Shown: positions 1-64,000 of the stretch, piece after piece | Position numbering within the stretch: position 1 is the first letter of the stretch | Layout of the letters: every line of letters starts with the position of its first letter | Assembly (NCBI GenBank): GCA_976226885.1 | Contig: OZ320323.1 | Span: forward strand, 24,242,001 to 24,306,000 | DNA: 64,000 nucleotides | Source of the DNA: Iphione sp. A-MEVVRFRX5 | Lineage: Eukaryota | Direction: 5' to 3' | Notes under the pieces: model-generated | The model's database searches: none | The model's input: the letters and a program-made list of their open reading frames with translations, nothing else | What the model was told of the DNA's origin: nothing | Program-made: the position numbers and the translations under genes

Positions 1-4
1 CATA

Positions 5-60
5 AGATTCAAGATTCAAGATCGTTTGTTGATGTCTCCGTACATGTGTTACAGAGCTTC
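5..60 (-). mobile_element. Possible 3' tail remnant of a non-LTR retrotransposon, (CTTGAAT)n on the - strand
   Basis: Tandem AAGATTC repeats at the window start, with a related (AAGGATTC)n tail at 6184. Short tandem-repeat tails are typical of several LINE clades. No coding sequence was seen. Confidence 0.3.
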
Positions 61-284
61 CCAGAGCAATACAGTAATAGAAAGGCATTCAATACATTAA
101 GTGATTAAGTTGATTCGCCACAAGAAGACAAAATGAAAATTGGTAAGATATAATACACCCTCCACCTAATAGTCGTCAAACTATTTACGTAGAATACATC
201 AAGGACATATACAGTTTGAATCACATACTACAGAGCGCACAAAAGTCAGGAGGATGTATTGTGACATCAAAAGTGGTGAGCAGA

Positions 285-405
285 GACTCATGACTGAGAG
301 TATAAGTGTGAGTGAGAGCATGAGTGACAGTGAGAGCATGAGCAAGAGTATGAGTAAGAGCAGGAGTAACAGGGAAAGTATGAGTGAGAGTATGTGTGTT
401 AAAAC
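285..405. repeat. GAGT/GAGC-rich low-complexity repeat
   Basis: Degenerate (TGAG/AGAG/ATGAG)n tract. It produces the spurious SMSE/LSL ORFs in the track. Confidence 0.8.
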
Positions 406-894
406 TGCATGCTTTTTTGTGCCGATCACAAAGAATCATGCCCAATTCCATGTGTTTTTGTAATGCTCACCTAGAGCAAAGGCTCTGTATACATTTCGTA
501 CTTAGGAGAAAAACTACAAACACTTCAGTTCTAGGGCTCCAAAAAGGACAGGACTTGAACTAAAATACTGCATGCTGAATCACGGAAGTGATGAAAAACT
601 ATGATAACTTGTCAACTATTCCCCTAGAGGGATGGGACTACATGCAGACCCAAAATTTTGTGCTGATCACAAAGAATTACACTTTAAGCAGATAAAGTGA
701 GAAACTGCAACAACTCAGAAACTATTGCACATAGGACAGGATTTCAACCAAAATGCTCCGGGCCAATGAACGCAAGTCATAGGGACAGGTTAGGGTGACC
801 CAGCTGAGAGGCAGGTAAAGAGAAAAACTGTGAAAACTATTGCACATAGAAGGATGGGGCTTGAAGCAAAGTGCTGCAGGCCAACTGATGCAGG

Positions 895-952
895 TGATGA
901 TGACGATGATGATGACAAGGAGGAGGAGGTCCATAGACATGCCATGTGTGTA

Positions 953-985
<33 letters not shown>

Positions 986-1010
986 CAGAGAGACAGAGAG
1001 AGAGAGAGAG
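895..1010. repeat. Compound microsatellite (GAT)n-(TG)n-(AG)n
   Basis: Directly visible in the sequence. Confidence 0.9.
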
Positions 1011-2393
1011 GGCTGCTGGCGGGCCTCTGCTGGGCCGCTGCCAGGTGACTGGTGGACCAACCCACCTTCCTTCCCACTCAGGCAGGACCTGTCAATCAAG
1101 TGCAGCTCCTGATTCAAGCGAACTGCCACCACCCCTCTTGCACTGCGAGGACCTGTCATTCAACCACGCCTCCTAAGGTTGTGTAACACCCTTCTGGCCG
1201 GCTCAGCATCAAAGACCACCTCAGCCCCACTGGAAATCCTGTAGACCTCCAAAGAGAAGTAAACCCTAATTAAGGTTGCATAACAGCCTCATTCTGCATC
1301 CTAGGCTTAGTCAGTAGGCCCCACCCCCTTTCAACACTGTGTTCCCCCTTGCAATAATGGAGGTCAGATCATCTGCAGTACTACGTAAGACCTACTGCAG
1401 ATATGACCTTCATTGAAAACATGGTTCCATGACTTTTCCCAAATATTTCATTTTGCCCTTACCAAAAACAAAATTGCATGACTTTGCCATGACCTCGAAG
1501 AAATTTCATCTTTCTATGACTTTTCCCTGACTAGTGGACATCTTGTGGGAACAGCCAGGTCTAGAAATATATTATTATATAAATGATGTATGGATCAGTA
1601 TAATTATCAGTTTTAGAGGATTTTGGTGGAAAATCACATTTACATCTTAAATGATAACAGTCTCAATTTGATCCATTACTGGGAGAATTTCACATTGTCC
1701 AACTTACATTTTTTTTTTTGATTATAGTAGCAAAACTTTGAGCATTTCCTCCGTGCAAATCTTTGTACCTACAAAAGACTCTGCACCTACTAAAGACATA
1801 AGGGTTCGCTACATCAATCAGATACATATTAGAGTTGGTTATGTCCAGCCCTCCCAGATATGGGTCAAATGTGTTGTTTTTCATAATAAGTGTATAAATA
1901 TAAACATTGTAGCATGCACATATTATTGTGATGAGCTTCTTCAGAAATGTACATTCTTGCAATTAACCAAGGTCCACACATGTATCAGGTTGCAAAATCA
2001 AAGAACCACTTTATTCAATTTTGCTACTCTATACACTTGTACCTTAGTGGCACTGCACAATAAAGAATGTAATAACCACATTTTGTCACATCTCACTTGC
2101 ATTTAATACCATCATAGCAACAATTGTATATTAGCAGAGTACAAATTCCATACCCTAAGACATATCTATTAATAACTCATTCTTTGGAAAAATGCCAAAG
2201 CACTCTTACATAAACTAGTATTTTGCCATTTGCATTCATCACAATATATATAACATCATCACTGTTAAGAAATATGACGTTACGAGTGATATGCATAAAT
2301 GATGGAATGTTAGAAATCAAATTAATGCGATGAATAAAAAATAGTTTTCTGATTTAATACAATTACTGAACTTTGCATAATTTTTTCTTCTGT

Positions 2394-5300
2394 TTAAGCC
2401 ACAAACTCCTCAGTTTCTTCATGATGATCCTCATTTGCAGCTGAAGATGTGTGGGATTTTTGTTGTTTTCTGGAATGAGACTTGTACTGCTTTCTCATCC
2501 CATACCTGGTGGCTCGACATAACATGACAACAAAGAGCAAAGCCTGACAGCAGACAGCAATGAACATGACATAGAGGAAGATGCCTGGACCAAGCTTTTC
2601 AAACAAGATACCGATGATCAGTGGAGCGACCATTTCTCCTCCGGCCCCAGCACACATGAACACAGCTCCAATGCCACCCTCAAGTGATATGTACTGTTCT
2701 GTCCATGTGATTCCTGCAAAAAAAAATTAATGTCAAATAAGTCGTAGCTAATTTAAAGACACAAAATATCAAGATTCTTCAGTACACATCCTTTAAACAT
2801 ATGAGGTCATAGCAGTTTTATTATTTCCACTGTATACTGATTCAGCCCTATTCTACTTCAGCAGTACTTACACTGTAGCAAGTTTCTACAAAAGGGAAAC
2901 CACAGTTAACCTTTCTGAGTAAGGGGCTTGTTGATTCAGAAGCTAACAGAACCTGAAGTTTAACACATGGATAATAGGGCAGCAACATTTGTAGGTCTCC
3001 CCTGGCCCACCTACTCTGTAACACAGTGAAAAAGGGAACTTTGTGATAGGCAGTAAATAAGGGTTCTCTCTGAAGCATCATAGGCAAATCAAGTTACTTA
3101 CAGTAGAGATATCCACAAAAGAAACCCCAAAGTCTAAAGGAATTGCAAGCACAGTAAACTGGATTGATATTTTTGTTATTTGCTGCAATTATTAAAGTAG
3201 GCTAATGAAATTTAGGTTTTTATGTTTACAGTTTCTCACTGTTATGACCAAGAGTTCACCTAACTAAGCTGGAGATACTATGTATGGGTGTCTGTTTCAA
3301 TCTTGCTGATTTCGTTCTCAAAGCAGTGTATAACAATCTGTATCCTTACCTGTTGCAAATATGGTTGAAAGACCTAGGCCAAGTGACACAGTGGTTACCC
3401 AAACAACCAGGTCGTGAGCATGGCTGAAAAACAGCATGACTGCTAAAGATGAAACACTAAGAGTAAGGTTTCCAGTCAACATAACCCAGGGTGCAATAAA
3501 CTTCACAATGAGGATCCCTACTGCCCTGCCAGCAGTGAGGGCAAACCAGTAGCTAGAGGTTACCCGTGCACCCTCCTTCTCACTCCAGTTCAGTTCCTTC
3601 ACTGTGAACGCTGTAATATAGTTCCCAAAGTTCATCTCTAGAATGCAGTAAGTGAGATAAAACAGAAAAACCAGGATAACAAGTTGTATGCGGAAAGAAC
3701 GATTTGTCTCCTCGCTCTCTTTTTTCTTCTCTCCTTCCTCCTCCTCTTTGTCAATTTCTCTCGGTCTGTTTCGGCATCGGATCTTTAAATCACTGCAGAA
3801 AAGGCCTACAGAACAGAGCAGCACTGCAGCTATGAAAGCGATTGATCCAACGATTAGATAGGCCCACTTTGATTTAGCTTCAAAAATCTCCTCCAGCTGC
3901 ACGGTGTCTATGGTGCTGTTTTCTGCCAGTGTGGTGGCATTTAGTGGACTGTACTTGAGGGCTTCATCATTGGAGACCAAGCTCTTGGAGAAGTTCAGAA
4001 CACCAGACACACTGACATAAACAACATCAGTGCTCACCACTGGCACGACTGTTGCTGTGTCTGCTGTTGCTGTGTCTGCTGTTGAAGCTGCGACAGCCCG
4101 GGGTGGCAGAAAAGGCTCAGCGATAAGAGGACCAACAAGGGCACCTATCCCAAAGACACAGTGGAGGGCCTGCATCCAGGGGCCATTCTCTTCCTTCCAT
4201 ATCTTCAGTAGCACTAGATTCCCACCTAAGATGCATAAGAAGTTGCAAATGGAATAATGCAATGTTGATGCTGCGACAAACTATGGGCAAATTTAATGAA
4301 AGTAAATATGCACAAACACAGAGATACACATACACAAAGGTACACATGCACATACTTCAATATCAACCTGTCGAATGTTGCAGGCTCTAAAAGCTGTACT
4401 GTAATAATTGAGTCACCTCACTTACTCCCCATCAGGTATGTGTTCTAGTTAGAATGGCCAGGCTCTAACAATTTTAGAAACCATACCTTAAATGTAGACA
4501 AATGCTAACCTACCATAAGCTTTTGAGTAAAACCCTGGTATACGAGGGTTATCTGTTGTACAACTCTTACAGTTGTTGTTTTTCTACTCACCACCACAGT
4601 GTTTTATTTATCACATTTGAAAATACATTGATGCCTCACTATACAATCACTTCTATTTCTTGTGATTTCATGCAGATAATAAAAAATCCATAGAAGATAA
4701 TTATAAAAGTGCTGTAAAAAGGCATTTGTCTCGCCCCAAATTGTATATCTGTATACAGAAAAAATCTGCATTTAGAATGCCCTGATACAGAGTATTTTGC
4801 ATACATGTACATGCACACACAAAACCAGTAAAATGTTGTATACCACCTGACATGTTCTAAAACCACAAAAAAAATACAATATACTTCAGTTGTAAGAAAG
4901 GTTCGAAGGTGTTATGATTACCTCATGGGTGTAACATGTCAAAATGGCCCCCAGCGAGAACAGCCTGAATAAAAGGTCCCCCCCCCCCACCAGGTTTACT
5001 GCTAACGCCTACTACCAGGTTACCTTTAGCATTTCCTACTCTGCTGATACTTCTCTGATTTAAATGCAACAAAATGCTATGGAATGCAAAGGCTCCAAGG
5101 AAGACAATGAGCTATAGGATCATTCTCTCTGACCAATCGAGAACAGCCCAGTCAAAATGTCAACCCCCTCCCCCCAAACTGATTAGCAACATAAACCCAC
5201 CAGTTTTTTGTATGCCCACCCTAAGAATAAACCCAGGTGACAGCCCCTGACAAATTTGACCTTTTTTGTAACATTAGACTACATCCATATATGCTTACAT

Positions 5301-7426
5301 GCTTAATAATTTCTTAAACAAGGTCACTATCTCAATATGCTTATTACAAAAAAAACAAACAAGAGCAGGAACACAGGGGAGTTGTACTGCCAGAGGTGTC
5401 AGTGCTAAAGCCGGGGGACCCTTTTCACTGGGCCATTCTTGCTGGGAGCCATTCTGACGAATTCCTCATGGGTAGTATTTCTCATCCAATTATCTAACCT
5501 TAATCATCCCACTATTCTATTGCAAAACTGGATAACAGTGTTTTTGTCACATGCATGAGCTAACAGTTTCTTACCTGCATCATAGAAAGATCCTCCGCAA
5601 CCATATATGCTGAACAGAGCGGAGAGGAGACCAATCTGATTCACATACGGGGCAGTTGCGTATCCTACAGCATTAAGGAACAGTACCCCTGCCAGCAGAA
5701 ACCAGTAGTTAAGACGGTTGATGAGGATGCCACCTAAAATGGCACCAACAAGACCTCCAATAGAGCGTGCCGTGAAGATGAAGGATATCTGGGCGGTGTT
5801 GGACTTTGTCTGTCGCTCGAGATCCAGCAAAGTGGGGCCTAGCACAGAAAATGTAGTCCCCTTGAATTGGAAGAAATAAAAACCTCTCATTCAACAAAAA
5901 CACGTCTTGCCAACTGGGTAGTAGCTGGTAATCACTTTTTCAACAATTTGACATATTTTACTAGAATATGCATCAATTTTGCTACATCATGCCACAATCT
6001 AGTGTACCTTACTAGAACATGTGGCATCTTGTCAGAATCTGCAATATCCTGCTATAACTTTACCACGTACTACTGTTGATGACATTAACTACATTTCTTC
6101 AAATCTTTCGATTATTTATCATCATGTTCACTGCTGATTACTAACACAATGCAGTTTTATCACTACAATTTACTGCTTCTAATAAGGATTCAAGGATTCA
6201 AGGATTTTATTCAACATCTCCGCTGGCATACAGAGTTACCAGTATCAAATAGCTGTGCAAATAAGAAAAACATGGAAATTGTGTGAACAGATAATTACAA
6301 TATCGGCAAATTCATGAGATCAGCATAAAATGATGACATGAAAGATCATCATGAATGATCATCCTTGAGTAAACCCTGAGGTACTCATCTGTAGTACATA
6401 TAGTGAAAAATTACATATTGGCACACAATCTGTTATATCTTCACCAGATGACTATGCGCGAGTCATAAACGTCTTTATGCGTACAATATCATGTTTGAAT
6501 ATATATGACTCAATCAGGCAAAGCATCAAGTGAATACTTTAACGAGTGTAAGTCTGAGTTCCCTTTCATAACCATCTTCTGAAAATAACAACCGATGCGA
6601 AAACGTCAAATAAACACACTCAGTAATGATATGTGCTGCAGTTCTACGTTGACATAAGTGGGTCACAAAACAAGATACCATTAAATCTTGAGTAACATAC
6701 ACAATGCAGTGCCTGGGTATCAACGCTCAATTGTACAATCGGCAATGTTGGGAATTGGGTAGTCATGGGGGGTAGGGAATTGCAGGTTATTTTATGGACA
6801 GAGACTTAACATCTGGTATAGTAGCGTGGGACACTAAGTATTAGAGGATATAACTGCAGTGTCAATGACTAGTACAGTAGACTCTCACCTAGCGACCAGT
6901 TGGCCAGTGCGACCAGTTTTTTAAAGAACAAATTATATTAAATAGGAGGAATAACCAATGCCTTAGAAGACCAGTCCCCTCAGGCGACCAGTTTGGTCCA
7001 GTCCCTTTGGTGGTTGCTTTAGATGGAGGCAACTGTAGTTAAGGTCTAGTGCAGGTTGAATAAATATATGTATTTATGAGATATCCTTTTCATATGCAGA
7101 ACAAGTAACCATAACCATTAATTATCTAATTTGGGGCTGATTTTTCTTAGTTTTGTTGAAAAAAGTACCTAAATCTTTTGAAACAAACTTTACTAATAAA
7201 ACTTGATGATACTTTGACATGATCTCTCATTTTAAGATTCAATGTTATGCATAAGTACCAGAGCAAAGAAGCCAAGGTAATTGGAGGCCGTCTGTAGAAT
7301 TTTCTGTCGCTTTTCTTTTCTGGACATCTTCTTTGATTCTCCCTCCTTCCTTCTTGTTTTGGAAACCATCCGATCATCCACAGAGAGGCCATTCTGATCA
7401 GTTTCTTCATTGCTGGTAAAAGCCAT
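2394..7426 (-). CDS. MFS transporter, MFSD4/NaGLT1 (sodium-dependent glucose transporter 1)-like, 549 aa
   Basis: Coding exons 7426-7259, 5860-5575, 4225-3350 and 2713-2394 join in phase with GT-AG boundaries (1650 nt, stop TAA at 2394-2396). The sequence has the MFSD4-type motifs LGPTLLDL...ISFIFTARSIG, WMQALHCVFGIGALVGPLIAEPFL, GAGGEMVAPLIIG, and about 12 hydrophobic segments. Confidence 0.9.
6184..6240 (-). mobile_element. Possible LINE 3' tail remnant (AAGGATTC)n in an MFS-gene intron
   Basis: AAGGATTCAAGGATTCAAGGATTTTATT, similar to the repeat at positions 5-60. Confidence 0.3.
6875..7035. mobile_element. Tc1/mariner-type MITE, 161 bp
   Basis: TA|CAGT...ACTG|TA ends with imperfect ~24-bp TIRs (CAGTAGACTCTCACCTAGCGACCA versus CAGTTGCCTCCATCTAAAGCAACCA). 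Confidence 0.65.
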
Positions 7427-9389
7427 GGCTATATCTGGAAGATATATATAAATATGTATTTATATTTATAACTGATTACATTATATGTATACCTTTATAT
7501 CATTAATTTAACAAATTCAGGCCAACAATCTGGGCAAAGGTTTTTATTATTTTTATTATATCATTATAATTCATATACACATTTATAATCCAATCCTAAT
7601 ACATACCATATCCAAGTGAGAAAATTACCTAATGTGGTAATTATCCTCATTATTGAAATAGTTGTGCTTCAGTCCTCAACAATTTTGTTGTACAAGTTCA
7701 TGTAACATTTTAACTAACACCTGAATTTTACATGTAACCAGGGAACTGATCACATGCCTTTAGGTAATCTTTAGAAATGAATACAAGCCAACTAAAAACC
7801 AGCCAAGAGCTGATGTGTTCTACTGAAAGAAATAAAAGAAAAATGTGTGTATTCGGTGGAAAGGAAGAATTTTCACTATTCCAAGACCTTGCTGCTCATT
7901 CTTTAAAAATGCAGGATCGCACCAATATTCTGCAATTGTGCAATTGTGTGTAAGACAAATCCTACCCCATTCCAGAACTGCACCAGTAGGATACAAAAGA
8001 AGTGGAAATAGCCACATGATGAGGAGTCTCCCAGCAGCAATGAGCCTTTGACCAACCTGGAACTCTCTGAGGGCTAGACCTTCCAACTTGAGGTCTATGT
8101 GGGGCTCACTGGCAGGCTTTTAGCTTCTGTGAACCTCATGTTGCAGGCTGACATGTCTGAGAAGTGTCCCAAGTTTGTTAAGGGCCAAAGAAACACAATG
8201 CTCCATAGGGCTTCTCTGAAGACAAGGCATTGTTGGTTTCATGAATTGCAAAAACATAGTGCTCCAAGAATACAGCTGGTGTCAGTGGCTGTCCCAATGG
8301 TGTCACAGATGGTTGTATCTGCCACTCATGTTGTTAATTCCTGACTGGTTCTGTGACACCTGGGTGACTTGATATTTCTGATGGCTTCTCACCTTCTTTT
8401 GATGCTGACATGCCCCCTCTCCCAAAACAGTGGACTGCTGGAAGTCTACGTGGGCTGGGAGAACCCTGGACAAGTCCAACTCACCTTGTTTCATCATGCC
8501 ACATGGGAACTGATCCTTACAATAGTCATTTTCTAGTTCCATAAATGATTCTTGAGATTTACAAATTGAGATGACGAAGGGGGTTTTTGTAGTACACACA
8601 TTCACACTTTAGGATATCTGGTTATTCCATATTTTCTTATCATCCTGGTCTGGACTATGTGAGGGTCTTTCCTTGTATACATACTCAATAGAATATACAA
8701 AATGGCCCCTAGGGGCCAGATTGATACCTGCTATAATGGTTAAATTCATGTAACCTTCCAGCTACCTGGATATGCATGTCACCTTAAAAATTGCTATTTA
8801 GCCAATCAGTGGCCTATTCACACATCCATATGCATATGTCTGGGCACATGGGTAGGAACATAGTTAATGTGTCTGTTGTTTTTCCTCTACATCACAGCTA
8901 TGCATTTGAAAATGTACATATGAATACATGGAAAACCTGTCTAACACTCAAAGCTCTTCAATTAAATATACATACTGTACCAAGCCCATTTTGAATAGGT
9001 GAAGCACTATGGCCTCAAAAAAAGACATATATTACAGGTTACCTTTTTGATGTTTGATCCACTTGGAACAATAAGCAGTGGAAATGTATATTACTGATCC
9101 AAGAAATTTAGGTTCTGTGGGATAAATGTGTACTTGTGATCTGATAGGCTATTTGCTGGGACTAATGAACACTGGCTAGTGAAGTAATAGTATCTTTGAG
9201 GCTTTCAGATGATGTAATGTTGATGCAATATGGATATAACACAATATGGAATGACACAAATGAAAACTGGTGACAACATATTGTTGTATGGATGCTCACT
9301 ACAAAGACATATGACTCAGATCCAAAGTTCAATGAAGTTTACAAAAATGATGCAGTGGACGCTGCATATGGAGGTCATACTTTCTCAAA

Positions 9390-9940
9390 TAGTGAGAGTA
9401 TGAATGGAGTGAGAGTGTGTGAAAGTAAGAATGTGAGTGAGAGCATGAGTGAAGGTATGAGAGGGTGTCAGTGAGAGTGAGAATGTGAGTGAGAGTAAGA
9501 GAAAGAGTGCAAGAATAATAATGTTACAGCATGACTGTAAGTGAGAGCATGAGTCTGAGTATGACTGAGAGTGAGAGTATGGGAAGGAGTTTGAGAGTGT
9601 CAACAAGAGTGAGTGCAAGTCAGAATGTGAAAGTATGAGTGAGAGTGAGAGCATCAGAAAATGAGTGTAAACAAGTGTGAGAATAAGAGTGTGAATGAGA
9701 GTAAAGGTGACAGTAAAAACATGAGTAAGAGTGACAATGTGAGAGTAAACCCCTTCCTACACTGAGTGAAAGCACAAGTGTGGGAGTATGAATGAGAGTA
9801 TGAGTGTGACTGAGTGCATGAGTAAGAGTTAAGTGGAAACATGAGTGTGAGTAAGAGCATGAGTGAGAGTATGAGTGAGTGAGAGCATAAGATATAAGTG
9901 AGAGCATGAGTAAGAGTATAAGTGAGAGCATGAGTGTCAG
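9390..9940. repeat. GAGT-rich low-complexity tract
   Basis: Same degenerate (TGAG/AGTG) composition as 285-405. It produces spurious S/H/L-rich ORFs. Confidence 0.8.
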
Positions 9941-10663
9941 TGATACCACCTGCTCACTCATGGGAGAGGGGATGGAGACTCGTTGGGGAGAGTGGTATCT
10001 AGTGGTTCCCATGTTAATTTTCATGCACAACACCGACTTTTACACCACTTACTGAGGGTGGAGAGTGACTGCAGATGACGGACCACCACTGAGACACCCT
10101 GGTGGCTGCCTGCTCAGTGATGAAGGGTTGAGAGTGGTACACGGCACACTAATGAGACACCCTGGTGGCTGCCTACTCACTGATGAAGGGTGGAGAGTGG
10201 TATCCAGTGGTCCTTATGCTAATTTATGCGCAGAATGCCATCACAGCACACTACTGCCCCTAGAACAACTGGAACTGAACCAAAATACTTTTGAGCTACT
10301 GAGGTATACCATGGGACCCCAGTGGCCACCTGCTGGTGATTCACACTCCCACCTTATTCCCTCCTGCTCTGACCCACTCCCCTTTGGGCACTCGCGGTCA
10401 AAGCAGGGTGCTTGGCGCCCCTACCATATTCCCTACTGCTTTTACCCCTGCTTCCTTGAGCGATCACAGTTGAAGCAGGGTGCTTGATGCTCCCACCTGA
10501 TTCCCTAATTTTCTTGTATGAGCAATATTTTTTAGTGTTTGCCTTCAAAAAATGTAAATTAGGGTAAATTAAATGTAAATTTTAGTAATTGTATCTCATT
10601 TTCAATCCTCTCATCCTGCCATGGCAACCAAATGTGTGAGATGATCATGTTTTCGAATTAACA

Positions 10664-12103
10664 ATGTGAAAACGTGGCGAAGGGTTTAAATCAGTCTCTG
10701 AGCTCCGGTGCGACCATGCAGAAGGGCTAGGGTGACAGTGCACCCTCCCAACATGTGGAATGCAAACCTCTAGACCCAAGTAAAAATTCGGGAGAAGTGG
10801 TTGTGGGGCCTCAGTGTAGAGAAGGCTGCTCATCAACAATTTTTGGAAAAAATATATTTCTGAGGGGGAGATGTAGAGTTCCCATGATGCTTCCTGGAAG
10901 GGAGGGGAGAAGGGGGAGGGGCTCCTCAGTGTAGTCCAGTGGAGGGTGGGATGGGATGATGTGGAGGGGGCAGCAGGAGGAGAGGGGGGATGGGGGAAGA
11001 GAAAGAGGTGACAGGTAATGGTTAGCCGTTGTGGGTCCATGGGGGATGCATGGTTTCGACTGTAATAGTCTCATCAGGCACCGTGGGAGAAGCATGGCCA
11101 CCCAGTATAGGGTGTAAAAAATCTGAGTACCCACCCGGTCCATATGGAACCTCCAAAGGCCCCTGTGGGCAGTGGGTGTACTAGGGGACCTTACGGTATA
11201 TATGGGGTCTATGATAGTAGAGGTTTGCTGGTACTAGCCTGTGGTACCCATAGTCCGCAGGTGGAGAGCCGGAAGGTTCCCCCTCCACAGAGGGCCAGAA
11301 TCAGAAAGAATGGGCAGAAAAAATTTTTTTTATGAGGCTAGGGCCCTGTGGAAGGGGATTGTTCTCTCTGGGTGGTCCCTCTCCGAAGATATGGTGTTAA
11401 GACCCAGTAATGCTTGGGTCCTTAGGCGGTGTATCCATCGGTGTTCAATCAGGAGGCATAGGTGTAGTGCCTTCTCACTCCTGGGGTGGCTATGAATAAA
11501 GTCCAAAATATGCACCTCGATGTCCTGTATGCCTTGATGGTTTCCCGAAGTGAAGTGAAGGGGGACAAAACCATCGCCTACCCTGTGGGTGATGTTATAG
11601 AAATGGGATCTCAGTCGCACATTCAGTCTGTTCCTGGTGTGTCCCATATATTGGGCCCCGCATCTCTTGCAGGTGATGCAGTAGATGACATTGGAGCTCC
11701 AACACGTGATGTTGTGTTTAGCGATATAGGAGCGGCCTGTTACTGTGCTCCTGATCCTACCTGTCTTGTTGAGGCGTGGACAATATCAGCACAGTCTCGT
11801 GCGGCAGCATCTCAGAGGTCCCTTGTCCCCTTTGTGCAGGGGCAGGACAAGGGATGGGAGAGGGACAGGTGCAGGAGGGAGGAGGGACGGGGCAAGGGGC
11901 ATGGTGGGGGGAGGAATCGGGAACGGACTAGTAGGTCCTTGAGGTTTTTCGGGCGGCGGAATCCATACCTGACAGGGGTATTGTAGATGTGCAGTGTGGA
12001 CAGCGACCACGCCAGGAGGGCCCAGTTCCTGGTGATTATATCCCTAAAGGCTGTGAATCCAGGAGTGTAGGTGGTGATAGCGTTGAAACGTTGGTCTTCT
12101 GCC
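10664..12103 (-). mobile_element. 5'-truncated, degenerate Penelope-like element (RT linker plus GIY-YIG endonuclease) with an 18-bp TSD
   Basis: The - strand encodes the PLE linker YGFRRPKNLKDLLVRS, the GIY-YIG motif NVIYCITCKRCGAQYMGHT...RLRSH...HF, and the C-terminal EHRWIHRLRT...GLN, split by stops and frameshifts. CATGTTTTCGAATTAACA is repeated directly at 10646-10663 and 12104-12121. Confidence 0.85.
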
Positions 12104-12705
12104 CATGTTTTCGAATTAACATGCAATTCAAGGGCTTTCATATGATATATAACATTACAAAGCATCTCCTGCATTTAAACTTGCAGCTATGTTAAACTAC
12201 AGTCACCTATTCCTGAAACACCATTTTTTTGCTGGCCAGGAAAGGGTTAAATCAGCATGAACCGCTATTTGGCTGCTGTATTAAGCGCTAAGCGTCATTC
12301 CATAATTATTGGTGAACCGCTACAGGCTAGTAAATTCTTTAAGCATTATTGATGATCTGAGTTCTTGGTGAATTGTTATTAGCTATGCCATGCCCCCCCC
12401 CCCCGTGTATACCTGACCCAATGCAAAAGCGAATTCCATGCCTCTTTTTCCATACAAAATCCCATTGGCAAAAGAGAGCAAGTAACCTCTGAGTAAGGTG
12501 ATGTAACAGCACTGATACCGGCTAGGACATGAAAGACTTGAAAGAGTAGGCCCCACCCCCCATGTGTTTAGTTGTCTACATTTAATGGAGGTCATAGCAG
12601 AGCCACTAAAATTGCGGATATCACCTCCACTGATTACGACTATTACGTGGAGAGAAGGCAGCAACTGCAAGTTCCCTACACAACATCCTTATCCTTAACC
12701 CGGGC

Positions 12706-12785
12706 CGATCTCGAATGCGGACGCGTCTACAATGCGGACGATTTGAAGTAGAACGGAGGGTGTCCGGAATCGAGAGAGTGTACTG
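12706..12785. mobile_element. Right-end fragment of the same MITE family as 21715-22380
   Basis: Near-identical to 22301-22380 (GATCTCGAATGCGGAC...GGGTGTCCGGAAT.GAGAGAGTGTACTG|TA). Confidence 0.75.
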
Positions 12786-13023
12786 TATAAACTATGTGTG
12801 GGCCAGTAAAGCACACCTAAACCTACACACTCTTTCCCCACACTCTGTTCTACCGTACTATAGTATATATGAAAAAAAAATGTTTACAACCAGCTTCATT
12901 TTTCACAATTTCAGTACACGGACTCTATCGAACCGGCGACTTCTGACAGTGTCACTATCTTGGCACAATAAAATGAACGGCTATGTGAAATAAAGGACAA
13001 GACAATACCGGGAACCGACTTAC

Positions 13024-13112
13024 CTTTGCTCTCGGTGCTACTGATCCAGTATTTTCCATGTTGTAAGGGGTTCCCATATAGTTCTTTTAGTCACTGACAG
13101 AGGGCAGCCAAA
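13024..13112. promoter_or_regulatory. Probable bidirectional promoter and non-coding first exon of the MFS gene (-), head-to-head with DXO (+)
   Basis: A strong - strand donor AAG|GTAAGT lies at 13023, and a matching acceptor ttccag| lies at 7435, 8 nt before the MFS ATG. The DXO ATG is at 13113. Confidence 0.6.
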
Positions 13113-16100
13113 ATGGCGGATGGTTCATCCAAAAGATTTATAGTTCACCCCAGAAGTCAATTTATCGACAAATTCCCGTATTTTCGTGAGCCACGAAAGA
13201 TAGGGGTCTTCTCGACAGATGCAAAACGTCAGTTTCATGACAGTGACAGAAGTCTGCGACATTTCGTGAAGCCAGATACTGACAATTACCTATGTTATGA
13301 CCTGAGTAAAGGTTTCGGGACCGCTATACTAAGGGACGATTCTGTTAATGAGTACCTACACGACTTGTTGAAGTGGATTCTCTTACATAGAAATGCTTTC
13401 CAGATCTCATCAAAAAACAGCCAACAGACGAGCATTAAAAGGCATGTCAGTCATCCACTGAGAAAGACTTATTTGAAGGGTAATCGGGATGAGCGGCCAC
13501 ATGAAAATCGGTTTCCCTGTTATAACAAATGTAGGGTCTTTGACCCTACATTTTATTTTCAGATAGCTGCAGCGATTGTTATTAAATCGGGGGATTTTGT
13601 ATCTAGATTAGTCACAAAGTTCAATACCTGGCGTAGTGACAGTGATTGAACTTTTCTTTAAAGCCAAACAACTGCAACAAATTAATTGAATCTCAACGGT
13701 ATCAGGTCAATCTCAACATGCCATTAAGTGTATGCCAGAACAGTTTGTTTCTGTTTGGGTTATTATTTTGTTGAATGCATTTACATTTGGAGGAAGCGAA
13801 ATCGTGGTGTCAAAATATTAATGGAGCCAAATTAAGTAGAGACTGTATGCATCACTTGACTCTTTAATTCTGCTTGAAGAAGGCTCACGATCGAGACGAA
13901 ACATTCTGGCTCTTGTACTCCAGCAATTAATTATTTAAAGTTCCAAAAGATAGTATTCTTACTGCTTGAGTCTCCTCTTTCCTAGATGTTGACTCTTTAA
14001 AGTTTAATGCCATTCAGTAAGAAGTGTGCAGAAATATTCAGCAGTGAGACAAAGTAGTAACATCTTGTCAATGATAAGAGACAGAAAACTGTGACTACAC
14101 TTTTGCAGCGGTTCTGTTACCAGTACTAATTAGAGGCAGGGGAATACACGTTTGCACTTGGCCATCTGCATCCCAAAATTTAAGACTGATAATATCCTGG
14201 ATTTTACTGCTTCCACAAGTAGAAGTGCGTGGTAAACCATAAATGTCCTCTAGTTTGAAATAGGTATGTAAGAAGTAGATTCAAACTACATGTAGTAGTG
14301 CAGACGGAATGTACATTAGGCAGCTGTTGTTGGAGTTTGAACAGAAAACCTTACAGGTGCTACAGAATTATGGTCTCCCACACTCTTGCACCTCAGTCGG
14401 ACTTAACATTCACATTGACTTTTCTTGACAATTTTGCATTAAATTCTCTTACAACACGTTCTTCTTTACAAGTGTGCTAGTACATGTATTTGTTGCAATA
14501 TTGTGTTTAGGCACTCTTGTTGAAATGTGCTGTTACATTTAGATCGAGGATCTCATCAAATGCCCAGATCAATTACACTCACTAAGTTATATTGATAGAC
14601 CTATTTCAGTTATATTTTTTGTATGACCTCTCTATTGGAAGTTCGCAAATACAATATACTCTTTATGCCCGTGCCTGTGCAGTTTACCCAAACTAATTTG
14701 TCTTCTTCTTACCCCAGCCTGAGTACTGACTTCGTGTGCTGGCGTGGCCTTCTCACGAAGCTCCTGAAGACCCCTTATGAGAACAGAGATGGCTGGAAGA
14801 TAGCTGTGATTCGGCATGGTGACACCCTGTACATGTGTGAATATGCCACCGACCAGAAAATACAGGAGCGGGCCAGACAGACCGAGAGAGAGAAGGAAAT
14901 GTCCTACTGGGGTTACAAGTTCGAGCAGTATGTAACAGCAGGTGGGCTAAAACTGTTTCATATATAAAACTGTATCATATACATATTTGAATATATTCCA
15001 GTATTTTCAGTTACTTTATCGTCCGAAAAAGGATCTTGCCTAGTCAGTCACAAAAAATAACACAGGGTATTACCTTTAGAGCTTAGACAAATTGGTCAAG
15101 GAAAAAGATCCACACCCCTCTTTAAATATTTGATTAAATAGATACACTGTGTATCCCCCCCCCCTTTGATCCACATTTAAAGGAAATTTGTCCAAAAGCT
15201 GTGACTTACTCTATTGTTCAGTCAAATACTTTTACTTACCCATAACACATGGTTCGCCATCTAGATGTAGTTCTCATCATAAATTTCATTTGAACAGTGC
15301 AGTTTTACACATGGAATCTTCTAAAATGCCTTGGGTAAGAACTCCAAGAGGAGTGGGTGACCTTAGGATCACTGCTGTCCAACCTTCTGACCTTCCATGA
15401 CAACCTTATACGTCCTATAACTTCATTTTCGTCAGGTTGAATGAACTGAAAGTCAGACATGATCCTCACCCACATAAACACATGTTGCTAGCTTATTTCT
15501 GTTTCATTGGAAGTGATGTAAAAGTGAAGTTATTGCAATTCAATATATTATGCTCACCACCACACACACACTGTATAGGGTGACACATAGTGTTGGTCAA
15601 CTGTGTGCATTCAGGTATAATTCATTGTGCAAATGTGGTAAGGCCCCCCAACAATAGGTGTCTTTCTGGTAAACCACCCTTACCTAGTAAAACCTCACCC
15701 TACCTAAAAAATTTGTGTCTCCAAAGAGTTTCCAAGGCTGAATTTCCTTAGATATGTGTTTTCATGACACATCTTTTGGGGAAATTTGGTAGAAAAACAA
15801 CAAAATGCATGGGAATTCACAAGAAACTGTAAAACTCATACAGATTGATCAAAATTCTTGATATTGTCTTTATTATTATTGAAAACCAGAGGAAGAAACT
15901 GGGAAAAAATCTATAAAAAAAAATACCCCCCCCTCCCTACCTAGGTTTTTGGCTGGTCGTTACCAGAAACACACCTATTTCTTTTGGGGGGCTAATAAGT
16001 GGTAGAAGTGGGGGACAGTTGACCTTGAAGGTCCACTCTTGCTTGGATATGGAAGACTGCAAACTGTGAGTTAAAGTTGAATTATTCCCGTAGAATACAA

Positions 16101-19100
16101 TCACATATGAAGAGGATTTGTATACTAAATTTTCAGGAAGTGTGGACGGACTATATACTGAATGAATAATATGCCTGTCTACTAACAGATTCGCCATCAG
16201 GGAAGCCTGAAACCAGTGTAGCGGTGAACAACAATGAAGCTTTTGTAATGGTTGTACGGTCTCGTCTCAAGAACCACTCCCTAGGTAAAATTTCTGTTGC
16301 TGTTCTTACGGTATTCTGTTTATGCCTGTGGATGAATGGGATTTGTTTCATGGATTGATTGTGTAAAGGTAAATACAGTACTTCGTATATTTGAGTTTTA
16401 TCAAACACAACATTCCGAATGCAAAACCAACAGCAATGTTTTCATATGTATACTCATGATAGACTAAGTATAAGAAAACCATATTGCGTGAAAGTATTGA
16501 TATAGTGTCAAAAACAGTAGCTTTCCATTGCAAAAGTTTGGTCTGAAACTGTAAATATAGTCACGCCGCTACCACTGCCTGCCTTTGATTTCACTCAGAA
16601 AACACCTCTTGGCATGTCTGCGTGCACAGATTGAAACGCACATGATGACTGTGTACACAAAAAGTTATGTACACCGGCATGATCATACTTTTAAGCAGGG
16701 GAAGGGGGCTTATCATTTCTTCTTGTAGGCTAAGAACACCACTTGGTTTGATAGCCATTTGTGTAAGAGTTATGAGCAATTATGGTTAAACATTTTAGTC
16801 ATATTTGACCTATGTTCAAAATCGTGCAAAGAATACAGGCTGTATATTTCAAGGAATATAGATTTCATAATACTTGGGCTTTGCCATTTCTGACCTCTTT
16901 ATTTTTACACAACTTTTATAATTACGTGTAATGACATGATATTTTGAAACTGGTATAGCTGTATGGCGAAGCATCCTTTGGAAAAGTTTATTATATGCAA
17001 GATAATACCTTCTTATCCCCATGCATATCCCAATATTTCTTTGAATATCATTGTGCACACATACAGATCCCCACAGGATCATCAACTATGCAAATACTTA
17101 CACATTCCAGAACTCCGGTGTAAACATGTTTTTTTGTCTTTTATTTACTTGTCAGTGTACGGAGGAGAAGTTGACTGCTGTGAACAGTCCAAGTCAGGCA
17201 CAAGTTATGTGGAGCTAAAAACAAGTCGTGATTTCTCACATCCCCGACAACGAGAAAATTTCAAAAGGTACATACTCATGTACTTAACTTTTGCTGCTTA
17301 CCTTACCTGAAAAATGCAGAAAATAAAGAATATGTTCGATGTAATTTATAGTAAAAAAAACTCTTCATAAAGCCCCCCCCCCACACACACACATCATTTC
17401 CATCTGTTAAGAGTACATGTATATTCCCCTGCTTGAGGTACTGTACACGCATCAGTGTCCTCAAGTGAAACCTTCACACTCTTCATTCTTTATCCGTCAC
17501 AGTCCACCCTTCACATTTCATACTTCACCCTTCATCCAGACCTCTCGTGAAAGGGGAAAAACTCACAATTTTCACTCTTCACACCCCTTAGTCTTCATCC
17601 TATACACCCTTCACACTTCACCCTTTATATTCTTCATTCTTGTCCTTCATATTCTTCACTCTTTACTTTCACTGTTCACTCTTCGTCGTTTTCATTATTC
17701 AATCTTTACTTTTCAGTCTTCAACCTTCACTCTCTTCACCCTTCATTATTCACTACTCACTCCTTTCGCTCTCCCACCCTTTCCCCTCGCCTTCCCCAGT
17801 TTCCTCCTCCCTCCCGCTCCTTCCCCCCTCTCGCAATACCCCTCTTCCTCTCTCCTCCCCTCCTTCCTTTTATTTACCCCCCACTTCTCACCCTCTCTAT
17901 CTCCCTTCCCCTCTCCCTCTCTCTGTCTCTCTTGCTTTTCACTTTACAAGACCTCCATTTCGTGGCTTTCCGCAGACAGGTACTTACATCTAGTTTGTAC
18001 CTTTGGGCTTATGAAATTGCAGAATTTCCCAAGACAGTTGCCCACAAAACGAAAACATCAGTGTTCTGTACCATACAGCAACCACTTGTTGCCGCACACA
18101 ATAATGCTACCACAGTGATTACATACACAGAAAACATATATTTAATGCGGCAGTGGTATTGAATGTCAAATATGAAATGTGGAAGTGTATTGTACAGTAA
18201 AAACATACTTATGTGGTAAAATAATTATACTTTAGCTTACATAGGTACCATTACTGAATCGGATGTTGAATTAATAATATTGAAGTATAGAAGCAAATTA
18301 AGGATTGACAAACATATGTTCTGATACCTGCGTTCTTGCTCATGTTTTAAAAATATGCAGACTATGGATTTGTTCTGCTTCGTTTCAGAGCTTGAACTCA
18401 TATGACTCAGACTCAGATGACTCAATATGACTCAGATTTTAACATTTCATGAAACTATTCTTACTCTCGATGACCGAGATAACTTACATGAAATTGATAT
18501 ATAATTTTAGATTCAAGCTGATAAGCTGGTGGGCACAGTCTTTCTTGGTCGGTATTCCTAAAGTCGTCTGCGGGTTTCGTGATGACAGTGGAGTTGTCCA
18601 GAGGTTGGAATCCTTGCAAACTATGGAAATTCCCAGGATGATAAAGGTAAGAAGAAATCGTGAAGATGTGACTATTTCCAGATCATCCAAAATATAACCT
18701 ATTTATTTTTGTTTATCTTCAACTGCTTCAGGACATACGGGACCCATGGGATCCAGCACTCTGCTTCAACTTCCTTGAAAAGTTCCTGGACTTTGTCAAA
18801 TCAGTAGTTCAAGATGATGATTACAGGTTTGTGGTATCATATATCAATTTCGAAGTCCTTCTAATTGTAACATCCTTTTATACTCGACATTATATATTTT
18901 GAGCGTTAGTTAAGGCTACATGCAAATTGGGACAAAACAAATTAACTTCTTTCTTCACAATCTGCACTTTTATTGTTTGTGACTGACATCCACTGTGAAC
19001 ATGAAGTTCCAAACACTAGAAGCATTTCATAACCTCGAACAAGAAGATAGTTAATAAGCATACTGATCAGTCTTTTATTAACCCCGATTTTCTTCCTCTC

Positions 19101-19735
19101 AAGTCTGTCTTCCTCGAAACTGAACCAAACTACTAGCATGTAAATAATACATCTCCATGGATATAGGCAGTACGACAACTTCCCACTGGCACACATTTTC
19201 GTGTCACATTGGCTTTGGACAGTCCCATGAAAACAGTTGGAATATGTGTAGACAACGATATAATTTCCACGTACCACCCTACTGGTGTGTACCCTTTAGA
19301 GTATGAAAGGAGCCTGTTTACATAGTCCTTGCGGATTAAGAGCAAAGTTATCTTCAATATACAAAGTTAAATCTGGTTGTTTAGGGGCTCCATGATTTAA
19401 TTGTAGTTGTAAAAATGACTGTGTTATATGCTTTCCTCAGTAAAGGGCTGTTCTCTCTAGGCGCCTTGCTCTGAATTTTTTCTTACGGTCTTTTTAATCT
19501 CTTTGTCAGGACTGCATACGTTTTTTCCTGGGATGTCCACAAGGATGTAGTCGTGGAGCGGTATCCTCCCAACTCAGAATTTTCTTTCCTTCCTGACTGG
19601 TACATCTTGGAGAAGAGTCCCACGTCTAAATCTGAGCTTGTGCTGAATCCTGATGACCAGTCTAAGGGGACACTAACAAGAGCAGCACCAGAGGATCAAC
19701 ATGGTATTCAGCACAAAAGAATGAGGACTTCTTAG
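13113..19735 (+). CDS. DXO: Decapping and exoribonuclease protein DXO/Dom3Z (RAI1 family), about 405 aa
   Basis: Exons 13113-13441 (GC donor), 14718-14941, 16189-16284, 17156-17267, 18511-18646, 18732-18826 and 19510-19735 join in frame (1218 nt). Motifs: DFVCWRGLL, SYWGYKFEQY, VYGGEVDC, YVELKTS, WWAQSFLVGIPKVVCGFRDD. Confidence 0.95.
17470..17950. repeat. Pyrimidine-rich low-complexity tract in a DXO intron
   Basis: A (TTCAC/CTTC)-rich tract that produces a spurious 233-aa ORF. A complementary purine-rich tract lies at about 20020-20270. Confidence 0.75.
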
Positions 19736-21134
19736 TGGAACATGAGAGAAGACCTTTGAGGTCCATATTGTACCCCATCTATACAGCCTATCACCACACT
19801 TGCATAATGAAGTATATGTTTGAGTGGACACAACTGACCAGTACAATGAAGAACTTAGTTGAAAAATGACTGACACCGGATTCCAACAACAATGTGGCTT
19901 TAATGAGTCTTAACCATGTACAACTTCACTGCAAGCTTTCGACCCTCTTACGGGTCTTCCTCAGGCAGTTGTCAATGTACCAGGCAGTTGTCAATGACCA
20001 GTCCAATGTTGCACCACACATAGTGAGTGTGTGTATCTGTGTGTGCGTGCATGAGTGGATGTGTGCGAGAATATGGGTGAGTGTAGAGTTTAGTGAAGAG
20101 TAAAGAGTATAGGGTGCGGTGTAGATTGTAGTGAAGAGGCAATGACTGTAGAGTGAAGAGTGAGTTAATATTATTGCGTATAGTGAAGAGAGAAGGGTGG
20201 AGAAAGTGGAATGAAGAACCGGGGATGAATCTGGAATAGAAGTGAAGTGAGTAGAGTGTGGAGTGAAAGCAGCCTGTGACCTTCTGCTTAGCATCACGGG
20301 TGGAAAAAATAATTAAGGTGTAGCTGAAAAATGTGTAACATTCCAAACAATTGAAAATTGAGTAATTTGTAATGACAAATTTTTTTAACCGTTGAGGATA
20401 TTATATCGACATTTTAAGACAGTAGATTCAGTTGATAAGAAGTCAGTGAGTTTGGATTCAACATACATTTTAGAATGTAATTATTTCATTCAGTACAAGA
20501 GTGCATTTTATCTGAACGTGTTACATTATATGTAATGGTAGGTGCAACTCTTATGGACTCCACCAGGAAATGACAACTTGATTATACAATATAAAACCAA
20601 GTCATAAGTGCCACACACGTATAGGTATTCAGTACTGTAAATAAACAGATCCACAAAAGCAGGTTTCACAAACAGTAATAAATGGTTCCGCCAAATGAAA
20701 ATTGTCTCATCAGTTCATTAGTGTGATCTGGATCTCTCTTGAGCGACTCAAAAACTTGTTCTTTTCCATCGATGGGCCATACTATTGTAGTTTCTCTCTT
20801 TATACTCGACTTTCAAATCAAACCCCTCAGGCATCTGCCTGAATTTAAGGGAGCATGGCTCCTGTTTTTGAGTAGCAGATATCAAACCGTTGAGTGTCTG
20901 CTCTCATCAGAATATCTTATTTATCAAGTGTATATTCTCTTGTGAGTGACTGTAACTGAGAGTCCTCAGTCACCTTGTACTCACAGAGCACATTGAGGAT
21001 GGAGCCTTATTCCTCTCAGGACCTGCTCTTAGTTAAACCCTCGTGTGTCTATTTCTCACCAGAGTATAATACTGGGGTATAGTTCTTCTTGCACAAGGGA
21101 CTCTCAGTTGACACCTCTAGTCTCTGCCTTCTTG

Positions 21135-24119
21135 TCAGAGCATATCATTGATGGACTGTAGTTCTTCTCTCGTGAGTGGATTGAGGTCAAACCCTTTGGC
21201 ATCTTCTTTGTTCTCCAGATTCCTGAGTTTGTTCACTTTAGGTCGCAGCCCCTGTCGAACCCGATTGATCTCACTCTCAAGTTGGTTGAAATCTAAACAA
21301 TAGAAAAATGACGTTTTAAGTGAGGAAAGATCCACGATGAAACAGACACAGACTTGCATAAATGAACTTATACAGTCATCACTCATTACACAATTCGTTC
21401 CCATTCGTGGAAGATATTGTACAACGACAAGTTAAATGTACAAAGTAATGTTTATATTTACTTGTAGTTGCTGTTACTAAATTACTCGATAAAATGAGGT
21501 ATACCATTACCATACATGGCTATAATTGATTCACATTTTTGCTGATGGAAAAAAAACACAAACTATCTTTAGAAATATGAATGAACATGATTTTAATGGA
21601 AATATTGGAAAGTATATTTGGGACTGAATGAAGCAGTTTTATGCCTACAGACCCAGTAACTGATGGTAGGTTTTATACACATGAAAGGAGTATTTAAAAT
21701 CACAACCCATAGTACAGTACACTCCCTGCCTGCGGACATGTCTCAGAAGCGGACGCGTCTACAATGCGGACGATTTGACGCAGAACGAAATGATTTCCTA
21801 TTGTTTCCTATTATAAGCTGACGTCTCAAATGCAGACGTCAAAATTCTGGGGACGCCTCCCTGCGGACGGCGGGTGTCGCACGACAATTGATTTGTCACC
21901 TTGAGTAGCTCAAAGAGTATGCCTGCATCTGATGTTCTCTCACCTCGTTGATTGCAATTGACATGCCAAGCGTTAACAAAGTGAATGCTTCGGTGACTCC
22001 CCAGCTAGTGGCGTGATACCAGGCCGTCCGTTTATTTATAGTCGCCGTCGACCAATAAGACGCTACCAGGGCGCTGGTACCTAGCCTATTTGGTCTGTAC
22101 ATGTATATCATTTGTAGAGAGAGAGGGAGAAAGCGATTTCATTTTCAAGTTTGACCCCCCCCCCCGTACCCCCGACCTCCAATGTTCTCTCATCTCGTTG
22201 ATTGCAATTGACACCCCAAGCATCTATTTAGTCTGTATATCATTTGTAGAGAGAGAGGGAGAAAGCGATTTCATTTTCAAGTTTGACCCCCCCATACCCC
22301 CGATCTCGAATGCGGACACGTCTCAAATGCGGACGGTTTGGGTCAGAACGGAGGGTGTCCGGAATGGAGAGAGTGTACTGTATAATAACTGAATCAGAAT
22401 GAAGTGCACTTCGTTTTAGCCCTTGCTACAGTACATGTATGCCAACTGGAAACACAACCTGTGAAGAGTATATCAAAGGTGATTAAGGAATCAGCTCTAG
22501 TCTCACCATGTGACATGTACATGTACAAAATAAGTTTCATAGCCTTGGGCCTTACAGAGCGGGAGAAGACAGAAACACAATGTGTGAAATGCTTATTTAA
22601 TCTTACTAAACTACATATATATAACGAGTGCAGACCTGTGAGGTCTATTGTCCCCTGCCATCAACTGCCCTGGTGGGAGAGAAAGAGTGAGTGTGTGTGT
22701 GTGTGTGGTGTGTCTCTCTTTTCAACCACCTTCATTAGCATCTTGTTTTGGGGTGGTTGGGTGGGCTTGTTTAAGTTGTTCAGGTTTAGAACTCTCAGTT
22801 CTGCCTGACTGAGCACACAAACCTCAGTTCTGCCTGACTGAGCGCACCACCCTTGGTTCCGCCTGACTGAGCACCAGACTGCTACAATCTGATACTTGTA
22901 GAATTGAGGTACAAGTATTGGTGAGTGCACATGTGCATGTCTGCATTGTCAGACCTAGGAACCCTAAATCAGGTATGTATGTTTGTAGGTGTGTTAGCAA
23001 AAGAGTAAAAACTGGCATAATTTCATCATTAAAATAAGGTTGGGATACTAGCTAGCAGCATTGCTTGTGTTGATGTCTTTGTTCTGGCACTCACCTTTTT
23101 CCAGTAATTTTTTGGTAGCAGGTTTGGGAATCTTGATAAACTGATTACCGAAGCATACCCACTGCTTTTCATCTTTCTTGTTCTTATGTAGTGCCCTGAA
23201 AATATTAATTACCACAGAGCTGCATTTTTATGATCCAAACAGGACATTATTACTGACAATACTTTCTCTGTGCTTTCGTCTAGTAAATCTGCCGGACTTA
23301 TTAAATGCCTTTGGAACATTGAAAATAACAAAAGGGCAGCAGCCTTCCTGTTGTCGAGGTAAAATACATGTAGTTAGTACAACTAATTGTAACAAGGACC
23401 TCAAAATCAAATACCTGGAATTCTTATAGCATAGCTCGCCCGAGGAACAGATAACCATTTTATGTGTACAAATTTGTAAAACAAAAAAGAAAATAACCAA
23501 AAAGCCACAACAATAAACAGTTAGGGTAGACTGGCTCTATTCATTCGAGAGTAATGCCTTGATTGGATGTAGTAGGCAAAGAAAATCTCTGGTGACCCGA
23601 ATTAAGGCATATACCGTATACATGGTACTCAATCTGCATGCCACAAAAATTAACATTAAATACTGCAGTGTATTCCGTGCGCATGTCAGAGCACCAGTCT
23701 TTCCAGATCAACATTAAAGGAACACAGTGAATCAAGTGTAAAAGCCTTTCAAGTGTCAAAGCAATTGCGCTCATACCTCAAATGCACTGCCCCTTGATGG
23801 AAAAGGATATTAGTTCTGTTCAGATACGAGGAGGTTTGTTTGGATACGGGAAATAGTATGAATATGAGCCCAAATGTTCCCAGCAAGATGTGTTTGGATG
23901 TGAGAGGAATTCACATACTGGGGGGTGGGTCGGGGAAGAACACGACGACTGTAGTAAAGTTGGGTGCTGGTAGAACGTGAGTTTTTACCTCTGAGCCTCT
24001 CTCGTCTGCTGCCTCCGTCTGTCGAGGTCAATGAGCTGCTGTCTGTCAGAAAGGATGTCCTCTGCCACCTCTTCTATCTCCACCAGGTGAGTGATGACTC
24101 TCTCATGAGGGACATCCAT
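21135..24119 (-). CDS. PDRG1: p53 and DNA damage-regulated protein 1 (prefoldin-like), about 129 aa
   Basis: Exons 24119-23989, 23195-23095 and 21292-21135 join in phase: MDVPHERVITHLVEIEEVAEDILSDRQQLIDLDRRRQQTREAQR-ALH...QWVCFGNQFIKIPK...GFDLNPLTREELQSINDML*. This matches human PDRG1 as recalled (VEELAEEVLADKRQIVDLD; VCFGNMFIK; GFNLNPL). An acceptor just 5' of the ATG implies an upstream UTR exon. Confidence 0.93.
21715..22380. mobile_element. Tc1/mariner-type MITE (666 bp) in PDRG1 intron 2, with an internal ~130-bp duplication
   Basis: TA|CAGTACACTC...GAGTGTACTG|TA. GCGGAC sub-terminal motifs are repeated, and ~22103-22165 recurs at ~22236-22295. Confidence 0.85.
22794..22880. repeat. 30-bp minisatellite, 3 copies
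   Basis: CTCAGTTCTGCCTGACTGAGC core repeated at ~30-bp spacing. Confidence 0.8.
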
Positions 24120-25311
24120 GGCCTACGTGAGCAAACAGGTCATGTTTATCATTAAACAATATTCATTAATAGCAGACATATTACCTCAATTTCAATTTAA
24201 GCAAAAGTAAAAAATGTTATTTGTAGGCGTTGTGCAGCCGTGATGCCATTTTCATTTCTACTAACCTTCCCGTGGAATGCTTAGGACCAGTTGAGAAATC
24301 TGAAGATGACACAGTCTCTACATATAAAGATGTACTACAATTTTATGACATTGTCAGCTGAGCGAAATTAATTCTTGTCTTCTCAATAGGGCAACAAATC
24401 TTAGATCCACCACGTTAATCCTAGTAGCTAGATACAAATTGAAGGGGGCATACTAAGAATTTAAATAAAATAAATGCTGATTGAACAAATGCACCAGTGT
24501 CGTTTAGGGACCTCACCACCAGCTGTATGTCAGAACTTAATCTATGTTTTCTTCATGTGATAACATCACTGACAGCCATCATAATTATATCGCAACAGAT
24601 GCCTACAAAGGAGACTCAGTTTGGCATTCAAGTACATCAATTGAAGAAGAACTATCGTGCAGTACAAAGCGTTTGAATACCCAACTGTGAAATAACTCAT
24701 TACTGATCTGGTTAAGCGCAATTTAGCTTAAAATTATTTCATACACTACATGGAATGTATCTGAATAAAGGAGGCTGGTAACACCAAGAAATAGTTCGAT
24801 TTTGCTTTAATGATCAAACAGTCCAACAATAAGACAATAATGAGTTTATCAAAAGGTTTTGGGTGTTAGGTGCACCCTTCGTCAGGTGAAGGTGGGATGA
24901 GCTTGAACGTTTAAAAAGGCTACGTTTAAGTTATATACTGATCCGTTGTCAAGCAAGAGACTAATCAGGGGCTTGGAGCATAGATTACAGTCCTGCAGTG
25001 ACGATAAATGTGACTGGATGCAAATGTTTTGAAGTAAAAACGTCTTAAAAAACATCTGTGGTGCTGACTTGATTGTATATATATAGTCCATATTGATATA
25101 TAGGTAACTATAATATACAACATAATATAAAGACAAAAAATCAAGTAATGGAAATCAATTGATGTGTGATATTTAAAAAACAGTCTGTCCGAGGAGCAAG
25201 TATATCACAGTGAAATAAAAGACCCAGATCTGTAATAGAACGCCCTATCTATACGCAACAGAAAACTATGCTATAAAAGTTCAGGGACATAGCAGGGGGT
25301 CATACTGGCCC

Positions 25312-26338
25312 TTAGTAGCGGTACTTGAGGAATAAGAAAATCATTGAATCCCCATAGAAGTCGGTGCTCACAGATCTGACATGAGCCAGTACATGTATAT
25401 CCTGAATCACCTCCTGTGGTAGATGGTAAGGCAGGCTCGTCGGACGGTAAGAGCCCTTATGTACTTGAGTTGCCCCATTGGGAAGTCCAGGCAGGGCCAG
25501 GATCTGTCCTAGCGGATGAGAGGCATCGGGTGTAGAGTCACAGTCAGGAGTAGACACGATATCCATAGGCTCAGAGGTGGCCCTGTCAGGAGGCCCAGAC
25601 GTGTATGCCTGGGATGTATCAGCTGGCAATGGCTTCTTGTCATGTCGATCTTGGATGGTGCAGGCTGGCCTGAAGTGGAGAAACTCGGGTCTCCCGGAGG
25701 AAAGTGTGGCGGTATCACCACTCGGGTCTAGGTTGTTGCTGAGAAACATCCTTTTGTCGGCATTGGCGTTTGGTGTGTCCGCAGGACCGGTGAGACCAAT
25801 GAAATCCTGGCTCACAGATGGGGTTGAATGATACCTCTTCCTTTTCGGCAGGTTGGGGGTTGGTGCAGTCGGTAAGTTATCAAGAACCGTTGAGGCTTGG
25901 ATCAACTGGCATGTGGCGGTAACAATGTATTCATCTAATAGAGGAGTCTGATGGTTGTGGCAAGGTATACATACGTGAGCAGGTGGCCAACAGCTCCTCG
26001 GCAGTGGCCCGGAGCGGTAGCAGATCCTTGTTGAATGGCAGCTCTAGGCACCTCCACCAGTGCTGGATGTTCGCTGAGAGCCCTACATGATGTGCTCTCG
26101 ATTGTGCATATCGCCTAGGGTCTGGCGTGAATACTATTGTTGCGGCACACGGATGATTCGCTTTAACATGTCAGACCAACGCAAACTTGTACGTATAAAT
26201 TTTGTCGCAACTGTTACACAGAAACTGTCCGTCCTTTAACCATTGACAAACCGTTTCCTCTCGAAGGCTGAGATCGTTTGGCCGCTATGTGTTGAGAACT
26301 ACATGGAATGATATGTACGTATAGAGAATAATGTTCAT
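25312..26338 (-). pseudogene. Decayed intronless ORF with a C2H2 zinc finger, of probable TE or viral origin
   Basis: ATG at 26338. In frame, FLCNSCDKIYTYKFALV*HVKANH (26224-26153) is a C2H2 finger interrupted by TGA (probable CGA>TGA). There are further stops and a frameshift into the 197-aa Pro/Thr-rich ORF 25905-25312. Confidence 0.5.
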
Positions 26339-26755
26339 CTCCCCTCTGTTTTTCCAACTTGAGTCGTCAATTCTTATTTAAAACCTCTACAGAGACACTT
26401 ATTCAGTAGCGCTAGTGTTGGAGGAGATGCAAGCACAAGATTTGATAGTTAGAAGATCAGAGGGTTTAGCAGTAGTGTTCAGAAATTATATATAACCTAA
26501 GATGACGGACCGGAAAAGGAAAGGAAGTAAATCCGCTGGACTGTATAAACTGGTAATGAGGATTAAGGCCCGAGATGCAAAACACAAGTACTTTCAATTG
26601 TGAGTTTCAATAGAGATGCACGATGATACAGGCTGATATATATTCTGTAGTAGACGGCTTCGCACGTGAACACAAATTCTTAGATGTTCTCTGGCGAAAA
26701 TGAAAAGTGACTTTTTTTGGGTGCTGAAAGGCCTAGACAAAGAGACAGCAAGATT

Positions 26756-27838
26756 TCAATCTGAGTAAAACTGTCGCCTGAAATGTTGTTCTTTAGCTTT
26801 CTCCTTGCTGAGCTGTTTCTTTCTCTGCTTCTTGCTCAGTGTTGATGTTTTCATTCGTCTTTCTTTCTGCGGTCTTTTCACTGCTGCGGTGTCCTTGGCA
26901 CTGAAGTGAGTGACCTTGGGCTTGGTGGCCTGCTCATCCTCATGTCCAATACCTTTCCGGTTCCGTTTTAAGACAGTCTTCACTGGAAACTTTCGACCTT
27001 GACCCTCTGACCCCAGACCTTTGTCTGGTTCCCATCCGCCCCTGATCATCATTTGGAACCCCTTATTTGCTGGGTGTAGATAGTAATGTGTTGTTGCTGG
27101 TTTCTTTTTAGCATTGAAGAGATGGATCATGGAAGTTCTGTGTGCCTCCGGTGTGGTCTGAGTGAAGTCCTGCTGACACAAGTCACACCGAAACTTCTGG
27201 TGGGCCTCTCCCTGCATGCCTACCGTACCTCCCATGTCAGCGGGCAAAGACTGTCCCTCCAGTAAACGTTCTAAGAGTCTTTTAACGGCACGGTTCTTGG
27301 CCAAAGTGACTGCCGTTTGCCCACTCTTATTAACAGCGTCTATACTGGCCCCTGCATCTGCAAGCCATGTGACTGCATCCACGTGACCGGAATGCGATGC
27401 ACACATGAGTGGTGTCCACCCGAAGTCGTCAGCGCAATTCACGTTGATGCCTGTAAACTTGGATGACTGCATTTCCTTCACTTCACCTTCCTGAGCATGC
27501 CTCATGAAGGCATTTTGTAGTCTTTTTAAAAGCCTTGAATCTTTGGCAGGTGGTAAATCACTCGAGGAACGCATTAATGATTTGCGCCTTGCATGGTGCC
27601 TGTCCCTCGTGGGCGACATGGTACCATCTTTTCTTACACCTCGTTCTTCTTTGGTGCATTCTGAGCTCTCCTGTAAATCTGGATCTGAGAGGCCGACTAG
27701 CTCATCATAAAAAGATTTTATTTCTGTTCCACTTGCAGCAACATTCAGTCTGCCCCCTTTTGGCCTAGTCTGACGGCTGGGGGTTGTGTCCAACGAGCTA
27801 GCTCTCACAAAGCGTTTATAATGCGGCATACTGTGCAT
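26756..27838 (-). CDS. GPANK1: G patch domain and ankyrin repeat-containing protein 1, 360 aa, single coding exon
   Basis: Ankyrin repeats (DDFGWTPLMCASHSGH), a Cys-containing CDLCQQDF..HRTSMIH segment, a G-patch (GFQMMIRGGWEPDKGLGSEGQGRKFPVKTVLKRNRKGIG) and PKVTHF. An acceptor at 27869-27870 lies 30 nt upstream of the ATG. Confidence 0.95.
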   Translation of the reverse strand: MHSMPHYKRFVRASSLDTTPSRQTRPKGGRLNVAASGTEIKSFYDELVGLSDPDLQESSECTKEERGVRKDGTMSPTRDRHHARRKSLMRSSSDLPPAKDSRLLKRLQNAFMRHAQEGEVKEMQSSKFTGINVNCADDFGWTPLMCASHSGHVDAVTWLADAGASIDAVNKSGQTAVTLAKNRAVKRLLERLLEGQSLPADMGGTVGMQGEAHQKFRCDLCQQDFTQTTPEAHRTSMIHLFNAKKKPATTHYYLHPANKGFQMMIRGGWEPDKGLGSEGQGRKFPVKTVLKRNRKGIGHEDEQATKPKVTHFSAKDTAAVKRPQKERRMKTSTLSKKQRKKQLSKEKAKEQHFRRQFYSD

Positions 27839-30499
27839 CAGTCTAACCGCAAGAGTCTGGTCATATACCTGGAAAGAAAATCACCGACTGTGACTCACAG
27901 AGATGGTAGAAAATTAAAGGTTTTAGGTAGGAAGCACTTGAATATTGTATAAAAACTTCACATGATAATTTGTGTTGGAAGGAATTTCTATTTAATGACT
28001 CAGGATAACACCCCTGAGGTGCCAGAATACTCCACTTACTACTGCATAAAAATATACATTACTGTGGCAAGAAAACAAAATATACACATACACTCTCATC
28101 TATTAACATGTAAACAACTGTTGATCACCTTGGATACTGCATATTATATGATGCCTGATGAGCCACAATAGGCGAATCATTGAGAATTGCATATATGACG
28201 TGCTTATGACGAATATATCATGAGATATACGCTGATTGACAAGCAACAGACTGGAAAAACAACAATTCTCAATCACTATATAGTGGCAGTCATGGGAACT
28301 ATCAACACGAAGAACTTCCATGACCCTTGCAATTCCAATGGTAGTTGCAGGTGGAAGTATTGAACCTGAATAACCAGTGCAGCATCAGCCTGGTACAGTT
28401 CGTTTGCCAAATTTGTACTACACACGATAATGACTCACAGAGAACTTGAGAGGTCTATGGTCCCCATCTTGCTGTACACTAAAATGGAACAGACTATACC
28501 ATAGCTCCATCCTCTCACTAATGGGCTAAATGTTTTCCTTCTTTTCGCCTACAGCAAAATACATCACTGTTTGTCATTCAATGAATTAGCCATTTGTCAT
28601 TGAATCCGAGTTGTGGTTCCTTTCAACAACTATTTACCAAAATAAACCAATAGCAAGCAGAAAGGTGGTAAAATATAATACAAAATGCTGAATACTTTGG
28701 TCTTGAGGCTTGCAGTAATCCAAACTTTTCTATGCCTTTGTCACTCCCAACTAACAGCAAGCAAGGAAGACCGGGAAAGAAGGGCAGGGCACGCAACTAT
28801 TCCATAACCAAAGACACCTGATCAACCTTTCTTAAGGGGTCAAGGTCGTTGTGAAAGTTCTGTATTCATACTCTATACTGTAACCTGTGAACATATTTTC
28901 ACGCCTTTTCTTCTCTTGCAAACAAAAAATCTGGAGGCTGACTGAAGCACTACAGTGCAAAATACTGGTACAATTAAAAAAACCTCACAGATGTATGCGA
29001 TGATGCGGCAATGCCTCGCTTACTTATCATTTACTAAGTCATTTGCCCAGTACAAAAACTGATGTTTATAACACATTCCTAACACATCATTTATAGAGAT
29101 TGGGGTTGATGCCTCTCATTCCACTGAAACCTGAAGTTGTTATTCACTGGCGAAAGAGGTAGAGGTGAAGATATTAAAACTGCATGTCAACATGGAGTGA
29201 GTGAGGCACTGATGATAAAGTAATTACTACAACTACCTGTATTTAGTTCCTCACTGTCAGATATACTGACTGACAGTGAAACATCAACTTGAAGAGATTT
29301 AGTATAGAACATATTGACCATCTACTCTTTGAGGGTCGAAATTTTAACAAGGATGGTACTACAAGTTATAAAGGTAAAGCCTTAGGCCCGGTTTCCATAT
29401 CTGCAGCTGTGTCCAGGAATGTTGCAGTGCATTGTTGTGCGTATTTTTAGAACAGCTTGAAACCACTGGGAGGTGCTCCATAAGTGTGTTGTCTGGGTGC
29501 ATTGCAGTGTGTTCAGGTGCACTGTCTCATTTTCAAACACCGCCCAAAAATGAGCTGATCGCGAACAGTTGAAAAAACGTGTCATGTAGATGTACCGTTT
29601 ACTAGCTGTGACATCATAATGAGAATCGACCAATAGCATTGTTTACTTTTTGGACAATGTCACAATTTGGTACAAGGTACGTCCACAGCACCTGTTTCTT
29701 CAACGTTCAGTGATCAGCTCATTTTAAGAAAACCCTCACCAATGCATGAGCATATGGCAGATAAAATTTGTATAATGTAAGGATAATTAAGTGAACCTAT
29801 GTTAGATGAACTAAAAACATAATTACTACACATATCTCCACATTGCTAAACACTTCCTTGTTTCCGTATTAAATTCACCGGCTTAAGCACTTTTCCTCCA
29901 TCAAATGCACTGGTTTTAGCACTATCTGGCCCCCCAGTGGAGTATATGGACTCTTCTGCTCACACCAGAGGGTGCAGCAGAACGTGACCCAGTTACGCAC
30001 TGCCTCGACGCCAGTGACAGTCTGCACTGAACACTACCTAAAAAACCCTTACTTTCCACAGCTGTAACTCAGTCAGCTCTGCACAGAAATCTCTGATACT
30101 TTGAGCAAATAATGTTTAATATGTTACCTATACATACACTAAACAATTTCTTCCTAGCTTCCATAGTTTTTTTATAGTGGCCTGAGAAACATCCCCTTTT
30201 ATCTTCAGTTTACCAGACCTGCCATGTGTGCTTTGTTTGTAGAACCACAGCTTTGGCACTCTGTGCACTCATTGGCTATATCTAGATCACTGGCAAAATA
30301 TGCCTTATTGTATCAGGCTCAGAGAAAGGGTCCACTGAGAGATAGAACCACTTACACACCAATTCACATGGGTCCACACCCCAGGCTTCAACTCTCAGTA
30401 TGGGAGAACGCAGAGCTACCTCACAGTCACACCCCTGGGCAGTCATTGAGTCAAGCAGAACTGCTGAATACAACCACTGTAGGCTTTGTCTACTGCCCA

Positions 30500-31444
30500 T
30501 AGATATATATGTATAGTTGTGTGTAATAGATGCATACATGGATATGTGTAGATATGTGTGTAGTTGTGTGTATAGATGTGCATATGGTTGTGTATAGGTT
30601 CATGTGTCTTTGTATTGTCAATAGATATGTGTGTAGTTGTGTGTATAGATGTGTGTACAGATGTGTGTTGGTTTGTGTCTTTATACTGGCTATAGATTTG
30701 TGTGTAGTTGTGTGTATAGATTTGTGCATGGGTGTGTGTATGAATGTGTGTAGGTATATGCACCTTTAGATAATTATGTATGGAGTTGTGTGTATAGATG
30801 TGTGTTTGGATGTGTATAGGTGTATGTGCCTAGGTATTGTATATAGATATGTGTAGTTTTGTATACAGATGTGTGCATAGATGTGTATGAGTTAATGTGC
30901 CTGTGTATTATCTATAGATATGTGTGTAGTTGTACACATAGATATGTGTACATAGATGTGTATGGGTGTATGTGTCTGTGTAATGTCTATATATATGTGT
31001 GTGTAGTGTGTAAAGATGTGTATGGATTTGTACAGGTGTATGTGTGTTCTAGCTATCCGAGTATTTGTGCATATAGATATGTGTATAGATTTTAAAAATG
31101 ATTTTTATAGATATGTGTATAGATGTGTATAGGTGTATGTGCCTGTGTATTGCCTATAGATATGTGTGTAATTGTGTGTATAGATGTCTGGATGTGTGTA
31201 GGTGTATGTGTCTTGGTGTTTGTATGAATTTATGTATGCATCTATATGTGAGTTTGTGGTTGTATGTTTGTGTCTAGGTTTGTTAAGATATGTGTATGAA
31301 AGTGTGTAGGTGTATGTGTACAAGTGCATGTATAATTGTGCATGTACATTTATGTATAGTTATGTGTTTGTGGCAGTGTGTCTCTGTCTCTCTCAGCATC
31401 TATTTCTATGTGTGTGTGTGTGTGTGTGTGTGTCTCTCTCTCTC
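30500..31444. repeat. TGTGTATAGA-type minisatellite ending in (TG)n(TC)n
   Basis: Degenerate tandem repeats directly left of the LTR element. Confidence 0.85.
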
Positions 31445-31491
31445 ACCAACGTATTGTTACCATACTATCTGAAGGAGTATGCATCTGTAAA

Positions 31492-34086
31492 TTTGAGATC
31501 TAAGTGACACCACTGCTTCTTCTTCAAAAATGATGATATGTGGTGATATGACTACCTCCTCTTCTTCTGTCCTCTTCTCAGGGGACAGTATAGATATGAA
31601 GGTAGGGGCAGGCTCAAGGACTTGTAGGGGAGTAGAGTGAGAGTGTCCTTTTACCTGTCCAAATGATCTCACGGGATCTACCTGTTTCAGGTGTCAAAAT
31701 GATGTCCTCTTCTTTCTGGCTCTTCTAATAAAGTCTTTCTTGATGTATTAAGAACTGAGTCTTGATATTCTTATAAGTATTTTAGAGATAGTTTGCTTTG
31801 GTTAGGTGACAGATAAATATGCTCTTCCTGAGTCCTTCTTCTTTTAACTGAATGATGTTATCTCATAGAATATCTAAATGTTCAGTTCTTGTAGGTGTAT
31901 ATAAAAGCCAGTAAATTGATGCATTTAAACTGTAATATATTTATTGGAGAATAGCACACAAGGGGTGACTACCTCCCTTCTGACAGCAGTAATGTATATA
32001 CAGTGTGGCAGAGTCACCAAAGTCAATGTGATACACCTGTAGTTTAGGTAATATGTAGCCTAGCAGGGGAAATATAGTCTGTCATAAACCAGCACTTCAC
32101 CAAAATGTCCAGTAGTTTCAACCAATATTGCAATGGAAGTGGTAACAGCAGTTCAACCAGTTTGTCCAGCAGTTTCAATATGGCAACGGTCAATAATGGT
32201 GGCAAACAGAGTTTTCAGTAACATGCAAACTAAAGTGTAGTTTCTACCTTCAAAATGCTTGTCCTGAGTGTCAGGGGTCCTAGGCTGGCAAGGTTCCTGG
32301 GCTGGAGACTGGTCCTGGTGGTGTTGCTGGTCTGACTCCCTCTGCCTGACTGATTTGTTTGGGGAAAGGGGGCTGCTTATAAGCACAGCTGGTCTCCAGG
32401 GTCCCTGGGGTTTGTTTGGCTCCATAGCTACAATGGTTAAGGCCCCTCACTCATGCCTGGGAGCTGACAGGGGAAGGAGGGCTGAAGGTGAGTGCTGTAT
32501 ACTACCTTGAATTTCTTATTTTATTTTGCAAAATGTGTATATTATTTGACTGCAAATGTTGTTGAGGGACTGCAGGTAAGTGCTGTAAATGTTTTTAGTC
32601 CACCAAACTGTGTTTTTGAGACTTATTCTGGATGTAGGGCTGAGTATATTATTGTGCTGTATATATGGGTCCCCCTGGGCTATAGGCACTGGAACCTGAC
32701 CTAGGAGGTGTACTCTGGGCAATAGGTTTTAGAACCAAAACTGGTGTTTCATCCATGTTAAAGCCATGTTTACCAGGGTTGCATTAAGGTGAATAATTTG
32801 TCAAACTTTTCTAAAATGTTTTTCTGGTTGAAATGAGTATTGTTTTTGTCAGGCTGTATATGTGGGTTCCCCTAGGCTATAGGCACTGGGACCTGACCTG
32901 GAAGGTGTACCCTGGGCTATAGGTTTTAGAGCCCAAACTGGAATTTTATTCATGTTGAAGTCATGTTTGTTAAGGTTGTATTAAGGTGAATGTTTTGTCA
33001 AACCTTTTTAAAATGCTTTCTTGTTGAAATGAGTGTTGTGTACTGTGTATCTGGGTCAATCCCTGGGGCTACCCTAGGCTGGAAGCTTGCTAAAACCTGA
33101 AGTAGGGTTTCTCTCATATTAGAACCAGGTTTTACTCTTGTTGTAGTAAGGTGAATATTTTGCTTTGACCATCTAAAATATTCTTCATGTTGGTATTTAG
33201 AATAATAATGGTTTTATTTTTGCCTGGCTGTCAAGAAAGGAAACTAGTTGGTTTGGGGTCTAAATACAGAATTTGGTCTACACTTGTATTTCCCTCTTTT
33301 TGATGTATATGTATATATTCTGATCATGGTCATATGTGTAGTATTTAAGTTTTTGTACATTGCTTTCTTGACATATGTTCTTTACTATATTTAATGTAAA
33401 GGGAGGAAGGGTATTGTTTTGGGTCAGGCTTGGTGGACATGTCTGGGCATGCAAAACAGGAAGTCACTTCAGGGGACACAGGAAGTCACTTCAGGGAGGC
33501 AGGGTTTGAGGCTAGTTTGTATTGGTGACCAATCACAGGGGGTCTTGCTTGGGAGGTAGGGCCTGGGGCTTGCCTATTGTTCCTTCCAGCTGGGTCCACT
33601 GAGGTAAGCTCCTTAGCTGGTTGCAAAGGGTACCACTGTGAAAGCAGCTTTAGAAAGCTCCCTTTAGCTAGTTCCATTGAGGCAAACTACTTAACTGGCT
33701 GTTAAAGCTTTTCTCAATAGATGTAGCTCAAGGCCTGAATAGACCTGCATGCAAAGGTCTTTTATTCAAGGCTTTTTGTTTAAAGGGAATTAGGCTTTAC
33801 TTCTTTTATATTGAATACTCCATTTGCCATTGACATTTTACAAGAAATACTGAAACTCCTTCATAAAATACACTTTCATATATATCAACATTCACATTCA
33901 TCTATAACTGTACTTTGAAACTGCATATAAAATATATTCCTATTTATCTTTACACTGTGTTGCCACTATTGTAATTAATGTATATGTTTGAATCATTTCA
34001 TACATATCAATCATAGGTACATACATTATCATATGCAATGAAAACTGAATCAGACATGAATATTTCTGAGGGTCCATAATCTAACA
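31492..34086 (-). repeat. 3' LTR (2595 bp)
   Basis: Direct repeat of 50231-52825. No differences were found in the blocks compared by eye, and the ORF track is duplicated exactly. It contains a ~195-bp imperfect triplication (32657-33190) and tandem CAGGAAGT sites (33457-33490). Confidence 0.97.
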
Positions 34087-34094
34087 CTCTCCTC
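34087..34094 (-). other. Polypurine tract
   Basis: GAGGAGAG immediately precedes the TG of the 3' LTR on the - strand. Confidence 0.7.
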
Positions 34095-34620
34095 AGCAAA
34101 GAAAAAGACTGTGTTGCCACTACACAGAGTAATTATAGAAGTATACAGCGTAAACCAATATACCTGCTGCCAGAAGGTAGTCATATAGGTAACACCAGGT
34201 AATACAGATTACAAAGATATGGTTGTACACGCAATGTCACTAAACAAGACCAGAAATACATAATACAATCCAAAATTACATGTGATATACAATATTTAAC
34301 CCAGAATAAAGAACAAATGAATACAAATACAGTAGACATTCAATGATACAGGGGCCCAAGATTTTAGTACATAAAAAGTAAGACATACACATAAGTATTC
34401 ATCAAGGTGTGTTCCAATCAGGTATTATCTACATCAGGTAGGTCATGGCAAGTAGCCATGATTCAGTCAAGTCCAAGTCATCATACTCAAATCATAATCA
34501 GTACTCGTAGTCCATAGGTAATACATCATCAGGTACAAGTGATTGTTGACTGCATCAGTCAGGTGATTCAAAGGTGATTGTCCTTGTAAGGTGTCAGTAT
34601 CCATTCTCAGGTTACATTAT

Positions 34621-37323
34621 TTAAACATCGGTAAGAGTCTCTGTTGAGTCAGCATACTTAGAGCTGAAGATGGATATGGCTTTGTTCTGTTGACGCTGTG
34701 GTTTGACTGGAGTGATTGAGGCTGCTTCATCGATCACATCGGTAGTATCAAGTTTCGACAGTAGGTCATGATACGCAGGTGGGTAAGACATGACAGACTC
34801 CGGCTTCTTGTTGGTTGGATGGGCAGAGGTAGAAGGAGTAGGAGTTGGACAGATGGAAGAGTGAGACATCAGGGGAGGTAGGGCTGGATAAATACCATTT
34901 TGCAATTTATGGGCAAATCCTTGTTGGCCAAGGAGGATTGAATAATGGGCTAATTCTTTAACAGTTTGTTCAATAAGATGGATCTTGCGACCTCGCCATA
35001 GGGGTAGGACAATGGTGGGTGGAAGGGTAACTCTACGGGTGATCTGTCCATCAGTACGGTAAAGGGGGCTGGAGTACTCAAGATGAAGTGAGTAGGAGAA
35101 ACACTTCTTAACTAAATTAATAGAGGTTATCTTTGGGAGGTGGAATGAAGTAGAGGGTTCAGCGTTAGTCCTGAATTCATGGAGTAACAAAGTGGTGTGG
35201 TTACGTGAGGTGCCCAGCTTGAGTAAAACTTGGAATCCAGATAGAGATATCACTGGACCTGTTGCAGTTGATTTATGAGAACAATATTTAATTACAGCAC
35301 GCATGAATCTAAAGAGTGCCCAGATAATAAACATTACTGCAGCAACGGTGGAGATCGTGTCCAGATGAGTAACTGTAACAGTCAATGCTTGTGGAGTGGC
35401 AGTAGTCACCGATGGTTCTGTTGGTCCTAATATTATAGGTGCTGCATCTGATAACTGATTAAGAGTTATAAGGAACATTAATCTGTTTGTTTTAATGGAG
35501 AGATAAATGACAATGATAGTCAATATAATAGTCAGTGCAGAGTGAATGCTATTCCATATCCAAATAAATGGGGTGGCAATCTCATTGGCTTTGGTAGTTA
35601 GCCAAATTGGCCAATGTTTCATCTCAGCTTCACGTTTGATTGCTAGCTCTCTTGTTTTTGCGATATCCAGGGCCACAGATTTTAAATCTAGTCCTGTGTT
35701 TTCTGGAAGTACTTGTGACAGATTCAGGAGTGGAGACTCTGGTAGAGCTATGTTAAATAGGTAGGAGTTGTTATAAGTGGAAGTCGCGGTGAAGTCTGGG
35801 AGAGATAAGTTGAAGTAAGCTGCTACTGGAAGGTTAATTCCATGGAGTGGTACTTCTGCTTGTGACATACCACAGGAGGTAGTTGCTTCAACTTCATATG
35901 GTCCCACTGTAAGTGTACAGTTGCAGGGGAGCTTGTAGGTGCACAATGAGCAATCCAAGTTAGTTTTAATATTATCACATGTAGTATACACTAGATTAGG
36001 TCCAGCAGAGATTAAGAATGTATCATTTAGTGAGAACACAGATGGAGACATAGTTTTATTAGAGTGAACTGTAAAGGTACACTTTTCAGTTGCTAAATCA
36101 AATCTATCAAAGAAAGTGGTACTGGCACAAGTGCTAAGGGTCTTCTTATTAGTGGGTGGTAACTTCGAACATGAGAGGATATCTTTACCATGACATAGCG
36201 TCATGTCAGCTAAGGTTAGTTCAATGAAGGATTGTTGATCTGGGGCAATGGAGATGTAATCTGGCATACTTCTGTGTTGTGTATATCCATATGATATAGG
36301 CGTAGCAAATGGTGCTCTGAATGTATGAATTCTGTAAAAGTCATGTATGTCAGTGGTCTTGCCAATAGGTACGGATACATGCATGTATAAGTATCTCTCT
36401 GAATACATGAATTGGGTGACTGAATGTTCGTAATAAAAGGCTGGGTCCTGAACTAATATCTTATCATTACCTGTCAGTAAATTCTGTACTTTACGGAGTC
36501 CATACTTAACCTGATCTGGACTAACAAGTATACCAGGTAGTCGGCCAGCATGGAGATCATTCAATGCCAAACGGAAATGTAGGAAGCTATCTTTTATTCT
36601 GTGTAGTGCAGCGATCTTGAGAATCAGGGAATCAAGGTACACTTGTATGTCTAGGCTAAAATCAATGGCTTGTGACTGGTTGGTCACTGCAAATATAAGT
36701 TGTTTATTGAGTTCAGTAGTACGTCTAGAAAGTGCCAATATGGCTGCATCATGTGATCTCATTTGCTTTGATAGGGCCTGTACTGCGATGGAGGATGAGT
36801 TGGCGAGTGCAGATAGCTGTGTCTGCAAGCTAAGTACCGCAGAGGGGTTGACTGATGCTGCAACTGTGTCTATTCTCCGTGCAAGCATTCTGATGTCTTC
36901 CATGGTAGCTGTACCAAATAGATATTTAGATGCTTTACCTACAAAACCAAACCAAGATCTAGGTTTCCTACCTTGAGAATCCTTGGTGGGTTTTGAAAGA
37001 AGTGCAGTAAGATGTAAGTTTTCCTGTCCTACTTCATGAAATAATTTGACACACATGTCATGGGTGTTGTCGAGAAAAGATGTTAGTCGAAGACATGCGG
37101 CAGTATCCCTACAGGGAAGATTTACACTGAGCGGGGAAAGACTATAGGTTGCAGGAAAGGATTTGGGTCTGGGTGAGACAAATAATAGATCAACCTTCTT
37201 GCTGTTTGTCAGAAGTGGGGTAGGCAATTTCTCAAAATATACTCCCAAATTCTGCCTAAGGATAAAGGAGGACTGGGTAGGAGCAAAGAGTAAAAGAAGA
37301 ATAAGAAGAGTGATGCCCCTCAT
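34621..37323 (-). CDS. env: Envelope glycoprotein, class I fusion protein of the errantivirus env/baculovirus F type, 900 aa
   Basis: Signal peptide; furin site RKPR (36969-36958) followed by the fusion peptide SWFGFVGKASKYLFGTATMED; heptad region; Cys-rich ectodomain; TM segment. A strong acceptor (tttctccctttcatttattccag|) lies 6 nt before the ATG. Confidence 0.92.
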   Translation of the reverse strand: MRGITLLILLLLFAPTQSSFILRQNLGVYFEKLPTPLLTNSKKVDLLFVSPRPKSFPATYSLSPLSVNLPCRDTAACLRLTSFLDNTHDMCVKLFHEVGQENLHLTALLSKPTKDSQGRKPRSWFGFVGKASKYLFGTATMEDIRMLARRIDTVAASVNPSAVLSLQTQLSALANSSSIAVQALSKQMRSHDAAILALSRRTTELNKQLIFAVTNQSQAIDFSLDIQVYLDSLILKIAALHRIKDSFLHFRLALNDLHAGRLPGILVSPDQVKYGLRKVQNLLTGNDKILVQDPAFYYEHSVTQFMYSERYLYMHVSVPIGKTTDIHDFYRIHTFRAPFATPISYGYTQHRSMPDYISIAPDQQSFIELTLADMTLCHGKDILSCSKLPPTNKKTLSTCASTTFFDRFDLATEKCTFTVHSNKTMSPSVFSLNDTFLISAGPNLVYTTCDNIKTNLDCSLCTYKLPCNCTLTVGPYEVEATTSCGMSQAEVPLHGINLPVAAYFNLSLPDFTATSTYNNSYLFNIALPESPLLNLSQVLPENTGLDLKSVALDIAKTRELAIKREAEMKHWPIWLTTKANEIATPFIWIWNSIHSALTIILTIIVIYLSIKTNRLMFLITLNQLSDAAPIILGPTEPSVTTATPQALTVTVTHLDTISTVAAVMFIIWALFRFMRAVIKYCSHKSTATGPVISLSGFQVLLKLGTSRNHTTLLLHEFRTNAEPSTSFHLPKITSINLVKKCFSYSLHLEYSSPLYRTDGQITRRVTLPPTIVLPLWRGRKIHLIEQTVKELAHYSILLGQQGFAHKLQNGIYPALPPLMSHSSICPTPTPSTSAHPTNKKPESVMSYPPAYHDLLSKLDTTDVIDEAASITPVKPQRQQNKAISIFSSKYADSTETLTDV

Positions 37324-37638
37324 ATTGATCTGGAATAAATGAAAGGGAGAAATTGAAGAGTGCTTATGGATATATGGCTTCTCCGGTCCTTTTATTAATG
37401 TTATGACTGTAGGTATCTTGGTATTGAGAATTCTATATCTAGCTATAATATATTGCCATCATACATGGAGTATGGTGTCTATAAAGCGACTTGCACTGTA
37501 GAGATCATTTGAATAGTATGCTGATAATTATGTCTTTTTTTGTTGACTAACGTGAATAGACTGCAAGGGATAGTTATGCTTTGCTACTGATTATGGGAGA
37601 ATCATATAAATAACATAAGGTGGACATGAAAATGATAT

Positions 37639-37929
37639 TTATTTAGTGTTGCAAACTATAATATACATAATATCTTCTTCGTCATCGTCAGGAATCTCTA
37701 TTATTTCTATACTGTCTCTATTTGAAGTCATAATGGGTGCATTTTTGTCTGCAGCCTCCTTGTCATCTGACTCAGTAATGATAACAGGATTATCCTGTGT
37801 TCCTTCTCCCTCATGGCGCACCTGGCTGCGGAGAATGGGAGTGATATCAAAGTTGTCAAAGACATCATCATCCTCTTGTTCTCTGTCATCAATGGTCAGG
37901 TCACTGCACTCACTCCAGTCGCTGTCCAT
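37639..37929 (-). CDS. Accessory ORF B, 96-aa acidic protein with several SIM-like motifs
   Basis: Intact ORF with its own splice acceptor (cattctacag| at ~37946) 16 nt upstream of the ATG. Motifs DLTIDD, PVIITESDD and IEIIEIPDDDEED. Confidence 0.65.
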   Translation of the reverse strand: MDSDWSECSDLTIDDREQEDDDVFDNFDITPILRSQVRHEGEGTQDNPVIITESDDKEAADKNAPIMTSNRDSIEIIEIPDDDEEDIMYIIVCNTK

Positions 37930-39039
37930 GATGTACTGGTTTTAGCTGTAGAATGAGTGTAATGGGTGGATGGATAAGTGAATACTGCCAATTGGCAAAA
38001 AGGAAAAAAAACTATCTTTCTGTAAATCCAAATGTTTCATAGGAAAATATGCTTAAAGAGAGTCATAATTCATATAAAGTTGGTGGATAGTAATAAGATC
38101 ATAAGATTGTTGGCAATTATTAAAACTGCTGACAAGGTTGAACTGCTGGACAAGTTGTGGGTGGCTACAGGTGAATGAATTCCTGCTGCCTAGTGAAAGT
38201 GGCAAAGACAACCCTACTGTAGATCCAGTTGACAGATTGATAAGTGTGGGCATAGAACAACCACTTAACGTGGTGAACCTTCAAAATGCAGCTACAAGGT
38301 TGTATTCTATATTAAATGAGAGTTCCTGATCCGCTTTTTCCATCATACAATTGATAGTACTGTAGAGTGAACATGAGAGTGGCTATAGTCAGTTAAATAT
38401 TGCTGATCGGAATAGTGGCAGAATGCTCTTTATGGCATGGTTGCCAGGGTGGATAATACTGATTAAATGGAACCTTACAATGCTGCTATAGGGGCGCATC
38501 TTATATCAAATAAAAGGTCTTGATCTGCTGAACATGTCTGTACCCTTATGTAGTGTTTAGGATGCAAATTGTAGCGTGTAGAGGGATTTGAATATCACTG
38601 ATCGGAAAAGCGGTGGCTGATTTATGTGGGTTAATTGTCACAAACCAGATTTTCTTTAGGGCCAACATATAGCCAAGTATCAAACCTTAATATTGGTCGT
38701 AGAGGGTCATATTTTATATCAAAAGGAAACTCTTGGCCTGCTTATTACATTGCTGTCATTAACACCATGATATCATACAGATTGTCGGCGGTAGGAAGGG
38801 TTAAATATCGCTGATCGGTAAAAGCGGCAGTGTAATTTCCTATGTTCACCTGTGGTAAGTATAAAAAAATGGATAGGAGTACTACATGTGTATAAGGCTC
38901 AGAATGTAGCTATGTGGACGTATTAGATATCAAATTAAAGCTCTATATCTGCCTTTTACGTTGATGTGATCTGTGTGATTGTAAGTTGAGTAGTGTGGCC
39001 GGTACAGCAAGTAGAAGATCGCCGACCGGCAAAGCGGCA

Positions 39040-39250
39040 TCGGGCGTTCACACATTTTAGTTGTCGCTCAGGTAGGGGAGGCACTCAGTAGCATTCACAG
39101 CTTTGGATCGGGGCATATGTTTAGCTATAAAAGTGAGGAGTTTCAGTGGTCTGGCGTTATTCATTGGAGGACGTCATGCTGGAACCTAGGAGCGCCGAAA
39201 CAGAGGAGTCAGAGGAACTTAATTTCAAGTCAAACTTCGAAGGTATAGTT
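39040..39250 (+). promoter_or_regulatory. Antisense promoter module 1 (TATA, Inr-like, GAGGACGT, 5' splice donor)
   Basis: GCGTTCACACAT at ~39044, TATAAAA at 39126, GAGGACGT at 39167 and donor AG|GTATAG at 39243. Confidence 0.6.
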
Positions 39251-39614
39251 TGCAAACATATTTCTCATGTGTATGAATGTTGGAAGATGACCTATACCTC
39301 ACTATTGGCCGTAGAGAGTCATGTTTGATATCAAATGAAAGCTTGTAATGTGACCTTTCCTTTGGTACCATCAGTGTTCCTGTACGTTGGGTATTGTGGA
39401 TGCTACGGCGAGTAAAACATCGCCGATCGGTAAAGCGGCTAAGTGCGGGCTTAGTCATGTGAAATTGGATGGTCTCTCAGTGAATTTTCAAGTTTGGAGT
39501 GTGTCTATATTACATTATAGTACAGGGATAGTAGATTTCGGTTTTGTAAATGAGAAGGAGGTAATTTTGTCAGGTATAGGTTCGGGGGGGGGGGGGTTGC
39601 CGACGTGCTTAGTT

Positions 39615-39830
39615 GGGCGTTCACACATCCTGGCTACCATCGCTTGAGCGGGGAAGCAGGAAACGTTTGGACAGAGACATAATTAACAGCTTTTGCAGCT
39701 TTTTGTAATTTAGGCTATAAAAAGGGGTGATTTCTGAGTTTTAGCACTATTTCAACAGAGGACGTAATGATGGAATTAGGACTCCTACGGATTCTGCTTG
39801 GCCGATTGGCTTAGCTTTTATCAGGTATGT
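39615..39830 (+). promoter_or_regulatory. Antisense promoter module 2
   Basis: GCGTTCACACAT at ~39617, TATAAAA at 39716, GAGGACGT at 39758 and donor CAG|GTATGT at 39825. Confidence 0.6.
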
Positions 39831-40349
39831 GCGCATATATCATTTCTACATATGTGAGCGTTTTAAGGCTTCTATCACGATTATTTCTGATTATAATATA
39901 GTATTTTGCTACTGGAAGCGACACACAGTTTACACATGGTTATTCCATATACATAATATATATATGGAACTAGATGTATTGAAGTTTTAGAACGACGCTA
40001 CATGGGTGTATTTTATATCAAATGAAAGGTCTTTTTGCACTGAACATTGCTGGACTTTTACTTCTTATATAGGATGTGTATTTTGAACGTGTAGAGGGTT
40101 TTGAATGTTGCCGAGCGGAAAAGCGGCGAGATACTGACTTACAAAGAGAGGACTTGGTATACTGGGTCAGGAAATGTACCTATAGGGTTGTATCATATGG
40201 AAATTCCCGATCTGCCCATTCCAATGGTGGTATCAGTGTGACTGTAAATTGAGTATTGTGGACGTTACAGCGAGTGAAACATCGCCGATCGGTAAAATAG
40301 TGAAATACTGCAATATATAGTGGGCCTGCCGCAGTACTTAGACAGGGGT

Positions 40350-40613
40350 AGCGTTCACACATTTTAATTACTGCCGCTCTGGTGGGGAGGCACAACCCAT
40401 CTATTCTGGTGGATTCACATAGTGGCGTTCACGGCTTTTCCCCCCTTTAGCTATAAAGGTGAGCGATCTTTAGAGTTCTTAAGGTATTTTCCAAGAGGAC
40501 GTCATGTAGTGACCAGGATACAGGTTCATGGAGACGCTCCAAGATTGCCAGTTCTTAACTGCCTGAGACACGGGAACTAATGGAAGAATTCACTTGTAAT
40601 ACCTAAGGTATGT
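40350..40613 (+). promoter_or_regulatory. Antisense promoter module 3
   Basis: GCGTTCACACAT at ~40351, TATAAAG at 40452, GAGGACGT at 40495 and donor AAG|GTATGT at 40608. Confidence 0.6.
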
Positions 40614-41663
40614 GCGCTGATATGATTTCTGTTTGTGTTAGCGTTTCTGGAATCCTTTTAGGTTGGGTAAGAGTGACTACATGTACGTGAAACTCAGAAT
40701 GTCACAACAGGGGTGTATTTTATATCAAATTGAAGCTTGTGGTCCGTCCCTTCTGCTGGTGGTCTCAGTATGATCATATTGTGAATACTATGGTCGGGGC
40801 GGCATATCAAACATTTGCCGATATATATTTATTTTATTTATTTATTTATTTTTTTTGAGGGGGGGGGAATAGGTTCCAGGTTGGACAACAGTGGATATAT
40901 GAGACTTAAAACGCCGCTACCTGGATGTGTTACATATCAATTTAAAGCCCTTGATCTGCTGGTTTTACTGGTAATGTCGGTTTAATTATATTGTGAATAT
41001 TGTGTCGTACTCACCCATGTCAGGGTATGTCCGTCAGCATATTTCTCATGTTTGTGAGGGTTGGCCTACGGCCGCCTATCTAATATTGATATTGGTGCTA
41101 GAAAGCCATATATAATATCAGTGAAGGCTCCTGGTTTGCTTGTTTCAAGGTAATACCAGTTTTGTCCTAGATGCTGGATCAGTTTAAATATCACCGATAA
41201 GCAGAGTGGTTGAACGCAAGTTTGATATGTTGTAATTTTGGTTGGGTAAGGGTGATCATATGCATATGAAACTAAAAATGTAACTAAATGGACGTATATG
41301 TGTCAAATTGAAGCTCATTTTCTGACGTTTTGGGTGATATACTTGGATTGGTTGTGCCATAAATATTGTGGGTGCTGCAGTGAGTTAAATATTATAGGTT
41401 GGTAAAACATGAAAATGCAAGTGTACACAAGTGTGTCTGCTGGAAATGAAGGTAGATTCAGGATGTGTCTACATAGGTGTATTAGATATCAAAGGAAAGG
41501 TACATTTCTTTAGCTTTGACAAAGTAAGGAGACAGATGTATCTTCCATTTACAAATCTTTATAGAATCATTACTTGACATTGGTCTCATAAAAATAGTGT
41601 CCATCTGTTTAAAAATAAAAGAAGATAAATGTTCTAAAATTGGTTTTCAGATGAAATGTCCAT

Positions 41664-42209
41664 TTAGTCCCAAATTTCTTGTTCTTCGGGCTCTATCTTA
41701 GGCCTGTATCCCGCAAAGTTCAGCCTCAGTTGTACTTCATACATGCCGAAGTCAAATGAAAAGAAATATTGGGTATAATCCCAGACAGCACTTTGAGCTG
41801 CGGTCTTCAAACTCATGCCGCTCCTTGCATGCTGGAAGGTGAGTAGAATAATGGAGTCCCATGCGGGATAGAAGTGGGTGGGCAGGTCGGGCTCCTGCCC
41901 TTTCTCCATGTACGTGTCCACCAAACTAATAACCGTCTGGCGGACCAAATTGTCCTGAAGTTGGACAAAGTTTCCTCTCCATGAGGGGAGGATGTCCAGG
42001 TCCAATGCTAGGTAAACATCGAATGTGTGAGACAGGGCCTCCAGCATTCCCTTTCTTGCTTCAGTTGAAATCTTGGGGTGGCGGATCCCTGTGTTCTTTT
42101 TAAGTAGATACGTCATGAGACGCACCGTACAATCTTTGGTGGTTGGTGGTATGCCTCTGTCTAACTGTTTTCCTCGGCGGTGGGCCCTCTTCATGGCTTT
42201 GCAAGGCAT
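41664..42209 (-). CDS. Accessory ORF A, 181-aa protein of unknown function
   Basis: Intact, non-repetitive ORF whose ATG directly follows a splice acceptor (aacctttcag|ATG). Confidence 0.75.
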   Translation of the reverse strand: MPCKAMKRAHRRGKQLDRGIPPTTKDCTVRLMTYLLKKNTGIRHPKISTEARKGMLEALSHTFDVYLALDLDILPSWRGNFVQLQDNLVRQTVISLVDTYMEKGQEPDLPTHFYPAWDSIILLTFQHARSGMSLKTAAQSAVWDYTQYFFSFDFGMYEVQLRLNFAGYRPKIEPEEQEIWD

Positions 42210-42366
42210 CTGAAAGGTTGATGTTCTTTGGATAAGAAAGAGGATTTCCTCGAGTGACAGGTATAGTGATCCTTGTTTGAGCTTTAGAGAGGGGAGTGAG
42301 GCAGAGGTTGTGAGATGTTTTTGCCTTTTTTTTTTCCGGGGATAACCAAGGTATCTTTACGTAAGC

Positions 42367-42402
<36 letters not shown>

Positions 42403-43587
42403 AATGATTTGTTAATTTGATTCTTCCATTTATTTTTCTACTTGTAGTCTAGGTATGATCGTACATAATGCTGCTGAACTGACTGAACACTTCTTTACTT
42501 GCTGATTTATGGAGAGGTGATTATGAAGGTACATAAGCCAAAAATAGATAAAATAAGGCTCTAGTTCTAAAGTAAAGGTAGTCTGAACCACAGTAAATTA
42601 ACCCTATCCTCCCAGAAGGTGGACAAAGATTCGCGTCTTATATGGCCTCTAGGCTGCGCCAACCTACAGCCCCATTTTTCCATAAAGGAAAAACTGCTGG
42701 AGTTAATCACTGCCTATTAGATGTATACTTTGAAAAGAATAGAGGATGTGTGATGTCTTACAGGCCTCTAGGCTGCAAAATCACTCCTCTCTTTTGAGAA
42801 CTCTTCATCAGTACATGACTAAATTTTGGTAGATTTGAAGATGGAATAGAAAGAACAGGTGAGTTGATCAGGCTCTTCTGCCTTCCAGTAGAACATGCCT
42901 CAAATAATTTTGCATATTATCTCTACATGATTCCATACTGAAGTGAGATGGTACTAGACATACAATTGGCAAAACAATTATTTGGCAAAATAAGGCTAAG
43001 TAATTAAAGTATTTTTCAATAATGTATCAATCTATCCTGATATATACTAACTCATGTAAAATCTGAAAACATACTGTTTCAGAGCCACATTGACTGTATA
43101 AATCATTTAGTTTTCTTTTCTGTCCTTCTTTACTGATTCATTTCTGGTTCAACTCGCTGGTATACCGGTTTTACTGTGCAGATAAACTATATACTTTTCA
43201 TCTTCCTAATAAGTAGTCCACATATTGGATCTGATATCTGATATGCTTTAACTATGTTTCTCTTTCTCTGCAGCGATTCAACATCCTGCCAGGAAAGTTT
43301 TAGTTGTATGAAGGTATCTTTTGGCCTCAAGCGTGAAAGAACCATTCACACTAATTATATTACAAATTCAATCTGTGTTCTGCACATTACATCACTTTTC
43401 TGTCAAATTAATTTATCCTAGCATTTTACAAGTCAATTTTGAGTGTGTCTTTAAACACACCTTATCTCAACTTCTCATCATAATAAAAGACCTTATGCCT
43501 ATGCTTTTTGCCTAAGTAATGTTTTAGTACTTATCTCATAAAAAGATGTTTTAAAACCTGTGTATAGTTTAAAATCTTGTTCTCAAT

Positions 43588-46095
43588 CTATTTGTTTGCT
43601 TTCTTGCTTACGTTAGGAGATCTCATACGTTGGAGAAATTTCCAAAATCTTTTTGGCTTCTTAATCTCAGGTTCAGAAGTGTCAGACAGTTCATCATTCT
43701 CTTCATTATCTAATTGAGTTTGATCATGTTCTGTTAGAAGTACAGGTCTACGTGTTCTGCTGCGGAGGTTATATGCTGGTGCATCTGTCCTGGGAAGATC
43801 CTTTTGAGATCCGCTGCAAGAGTCCATGATTGGAGCAGTCTTCACAGGTTTGGCTTGGTGATCTTGTCTGAGTAACCATACGTTTTCATCTGATTGATGT
43901 TCTTGCTCTTTAGTTGACCCAATAGATGTATCTTTAGTAATTTCTTGCTCTGAAATATTTTCTTTAGAGAGGATTTGGGGTGAGGGTGTCACAGGACTCT
44001 CACTTACAGTTTCTTTGATAAGTCTGGCCAATGGCCCATCTTCATATTCCTCATGTACATTTTCTTCTGGCTTAGTTTCCTCTTTTGAATTTTCCTCTCT
44101 CAAAGAAATCAGATCATTATTGTCTTTAACAGGTGGATCATCAGGGTGTGAGTCAACAGTCACTGTATCCTCTGGATCTTCAGGACATCCCCCTTGACAG
44201 GCGTCTCCTAGTTCTTCTGCTTCATCCAGGACTGGAGAGGGTCTTTGTGGTGGTATATCCTCAGGCTCTTCTGGGATTGCATTTAGTGAGGAGGGAGGTT
44301 TATCTGTGAGGTGCTGTCTGCGAGATGAGATGGGTTTGTCTATGGAGGGTGAGCTGGGTGTCTCAAAACTGTCGGGGGGTAGATCTTCAGCCCTTATTTT
44401 CTCTAGATTTGAATTCTCATTTATCACTGGGGGTACTGAACCTGTTTTCTTTAATCTACTGATAGTTACAGATCTAGCAAGGTGCCGTTTTGTCTGTAAG
44501 CATTTTAGATACACTGTACACTCAGTTTGGAATCCTGTAATAACATAGGGTCCATGATACACTTTTCCTAGTTTTAGTTTGAGTGAGCTATCTTGTAGCC
44601 TGGGTACATATAGCCAAACAACATCACCAACCTTTAAGTCAGGTTTGTAGGTATGCTCATCATGTCTGTCTTTCATGTCTTGCGCAGCTTTATCAGAAGT
44701 TTCTAGGGCAGCTTTATGCGCTGTATGTTGTTGTTGCAAGTGTTGAGCAAATCGCTCTTCTACAGGCATAAGTTCATCATTAGGGACAGGGATAGAGTTC
44801 ATTTCTGGACGTCGAGGCTCATACCCATGTAGAAGTAGGTAAGGAGTTTGTCCAGTTCTGGTAGCTTTAGTAGTGTTTAGGGCAAAGCATATTGAAGGGA
44901 GGTAACAGTCCCAGTTATTCTGATATTTGCTAATATAATTCCTGAGAACTGTTAGGAGAGACCGATTTGCTCTCTCTACCAACCCTGAAGTTTGGGGGTG
45001 ACCTGCAGTGGCAAATTTCTGTTTAATTCCATTTTCTCTGCAATAACTTAGGAAGCGGTTTGAGATAAAAGCAGAGCCATTGTCAGAGACAATAGTATTG
45101 ACAATACCAAATCTGTAGACAATATGCTCCTTAAATTTTGATATGAGTGTGTCTGCTCTGAGATCTGGCTGTGCCCATGCAACCAGAAATCTACTATAAT
45201 AATCTACAACAGTAATAATATGCCTATTATCATCTTTTGTAGTGGGTAAGCGTTCAATAGCATCCATGTTAATAGTATGCCAAGGTGCAGGAGCAGGGTC
45301 CCTAAGGGTGAGTGGGGGTCGGATAGGTCTTGTCATTCTTTTAGTCTGGTTACATTTGATGCATGTAGCACAATAGTCATGAACATCTTCACTCATCCCA
45401 GGCCAGAATAATGTCTCTCTCATTTTAGTTAACATTTTGACTGGACCTAGGTGACCAGCATGTACTGCATCATGATTTTGTTGGAGAAATTTCTCTCTCA
45501 GATGAACGGGAACAACTAATCGCACATTGGTTTGAGCATTCGGCCCTGTAGTTGAGGACATTTTAAATAATATATTTTCATAAAGGAAATAGTCTTCCTC
45601 CCTTAAAAGAATCTGTCTAGCCATTTTATCATCATCTGGGAGTCTACCAAATTTGATAAAGGCCACAGTTTGTGCACAGAATGTGTCCTGCTTTTGAGCT
45701 TCTAAAAGATCATTTAGAGGGACATGGGATGATTTTAGATGGTTTTCGGCACCTGAGTGAAGGACAAATTGTCTCTCTCTTCTCTTACGGTGGTTAGGGC
45801 CTCTTTTGGTGAGGAGGGGATCTGATGGCCTAGGTTGAGGAGTAGTTGGGGTGTCTCTAACATGGACTACATTGGTAGGAATAGGGGAAGAGTTCAAGTC
45901 TTCTGGTGATTGTTCAGTAGGACCTGTCCATATCTGATCTTTTTCTGGGGGAACATCTAATCTGGATAAAGTATCCGGGACTACATTTAGGTTGCCTGCT
46001 ACATGTTCAATGGTATAATCAAATCTTTGAAGAAATTCCATCCATCTAACAACACGACTATCTTTATGTTCAAGAGTTTTGCTAACTAGAATGTG
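43588..46095 (-). CDS. pol: pol 3' part: RNase H end/connection, integrase (HHCC, DDE, GPY) and a long acidic tail
   Basis: HDAVHAGH...CATCIKC zinc finger; WHTINMD...VVDYYSRF...SDNGSAF...SGLVERANR catalytic core; YHGPY. It is separated from the upstream pol by a 1-nt frameshift at T5 46096-46100. Confidence 0.95.
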   Translation of the reverse strand, partial: HILVSKTLEHKDSRVVRWMEFLQRFDYTIEHVAGNLNVVPDTLSRLDVPPEKDQIWTGPTEQSPEDLNSSPIPTNVVHVRDTPTTPQPRPSDPLLTKRGPNHRKRRERQFVLHSGAENHLKSSHVPLNDLLEAQKQDTFCAQTVAFIKFGRLPDDDKMARQILLREEDYFLYENILFKMSSTTGPNAQTNVRLVVPVHLREKFLQQNHDAVHAGHLGPVKMLTKMRETLFWPGMSEDVHDYCATCIKCNQTKRMTRPIRPPLTLRDPAPAPWHTINMDAIERLPTTKDDNRHIITVVDYYSRFLVAWAQPDLRADTLISKFKEHIVYRFGIVNTIVSDNGSAFISNRFLSYCRENGIKQKFATAGHPQTSGLVERANRSLLTVLRNYISKYQNNWDCYLPSICFALNTTKATRTGQTPYLLLHGYEPRRPEMNSIPVPNDELMPVEERFAQHLQQQHTAHKAALETSDKAAQDMKDRHDEHTYKPDLKVGDVVWLYVPRLQDSSLKLKLGKVYHGPYVITGFQTECTVYLKCLQTKRHLARSVTISRLKKTGSVPPVINENSNLEKIRAEDLPPDSFETPSSPSIDKPISSRRQHLTDKPPSSLNAIPEEPEDIPPQRPSPVLDEAEELGDACQGGCPEDPEDTVTVDSHPDDPPVKDNNDLISLREENSKEETKPEENVHEEYEDGPLARLIKETVSESPVTPSPQILSKENISEQEITKDTSIGSTKEQEHQSDENVWLLRQDHQAKPVKTAPIMDSCSGSQKDLPRTDAPAYNLRSRTRRPVLLTEHDQTQLDNEENDELSDTSEPEIKKPKRFWKFLQRMRSPNVSKKANK

Positions 46096-48859
46096 TTTTT
46101 AGAGGGTTATGGTCAGTTTGAATGAGGAATTTAGCTCCCTCTAGGTAGACACGCCAATGCTTCACTGCATAGAATATGGCTGCCATTTCCTTGTCAGTAG
46201 TAGAATAGTTTAATTGAGCACCTTGAAATGCCTTTGCCCAAAAAGCAACAGGTCTCAAGTTTCCCTGTTTGTCTATTTGTGAGAGACTAGCTCCCATTCC
46301 ATAATTACTTGCATCAGTGGCTAAATAGAATTCTTTGTTAAAGTCTGGGTATAGCAAAAGTTGATCATCTAATAATGCCTTTTTGAGAGTTTGAAATGCT
46401 TCTTCTTGTTCTGGTCCCCAGAAAAATTTCTTGTTACTTTTCTTAGTCAAATCATATAAGGGTTTTGCCTTTAGACCATAGTTAGGAATAAATTTCCTGT
46501 AATATCCAGTCATTCCCAAAAATCTTCTAACTTGCCTAACTGTAGCTGGGGTTTTTAGATCCTTGATTTTGCCAACATTGTCTGGGGAGGGTTTAAGTCC
46601 TTCAGTGGTTAGAATATGTCCTAAAAATTTGACTTCTGATCTACCTATGTCACATTTAGATGGTTTTAACTTTAGGCCTGCTTGGATCAGTCTGTCTAAA
46701 ACTTGTTCCAGATCAGCCATATGTCTCTCAAATGTAGGGGAGAAGACAACTATATCATCCATGTATGCTAAACAAATCTTATATTTCAATCCAGAAAGTA
46801 CCATGTCAACAATACTCTGGAATGAGGCTGGTGAGTTTTTGAGTCCCATAGGCATAGTTTTATACCTGAATTTTCCTGAAGGGGTTAGGAAAGCTGTCTT
46901 GTCTCTATCTTGATCACGAATAGGAATTTGATGGAAACCCATCTCTAAATCCATAACTGAGAGAAATTTAGGTTTGTTATGTCCTATGGCATCTATTGTA
47001 TCATCAACTCTAGGGATAGTAAACATTTGGGTAACAGTTTGGGAGTTTAGATTTCTGTAGTCAACAACTAATCTAAATTTTCCATTAGGTTTAGGAACTA
47101 AGAAGGCAGGACTGGCCCATGGACCATCTCCGGCTTCTTCAAGTATTCCCTTGTCTCTCTGATCATAAACTATTTTATCTAGCTCTTCCCTCATATTCGG
47201 TGACATGCGGAAAGGTTGGGCTTGAGTGGGATATGCATCTGGGACTAATTCAATACGGTGCTCAACTAAATGTGTCCTACCAATATCTCCTTTCAATACA
47301 AATGCATCCCTTTTAGATTGGAGTAAATTCATACAAATTTCTTTCTGTTCTTCAGTGAAGTTTGATTGAGACAGGTCAATAGGGATATCAGAAGGGGTTG
47401 AATGTTGGATAGAGTTAACTTCAGTGTTAGTCTTAAAGGTGTAGGGAATACCTTTAGTAAATGTACCAATTCTTAGTCCTTTCCTAAGTTGTTGGGGTTT
47501 GTCAGAATAGTTTAGAATGGAGACGGGGATATGATTTCCTGAAACTTTCACAAGTGCTTCTCTGTTTGAGACTATTTTTCTTGGGGTGGACTTAAGTGTG
47601 TCCTCAAATATTCCTTCATATGAGTCTAGGCACTGACCATCGGACAATATTTGGGCCCACACAAAGGTTTCAGAGAGGGGTTCTAAGAGTATGTCATCAG
47701 GTAGGGCTGTTGGGTAATGGGCAGGAGGTCTAGGACCAAATGACAGGTTCATGGAGAACTGGTGTAGGAAGTTTCTCCCAAGAATGATATCATAGGCTAG
47801 TCCCTCAATGACATGTAATAAGACAGGATATTTATGGTCATCAATGGGAATATCAAACTGAGCAATGTATGAGGCCTTAGTGGTTGTTCCATTGGCCATA
47901 ACACACTCAGCTTTAGAAGGGAGTATGTTCATGTCAAACCCATTTTCCTGCAATTGATTGAAAACCTTAGAACTAATGCAGCAACCTTCAGCTCCTGTGT
48001 CAATAAGCGCAACAACAGATACCTTTCCCAAATCAAGTTTGGTACAACAGGCATTTGTTAATGAATGGTGAATAGTTTCAGTTTTGCCTTCTGAGATTTG
48101 TTGGGTCCAGGACATATAGACACATTTTTCCTTTTGTGAAGTAGTGTATGAGTTAGCTTTAGAAATAATGCCAAAAATTTCATTAGTTTTTGAAGGGAAG
48201 TTAAAGTCTTGATAAATTTGGTGGTCATGAATTTCATCGGGGAGGATCAAGTGTTCACCATTCAAAGGACAACATGGAATTCTGTTACACCTAGGTTTGA
48301 GTACCTTCCTAGTTATCTCACTACTCAGTGATTTAACCTTGTCATGTACACAGATTTCCATGTATTCATAGTCACACTTGCAGTTACCATGTTTATGGTC
48401 AATAATTGCCATTCTTAAGGCCATAAGAATAGCATATTCAAGGCTGTTGACACAGAGTCCTTCTGCAACTTGACAGTCACACTGAGGTGTAATGTTACCC
48501 TTCTCATCAGTTTTAACAACACATATACAATGATTTGGGCAATGTGAGCAATCAAACCTTAAATGTCTATTGGCAGGGATATTTGCGTCCTGCTTGTCCT
48601 GTACCTTAGTCTTGGACTTTTTGCGTGTAGGGCGGCTGGGGCAAAGAGGATGTGATTTAATTGTATGATATTTCAAACTCTTAACCCAACTAAGTCTTTC
48701 CTCAGGCTGGGGAGGTAGAGGTTTTGTTAGAATTAGAACTGTCAGTTTCTCATCAGGATCAGTTTTAGAAAAATCATTATCCTTGGGCTTGCTTTGGTCC
48801 TTATTCTGAGATCCAGGTAGAGACTCCCAATACTTGGGCTCATTGGAAGTCCTTCCTAG
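46082..48859 (-). CDS. pol: pol 5' part: transframe Cys-rich region, aspartic protease, RT and RNase H
   Basis: The frame is open from the slippery site at 48859. Protease LIDTGA (DTG 48001-47993) and IILGRNFL; RT WASPAFLV..KFRLVVDYR and YMDD (46765-46754); RNase H TDASNYG..YSTTDKE..TDHNPL. Confidence 0.96.
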   Translation of the reverse strand, partial: LGRTSNEPKYWESLPGSQNKDQSKPKDNDFSKTDPDEKLTVLILTKPLPPQPEERLSWVKSLKYHTIKSHPLCPSRPTRKKSKTKVQDKQDANIPANRHLRFDCSHCPNHCICVVKTDEKGNITPQCDCQVAEGLCVNSLEYAILMALRMAIIDHKHGNCKCDYEYMEICVHDKVKSLSSEITRKVLKPRCNRIPCCPLNGEHLILPDEIHDHQIYQDFNFPSKTNEIFGIISKANSYTTSQKEKCVYMSWTQQISEGKTETIHHSLTNACCTKLDLGKVSVVALIDTGAEGCCISSKVFNQLQENGFDMNILPSKAECVMANGTTTKASYIAQFDIPIDDHKYPVLLHVIEGLAYDIILGRNFLHQFSMNLSFGPRPPAHYPTALPDDILLEPLSETFVWAQILSDGQCLDSYEGIFEDTLKSTPRKIVSNREALVKVSGNHIPVSILNYSDKPQQLRKGLRIGTFTKGIPYTFKTNTEVNSIQHSTPSDIPIDLSQSNFTEEQKEICMNLLQSKRDAFVLKGDIGRTHLVEHRIELVPDAYPTQAQPFRMSPNMREELDKIVYDQRDKGILEEAGDGPWASPAFLVPKPNGKFRLVVDYRNLNSQTVTQMFTIPRVDDTIDAIGHNKPKFLSVMDLEMGFHQIPIRDQDRDKTAFLTPSGKFRYKTMPMGLKNSPASFQSIVDMVLSGLKYKICLAYMDDIVVFSPTFERHMADLEQVLDRLIQAGLKLKPSKCDIGRSEVKFLGHILTTEGLKPSPDNVGKIKDLKTPATVRQVRRFLGMTGYYRKFIPNYGLKAKPLYDLTKKSNKKFFWGPEQEEAFQTLKKALLDDQLLLYPDFNKEFYLATDASNYGMGASLSQIDKQGNLRPVAFWAKAFQGAQLNYSTTDKEMAAIFYAVKHWRVYLEGAKFLIQTDHNPLKTHSS

Positions 48860-48865
48860 TTTCCC
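48822..48865 (-). other. -1 programmed ribosomal frameshift signal
   Basis: G GGA AAC heptamer (48865-48859) directly before the gag TAG, a 7-nt spacer, then a 10-bp stem GACUUCCAAU/AUUGGGAGUC. The -1 frame is open into pol. Confidence 0.88.
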
Positions 48866-50187
48866 GAATTTGGTCTAATTGCCTGGGAAAGAGCCTCGAT
48901 ACTTCTTTGCATCTGGCTCATATTCACTCTCATAATGCGCATTTGTTCTTCCAAAGGGTTGGGGTAGGATTGCTGGTTAGAATGATCTGGATTTTGGTAA
49001 TAAGTTGGACCATAATTTTGAGGGGGATAGTTATTCCTAGGCTGTCTGGGGAGAGGAGTAGGTCTAGTAGGTTGTCCCCTGGGAGGTGGAACTGTGGGAT
49101 CTCCCATTGCTCTCCTTTTTGAATAACAGTCTCTCTCATAATGTCCCTTCTTTTGACAGTAATAACACTGAATATCAGGTCTAGGAGGTGGGTTATTAGA
49201 AGTTCTCCTGGGTGGACGTTTATTTGTTTCCCTTTGCTCAGAAGTGGAGGGAGTGGGCCCTGCTTGTTTAACCTGAAAGGCCATGATTTTTCCGGGGAGA
49301 TCTCTAGAAAGTTTCTCTGAGAGGTCCTCTAACATTTTCTCTACATTAACTATACTGGCTGCATTTTTCACTGTTCCTTGCAAACTTTTCCATGCTCTTC
49401 TAGCATCAGTAAGAGAGTCATTGAAAGAAGGAACTGTTCTATGTTGCATTGATGCTCTTACTTCTGGTAGAATATTTTCCATAAAAATCCTACCCACTTT
49501 ATCATCGTCCTCTATCCCAGCTAATGAGCAGGCTTTCAAAAGTCTTTCCCCAAAGACTTGGGGTGGCTCACCTGATTTCTGTTTGGTATTTTTCATTTTC
49601 TCAACTAATTCATAGCTAGATGGGCCCTTCTCCTTTAGGATATAAGATTTGAGATCGTCCCAGTTTGGGTGATAGTTGATATGGATATACATATGTCTAG
49701 GGAAAAAGCTCTTAGATTTAGAATGGGCCTTTTCCTCCCAATCATCCCCATATAGTTCTTCCATGTATCTCTCATATTCATGTATCCAGTCAGCTACAGC
49801 ATAAGGGTCAGAGGGGAAATCACTAGGTCTTTTAGGAGCGCATGTAAGTTTCATAGCAATTTGATCAACCAAATCGCTCCTTGCCTCAGCTATACCAGCA
49901 TTAGCACCAGGTTGGCCTCCCTGTGCCATTACCTCATTCGCACCCCCAGGCATGATCAAGACAAGGTTAGGACTTACTGGTTCTGTAGTTGGTTGTCTTG
50001 GAGCCGGCTGGGTAGATCTAGGAGCACTGGTTGTAGTCTGGCTTTTTGAAGACTTGTTCCCTCTGGGTTCCCTGGGTTTTCTTGAAGGTAGGGGAGAAGT
50101 AGCCCTCTGGGATGACTTGGATGGACCTCTCAGGCTTGACTTGGACTTGTCCTGGGATGTTTTACTCCGGGTGATCCTATCTGCCAT
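48856..50187 (-). CDS. gag: gag, 443 aa, with a CCHC zinc knuckle
   Basis: Retrotransposon capsid-like region (WIHEYERY...W..LK..IL..; QKSGE....FGERL) and CYYCQKKGHYERDC. It starts 25 nt after the PBS. Confidence 0.95.
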   Translation of the reverse strand: MADRITRSKTSQDKSKSSLRGPSKSSQRATSPLPSRKPREPRGNKSSKSQTTTSAPRSTQPAPRQPTTEPVSPNLVLIMPGGANEVMAQGGQPGANAGIAEARSDLVDQIAMKLTCAPKRPSDFPSDPYAVADWIHEYERYMEELYGDDWEEKAHSKSKSFFPRHMYIHINYHPNWDDLKSYILKEKGPSSYELVEKMKNTKQKSGEPPQVFGERLLKACSLAGIEDDDKVGRIFMENILPEVRASMQHRTVPSFNDSLTDARRAWKSLQGTVKNAASIVNVEKMLEDLSEKLSRDLPGKIMAFQVKQAGPTPSTSEQRETNKRPPRRTSNNPPPRPDIQCYYCQKKGHYERDCYSKRRAMGDPTVPPPRGQPTRPTPLPRQPRNNYPPQNYGPTYYQNPDHSNQQSYPNPLEEQMRIMRVNMSQMQRSIEALSQAIRPNSGN

Positions 50188-50211
50188 GCACTGTCTCTGT
50201 CAGGTATAGAT

Positions 50212-50229
50212 TACCCGGGTTCTCCACCA
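50212..50229 (-). other. Primer-binding site complementary to a tRNA-Ala 3' end
   Basis: TGGTGGAGAACCCGGGTA, 1 nt from the 5' LTR. Its complement ends GUUCUCC-A-CCA, with the U70 and A73 expected of tRNA-Ala. Confidence 0.8.
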
Positions 50230-50230
50230 G

Positions 50231-52825
50231 TTTGAGATCTAAGTGACACCACTGCTTCTTCTTCAAAAATGATGATATGTGGTGATATGACTACCTCCTC
50301 TTCTTCTGTCCTCTTCTCAGGGGACAGTATAGATATGAAGGTAGGGGCAGGCTCAAGGACTTGTAGGGGAGTAGAGTGAGAGTGTCCTTTTACCTGTCCA
50401 AATGATCTCACGGGATCTACCTGTTTCAGGTGTCAAAATGATGTCCTCTTCTTTCTGGCTCTTCTAATAAAGTCTTTCTTGATGTATTAAGAACTGAGTC
50501 TTGATATTCTTATAAGTATTTTAGAGATAGTTTGCTTTGGTTAGGTGACAGATAAATATGCTCTTCCTGAGTCCTTCTTCTTTTAACTGAATGATGTTAT
50601 CTCATAGAATATCTAAATGTTCAGTTCTTGTAGGTGTATATAAAAGCCAGTAAATTGATGCATTTAAACTGTAATATATTTATTGGAGAATAGCACACAA
50701 GGGGTGACTACCTCCCTTCTGACAGCAGTAATGTATATACAGTGTGGCAGAGTCACCAAAGTCAATGTGATACACCTGTAGTTTAGGTAATATGTAGCCT
50801 AGCAGGGGAAATATAGTCTGTCATAAACCAGCACTTCACCAAAATGTCCAGTAGTTTCAACCAATATTGCAATGGAAGTGGTAACAGCAGTTCAACCAGT
50901 TTGTCCAGCAGTTTCAATATGGCAACGGTCAATAATGGTGGCAAACAGAGTTTTCAGTAACATGCAAACTAAAGTGTAGTTTCTACCTTCAAAATGCTTG
51001 TCCTGAGTGTCAGGGGTCCTAGGCTGGCAAGGTTCCTGGGCTGGAGACTGGTCCTGGTGGTGTTGCTGGTCTGACTCCCTCTGCCTGACTGATTTGTTTG
51101 GGGAAAGGGGGCTGCTTATAAGCACAGCTGGTCTCCAGGGTCCCTGGGGTTTGTTTGGCTCCATAGCTACAATGGTTAAGGCCCCTCACTCATGCCTGGG
51201 AGCTGACAGGGGAAGGAGGGCTGAAGGTGAGTGCTGTATACTACCTTGAATTTCTTATTTTATTTTGCAAAATGTGTATATTATTTGACTGCAAATGTTG
51301 TTGAGGGACTGCAGGTAAGTGCTGTAAATGTTTTTAGTCCACCAAACTGTGTTTTTGAGACTTATTCTGGATGTAGGGCTGAGTATATTATTGTGCTGTA
51401 TATATGGGTCCCCCTGGGCTATAGGCACTGGAACCTGACCTAGGAGGTGTACTCTGGGCAATAGGTTTTAGAACCAAAACTGGTGTTTCATCCATGTTAA
51501 AGCCATGTTTACCAGGGTTGCATTAAGGTGAATAATTTGTCAAACTTTTCTAAAATGTTTTTCTGGTTGAAATGAGTATTGTTTTTGTCAGGCTGTATAT
51601 GTGGGTTCCCCTAGGCTATAGGCACTGGGACCTGACCTGGAAGGTGTACCCTGGGCTATAGGTTTTAGAGCCCAAACTGGAATTTTATTCATGTTGAAGT
51701 CATGTTTGTTAAGGTTGTATTAAGGTGAATGTTTTGTCAAACCTTTTTAAAATGCTTTCTTGTTGAAATGAGTGTTGTGTACTGTGTATCTGGGTCAATC
51801 CCTGGGGCTACCCTAGGCTGGAAGCTTGCTAAAACCTGAAGTAGGGTTTCTCTCATATTAGAACCAGGTTTTACTCTTGTTGTAGTAAGGTGAATATTTT
51901 GCTTTGACCATCTAAAATATTCTTCATGTTGGTATTTAGAATAATAATGGTTTTATTTTTGCCTGGCTGTCAAGAAAGGAAACTAGTTGGTTTGGGGTCT
52001 AAATACAGAATTTGGTCTACACTTGTATTTCCCTCTTTTTGATGTATATGTATATATTCTGATCATGGTCATATGTGTAGTATTTAAGTTTTTGTACATT
52101 GCTTTCTTGACATATGTTCTTTACTATATTTAATGTAAAGGGAGGAAGGGTATTGTTTTGGGTCAGGCTTGGTGGACATGTCTGGGCATGCAAAACAGGA
52201 AGTCACTTCAGGGGACACAGGAAGTCACTTCAGGGAGGCAGGGTTTGAGGCTAGTTTGTATTGGTGACCAATCACAGGGGGTCTTGCTTGGGAGGTAGGG
52301 CCTGGGGCTTGCCTATTGTTCCTTCCAGCTGGGTCCACTGAGGTAAGCTCCTTAGCTGGTTGCAAAGGGTACCACTGTGAAAGCAGCTTTAGAAAGCTCC
52401 CTTTAGCTAGTTCCATTGAGGCAAACTACTTAACTGGCTGTTAAAGCTTTTCTCAATAGATGTAGCTCAAGGCCTGAATAGACCTGCATGCAAAGGTCTT
52501 TTATTCAAGGCTTTTTGTTTAAAGGGAATTAGGCTTTACTTCTTTTATATTGAATACTCCATTTGCCATTGACATTTTACAAGAAATACTGAAACTCCTT
52601 CATAAAATACACTTTCATATATATCAACATTCACATTCATCTATAACTGTACTTTGAAACTGCATATAAAATATATTCCTATTTATCTTTACACTGTGTT
52701 GCCACTATTGTAATTAATGTATATGTTTGAATCATTTCATACATATCAATCATAGGTACATACATTATCATATGCAATGAAAACTGAATCAGACATGAAT
52801 ATTTCTGAGGGTCCATAATCTAACA
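50231..52825 (-). repeat. 5' LTR (2595 bp)
   Basis: Direct repeat of 31492-34086. It begins TGTTAG on the - strand and is followed by the PBS. Confidence 0.97.
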
Positions 52826-53395
52826 TAAACAGTGATGGGCTGTAAAAGTAAGGTAACGAGCCAGCTGTGTGGTTGCACACTGGCCTAACAAAACAAGAAT
52901 GCCTTGGTAAACCTGCCAGGAACCTGCTTATAGCTATGAGACACACGTTCTTGATATAATGAACACAACATAGTGATAACAGGAAGGATCCTCCATATAA
53001 CTAACATACAAAAACCCTGCCTAACAGCCCCAATCCTGGCCTGCTGTGTGGTAGCACACTGGTCAACCCACCAACTAATCCAGAAGCCAAATGGACCAAC
53101 GAAGCATGTTTGCAGCAGAATCCCTTAATGCCTTCAGCTAACTAGCCTACAACTAGACAAAGAAGATGGTGTACTACAAGAAACTATCCACAACACCAGC
53201 AGCAGTATCTTTCATTACTAAACAATACCGTCTATGTACCCACTAAAAGATTATAACGTCTATAGCTCAACATTTCATTAATTCATCCCCATTATTCAGA
53301 ATGACACTGTTGTTTTCACACCGGTTACTTGTATACCGCTATGTATGTATTCCGGTAAATAAAAGTACATATCTAAAAAAAAAAAAAAATTTCTT

Positions 53396-53410
53396 TCTGT
53401 GTGTGTATGT

Positions 53411-53458
<48 letters not shown>

Positions 53459-53462
53459 CTCA
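53396..53462. repeat. Compound microsatellite (TG)n(TC)n(TATC)n
   Basis: Directly visible in the sequence. Confidence 0.9.
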
Positions 53463-53981
53463 CTCCCTAGGTGTGGTAGTCTTATCTGACACCTATTTTC
53501 AGCCGTTCTGCCTGAGTGATAACCAAGTACCCAGCTGTCCACGCTCTTCCATAGCTGATAGGAAGAATAGTCAATATGGTCCACTGATCGATATGAGTCA
53601 ACCTCATTTGATATGAGGCAACCCTCTGGACATATATATGAGGTAGCCCCCCGGTTAATGTGATCCAGCCAAATCTCTGGCCATTAAATATTATTTGCTT
53701 AGATTTGTAAAGCTGACACGTATCATCTGCAAGTTATAGGCACAGGTGTTGTCATGCTAAAACCTATCATCTACTGTGACAGGTCCATGTCCGCCGTGCA
53801 ATGGCTCACGCTGAACACGTCTATTTATCCCTGTATGACGTCTACTGGGAGAACAGTCCGTCTTGCCTTGTTGAGCGATATTAGGTAAATTTTCATCCGT
53901 CCAGCGTTTTTCATGAATCCTTACAAGACCTCCATCCAATATATGAAATATACGTATATAAATAAACAGATTCTTACTTAC

Positions 53982-54369
53982 GGAGGGATTTCTTGAAGGT
54001 TATCCGTCCCCAAATTGATAAATAATAAAGCCAGCTAGCCAGCGATCCGCGAGTCCTGTCGTTTTTAGACGTCCAGTTCTGTCTTCACTGGGACGCTAAA
54101 CCCACTGTTTCAAGTCACCGGCGAAATACAGTGTTTAATTATTTTACAGTTTTCACAATTTTTATGATGAAATGCATATGATTTTTTTTTGTGAAATATG
54201 AAAATATTCTCTTAAGACGTACTTTACTACATTGTTTTCAGTGATGACTGCGGCCATCCCCGGAAGTTCAACACCACTAAATCTGTAGGAGGAGTGGCAG
54301 GTGAACCCAGAGAGGGGTTTCATTTTTTTCTTTGCGTGACCAGTGGTCGATGCGACCAGTGTCATTGCG
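53982..54369. promoter_or_regulatory. Probable bidirectional CpG-containing promoter: ANKRD54 (+) and an ATG-less - strand first exon, candidate GPANK1 5' UTR exon
   Basis: Locally CpG-rich, with an ETS-like CCGGAAG at ~54259 and a - strand donor |GTAAGT at 53981. The ANKRD54 ATG is at 54370. Confidence 0.5.
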
Positions 54370-59394
<5,025 letters not shown>

Positions 59395-60309
59395 CTAACT
59401 GCCCCGGGAGGAGGGGCAGACGAACATGGAGGAAAACAGCTGAAACCCATGGCAGAAGCTGTGCAGAATCTCACTAGTGTAACTCCAAGAGCCGCTAAAT
59501 CATCGGTCTCAGAACTTGCAGCTGACAGTACTGTGCGCAGGTCATCCTGCACCAGTTTACCCTCACAACAGCGGCGCCTGTCCAATGTGAGTGTGGCCTC
59601 TCTGCAGAGGCGACCATCGAATCTCAGTCTGGGAAGTGATCGTGGACTTCAGGAATTCCACGGTGGTCAGGACAATTTCTCTGTGGGAAGCCACTCAGGA
59701 ACTGGCACCCCGACCAGCCCTTTCAGTCCTGATGCTCTTCCCAGCAGTATGGCTGCTGGAGTTGGCAGGCGTAATATGATGCACCAACTCCGCAGACAAC
59801 CCAGTCGCCAGCTGCAAGCAGCAGATATCTGTGCTCTTATCCTTACTGTGTGTCATCGGATGCATTCGATGGTGATGGATGAAGGCATAGACTCAATATG
59901 TGATAAACTGGAAGGAACCTCATTGACTGAGGACCTGCAGGAGTTGTCGCATGAAGTTTCTGAGATATGTGTCTCAGTCAAACTGTTATCGCTTGAGGAA
60001 CTTCAGATCCTGGTGCAGCAGCTGTCACAACAGATGCGAAAGATGCATGTCAGCCAGCAGCCTGGAGATCCCGATTCAATACATCAGTTACTTAGTTCTC
60101 TGACACTACAATCACAGGACAGTGTTGCGGAGTGCAGAGATGTCAGCGAGTGCACCCGCAGGCTGGGAGGGCTTGAGCTGGCAAACGGTATTGGGCAAGA
60201 GCCTGCAGAATATGAAACTATGTGCCGTATGTTGCAGTACCTGCTCACATCTGAAAAACCTGAACCACAGACACTTCTCCATCACTTGCAGCAGCTGCAC
60301 CTCCTGTGA
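59395..60309 (+). CDS. In-frame C-terminal extension beyond the ANKRD54 UGA (candidate readthrough isoform, +305 aa)
   Basis: 304 sense codons continue in the same frame after TGA 59392-59394. The context is TGA-CTA, followed by a 7-bp GC-rich hairpin at 59399-59419. Confidence 0.7.
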   Translation, partial: LTAPGGGADEHGGKQLKPMAEAVQNLTSVTPRAAKSSVSELAADSTVRRSSCTSLPSQQRRLSNVSVASLQRRPSNLSLGSDRGLQEFHGGQDNFSVGSHSGTGTPTSPFSPDALPSSMAAGVGRRNMMHQLRRQPSRQLQAADICALILTVCHRMHSMVMDEGIDSICDKLEGTSLTEDLQELSHEVSEICVSVKLLSLEELQILVQQLSQQMRKMHVSQQPGDPDSIHQLLSSLTLQSQDSVAECRDVSECTRRLGGLELANGIGQEPAEYETMCRMLQYLLTSEKPEPQTLLHHLQQLHLL

Positions 60310-63300
60310 TTGTCCACGCTTAAATACGCACACTGGATTATTTTGATCCCCCTCCTAGACTCCGGACACATTGTCTTCTACTTTTCTACTCAGTCATTGT
60401 AGCAGTGTAAAACTAGAAAATAATTTGTCAGCACAGGGTCCCCTCCCACATTCTCTTACCTGGTAAACTGCTCTTTGGCTGAAAGCTTTAGCGGCCCAGA
60501 GTTTGCTTCTTGTGGCGCAATGATATGCAACTTGTTTTCAATGTTTCTTCCACTGGATGTGATGCACGGGCAGTAGAAGGACCTTACAGACTCAATCTCA
60601 TGATGGTATGTGCAGTGAAGATTTTCCTTCCTTGATCTAGCAGAAAAGTCATTCTGCAGATCACTGGAGCCGTTTCCCTGCACTTAACTGGCGGCAGGTC
60701 TATTCGCTGCTTTGTGTGAGTCCTACTGGCTAGCCTTGCAGTATTCGTCATGGAGTATTTTCCTTACATGCATCACATTTGAATTTTTCACCATCAGCTT
60801 GAGATGAAGGTCACAAGATACCAATGTCGTAGGAGCGGTTGTATCGTTGATCTTGCACATCGCCCTCATATCAGTGTGTGATAAATACCAGAAGAGTCAT
60901 CAGATTGTCAGTTTTTCTCCCTGAAACGGCGCACGAGATACCATATACATATATATAGTTTTCTATTTAATGATAATTAATATGCCTAACTATGCAAGCT
61001 GGTGGTGAATTGTAAATGACGGCACAAAGAGGAGTGAACATGAATATATACCGTCTACACAACGTCGAACTAGGTCATACAAAACACACCAACATACGAT
61101 TGCATAGATACCAAATTCTTGATGAAACTAAAACAAGGATAGATATATTTGTTAAAGAAAATGTACTACGGTCAGCTCGACAACATTCCATGTTTTGCAG
61201 AATATTGTAAGAGGATCCAATATTGCATATATATGGAAATACATGATGCCAAAAGCGACGAAATAGAGAATGTCCTATTGTCGAGGTGCACTGATGTGCT
61301 TTTTTCCTCCTCGAGTGCAGGGTGCTTTGTCAACTTAGCCTGAAAGAATTACCATGAGCTGTCACATGAAAATAAATATTCCCCCAGTGCAACAGTATTA
61401 CCAACGATGAACCAACCATTCCCACGATGTATTATTGAGGATAGTACACGCTATTGTGTAGGCTTCCTTTAGAACCAAATTTCATGAGTCAGTGGTTTAT
61501 TCGCAGTTGAATATGTCGTTATGCCTCGTGATTTTGCGAACTGGCTTAGGTTTTTGTTGCACCTGGTTATTATTTATTGTCAGGTTTCTAGGATGTTAAC
61601 GTACTATATTACCATGAAAACATGACCATGATATAAGGGCTGCCTGCACTATGGCATTTAACAGCATGCCACAAATATTCTTCACTAAAGTCAGCATGTT
61701 GAGTTGACCAGTACGTATGTGATATACTTGTTAGTCTAGCGTGTTCTTAGTGACCCGTGTGCTACATACTCTGATCTGAACTTTTCGTCAACAAAATAAA
61801 AACTTTAGATAATTTAAACATAATAGAACTGAAGTACCTCTGAGTGGGTAGACGACATCTACAGTTAACAGACTACACTAACTTAACTGGCACCGGTGAC
61901 AAGTTTGGAACTGCAAATGTCCGTTTCTGGGTTGTAACTGGCAACATAAGTGACGCATTACCGAGTCACTAAAAACATGTTACAGCACGATGTTCTTTGC
62001 CGTTTCTGATGTCATAATGGATTTTCAATCGATGAACATGTGTGGTTTTCTGAGTCAGAAAAGTATTTAACAAATTACATAGTGTAACATTTCGTAACCT
62101 CTCGGCGAAAGGTCAATTTTGACGTCCAAGTGAAGAGTCCTTCAGTGTGAGCTTCTCAGAGTAATCTTGTTTCCATGGTAATATGACTCTGAAATATCCT
62201 TAAAACCAACGAGTAGGAATCAATTGGTATAGATGTGAGAAAAGACTCAAACCCAAATGTTAGTTTTATGTAGTTAATGTCGTGTTGATTGCTTTTAGAC
62301 CGTATGGTGCTCAAGTAATATACACCGAAAAATGCATATTGCAAATTGAGTTGCAGTGGAAATTATAGGGCTGATTGGAGACATATCAGAAACCCTAATG
62401 TTGCTAAGAATTCCTTCCTGGTGTAAGGTTTTCAGCTGCCTTAGAAGAGCCTGTTCCGGATTTGTCCACTGAGGGTTACGTTCTGAAAGTGTACGGACTT
62501 ATGGACCTTAATTGCTTGTAGTTAATCACTAACAATTGCTGGACTCTAGGGTCTTTGACCTTCTTCCCGTTTCTTGCCACCAAATTAGAATTGAATGGCA
62601 GGGTGCAGACCGACAAGGATCGCAATAGCTAATGAAACTTGGGGTCAGAATGGATGGTCGTCTGCATTTCTTGCGTTACACTTTAATAATTTATAAATGA
62701 CTTGTCATTGTCGATAAAGCAGATGTATTGTTGTGTCAAAACCAGCAGACTTTCCGTATCTTGGCTGGTTTTGACCATTGAAATGATTTTCCTTGCATAA
62801 TTAGCATTTCTCATGATGTGCTCAACACAAGCCATTCGTGCTTCATAAAATGATTTGCCTCAAGGCTTTCATGTATGAGAAAATGCCGGCTTATTTAGAG
62901 ACCAAAAGCCAAACCTAAGTAAACACCGAAAAGTTAGATATGCTCTTATATTTGCACCAAATTTGTAGCACAATTCACAGCTTAAATACTTATATATTCC
63001 CGTATAATTCTTTTTTGAAAGCTGTTCTGCCTGGCGACAGAAACATTACTCCACTGCTGTCAGTTGCTGATTACCTTTTTAGGTGTAATGTAATATTTTA
63101 TCCATGAATATATCGGCGCAGTTAATATTTCCCGGTATCACCAACGGCAATGTACACGAGGAAATCTTAGATGTATAGAGACACAGGTTTGTTTTGAGCA
63201 CAAATTCATACGTGGGCAAAAAAGACTGCATCACCTGCAATTGTAGGGAAACTGAACCCCCCAGATATATCTAAATTTAATATCTTCAATTCGAATTTTC

Positions 63301-64000
63301 TAACATTAACTATTGATGGGTGGGACTCAAGGCGTTTTTCTGTCTATGAAGGCAAGCGTGGCCCTCCAACCTGGACCCATCCATCTTTAATGGTAGTAAC
63401 GACAGTATTTTCTTCGTCCTTCCGATTTGGTAGCAAGTCTACTTAATTACATTGATCTCACAGGGCTATTAGAAGATAGTCCGTAATGTGACAGTAGCAG
63501 AAGAGCGAAACGCTGTGCGTGCGTGTGTGTGCATGCATGTTTCCTGACTTATTTTAAATCTACTGTCATTGGCTTCTTTCAAACAAAATTGACCTCAGCA
63601 TGGCCTGACACATGTTGGATAAATTTCTTTTAAAAAAACTACAGTGAAGGTCGTGGATTCTGGAACACACTGAGTCTGTCTTATTTTGCCAGTTTCTATC
63701 TCTTGAAACCCTTCAGTGATTCTTCTGTGGCAAGGCCCTCCTCGATGTAGTTTTCACCTACAGCACAATCTAGTTAAATGAAAGTCGTATCTGTTGAACA
63801 GACACAGAGGTTTTCATTCAAAGCTGAGCTCGAAGATGCTTCCACAGCAAGTTGAAATTTGCGTTAAAAAACCTATACAAGATATGATAAACAGAAACTA
63901 GTGACTTGTATGAGATTGTGAATGTGATGCTCAGGATGTTCAGGCACACTGCAGTGTACCAGACCGGAGTTTAAATGTTGCTTCAAGCACGTGCGCATTA

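Follow-up and report, generated by a model that had tools for sequence, protein, structure and literature searches.

A giant env-carrying Ty3/gypsy provirus with acceptor-led accessory genes and a hypervariable array in Iphione sp.

Structure and boundaries of the element

The window, a stretch of 64,000 nucleotides from contig OZ320323.1, carries a provirus on its minus strand with the following ends and control signals.

31492-52825, minus strand: whole element, 21,334 bp
50231..52825, minus strand: 5' LTR, 2,595 bp, which starts with TG and terminates in CAAA
31492..34086, minus strand: 3' LTR, 2,595 bp
31488..31491 and 52826-52829, no strand: the two copies of a 4-bp target-site duplication, TAAA
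50212..50229, minus strand: primer-binding site (PBS), 18 nucleotides, complementary to host tRNA-Ala(AGC)
34087..34094, minus strand: short polypurine tract (PPT), 8 purines
51087..51120, minus strand: TATAAG box and TCAGTC initiator with 30-nucleotide spacing; predicted transcription start ~51090
50679..50684, minus strand: AATAAA, candidate poly(A) signal at the predicted end of R

Two LTRs, a target-site duplication, a PBS and a PPT are marks of Ty3/gypsy elements (Metaviridae), and all are present here; a matching target duplication is absent in 3 of 7 family copies. The order of parts proposed in a first-pass annotation, LTR-PBS-gag-pol-ORF A-array-ORF B-env-PPT-LTR, holds on the minus strand, except that the array does not have the hairpin nature ascribed to it. 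LTRs of equal length, without differences in the blocks compared, had also been reported, and exact alignment now extends this to 100% identity over all 2,595 bp. Because the LTRs are identical, the insertion is likely to be recent. The 5' LTR includes a 197-bp tandem pair (51395-51778), and the TATAAG/TCAGTC string is unchanged in all six copies that have an intact 5' end. No Rfam family matches the element, and a search of viral and metagenome contigs found no relatives.

The gag, pol and env genes

48856..50187, minus strand: gag, 443 amino acids, with a CCHC knuckle that scores under the Pfam cut-off
48859..48865, minus strand: slippery heptamer GGGAAAC followed by a -22.7 kcal/mol hairpin; predicted -1 gag-pol frameshift
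46082..48874, minus strand: pol, 5' frame, with a Cys-rich N-terminal region, protease, RT and RNase H
43588..46098, minus strand: pol, 3' frame, with the RNase H end, integrase and a long low-complexity tail
34621-37323 (34621..37332 with its acceptor), minus strand: env, 900 amino acids, F-type fusion protein

The pol domains recognized by Pfam (RT_RNaseH_2, RVT_1, Integrase_H2C2 and rve) follow the gypsy-type order of protease, RT, RNase H and integrase. A frame break, overlooked in the first reading, splits pol of the studied copy in the RNase H region, near 46.1 kb. Because its pol frame is broken, this copy is not autonomous as assembled and is a defective errantivirus member. Errantiviruses are expected to keep gag, pol and env unbroken; the studied copy does not, whereas pol is open at the RNase H junction in 6 of the 7 copies examined.

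A separate F-type env lies downstream of pol, as the definition of errantiviruses demands. Its product carries a signal peptide, an RKPR furin-like site and hydrophobic segments, and scores 26.1 bits against Pfam Baculo_F (cut-off 24.1). The top matches of its low-confidence structure model (pLDDT 51) are the F proteins of RSV and NDV, with an E value of 1e-4, and the ectodomain has no match in a word-indexed protein search or among PDB sequences.

Accessory ORFs A and B

41664-42209 (41664..42212 with its CAG acceptor), minus strand: ORF A, 181 amino acids
37639-37929 (37639..37948 with its acceptor), minus strand: ORF B, 96 amino acids, net charge -23, with two SUMO-interaction-like motifs

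The synonymous divergence of the ORFs between copies is 6-16%, and pN/pS values of 0.26 for ORF A and 0.28 for ORF B across seven copies indicate that both are under purifying selection. No homology was found between the accessory ORFs and known accessory proteins of complex retroviruses. ORF A gave no match in a word-indexed protein search, and a comparison with 1.84 billion representative proteins returned a single weak match that is driven by repeats. There are no Pfam families above cut-off, no PDB sequence matches and no match in fold searches (Foldseek E values above 0.4; best Z score 4.7), and the Atlas yields nothing beyond helical-repeat leads of low recognition. ORF A is the founding member of an all-helical, hitherto unrecognised protein family, although the lack of matches is not in itself proof of a new fold.

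SUMO-interaction motifs consist of a hydrophobic core beside an acidic tract and bind SUMO. Such a motif is present in 9 of 10 close homologues of ORF B, and the two motifs are the conserved part of a distant homologue from a partner family. However, the motif count in ORF B does not exceed that of shuffled sequences (P=0.42). We speculate that ORF B might serve as a SUMO-binding decoy and ORF A as a regulator.

Sibling copies and sister families

According to the first-pass annotation, other copies should be examined for the 37.3-43.6 kb interior, whose absence from them would mark it as a nested secondary insertion or as misassembled. All six siblings contain ORF A, ORF B and env, which argues against both. 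In addition, six further element families in the same genome, 16 to ~25 kb in length, hold two to four ORF A paralogues between pol and env. This interval spans 6.3 kb in the studied element and 4-14 kb in the sister families. The families that bear ORF A form one RT clade with support of 99/95, in a tree composed mostly of unnamed database sequences without a reference clade panel. Two siblings also contain nested insertions.

Those insertions lend some plausibility to the idea that the interior was acquired secondarily or misassembled. However, the interior genes recur in the six siblings and across six further families, the tested segment of the array has no full-length match apart from itself, and matches to the spacer are restricted to copies of the family and its partner. 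We therefore regard this explanation as almost certainly wrong.

Splice signals and the expression of accessory genes

50388..50423, minus strand: two donor-like sites in the predicted U5, with GT at 50420 and 50393
50981..50989, minus strand: donor-like AAG|GTAGAA in the predicted R (50986), also found in partner-family LTRs
42593..42671, minus strand: conserved non-coding block ending in TATAAG (42642), common to the partner family; candidate internal promoter or cis element

It had been proposed that ORF A, ORF B and env each begin 0-16 nucleotides after an acceptor of their own (42209, ~37945 and 37329), and this is borne out. A YAG precedes the ATG by 0 nucleotides for ORF A, 16 for ORF B (with a second CAG at 6) and 6 for env, and each gene has a YAG within 16 nucleotides of its ATG in seven of seven copies. 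The env acceptor is strong, and that of ORF A in the studied copy has a modest pyrimidine tract (8 of 15 nucleotides). Donor candidates postulated in the 5' LTR were likewise located, at 50420 (five of six copies) and at 50393 (six of six). The third donor-like site, at 50986, was missed in the first reading. A donor overlapping the end of the PBS was rejected because the base in question differs among siblings. The A-run at 42369-42401 is not a captured mRNA tail, as the run is short in several copies.

Comparison among families extends this pattern. A YAG lies 0-3 nucleotides before the start of ORF A paralogues in 8 of 10 lineages (21 of 23 proteins), against a background of 412 of 3,101 ATGs (13%; P about 1e-4). 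When a pyrimidine tract is also demanded, 21 of 32 ORF A profile hits qualify, compared with 398 of 3,774 in the background. For env, an acceptor occurs 1-9 nucleotides upstream of the ATG in all six elements whose env start could be located. This acceptor enrichment supports the existence of spliced accessory mRNAs. Moreover, 27, 72 and 7 ATGs intervene between the preceding stop codon and the respective downstream genes, which excludes scanning. Thus, the accessory genes are likely to be made as separate, alternatively spliced mRNAs, as judged from these signals. Some observations run counter to this model: the acceptor is missing from two ORF A lineages (locus L050), LTR donors are absent from the searched leader in four of five sister families (by a narrow search pattern), and five or six sibling copies have a further in-frame ATG, 39 codons ahead of the ORF A acceptor.

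Alternatively, transcription of ORF A, and possibly of ORF B and env, might start at internal promoters that each add a short first exon. The conserved block ending in TATAAG lies 430 nucleotides upstream of ORF A and is accompanied by a donor-like site at ~42498, the core of the block is also found upstream of the first ORF A in a sister family, and an AATAAA overlaps the ORF B stop codon. Internal env promoters are also documented for Oikopleura Tor in the accessible part of PMC4402516. However, tandem paralogues in some families are just ~130-200 nucleotides apart, which leaves scant room for a promoter and an intron per gene, and the TATA element reads TGTAAG in the partner family. We therefore hold this arrangement to be less probable than LTR splicing, though with a real chance of being correct. 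Acceptors that abut start codons in closely packed tandem genes could also serve spliced-leader trans-splicing of a polycistronic RNA, which we consider highly improbable given that the LTR contains cis donors.

The hypervariable array

38274..41411, minus strand: hypervariable array composed of 11 units of ~196 bp; every unit has one motif of the CCGATCGG type and one of the TTTGATAT type, a fixed distance apart
40351..40670, plus strand: antisense cassette with an upstream motif, a TATA-like box (40452), GACGTCAT, an AG|GTATGT donor (~40608) and a predicted short intron
39617..39835, plus strand: antisense cassette with TATA at 39716 and a donor at ~39825
39044..39250, plus strand: antisense cassette with TATA at 39126 and a weaker donor

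The array had been described as a series of hairpins, a description that does not hold. Across 46 units, RNAalifold predicts 0 consensus pairs, and the mean folding z score of 48 units is +0.27 in the sense and +0.26 in the antisense direction. With no stable or conserved hairpins and no Rfam match, a structured RNA or miRNA cluster can be dismissed. The array is better described as ~196-bp units with embedded, predicted antisense promoter-exon-intron cassettes, whose motifs and donor are almost invariant across 15 cassettes. No conserved antisense ORF was found in the array, nor was a nucleosome-type periodicity of 10.5 bp (P=0.09). A literature search with the array motif strings returned no relevant paper, and a link to KolobokP repeats was abandoned because the accessible part of the KolobokP literature has no such motif.

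Copies that are 94-99% identical outside the array are ~62% identical within it. At a threshold of at least 88%, none of the inner array can be aligned in 17 of 21 copy pairs, and the maximum is 3.3%. Unit similarity (0.60-0.63) is about equal within arrays, between arrays, and between the family and its partner, which shows that the two draw on one shared unit pool. The non-autonomous partner family lacks gag, env and mostly RT, and the array persists in those of its elements whose LTRs are 99.8-100% identical. Tracts have been exchanged between subfamilies, as seen in exact matches of 95 and 73 nucleotides and in a 405-nucleotide tract at 93.6%. Linkage drops to about zero immediately upstream of motif B, a small dip that low variance in the conserved columns could explain. 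One sister family has a similar local dip (arrays 74-87%, flanks 86-98%). In two other sister pairs, the compared parts are 93-97% and 96% identical and contain no block of similar hypervariability. Among 213 units, 22 have a partner of at least 85% identity, 12 of them from one segmental duplication. This duplication also accounts for the common array of L148 and L149, which is therefore not inherited through transposition.

The array might be functionless repeat DNA, perhaps the subterminal sequence of a DNA transposon, diversified by relaxed constraint and recombination in a large, old pool. Motif B is found singly at many loci, several of them alike, and we take these to resemble non-autonomous DNA-transposon sequence. 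Variable tandem arrays with no assigned function are also known from plant Retand, where they lie 3' of pol (PMC11963269). However, the copies whose arrays differ are 93-98% identical in their non-coding spacer and LTRs, the two motifs keep a fixed spacing of 95 nucleotides in 48 of 65 units, the cassettes hardly vary in their motifs and donor, and the deleted partner family retains the array, so we consider this explanation unlikely. The scarcity of units with a close partner would also fit local hypermutation, by a deaminase or a process like that of diversity-generating retroelements, or the storage of captured CRISPR-like spacers. Change rates of 0.18 for A, 0.23 for C, 0.22 for G and 0.16 for T reveal no base bias, which rules out adenine-targeted mutagenesis. 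Furthermore, the variable parts align end to end as homologues and thus are not foreign spacers, as a CRISPR-like array would have. Either process seems improbable.

Proposed explanation

The explanation that we favour, and believe to be probably correct, is that the locus holds a recent env-carrying Ty3/gypsy provirus from a clade of 16-25 kb elements, wherein accessory genes are spliced and the array is a cis DNA module reshuffled by RT template switching. One LTR transcript would give Gag and, via a -1 frameshift, Gag-Pol, and splicing of an LTR donor to alternative acceptors would give the mRNAs for ORF A, ORF B and env. If its frame break is genuine, the studied copy would depend on Pol supplied in trans. 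Less firmly, proteins might bind the ~196-bp units, which would thereby control the embedded antisense promoters as well as local chromatin. Direct repeats that are nearly identical are deleted by RT, and we propose that array units stay diverged for this reason. Crossovers at conserved motifs between co-packaged family and partner RNAs would shuffle the units, and sequence-guided silencing would select for rare arrays. The array may in this way help the element to evade host silencing.

A broader reading, which we put forward as doubtful, joins these parts into an errantivirus clade with an independently evolved complex-retrovirus programme and a counter-defence of its own. Its components would be a tandemly expanded family of accessory regulators, made by splicing and having an unrecognised fold; a peptide that acts as a SUMO decoy against piRNA-guided chromatin silencing; and a cassette array, reshuffled under diversifying selection, that gives each insertion a new regulatory identity and is shared and parasitised by satellites.

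Relation to known elements and significance

Daidara of springtails is a giant gypsy element, and the studied element resembles it, Burro and Ogre in exceeding 20 kb and in having long LTRs and extra coding capacity. Burro (planarians) and Ogre (plants) are already known as giant gypsy elements, as are additional ORFs between pol and env, according to the accessible part of PMC6431247. Thus, size alone is not novel. Unlike Burro, in which the same part of that source places extra domains and env in one polyprotein, the extra genes here are separate, small, paralogous and acceptor-led.

Errantiviruses are env-carrying Ty3/gypsy elements with an F-type or gB-type env (Chary and Hayashi, PMC13524379). 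The studied element shares their LTR-gag-pol-env order, PR-RT-RH-IN pol, F-type env, furin-like site, tRNA primer site, multicopy state and recency, but differs in having accessory genes and an array in a 6.3-kb interval between pol and env. The survey in PMC13524379 applied a prefilter (pol-env gap of at most 1,000 nucleotides, total of at most 10 kb) and an LTR step (at most 14 kb), so such elements would have been excluded. Neither 'accessory' nor 'splic' occurs in its main text.

Retand/Tat elements of plants have short family-specific repeat arrays and antisense ORFs and no env-like ORF (PMC11963269). A long region 3' of pol, repeat arrays and antisense transcription (predicted here) are features in common with these and with the antisense RNA of Drosophila micropia, as covered in the accessible part of PMC7264820. 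Unlike in Retand, however, the units are ~62% alike even within one array and differ between sibling copies. Oikopleura Tor, whose env mRNA is spliced or internally promoted (PMC4402516), and bdelloid LTR elements with a captured ORF3 (PMC5408684) are also invertebrate elements with env or extra ORFs. The accessible parts of both sources report neither a tandem accessory gene family nor a hypervariable array.

With complex retroviruses (HIV, HTLV, foamy viruses and foamy-like fish ERVs), the element shares small acceptor-led accessory ORFs and candidate internal and antisense promoters. Members of the complex Retroviridae have a retroviral RT and an env of the class I SU/TM lineage, and membership is ruled out by the Ty3/gypsy-type pol domains and F-type env found here. 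The element thus appears to work like a complex retrovirus in layout and is not one. Of the organisation originally claimed, the layout is retained: it extends to a whole clade within the genome, and comparison among families supports the acceptors. The hairpin array is lost.

Multiple small spliced accessory genes are usually held to be a mark of vertebrate complex retroviruses. If our interpretation is true, a Ty3/gypsy clade with one to four paralogous acceptor-led genes would represent an independent origin of this design. The size filters of the most extensive errantivirus survey published would not admit the clade, and kindred elements elsewhere may have been overlooked. ORF A offers a new protein family that is open to testing. 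Finally, the sharply bounded array makes it possible to ask directly whether diversifying selection on a retroelement's cis module is driven by sequence-guided silencing.

Anatomy of the provirus

31492-52825, minus strand: window element, 21,334 bp

In the broad sense of the term, the element is an errantivirus of the Ty3/gypsy group; as assembled, it is defective. Its host is an animal (assembly 1.18 Gb). The first-pass annotation had described LTRs of equal length without differences in the blocks compared, and exact comparison agrees, since both are 2,595 bp and identical; a 4-bp duplication flanks the element. The primer-binding site corresponds to the 3' terminus of host tRNA-Ala(AGC), a gene for which is present at 6 of 11 host loci bearing a primer-matching 3' end. 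A TATA box and initiator, spaced by 30 nt, predict a transcription start near 51090. The gag-pol overlap holds a slippery heptamer and a hairpin, and pol carries protease, RT, RNase H and integrase domains in gypsy order (Pfam). An RNase H frame change near 46.1 kb, which could be a genuine lesion or an error of base calling, splits pol; the same spot is open in 6 of 7 copies examined. Env has a Baculo_F match (Pfam), and the best matches of its predicted structure, a model of low confidence, are RSV and NDV F. A Cys-rich region ahead of the protease (47700-48600; P0006) has no Pfam match, and is conserved in sister families, the partner family and a database protein with 74% RT identity.

Elsewhere in the window, exons recognized by eye are taken to belong to genes for a major-facilitator transporter (2394-7428, minus strand), a DXO/RAI1-like protein (13098-17310, plus), a G-patch ankyrin protein (26756-27880, minus) and an ankyrin-repeat protein (58446-60309, plus). 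A frame of GIY-YIG type at 11330-12174 (minus) presumably marks a decayed Penelope-like fragment. A degenerate TG-rich 12/71-bp minisatellite lies just outside the 3' LTR (30500-31450), and the window also contains a 56-nt inverted repeat (29547-29725) and short dispersed repeats (12705-12790 and 21737-22385).

Sibling copies

ORF A, ORF B and env occur in unchanged order in all six siblings read at full length, and pN/pS across seven copies is 0.26 (ORF A) and 0.28 (ORF B). The interior is therefore native and coding, with purifying selection on both extra ORFs. The absence of the 37.3-43.6 kb interior from other copies, raised earlier as a possible objection, is thus contradicted. Sibling LTR pairs are 99.7-100% identical, and target duplications match in four of seven family copies. 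Pairwise identity among copies is 94-99% for the LTR, gag, RT, integrase, ORF A and env, and 91-96% for ORF B. An LTR search of the genome gave at least 42 matches (best 40 of 338 candidates scored), ten of them with primer site and leader.

Two siblings (loci L013-L014 and L019-L020) carry nested insertions. One is a LINE-like, endonuclease-bearing element of ~8 kb at a gag-pol junction; the other, within an array, is 5.5 kb long, has terminal inverted repeats and contains a 793-aa frame.

The ORF A family

ORF A matches at least 150 host-genome loci (all 150 candidates scored, of 4,234), and the distant matches retrieved come from related elements, where they occupy the stretch between pol and env. 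These elements measure 16.2, 22.0, 23.1, 24.1 and 24.6 kb, with two more lacking defined ends, and each carries two to four tandem ORF A paralogues plus other unrecognized ORFs. Pol-to-env gaps are 4.4-13.6 kb, those of sister families being overestimates because the count starts where the pol match stops. In one sister element (L049) the ORF A cluster runs in the opposite orientation to env.

In the RT tree, ORF A-bearing families form a single clade (99/95) adjoining four database proteins. The initial proposal of an errantivirus lineage resembling complex retroviruses survives, and widens to a clade. This clade is large, as judged from an env search of the genome with at least 131 matches (131 of 2,685 candidates scored), many within long open frames.

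Across the 23 ORF A proteins, which are 24-82% identical, D, C, G, H, Y, P, W and D residues are invariant, and the structure is confidently predicted as eight helices (pLDDT 85). Pfam, protein-sequence, PDB and structure searches gave no known family, homologue or fold match.

Unrecognized ORFs of 200-450 aa lie just before env in sister families (L045:8324-9409, L053:496-1842, L049:1210-2220 and L076); BLASTP ties some of them weakly to the ORF A family, and others form their own group. At L067-L068, a sister element sits inside a long satellite with ~230-bp units.

Candidate splice sites and ORF B

Of 23 ORF A proteins, 21 have a YAG that ends 0-3 nt ahead of the homologous ATG. Counted by lineage (less than 55% identity between lineages), the site is present in 8 of 10, compared with 412 of 3,101 background ATGs, or 20.5% once several candidate ATGs are allowed for (P ~1e-4). 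The two lineages without an acceptor belong to the same family. An acceptor with a pyrimidine tract precedes 21 of 32 ORF A profile hits (five lack a start codon within range, and ORF A of the window element fails narrowly) versus 398 of 3,774 in the background. Acceptors are also found in all six elements whose env start was located, and at the distant ORF B homologue of the partner family.

Scanning is excluded because there are many upstream ATGs, and the accessory mRNAs are, on these sequence features, probably spliced. The donor-side evidence is weaker. The LTR donors previously placed at ~50394 and ~50420 correspond to donor-like sites at 50393 and 50420, with another at 50986; they are conserved within the family, and a donor-pattern search did not find them in four of five sister families. 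At 430 nt upstream of ORF A there is a conserved block whose end is TATA-like, and Tor is known to have internal env promoters (PMC4402516).

ORF B is 31% acidic and has two SIM-like motifs, which are the conserved part of its distant homologue. In Drosophila piRNA silencing, SetDB1/Wde is recruited through SUMO-SIM contacts (10.1101/533091). ORF B might act as a SUMO decoy, an idea we treat only as a lead because the SIM-like motif is not enriched over shuffles.

The hypervariable array

The array comprises 11 units in the window copy and 6-10 profile hits in siblings, with a median spacing of 196 bp (150 intervals) and a fixed distance between two unit motifs in 48 of 65 units. The array reported by the first-pass annotation is more unusual than described. 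Its designation as a hairpin array fails, since the units have neither a consensus RNA structure nor a folding excess.

For 17 of 21 sibling pairs, none of the inner array (0% of its length) is alignable at ≥88%, and the maximum for any pair is 3.3%, one array's figure being diluted by the 5.5-kb insertion. Identity climbs away from the array, from ~85% just before ORF B to 92% in ORF B and 97% in env. Among 213 units from ~30 loci, best matches have a median of 70%; only 22 units have a partner at ≥85%, and a single segmental duplication accounts for 12 of them.

Each array embeds one to three antisense cassettes consisting of an upstream motif, TATA, GACGTCAT and an AG|GT donor. The putative donor lies 147-175 nt past the TATA in most, and the candidate acceptor usually 52-72 nt later. 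No conserved antisense ORF follows the 15 cassettes aligned, whose selection required the presence of these same motifs.

Motif B of the array units occurs alone in dispersed repeats (L088, L090, L092, L093, L095 and L096) that look like non-autonomous DNA transposons, and as a full inverted repeat in sister-family units (L083-L087). Single complete units lie outside arrays at L089 and L094 (L104), the L094 unit adjoining a C2H2 zinc-finger ORF.

The partner family

L097, L099-L102, L113-L118, L120, L148-L150, L154, L077, L081: partner-family loci

The partner family is non-autonomous and recently mobile. Its elements are 12-15 kb long, with LTRs 72-80% like the window's and LTR pairs 99.8-100% identical. 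They lack gag and env, and most also lack RT; the protease-bearing pol fragment encodes only the Cys-rich region, protease and integrase zinc finger, with part of RT in some copies. One subfamily retains an ORF B homologue.

Arrays of 10-20 units are retained in partner elements. Identity is 90-97% in the parts of these elements that can be aligned; the arrays, one 405-nt tract aside, do not show such identity. Unit identity is 0.625 within the window element's family, 0.605 within the partner family and 0.608 across them, and the nearest neighbours of 33 of 83 units cross this boundary; thus, the units form one pool. In one sister family, the same position holds a related 201-bp array; seven copies are 74-87% identical there and 86-98% in their flanks. 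The parts compared in two other sister pairs contain no comparable hypervariable block.

Comparison with known systems

Daidara of springtails is a giant gypsy element. Gypsy giants have been described before, and so have occasional extra ORFs near env (PMC6431247, PMC5408684). The region 3' of pol is likewise known to hold repeat arrays and to give antisense transcription in other elements (PMC11963269, PMC7264820). The gap and size limits of an errantivirus survey (PMC13524379) exclude the layout described here. Listings of the open literature, together with the papers cited here and PMC9587614, showed no report of acceptor-led accessory genes in tandem, nor of an array of this kind, for any gypsy element of invertebrates. 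In its layout, the element works like a complex retrovirus but is not one.

Origin of array diversity

As a source of array diversity, neutral drift alone does not fit, because identity in other non-coding parts of the same copies is 93-98%. Nor does targeted mutation, given that the array changes show no base bias. We lean slightly towards a cis-acting array whose units would be shuffled by template switching. Reverse transcriptase deletes direct repeats that are near-identical, so diverged units would be favoured. Retention of the array by deleted partner elements points to a benefit in cis. As for the selective force, our preferred guess is escape from small-RNA-guided silencing, which may select for array diversity.

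Follow-up and report, generated by a model that had tools for sequence, protein, structure and literature searches.

An env-bearing Ty3/Gypsy element encodes a candidate acidic accessory protein with one main SUMO-interacting-type motif between pol and env

Introduction

The Cer1 element of C. elegans produces the nuclear accessory protein CERV from a spliced mRNA (PMC10309623), and Drosophila elements of the MDG1 group encode sORF2 and sORF1, the second a protein of about 110 aa that is described as the product of a short, separately terminated transcript and as residing in a subnuclear compartment (PMC11952523). Errantiviruses with an F-type env have been surveyed across metazoans by Chary and Hayashi, who capped the pol-env gap at 1000 nt and the distance between the LTRs at 14 kb (PMC13524379). 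The element analysed here shares gag, pol, an F-type env, LTRs and a tRNA primer binding site (PBS) with these errantiviruses but is unlike those surveyed in its 6.3-kb pol-env spacer, its two orphan ORFs, its repeat array and its total of 21.3 kb.

Little is settled about the ways in which the retrotransposons of animals withstand silencing that depends on piRNAs and SUMO. In Drosophila, piRNA-guided silencing depends on SUMO (10.1101/533091), and in the literature extracts examined the transposon-encoded anti-silencing proteins are plant ones. Captured Ulp1 domains link plant Mutator-like elements to SUMO (PMC13317346), and many viruses carry proteins with putative SUMO-interacting motifs (SIMs); section 13 of the same review describes the SIM as loosely defined, a core of four residues of which three or more are hydrophobic (V, L or I above all), with acidic flanks (PMC12751080). 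Among the literature matches listed, mostly titles and the openings of abstracts, there was none on an LTR retrotransposon whose accessory protein bears a SIM. Here we analyse a 64,000-nucleotide stretch of Iphione sp. DNA (the window), in which an initial annotation had picked out a small reading frame, ORF B, as apparently coding for a decoy with several SIMs that titrates or redirects SUMO.

Results

A recently inserted LTR retroelement with a long pol-env spacer

A full-length LTR retroelement of 21.3 kb in total was found on the minus strand at 31492-52825, and its features are listed in Table 1. The LTRs are identical and the element is bounded by a 4-bp TAAA target duplication, from which we conclude that the insertion is recent. 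The gag gene, the PR-RT-RNase H-IN order and the F-type env that define the env-bearing Ty3/Gypsy class are all present, as are paired LTRs, a PBS (typed against an Ala 12-mer entered in supplement 1 of PMC13524379) and the target duplication, whereas an uninterrupted pol is not found in the present copy. Judged by these sequence features, the element is an env-bearing Ty3/Gypsy element, errantivirus-like and recently inserted. In spite of the identical LTRs, the frame of pol shifts within RNase H, near 46082-46098, where close Pol relatives are continuous; this is either a fresh mutation or an error of assembly. An acceptor-like site lies 6 nt ahead of the env ATG.

Table 1. Features of the element, its pol-env spacer and ORF B, in window coordinates
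Feature	Position	Strand	Remarks
5' LTR	50231..52825	-	2595 bp; 0 mismatches to 3' LTR
PBS, tRNA-Ala type	50214..50229	-	1 mismatch to Ala 12-mer, compared by eye
gag, 443 aa	48856..50187	-	CCHC-like knuckle just below Pfam cut-off
pol (PR-RT-RNase H-IN)	43588..48874	-	Two frames; Ty3/Gypsy domain order (Pfam)
ORF A, 181-aa orphan, basic N-terminus	41664..42209	-	CAG directly ahead of ATG
Degenerate array, non-coding, CpG-rich	38300..41500	+	Units ~200 bp apart
Three promoter-like modules	about 39044-39250, 39617-39830, 40351-40610	+	Antisense to element
Splice-acceptor-like site, pyrimidine tract + CAG	37946..37971	-	Ends 16 nt ahead of ORF B ATG
ORF B, candidate acidic accessory protein	37639..37929	-	96 aa, ~11 kDa, net charge -23
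SDLTIDD, residues 9-15	37885..37905	-	Fails every SIM rule tried
PVIITESDD, residues 48-56, weaker SIM-like core	37762..37788	-	With CK2-type site; fits loose rules alone
Best SIM-type motif IEIIEIPDDDEED, residues 74-86	37672..37710	-	psi-x-psi-psi + psi-psi-x-psi, acidic tail; not SIM-a/b/r
DIMYIIV, residues 86-92, C-terminal hydrophobic core	37654..37674	-	Loose SIM, LIR core or D-x-x-aromatic possible
AATAAA, possible poly(A) signal	37638..37643	-	Overlaps ORF B stop codon
env, 900 aa, F-type	34621..37323	-	Baculo_F E 4.2e-06, above curated cut-off
3' LTR	31492..34086	-	2595 bp

The closest Pol relatives, all of them protein records without DNA context, are P0005, at 73% identity, and P0019, P0021, P0025, P0026, P0030 and P0031, at 55-58%. 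By eye, the integrase tail (43588-44400, minus strand) ends in an acidic and then a basic stretch, without the conserved C-terminal domain that is present in P0005, P0019 and P0030. No locus was found in viral or metagenome contigs with an env query, and alignment of the integrase region likewise placed none in viral contigs. That alignment did yield 36 loci from metagenomes and 16 from genomes of prokaryotes, none of them above 39% identity and most of them short or prokaryotic.

The CpG observed/expected ratio is 0.02 in the LTR (2 CpG), 0.18-0.19 in gag and pol, and 0.40 and 0.59 in the two flanks. The element thus has the look of one shaped by methylation pressure, which would supply a motive and carries no link to ORF B. 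The LTRs are very long and nearly free of CpG, with an internal 197-bp duplication, and the leader before gag would measure 2.3 kb, with 22 ATGs, should the transcript begin close to the TATAAAA at 52549. Rfam gave zero matches at E 1 or better over 31400-53000, and no tRNA genes were found within the window. Pieces of host genes for an MFS transporter (3318-4280, minus strand), a RAI1/DXO-like nuclease (13098-13649, plus strand) and a G-patch and ankyrin protein (26756-27880, minus strand) are seen in the flanking DNA. A dispersed repeat family, probably a small transposon, occurs there at 12705-12790, 21737-21822 and 22300-22385.

ORF B has the features of a separately expressed gene

The spacer of 6.3 kb between pol and env holds ORF A (181 aa), the repeat array and ORF B, which sits immediately upstream of env with a gap of 315 nt between its end and env. 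The initial annotation had described ORF B as a highly acidic, probably disordered protein of 96 aa, and its length and acidity were borne out: the frame has that length on the minus strand, all four of the strings quoted from it are found in its translation, and Asp and Glu account for 30 of the 96 residues (31%, net charge -23). A charge-hydropathy comparison puts it on the disordered side (H 0.41 against a boundary of 0.50). A single-sequence AlphaFold model, which as a prediction made with no alignment is weak evidence, had a mean pLDDT of 45.7 and drew the hydrophobic cores as strands.

The length of ORF B is unremarkable: when the spacer was shuffled by dinucleotides, an ATG-initiated ORF of at least 96 aa turned up in 191 of 1000 trials. 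A content of at least 30% Asp plus Glu was reached by none of 2228 chance ORFs (mean 6%, maximum 19%), and among 83 host-flank ORFs a single one attained 28%. First codon positions are biased (G 0.41, A 0.39, C 0.12, T 0.08), and the codons for Asp and Glu are evenly split (GAC 10, GAT 9, GAG 6, GAA 5). We detected no internal DNA repeat in ORF B (best 21/36 nt); an origin from a simple triplet repeat was rejected, as the synonymous codons are mixed and no such repeat is found.

A second acceptor-like candidate in front of ORF B, in addition to that in Table 1, ends at 37985. As background, acceptor-like sites lie within 20 nt of 11 of 130 spacer ATGs, and of 50 of the 1311 ATGs along the entire minus strand. 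The filter used is crude: 12 of 382 sense-strand AGs get through it, as do 11 of 384 on the opposite strand. An in-frame stop codon lies between the acceptor and the ATG, so ORF B was rejected as the terminal exon of a longer protein assembled by splicing; the stop indicates a stand-alone protein.

No Pfam family matched ORF B, and with two Cys and one His in 96 aa it does not have the make-up of a RING. No RING, NLS, targeting domain or catalytic domain is evident in it, no psi-K-x-E site is present, and transmembrane and basic segments are absent. A Rev-like export function was rejected, as its seven basic residues form no cluster. We consider it very probable, on these sequence features, that ORF B is a real accessory gene of the element, and it looks as though it would be expressed separately.

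One core of ORF B fits a SIM consensus

The four strings had been read as tandem SIMs of the RNF4 type. We found that the consensus given for them, [V/I]-x-[V/I]-[V/I] or its reverse, is matched by one of the four, in which IEII and IIEI (residues 74-79) make up one overlapping site, and that none of the four fits SIM-a, SIM-b or SIM-r, so a count of four SIMs and an RNF4-type array are not supported. A looser SIM pattern passes PVIITE, and DIMYIIV passes only the loosest rule. What stands of the proposed SIM character is one convincing acid-flanked core at 74-79, while SDLTIDD fails all the rules applied and PVIITE and DIMYIIV satisfy loose ones only. For the SIM-a/b/r patterns, taken as printed in PMC5825156, there were 0 matches in the whole of ORF B, and 15% of shuffles give one.

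When the residues of ORF B were shuffled (n=20000), 55% of the shuffles yielded at least one consensus-type core, and two or more loose cores came up in 15%. ORF B shows a mild enrichment of adjacent hydrophobic pairs (11 against 6.8, P 0.03), and clusters with three of four residues hydrophobic are not enriched over shuffles (3 against 2.6, P 0.55). Under a loose rule in the manner of the review (at least three of four residues hydrophobic, with an acidic or phospho flank), which was set after the sequence had been seen, three acid-flanked cores are found in ORF B, at 48, 74 and 87, spaced by 26 and 13 residues. Three loose cores occur anywhere in 4.5% of shuffles and within 45 residues in 343 of 20000 (1.7%), and they were seen in 0 of 46 acidic 96-aa control windows; a single acid-flanked V/I/L core was present in 3 of 91 acidic 60-aa segments of the comparison proteins. 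Such triplets also occur 29 times among 26 of 120 Pol-type proteins, and several examples lie in or near folded Pol domains.

Ile and Val make up 17 of the 26 hydrophobic residues of ORF B, an excess over Gag, Pol and Env (318/897, 35%; p 0.002) and over the acidic controls (537/1254, 43%; p 0.017). Of the features compared, this choice of residues discriminates best. Richness in Ile and Val fits beta-strand motifs better than activation domains, so the bias speaks more for strands of the SIM type than for acidic activation. Part of the Ile excess may come from the A-rich, C-poor first codon positions.

Among the stop-free stretches of at least 40 aa in the six frames of the window (n=675), three hold three cores within 45 residues, and these are ORF B and an ATG-less frame at each LTR end, the same sequence twice. 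The LTR-end frames, at 50214-50432 and 31460-31693 on the minus strand, each have three acid-flanked I/V cores. It follows that this strand of the element can yield such strings without an evident gene; the LTR-end frame is either a second SIM-like peptide or the outcome of a purine-rich strand that gives such strings without a gene. An LTR ORF of 90 aa (50892-51164) has a weak donor-like site at 50986 in phase with an AAG acceptor-like site at 50360 that leads into the LTR-end frame, a phase match that is expected one time in three by chance. A calcineurin site of the PxIxIT pattern was rejected by eye in ORF B, as PVIITE is without the fifth-position Ile.

Relatives and structural neighbours of ORF B

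A word-index search among proteins of similar length found no relative of ORF B. When 1.84 billion proteins were scanned with HMMER, a single match was returned, P0121 (E 2.8e-06); this was rejected as a homologue, being one protein on a 948-bp contig that matched through a PVITT-type tandem repeat. The repeat of P0121 precedes a hydrophobic, membrane-like segment and looks like the stalk of a membrane protein, which indicates that PVI-type cores among acidic residues also occur outside any SUMO context. A PDB sequence search returned one row at E 1.8, which is not meaningful. The two ESM Atlas neighbours listed for ORF B are both ZCCHC7 clusters (score 0.75, recognition 1222), sub-threshold on a scale on which shuffled proteins reach at least 0.8 one third of the time. 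ZCCHC7 is named as a polySUMO2 receptor (10.1101/2021.01.20.427433), and we treat the likeness as a lead only, one that arose independently of the initial annotation and does not amount to a test. Prediction of a complex of ORF A with ORF B gave a score of 0.00 and no answer, which is not evidence either way.

ORF A and the spacer array

The CAG-ATG of ORF A fails the acceptor filter. Its GC3 is 0.58, against 0.31-0.37 in gag, pol and env, and this departure from the core genes of the element suggests capture. A word-index search confined to proteins of similar length gave 10 candidates, none at E 1 or better, and no PDB sequence match, usable ESM Atlas match or Pfam family was found. The structural model was poor (pLDDT 42.9) and gave no fold match (best Z 4.6, Foldseek E above 1); negative outcomes of this kind exclude nothing. 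Residues 25-125 resemble, by eye, what we take to be an H2B-type histone fold, a likeness without support from the sequence or structure searches.

The array has a CpG observed/expected ratio of 0.74 inside a CpG-poor element. A ATATCAAATGAAAG-like motif occurs 8 times in the array; the window as a whole has 9 copies, where 1.2 would be expected. The copies are often 194-213 bp apart, and the motif is paired with a CCGATCGGTAAAGCGGC-like one. Within the promoter-like modules the order is GCGTTCACACAT, a GCTATAAA box (TATA-box-like), GAGGACGT and then an AG/GTA donor-like site; no reading frame shared by the modules was seen by eye, and no exact match was found in viral contigs. Antisense transcripts that run in the direction of ORF A and pol could start from these modules. 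The ATG of a 40-aa ORF at 41482-41604 on the minus strand directly follows a strong pyrimidine tract and CAG, and this ORF is a possible third small accessory gene.

Discussion

Drawing on sequence, we tentatively read ORF B as a probably disordered accessory protein with one main SIM, by which it may bind SUMO weakly, and it is with the same reserve that we name SUMO as its main partner. A short mRNA of its own, spliced and terminating ahead of env, would give rise to ORF B as an unfolded protein of 11 kDa that could enter the nucleus by diffusion. Residues 74-79 and the acidic tail would then bind the SIM groove of SUMO, with the cores at 48-51 and 87-92 contributing weak avidity, and ORF B might serve as a competitor of the SUMO-dependent repressors that target the element, or as a bridge to them, which is the most speculative step. 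Because single SIMs bind weakly and ORF B has no catalytic part, we favour local action, as an adaptor or a competitor, over a sink that works throughout the cell. We think true poly-SUMO binding through several SIMs unlikely from the motifs seen, and an anti-silencing effect, with the decoy role that had been proposed, is distinctly doubtful. A wider version, in which the pol-env spacer is a counter-silencing cassette and the element a 'complex', retrovirus-like Gypsy element of animals, is very speculative: ORF B would be a multivalent SUMO binder without an enzyme, perhaps joined by a second SIM-like peptide from the LTR end, and ORF A would target it to the CpG-rich array, the two jointly disabling SUMO-dependent repression locally as an animal, SUMO-based counterpart of VANC.

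The reading has to be weighed against the view that ORF B is no functional gene of the element at all, and is instead a captured fragment of a host exon or a purine-rich stretch that is open by chance. The word search, the full HMMER scan, Pfam and PDB gave no credible homologue, an ORF of equal length arises in 191 of the 1000 shuffles, one host-flank ORF comes to 28% Asp plus Glu, and the spacer is compositionally patchy. Fast-evolving disordered viral proteins are commonly without detectable homologues, however, and chance or capture would have to bring together the composition, the codon-position bias, the mixed synonymous codons, the acceptor-like site and AATAAA, so we regard this view as unlikely. 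The main functional rival, which we also judge unlikely, is that ORF B mimics a histone H2A-H2B chaperone, its acidic chain and D-x-x-aromatic cap-anchors loosening or handling nucleosomes on the DNA of the element, like EBV BKRF4. Size and charge are like those of the acidic domains of BKRF4 and APLF, and three of the four aromatic residues have Asp at -3 (DSDW, DDVF and DIMY), a spacing identical to that of D81/W84 in BKRF4 (PMC9477414) and of E473/Y476 in APLF (PMC6101569); however, three D-x-x-aromatic motifs are found in 8% of shuffles (P 0.08), the Pro of the BKRF4 DWP motif is missing from ORF B, and the excess of Ile and Val is left unexplained.

It is improbable that ORF B is the acidic activation part of a VANC-like, self-specific transactivator encoded by the element, which a DNA-binding partner, either ORF A or a host factor, would bring to the LTR or the spacer array. 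L, F, W, Y and M, the residues preferred in activation domains of the acidic kind, amount to only 9 of the 26 hydrophobic residues here; the in-frame stop between acceptor and ATG counts against a spliced fusion to a DNA-binding domain, and no such domain is recognised in ORF A. On the other side, ORF B is acidic and probably disordered with an aromatic patch (DVFDNF), the basic orphan ORF A and the non-coding motif array adjoin it, and VANC proteins are described as acting on the tandem repeats of their own elements (PMC5735166). Least probable of these readings, and in our view hardly credible, is that the Y-x-x-V near the C-terminus, with acidic residues in front of it, lets ORF B bind ATG8/LC3 and so shield the particles of the element from autophagy. 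The LIR pattern is W/F/Y-x-x-L/I/V after acidic residues, and ORF B does have one such core, YIIV, behind an acidic run, but a LIR core turns up in 58% of shuffles and would account for 4 of the 96 residues. The binding of LIRs and SIMs is reported to be structurally alike (PMC12751080).

If weak SUMO binding by ORF B holds true, a 96-aa SUMO-binding antagonist would offer a direct and cheap test of an arms race and a possible probe of SUMO-dependent heterochromatin. Even without the SUMO link, an env-bearing Gypsy element with a long pol-env spacer and several orphan genes exists; such long-spacer elements fall outside the size limits of the recent metazoan survey (PMC13524379), by which they are missed by design.

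Like ORF B, CERV, sORF1 and sORF2 are small extra proteins beyond the gag, pol and env of animal Ty3/Gypsy elements. ORF B is unlike them in its position between pol and env, in its strong acidity and in being without a transmembrane or basic segment; the general searches gave no sequence link to any of the three, which are otherwise set apart by description. Hydrophobic I/V cores that adjoin acidic runs, in a chain that in ORF B is probably disordered, are common to RNF4, ZCCHC7, HSV ICP0, KSHV K-bZIP, EBV BGLF4 and ORF B. ORF B differs from RNF4 in having one strict core in place of four adjacent SIMs, and from RNF4 and the viral SIM proteins in having no RING, kinase or other effector domain and in being known from sequence alone. 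The acidic domains of EBV BKRF4 and APLF are, as is ORF B, short and acidic with D/E-x-x-aromatic motifs, and disordered, as ORF B is predicted to be, whereas ORF B has no DWP proline, a motif count not above chance (P 0.08) and a preponderance of Ile-rich cores.

There is a parallel in layout with VANC and Kaonashi (a VANC that carries Ulp1) and the VANDAL elements of Arabidopsis, in which extra transposon genes lie beside a non-coding repeat array, as they do here. These are plant DNA transposons, with proteins that bind DNA and with a protease domain as the link to SUMO, and ORF B has neither; yet VANC/Kaonashi and the tentative reading of ORF B as a SUMO binder would both tie a transposon to the SUMO pathway.

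Follow-up and report, generated by a model that had tools for sequence, protein, structure and literature searches.

What are three copies of a promoter-like, exon-like and splice-donor-like sequence doing inside an LTR retroelement, on the strand opposite to its genes? The question is raised by the window, by which we mean the whole stretch of 64,000 nucleotides from Iphione sp. that was analysed. An earlier note had proposed that each copy drives a spliced non-coding host transcript with microRNA hairpins clustered in its intron. The element and its parts are as follows.

31492 to 52825, minus strand: LTR element of 21.3 kb that hosts the modules, delimited by LTR comparison
31492 to 34086, minus strand: 3' LTR of 2595 bp, 100% identical to the 5' LTR
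34621 to 37458, minus strand: env, an open frame of 945 amino acids with a signal-peptide-like start and an RKPR furin-type site
38190 to 41500, no strand assigned: hypervariable non-coding array of 12 unit matches (u) and 3 modules (M) in the order uuuuMuMuuMuuuuu
41664 to 42356, minus strand: ORF3, an accessory protein from a family of about 190 amino acids with the motifs G.RHP, FFNL and P.LP..F.P.WD
42572 to 42726 and 42807 to 42948, minus strand: two non-coding blocks common to both groups of related elements (A and B, below)
43250 to 43275, plus strand: best candidate splice acceptor, score 13.4, with branch-point-like words
43588 to 48874, minus strand: pol, with protease, reverse transcriptase (RT), one Ty3-type RNase H (RH), and H2C2 and rve integrase
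48856 to 50199, minus strand: gag with a CCHC knuckle
50214 to 50229, minus strand: primer-binding-site-like sequence, beginning TGG and adjoining the 5' LTR
50231 to 52825, minus strand: 5' LTR of 2595 bp

Because the two LTRs are identical and a 4-bp target-site duplication lies outside both, the insertion is very recent, and the pol of this copy is broken into two frames near 46090. The named matches of RT and RH are Ty3/gypsy-type retrotransposon proteins (36–45% identity). The gene order, gag, pol as PR-RT-RH-IN and then env, is that of env-bearing Ty3/gypsy elements, and the LTRs, target-site duplication and primer-binding-site-like sequence that define errantiviruses operationally are all present. 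An F-type envelope is indicated by a match to Baculo_F (PF12259; E 4.4e-6) whose 26 bits barely exceed the cut-off of 24.1, and a search for env homologues by sequence found none. Judged by these features, the element fits the operational definition of an errantivirus, an env-bearing Ty3/gypsy element, as worded in the main text of PMC13524379. The LTR at 31492–34086 also contains a 197-bp tandem duplication and strong plus-strand donor-like sites at 32488 and 32576. Elsewhere in the window are host genes for an MFS transporter (3318–5890), DXO/RAI1 (exons in 13098–17310) and GPANK1 (26756–27880, apparently a single exon), and an ORF fragment at 11330–11785 that we take to resemble the GIY-YIG end of a Penelope-like element.

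Within the array, units and modules are placed as follows.

38271 to 38429, 38461 to 38620, 38676 to 38830 and 38888 to 39045, plus strand: units 1 to 4, upstream of the first module
39044 to 39250, plus strand: module 1, with upstream motifs, TATA at 39126, Inr-like A at 39159, GAGGACGTCATG at 39167 and a degenerate donor GT at 39243
39300 to 39445, plus strand: unit 5
39617 to 39862, plus strand: module 2, with TATA at 39716, Inr-like A at 39749, box at 39758, donor CAG/GTATGT at 39825 and a short exon
39975 to 40135 and 40158 to 40308, plus strand: units 6 and 7
40351 to 40645, plus strand: module 3, with TATA at 40452, Inr-like A at 40486, box at 40495 and donor AAG/GTATGT at 40608
40683 to 40821, 40896 to 41004, 41078 to 41215, 41261 to 41411 and, partial, 41455 to 41501, plus strand: units 8 to 12

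A motif scan of 30000–53500 reproduced every motif and coordinate that had been reported for the three copies, all of them on the plus strand and antisense to gag-pol-env. Each module motif occurs exactly three times in that interval and on the plus strand only: GCGTTCACAC at 39044, 39617 and 40351, GGGGA[GA]GCA at 39075, 39650 and 40384, GCTATAAA with its TATA at the listed positions, the A of an Inr-like TATT, and GAGGACGT at +41, +42 and +43 from the TATA. Ranked with an approximate textbook matrix among the 1527 plus-strand GT sites of the element, donors 2 and 3 come 12th and 13th, and donor 1 (AAG/GTATAG) is weak, at rank 110. The ATG of the module is part of the box, and frames running from it to the donor share no common phase and mostly contain stops, in agreement with the claim that the exons are non-coding. 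Across the 1.18-Gb genome, the pattern TATAAA-N34-37-GAGGACGTHATG gave 16 matches against 1 for a reversed control, and all 16 lie in array-bearing elements; a weaker control within the window gave 2 TATA-to-box matches against a shuffled mean of 0.08 and maximum of 2 (200 shuffles).

We used a profile scan to examine the module family. We trained it on 23 modules chosen for their TATA and box, two near-duplicate loci having been dropped before the scan, and recovered 39 full modules and 2 partial ones; 29 of 30 related elements had a match. Nineteen elements carry one module, eight carry two and two carry three, which is the upper end for the family. The order is TATA, an initiator-like YA at +31 to +34, the GGACGTCATG box, an exon of variable length and an AG/GTATGT donor, always antisense. 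The TATA lies 38–43 nt upstream of the box in 34 of 39 modules. A YA, whose position played no part in module selection, lies 9 nt upstream of the box in 31 of 39, with TCAKTY (at most one mismatch) in 22 of 39. The TATA-to-YA distance is 29–35 nt with a mode of 33, so that the motif spacing, loss of which in other copies was to count against the proposal, is conserved in the family. Donors have GT in 39 of 40 cases and G at +5 in 38 of 40, although these sites were located by best match, which together with the selection inflates part of the module conservation counts. Their variants are mostly tolerated ones, namely GTAAGT (4), GTGAGT (1), GTAGGT (2) and GTACGT (1), and the exon side is weakened in two modules, both with a GTAAGT donor. 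Exon length varies by indels, and both exon ends hold. The upstream motifs are traits of subfamilies (GCGTT[CG]AC in 18/39, GGGG[AG][AG]GC in 10/39).

In TATA-Inr promoters the TATA lies about 30–34 nt upstream of the initiator, and this distance is found across the module family. The 5' splice site likewise obeys U1 pairing across the family and is weak in module 1. Given the conserved spacing and donor, the variable exon and the unphased frames, the module has the appearance of an antisense promoter under constraint, followed by a first exon that does not code for protein, and we consider that the modules probably are antisense Pol II promoters of this kind. A DPE reading of GGACGT was rejected on position. 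That element is of GGACG type at +28 to +33 with the initiator A 27 nt upstream of GGACG, the distance is wrong here, and a YA stands at the required place in only 3 of 39 modules; the box falls at about +10 to +20 from the TATA-linked start. With the CA that follows it, GGACGT presumably resembles a CRE half-site.

Alternatively, the module might be a derived copy of the old repeat-motif family to which the units belong, acting only as a DNA-binding or nucleosome-positioning site, with the TATA and donor being look-alikes. Several observations agree with this possibility. The donor lies inside a conserved block of about 90 nt, conservation reaching about 35 nt to each side of it, and repeats of an unrelated contig show a weak likeness to the 5' half of the block (E 0.014 and 0.13). 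The exon contains an H-box-like word, the spacing of units is near that of the nucleosome repeat, and an 11-nt A/T periodicity has a permutation P of 0.002 that ignores autocorrelation; a periodicity in conservation is not significant (P 0.27). The block may also be conserved for some other reason. However, the TATA-to-YA spacing and the donor variants obey Pol II and U1 rules, and length changes occur only in the exon. We therefore regard the look-alike explanation as unlikely.

If the modules are antisense promoters, transcripts would begin at about 39159, 39749 and 40486, use the module donors for splicing and traverse ORF3, pol and gag on the opposite strand. No conserved plus-strand acceptor common to groups A and B was found downstream of the modules. 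A second candidate lies at 42446, and neither this site nor the one at 43272 has an aligned counterpart in the env-less group B. The two blocks that both groups do share downstream of the modules (42572–42726 and 42807–42948) are not acceptors; their consensus folds better on the minus (genomic) strand, and they are a candidate packaging or translation signal. Paired changes, possibly forming a pseudoknot, are visible in them by eye.

We compared the array with those of related elements. No second close copy of it occurs in its own genome, only patches of 65–95% identity at about 26 loci. Group A comprises 10 of the 26 loci fetched, with env, ORF3 or integrase mostly 87–99% identical to those of the window and one copy decayed. 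Group B comprises most other loci, which are env-less, have 40–55% pol identity and in many cases a deleted pol. LTR pairs are 99.7–99.96% identical in the four elements whose LTRs were measured in full. One group B element (L034, approximately G000:C4:13014811-13027893) is a non-autonomous element of about 13 kb with LTRs 99.96% identical and the array kept, and in its single long ORF the protease region is joined to the zinc-binding region of integrase.

Between siblings that are otherwise 92–98% identical, the array differs almost completely, and that of the window has no colinear alignment with any sibling. Identity to seven siblings averages 97% in env, drops to less than 12% alignable at 38200 and recovers at 41500. 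We expressed array sharing as the fraction matching at 90% identity or more in 156 element pairs. Sharing was 1.0, 1.0 and 0.23 in the three pairs with flanks above 98% identity, averaged 0.012 in the 16 pairs with flanks of 96–98%, and was at most 0.01 at lower flank identity. Shared blocks lie at shifted offsets, and unit order is scrambled rather than colinear even in close pairs. The nearest unit within the same element is never more than 74% identical (135 units), which indicates no recent duplicates.

Units are also found beyond this element family, in unrelated gypsy families, in either orientation and without the module. A distant family with 36% pol identity (L074:4700-5772) carries five units antisense in its 5' leader and shares its primer-binding-site sequence with the window's element, and another has one sense-oriented unit, placed upstream of an ORF with C2H2 zinc fingers. 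Other gypsy families (L079, L080 and L072) combine accessory ORFs of the C2H2 zinc-finger type with one unit; an antisense ORF is present in L079, and L072 has its own F-type env. A scan of viral contigs gave 0 matches and one of metagenomes gave 2, of which one is a real unit and one a chance match to bacterial coding sequence. A foreign contig of 1.1 kb (L092:1-1147) holds one homologous unit (39.8 bits) plus further internal repeats, which we take to be Helentron-like, and a kinship in sequence between the units and Helentron/HINE repeats is likewise our impression.

ORF3 adjoins the array. It has no database homologue and no Pfam, PDB or BFVD match, yet the family has at least 150 matches in its own genome, with 1–4 paralogues after pol in high-copy related gypsy families, and ORF3 appears to found an accessory family that is as yet unnamed. 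A model from a 37-sequence alignment is predicted with confidence to be all-alpha (pLDDT 84, pTM 0.79), and a fold search with it gave no match (best VIA, Z 5.2), a result that says nothing on novelty or function. A histone fold, which we had considered, was abandoned, as the single-sequence model was useless (pLDDT 41) and the alignment-based one had no match.

These features allow a reading in which ORF3 binds the units, protein and array co-evolving against host silencing as in the VANDAL transposons. Besides the adjacency and the paralogues in related families, a tandem array of about 202 bp with a related inverted core follows ORF3 paralogues in three copies of another gypsy family. However, among 20 ORF3-family loci fetched from the at least 150 matches, unit-like matches occur in 5 and marginally in a sixth, and the module in none. 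ORF3 is not seen in the env-less group B or in other unit-bearing families, it remains 94–96% identical among siblings whose arrays differ wholly, and its predicted fold gives no clue to DNA binding. A VANC-like role for ORF3 is thus possible, not favoured, and the co-evolution that it would imply is decidedly unlikely.

Turnover of this kind might instead come from a dedicated diversity generator, that is, targeted hypermutation or site-specific cassette exchange that rewrites the array. The borders of the array are sharp, and sharing is 100% where the flanks are 99% identical and about 1% where they are 96–98% identical, as such a device might produce. Nevertheless, the substitution spectrum of the units has the same shape as that of the flanks, with no directional bias of the ADAR or APOBEC type. 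Block ends lie near the main box in 15 of 49 cases against 13 expected (the pairs are not independent), the lack of colinearity in close pairs does not fit, and no recombinase domain was found among the five ORFs. Neither ADAR/APOBEC-type bias nor site-specific crossover was seen, and a generator of either sort seems very unlikely.

The microRNA reading, in which pre-miRNA hairpins lie in the intron of a host transcript started by each module, depends on the nature of the units. Promoter, exon and donor do precede repeated units, and the unit contains a short imperfect inverted repeat. However, the "hairpin units" do not behave as hairpins. In 13 elements, stable stem-loops were found in 16 of 672 plus-strand windows against 21 of 672 after shuffling, and in 1 against 0 on the minus strand; the lowest plus-strand folding z in the window's array is −2.1. 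RNAalifold predicted no consensus pair on either strand for 40 units, although the same method finds structure at 42572–42726. Rfam has no match in the array, its single match in 31000–53000 being a simple repeat outside the element. Many units stand upstream of any module, 4 of 12 here and, in 23 of 25 elements, three or more. One array window alone folds strongly (39890–39980, z −5.6, minus strand), between donor 2 and unit 6. On folding against shuffles and consensus folding, pre-miRNAs and conserved RNA or ssDNA structure in the units were rejected, and we regard the microRNA reading as highly improbable. What stands of the original proposal, through family conservation, is the antisense Pol II promoter with its non-coding first exon and donor; the intronic miRNA cluster falls with the hairpins. 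Least credible of all is that the TATA is a sense-strand splice acceptor for env (TTTTATAG on the minus strand), which we reject because, although the module lies upstream of env on that strand and often reads as pyrimidines followed by TAG, 9 of the 34 modules whose TATA is intact lack the AG, and modules are kept in env-less elements.

The units are likewise not protein-coding. Most are stopped in every frame, and they recur every 180–210 nt (mode 190) with no preference for multiples of three. One frame per strand does stay open more often than in shuffled sequence (18 and 23 of the 89 units, against 4.6 and 6.3), and 66–71 of the 89 are closed even in these best frames. The array has no plus-strand ORF of 100 amino acids, and tandem repeat calling found none over the units. 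Mean identity among units is 54% with no covarying helix, and yet exactly 91 nt separate the two boxes in 70 of the 89 units that have both. This fixed spacing without pairing, together with independence of orientation, suggests that the unit is a DNA element recognised by a protein of the host, and the units likely act as protein-binding DNA. The array moreover retains CpG (observed/expected 0.71) beside an LTR nearly free of it (0.02; pol 0.19).

Taken together, the likely antisense promoters and the likely protein-binding units, in an array that differs almost wholly between copies of an env-bearing Ty3/gypsy element, form a reading that we favour on balance. The array itself is best read as a zone of regulatory cassettes that template switching reshuffles and in which selection likely favours novelty. 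Bound to the units, host factors would hold the zone open. Units from a large old pool would be reshuffled as reverse transcription switches between co-packaged RNA templates; homologous switching is the simplest mechanism, and the pool would greatly exceed the copies that this assembly contains. New arrays might be favoured by escaping small-RNA silencing aimed at the regulatory zone, and near-identical neighbouring units would be deleted during reverse transcription. Rather unlikely is the further idea that the array is a private regulatory "barcode", that is, a lineage-specific, antisense-transcribed array of promoter cassettes and nucleosome-sized ones that draws on a pool common with unrelated gypsy families, small RNAs directed at the array of one copy failing to recognise that of another; if true, the cis-regulatory DNA of a transposon would undergo a form of antigenic variation. 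The array is unique to each insertion, so that reads can be traced to individual copies. The reason for the rapid divergence of non-coding regulatory zones in transposons, and the part that small-RNA silencing may play in driving it, thereby become open to test.

Among known elements, the ancient errantiviruses described in the main text of PMC13524379 are alike in having LTR-gag-pol-env, PR-RT-RH-IN, an F-type env and multiple young copies, whereas the present element has a length of 21 kb, 2.6-kb LTRs, the accessory ORF3 and the array. LTR calling in that study was limited to 14 kb, and its main text makes no mention of antisense, microRNA, splice or UTR. The element thus widens the known size and gene content of env-bearing gypsy elements and adds a new accessory protein family. 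It is not a lokiretrovirus, which, according to the available text of PMC7947760, has a tether, a second RNase H and a vertebrate host, as here one Ty3-type RNase H is followed by integrase; a search of its own genome for connexin, run without a positive control, found none. Together with a further gypsy family of this genome that carries an F-type env, this suggests that the host is an animal and probably an invertebrate, and a vertebrate MHC setting, to which GPANK1 and DXO had seemed to point, was dropped.

Internal antisense promoters are known in other retroelements. In the available text on HeT-A of Drosophila, such a promoter lies in the 3' non-coding part and the antisense RNA is non-coding and spliced (PMC2615633), and in that on the Ty3/gypsy element micropia, a testis antisense promoter yields antisense RNA covering RT (PMC6797199). 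By analogy, the modules likely work like these promoters, although here there are 1–3 paralogous TATA/Inr modules per element in a reshuffled array, and the modules are known from sequence.

The array itself has partial parallels. Retand/Ogre elements, as the available text of PMC11963269 presents them, share a long 3' internal region, variable repeat arrays, antisense activity and non-autonomous members. Theirs, however, are family-specific tandem repeats with antisense ORFs (TRP28), unlike the present units, which are about 54% alike, common to families, never recent duplicates and accompanied by no antisense ORF that we found. With no tandem repeat called, nearest units within an element at most 74% identical and no plus-strand ORF of 100 amino acids, a 3' tandem array of the Retand/Ogre type was rejected. 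The target repeats of VANDAL/VANC, in the available text of PMC5735166 and PMC10398659, are also fast-diverging non-coding repeats beside an accessory gene for which escape from small RNAs has been proposed, but they belong to a plant DNA transposon for which binding has been shown, whereas here ORF3 does not track the array and the system is known by sequence. Helentrons and HINEs have central repeats of 140–180 bp that are similarly nucleosome-sized and form arrays variable between related flanks, but they are another class of element (available text of PMC7492417). By analogy, the array is best described as located like that of Retand/Ogre and evolving like VANDAL target repeats, while a member of neither. 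The literature searched, mostly without subscription papers, holds no multiplied promoter/first-exon modules in an array that is replaced within about 2% divergence and has boxes at fixed spacing. Internal antisense promoters and variable 3' arrays were already known separately in retroelements; what appears new is their combination here, and the unexpected feature is the near-total turnover of the array between siblings.

What the first reader, a model, noticed from the sequence alone, without database searches (positions are those of the whole stretch)
59380..60309. ANKRD54 probably undergoes programmed stop-codon readthrough into a 305-aa extension
Seen: the conserved ANKRD54 C-terminus ends at TGA 59392-59394, at the position equivalent to the human stop. 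The same frame stays open for 304 more codons to TGA 60307-60309 with no intron needed. The context is UGA-CUA-A, and 5 nt downstream is a perfect 7-bp stem CUGCCCC/GGGGCAG (59399-59419). The extension looks like real protein: four basic-Ser motifs (RRSS, RRLS, RRPS, RRQPS), then helical segments (IDSICDKLEGTSLTEDLQELSHEV; PDSIHQLLSSLTL) resembling ANKRD54's own terminal module ([32 protein letters not shown]). Established: UGA-CUA(G) is the best-known leaky context in animals (AQP4, MDH1, LDHB, OPRL1), and 3' stem-loops stimulate readthrough. Inference: two isoforms of 288 and about 593 aa. Alternatives are Sec insertion (no SECIS identified), a separate ORF from ATG 59449, or an unseen alternative splice.
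Basis: partly seen in the sequence, partly recalled or inferred. Interest (0 to 1): 0.85.

Follow-up and report, generated by a model that had tools for sequence, protein, structure and literature searches.

The report
ANKRD54 stop-codon readthrough, deeply conserved
The ankyrin-repeat adaptor gene ANKRD54 ends at a leaky UGA-CUA stop, and behind it, in the same frame, lies a 304-codon conserved protein extension; 10 other animal lineages share this layout, so it is very probably a previously unreported case of programmed stop-codon readthrough.

Summary
The ANKRD54-like terminal exon (59215-59391) ends at TGA 59392-59394 followed by CTA-A. The same frame stays open for 304 codons to TGA 60307-60309.

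The extension is real coding sequence. An exhaustive HMMER search found 16 relatives. DNA upstream of the domain could be read at 12 further loci, which represent 10 further lineages. At each, the conserved C-terminal helical domain follows the ANKRD54 terminal exon after a single TGA with C at +4.
- 8 of 11 lineages (window included) have TGA-CTA.
- One has TGA-CAACCA, which matches the CARYYA motif.
- The 36-274-codon linker is poorly conserved, yet it is always open in frame 0 and full of stops in the other frames.
- No ATG is conserved. In L001 conserved residues lie before the first ATG.
- One lineage has an intron inside the extension that keeps the frame.
- No SECIS was found in any locus.
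- The 7-bp hairpin is real in the window but is not conserved.

No RNA or protein data could be obtained, and no paper links ANKRD54 to readthrough. The taxa of the related contigs are unknown.

Verdict: a new member of a known kind, programmed UGA readthrough. It is unusual for its depth of conservation and for carrying an unannotated roughly 165-residue six-helix domain. The scan did not find this before on other DNA.

The parts
57500..58716 (+). Upstream ANKRD54-like exons encoding ankyrin repeats. Approximate exon cores are 57500-57630, 57940-58010, about 58390-58440 and 58600-58716.
   Evidence: Six-frame reading; Pfam Ank_4/Ank hits. Exon borders were not refined.
59215..59391 (+). Coding part of the ANKRD54 terminal exon (59 codons), conserved in all related loci.
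   Evidence: alignment A4; 31-78% identity to 7 other lineages.
59341..59370 (+). [10 protein letters not shown], a leucine-rich motif that corresponds to the C-terminal nuclear export signal of mouse Ankrd54. It ends 7 codons before the stop.
   Evidence: Alignment A4. The mouse NES mutant LSL289ASA is described in PMC5579962. The correspondence is inferred from position and motif.
59392..59398 (+). Leaky stop signal UGA-CUA-A, with A at position -1.
   Evidence: TGA and C at +4 occur in 11 of 11 lineages, and CTA in 8 of 11. The motif's activity is documented in PMC4132726.
59399..59419 (+). 7-bp hairpin CUGCCCC/GGGGCAG with a 7-nt loop. It is lineage-specific and a possible local stimulator.
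   Evidence: z -3.47. It is not conserved in L001, L002 or the other loci.
59395..59535 (+). Post-stop linker (47 codons). It is poorly conserved but open, with a coding-like excess of GC at codon position 1.
59536..59730 (+). Predicted disordered Ser/Pro-rich region with conserved basic-Ser motifs (RRSSCTSL, QRRLSNVS, RRPSNLS) and TPTSPFSP.
   Evidence: Alignment A1. Codon-position identity is 0.64-0.80 at positions 1 and 2 against 0.31-0.39 at position 3.
59782..60306 (+). Conserved roughly 165-175-residue six-helix domain ending ...YLLTSEKPEPQTLLHHLQQLHLL. It has no Pfam family and no fold match.
   Evidence: A3, 17 sequences; AF2 pLDDT 75.5, pTM 0.73; no PDB or Atlas match; no Pfam hit.
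60307..60309 (+). Second stop, TGA followed by T.
61371..61376 (+). First canonical AATAAA after the first stop. There is none between 59392 and 61371.

Best explanation
ANKRD54 in this genome is a programmed stop-codon readthrough gene. Most ribosomes terminate at UGA 59392-59394 and make the canonical ankyrin-repeat adaptor, which ends a few residues after its leucine-rich, export-signal-like motif. A fraction of ribosomes decode the UGA with a near-cognate tRNA. This is favoured by the UGA-CUA context with A at -1, and in this species perhaps by the hairpin 4 nt downstream. Those ribosomes continue for 304 codons and add a Ser/Pro-rich segment with RRxS motifs and a folded six-helix domain. 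What is shown: the ORF geometry, the protein-level conservation of the extension, and the conservation of UGA-C(UA) across 11 lineages. What is inferred: that the bypass is near-cognate decoding, its efficiency (by analogy, roughly 1% to tens of percent), and the function of the long isoform. My guess for the function is phospho-regulated change of nuclear export or partner binding, because the extension begins just after the export-signal-like motif and partly repeats the module in front of it.
For: 1. Geometry in the window.
2. The extension is coding. Homologues were found at E 1e-74 to 4e-4. Codon positions 1 and 2 show 0.64-0.85 identity against 0.31-0.40 at position 3, the same pattern as the upstream exon. 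AF2 gives a confident six-helix fold.
3. In every locus with upstream DNA (L001-L012), the domain follows the ANKRD54 terminal exon after one TGA. In the window and L001-L005 this TGA sits at the same codon.
4. The stop is TGA with C at +4 in 11 of 11 lineages. It is CTA in 8 of 11 and CAACCA (CARYYA) in L003/L004. A occupies -1 in 9 of 11. By contrast, 8 of 9 second stops are followed by T or A.
5. The linkers of 36-274 codons are poorly conserved yet never interrupted. Shuffling gives P(open) of 0.37 down to <=0.0002 per lineage, and the other frames carry up to 22 stops.
6. No ATG is conserved. In L001 the first in-frame ATG is at codon 97, after the conserved RRPSC/RRLSN/RRPSN block.
7. 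In L007 a 465-nt GT-AG intron inside the extension restores one 320-codon frame starting at the TGA.
8. In L011 the last exon junction is already joined, so the contig is probably cDNA-derived, and it still carries TGA-CTAG plus the in-frame extension.
9. No SECIS was found.
10. Literature: UGA-CUAG drives 3-31% readthrough and UGA-CUA alone 1.5% (PMC4132726). Ancient insect readthrough genes are enriched in TGA-C (PMC5100048).
Against: There is no RNA-seq, ribosome-profiling or peptide evidence for this species; no RNA run was listed. The cDNA origin of L011 is inferred, not documented. The hairpin is not conserved. Three lineages lack CUA. In L012 the linker and the domain are offset by 2 nt in a GTGTG run; this may be an assembly error, but it could also mean the link is broken there. 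The species behind the related contigs are unknown, so the number of independent lineages rests on sequence divergence alone. The SECIS search used only Rfam models.
Confidence: 0.8

Rival explanations
1. Selenocysteine insertion: the conserved UGA encodes Sec, and the long protein is the main product.
For: UGA is invariant in 11 of 11 lineages and is never replaced by another stop or by a sense codon. A 3'-adjacent stem-loop like the window's can assist Sec insertion in some genes (PMC4132726 introduction).
Against: Rfam found no SECIS at E<=10 in window 58000-64000, nor at E<=5 in L001, L002, L003, L005, L006, L007 and L008. The UGA lies between a conserved module and a poorly conserved linker, with no Cys-containing homologue and no redox-type motif. 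The conserved CUA(G) and CARYYA contexts are readthrough signals, not Sec signals.
Confidence: 0.04
2. The stop is removed at the RNA level, either by an alternative splice (a donor upstream of the UGA joined to an acceptor in the linker) or by A-to-I editing of UGA to UGG. The extension is then translated conventionally from a minor mRNA isoform.
For: No RNA data were available to exclude it. A GT occurs at the conserved Val codon of the terminal exon. Another agent's unverified note calls this genome mollusc-type; from general knowledge, A-to-I recoding is very frequent in cephalopod molluscs.
Against: Splicing would not require the stop and the domain to share a genomic frame, nor the sequence right after the stop to stay open. 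Yet every lineage is open from the first post-stop codon. Splicing or editing would also not select for UGA-C-U-A. The edited A would have a 5' G, the neighbour ADAR disfavours (general knowledge). L011, with its last exon junction joined, retains the UGA.
Confidence: 0.09
3. The extension is an independent protein translated from its own start (ATG 59449, a non-AUG codon, or reinitiation after termination), either from the ANKRD54 mRNA or from a nested transcript.
For: The window has an in-frame ATG 19 codons after the stop. An AUGA overlap of start and stop exists in 9 of 11 lineages.
Against: The first in-frame ATG ranges from codon 7 to codon 97 of the extension, or lies beyond the L007 intron, and is not conserved. 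In L001 it lies after conserved residues. The AUG of the AUGA overlap is in another frame, which closes after about 26 codons. An independent ORF would not need to share frame with ANKRD54 in all lineages.
Confidence: 0.04
4. The extension is a decaying remnant. An ancestral longer ANKRD54 acquired a nonsense mutation, and the downstream ORF is no longer translated.
For: None beyond the presence of a stop.
Against: The same TGA occurs in 11 lineages whose extensions have diverged to 22-34% identity while remaining open and showing coding-type substitution. An untranslated remnant would have accumulated stops and frameshifts.
Confidence: 0.01

Closest known systems
Vertebrate UGA-CUAG readthrough genes (AQP4, MAPK10, OPRK1, OPRL1; also MDH1, LDHB, VDR)
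   Same: A UGA stop is immediately followed by CUA(G) and conserved at the nucleotide level across distant species. The downstream in-frame sequence evolves as protein. Two isoforms come from one mRNA (PMC4132726).
   Different: Those I know of have short extensions (13 residues in MAPK10). Here the extension is 179-431 codons and holds a folded domain. The gene is not on any published list I could find. The +7 base is A in the window, not G. The lineages here appear to be invertebrates of unknown taxa.
Drosophila kelch and other long insect readthrough genes (Jungreis 2011/2016)
   Same: A single UGA separates a first ORF from a long, conserved, domain-bearing second ORF. Ancient cases are enriched in TGA followed by C, and 3' structures are gained and lost while readthrough persists (PMC5100048). 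This matches the non-conserved hairpin here.
   Different: The gene family is different. The stop context here is the CUA(G) type described for vertebrates and alphaviruses. Judging from divergence, conservation seems to reach beyond one order or class, but the taxonomy is untested.
Alphavirus nsP3/nsP4 UGA-CUA and tobamovirus UAG-CARYYA readthrough
   Same: The hexanucleotide signals are the same: UGA-CUA in most lineages and CAACCA (CARYYA) in L003/L004 (PMC4132726).
   Different: This is a cellular gene, not a viral polymerase fusion. In tobamoviruses CARYYA follows UAG rather than UGA.
Mammalian ANKRD54 (Liar), a nucleocytoplasmic shuttling adaptor of Lyn, Btk and Txk
   Same: Both have ankyrin repeats followed by a C-terminal module ending in the LLxxFTxLxL export-signal-like motif. 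The mouse NES mutant is LSL289ASA (PMC5579962; alignment A4).
   Different: No extension has been described for the mammalian protein. Whether mammals retain any post-stop ORF was not examined here.

Membership tests
Programmed stop-codon readthrough (translational recoding) | In-frame ORF after the annotated stop with protein-coding evolutionary signature | tested here: met
   Homologues reach E 1e-74. Identity at codon positions 1 and 2 is 0.64-0.85 against 0.31-0.40 at position 3. Linkers are open in 11 lineages against shuffle expectations of 0.37 to <=0.0002.
Programmed stop-codon readthrough (translational recoding) | Stop codon itself conserved, never a sense codon, and in a known leaky context | tested here: met
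   TGA with C at +4 in 11 of 11 lineages; CTA in 8 of 11; CARYYA in one; A at -1 in 9 of 11. Activity of the context is documented in PMC4132726.
Programmed stop-codon readthrough (translational recoding) | Mature mRNA retains the stop codon (not spliced out or edited) | tested here: inconclusive
   No RNA run was listed for the window. L011 has the last exon junction joined and keeps TGA-CTAG, but its cDNA origin is inferred.
Programmed stop-codon readthrough (translational recoding) | Ribosomes or protein product demonstrably extend past the stop (ribosome profiling, reporter, MS) | not testable with these tools
   No such data were accessible.
Programmed stop-codon readthrough (translational recoding) | Stimulatory 3' RNA structure (optional feature of a subset) | tested here: inconclusive
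   The hairpin is strong in the window (z -3.47), and L012 has a 13-bp stem 6 nt after its stop. No structure is conserved across lineages.
Selenoprotein (UGA = Sec) | SECIS element in the 3' UTR | tested here: not met
   Rfam cmscan found no SECIS hit at E<=10 in window 58000-64000 or at E<=5 in seven loci. SECISearch3 was not available.
Selenoprotein (UGA = Sec) | UGA at a conserved functional site, with Cys in some homologues | tested here: not met
   The UGA sits at the border of a poorly conserved linker, and no homologue has Cys or any sense codon there.
ANKRD54 orthologue | Ankyrin repeats followed by the conserved C-terminal module with a leucine-rich NES | tested here: inconclusive
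   Ank repeats were confirmed by Pfam. The C-terminal LLxxFTxLxL motif matches the position of the mouse NES (LSL289; PMC5579962). No database search with a full-length protein was possible, because spliced sequence cannot be given by reference. Similarity to human ANKRD54 rests on my memory of that sequence.

The most novel reading that the evidence does not exclude
This may be one of the oldest cellular readthrough events known. On this reading, a UGA-C(UA) stop has been held in place since before the divergence of several animal phyla, and it gates a folded domain that exists nowhere except as a readthrough extension of ANKRD54. That would explain why the domain has escaped all protein annotation (no Pfam family, no named protein among 1.8 billion representatives). 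It would also make the UGA-CUA signal, so far described for vertebrates and viruses, a pan-metazoan recoding signal. The related lineages span GC contents of 28-63% and have diverged to 22-34% identity in the domain.
Probability: 0.45. Interest if true: 0.8.

Novelty: new member of a known kind. Interest (0 to 1): 0.66.

Why it matters
There are few conserved readthrough genes outside insects, and in vertebrates their extensions are short. Here a whole folded domain of an otherwise studied signalling adaptor (the Lyn/Btk shuttle ANKRD54) seems reachable only by reading through a stop. Standard gene annotation therefore misses roughly half of the long isoform and an entire domain family.

It offers a natural and apparently ancient test case for three questions:
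- How UGA-CUA works outside vertebrates.
- How readthrough coexists with a downstream intron (L007), which from general knowledge of exon-junction-dependent NMD would be expected to mark the mRNA for nonsense-mediated decay.
- How a C-terminal export signal is modulated by an appended domain.

It also shows that comparing ORF fragments from unannotated contigs can uncover recoding events.

Tried and rejected
- RNA evidence: the look-up of sequencing runs listed no RNA run, so read laying could not be used.
- Metagenome scan with alignment A1: 168 pattern matches, none confirmed.
- Word-indexed protein searches added nothing beyond the exhaustive HMMER search.
- P0015 and P0018 at first looked like natural fusions with a sense codon (W) at the stop. 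The DNA shows TGA, so the gene caller had used a TGA=Trp code. I rejected them as fusions.
- Function of the extension: nothing from Pfam, the PDB sequence profile search, Foldseek against PDB, the ESM Atlas by shape or the Atlas by features.
- Conserved post-stop RNA structure: not found.
- Taxonomy of the related contigs: accession and run identifiers were not found in the paper library.
- Literature: no paper joins ANKRD54 with readthrough or read-through. The only paper joining it with 'stop codon' is an unrelated NMD study.
- P0009 (4024 aa) matches only the low-complexity Ser-rich part and was ignored.

Full report
**Observation**

The window was read directly. An exon begins after the acceptor ...catcctcag| at 59215. 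It encodes [59 protein letters not shown] and stops at TGA 59392-59394. The next bases are CTA-A.

The same frame runs 304 more codons to TGA 60307-60309. The other two forward frames of that stretch hold 9 and 18 stops. The only long ORF on either strand there is this one.

The 7-bp stem CUGCCCC/GGGGCAG (59399-59405 / 59413-59419) is exact. In a 60-nt context it folds better than all 200 dinucleotide shuffles (z -3.47).

Upstream exons encode ankyrin repeats. There is no AATAAA or ATTAAA between the first stop and 61371, so a transcript that reaches the first stop probably also carries the whole extension.

**The extension is a real protein**

A word-indexed search found two relatives of 55-61% identity. 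An exhaustive HMMER scan of 1.84 billion representatives found 16. All are bare ORF fragments called on unannotated contigs. None carries a name or a Pfam family.

They share a C-terminal domain of about 165 residues ending ...CRMLRYILT......L..YLQQL..L. AlphaFold2 on the 17-sequence alignment gives six helices with mean pLDDT 75.5 and pTM 0.73. Neither the PDB (sequence profile; Foldseek) nor the ESM Atlas gave a meaningful match.

I compared the window with its two closest relatives by codon position. Positions 1 and 2 are 64-85% identical and position 3 is 31-40% identical in the extension. The upstream ANKRD54 exon shows the same pattern.

**Genomic context of the relatives**

P0003 returned no DNA. 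The rest gave twelve loci representing ten further lineages. L003/L004 and L008/L009 are near-identical pairs and count once each.

In every one, the ANKRD54 terminal exon lies directly upstream of the domain and is separated from the downstream coding sequence by a single TGA.

- In the window and L001-L005 the TGA is at the same codon, the 57th counted from the MM(K/R)xYL motif.
- The base after the stop is C in all 11 lineages.
- The next triplet is CTA in 8. CTAG occurs in L001, L005, L006, L007, L010 and L011; CTAA occurs in the window and L002.
- L003/L004 have CAACCA, a perfect CARYYA motif.
- L012 has CAAGAG followed by a 13-bp stem. L008/L009 have CAT.
- The base before the stop is A in 9 of 11.
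- By contrast, 8 of the 9 second stops examined are followed by T or A.

Two apparent fusion proteins (P0015, P0018) with W at the stop position turned out to be gene calls made under a TGA=Trp code. The DNA has TGA.

**Why the stop must be bypassed in frame**

The segment between the TGA and the helical domain is 36-274 codons long and mostly not alignable between clades. It is nevertheless open in frame 0 in every lineage. The other frames hold up to 22 stops.

Shuffling each linker gives a probability of staying open between 0.37 and <=0.0002 per lineage. On top of this, the frame coincides with the ANKRD54 frame each time, at a chance of 1 in 3 per lineage.

The first in-frame ATG lies anywhere from codon 7 to codon 97 of the extension. 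In L001 it comes after the conserved RRPSC...QRRLSN...RRPSN block. Initiation at an internal ATG therefore cannot make the conserved protein.

The ATG created by the A-UGA overlap is in another frame, which closes after about 26 codons.

In L007 the post-stop frame closes after 84 codons. A 465-nt GT-AG intron (cag|gtaaac ... ccccgcag|tt) joins it in phase to the domain and gives one 320-codon frame that starts at the TGA. Splicing thus preserves the link to the stop.

L011 is a 28%-GC contig from a Tara Oceans run. It has the preceding exon already joined to the terminal exon, whereas all the other loci with enough upstream sequence have an intron at that point. It still carries TGA-CTAG and the in-frame extension. 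I take this contig as probably cDNA-derived, but that is an inference.

**Alternatives**

- *Selenocysteine.* It is disfavoured. Rfam models found no SECIS in 6 kb of the window at E<=10 or in seven loci at E<=5. The UGA lies at the edge of a poorly conserved linker, and no homologue has Cys there.
- *Splicing or editing.* Removing the stop this way would explain neither the invariance of UGA-C(UA) nor the openness of the sequence immediately after the stop. It cannot be excluded without RNA, and no RNA run was listed.
- *Decaying remnant.* It is excluded by the coding-type conservation.
- *Private nonsense allele or sequencing error.* It is excluded by the 11 lineages.

**The hairpin**

The hairpin is strong in the window. 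L001 and L002 have only weak 5-bp stems, and no common structure appears in the other loci. Jungreis et al. 2016 report the same behaviour for ancient insect readthrough genes: structures come and go while readthrough persists. I treat the hairpin as a possible lineage-specific enhancer.

**Mechanism and function**

Loughran et al. 2014 showed that UGA-CUAG drives 3-31% readthrough in human cells. [quoted passage not shown] The window's signal is exactly those six nucleotides.

I infer that a minority of ribosomes insert a near-cognate amino acid at the UGA and make a protein of roughly 590 residues.

The extension begins 8 residues after the [10 protein letters not shown] motif. That motif corresponds by position to the functional export signal of mouse Ankrd54, whose mutant is LSL289ASA (PMC5579962).

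The extension first adds a Ser/Pro-rich segment with conserved RRxS and TPTSPFSP motifs. It then adds the helical domain. The second-helix region of the domain resembles the module in front of the export signal (hhalign probability 76%, E 2e-5), and the domain contains a similar LLSSLTL motif.

A reasonable but untested idea is that the long isoform differs in nuclear export or in partner binding, under control of basophilic and proline-directed kinases.

**Comparison with what is known, and novelty**

This fits the class of programmed stop-codon readthrough. The membership features that can be tested by sequence are met. The RNA-level and protein-level features could not be tested.

I found no paper that connects ANKRD54 with readthrough. 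No annotated protein among the 1.84 billion representatives contains the domain.

It is therefore a new member of a known kind. It is notable for three things:
- the length and folded nature of the extension;
- the apparent age of the event;
- the domain having been found only downstream of this stop.

**Limits**

- The taxa of the related contigs could not be determined. Another agent's note calls this genome mollusc-type, but I did not verify that.
- The claim of breadth rests on divergence: domain identity falls to 22-34% and GC content ranges from 28% to 63%.
- In L012 the linker and the domain are 2 nt out of register at a GTGTG run. This could be an assembly slip or a real break.
- ANKRD54 orthology rests on ankyrin repeats, the C-terminal motif and my memory of the human sequence.
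No N runs occur in the window.

Noticed in passing
L012:640-700: In this Logan contig the post-stop linker (137 open codons) and the conserved helical domain are offset by 2 nt within a GTGTG run. Both parts are otherwise intact. It is either an assembly error, a polymorphism or a lineage-specific break.
   Followed up: partly
L007:2518-2982: A 465-nt GT-AG intron lies inside the readthrough extension, about 210 nt downstream of the first stop. From general knowledge, termination at the UGA would leave an exon junction downstream, which is an NMD-type configuration. Readthrough or some other escape may therefore matter for mRNA stability in that lineage.
   Followed up: partly
L003:4169-4177 and L004:4517-4525: Here the stop context is TGA-CAACCA, a perfect match to the tobamovirus-type CARYYA readthrough motif, in place of CUA(G). 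The two loci come from one assembly and are near-identical copies on separate Mb-scale contigs (haplotigs or paralogues).
   Followed up: partly
P0015, P0018 (L003, L004): The public gene calls translate the TGA as W, so the caller used a TGA=Trp genetic code on a eukaryotic contig. This produces artefactual 'fusion' proteins that could be mistaken for a sense codon at the stop.
   Followed up: yes
L006:7015-8551 and L007:5167-6908 (minus strand): An actin gene lies tail-to-tail about 1.2-1.4 kb downstream of the extension in both loci (conserved synteny). The Rfam mir-3533 hits there fall inside actin coding sequence and are far below the gathering score.
   Followed up: no
L003:3400-3990 and L004:3750-4340: The intron before the terminal exon holds a degenerate repeat with an ORF-like remnant (...DKSTLVQV.AWC...SHYLSQC.PRS...), apparently a decayed mobile-element copy.
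   Followed up: no
window 59391-59394 and the same position in 8 other lineages: The base before the stop is A in 9 of 11 lineages, which creates an AUGA overlap. The AUG is out of frame with the extension. The A fits the known preference for A upstream of leaky stops (general knowledge).
   Followed up: partly
window 38300-41510: Notes from other readers of this scan describe a retroelement with hairpin arrays and antisense promoter-like modules here. It is unrelated to this finding and I did not examine it.
   Followed up: no
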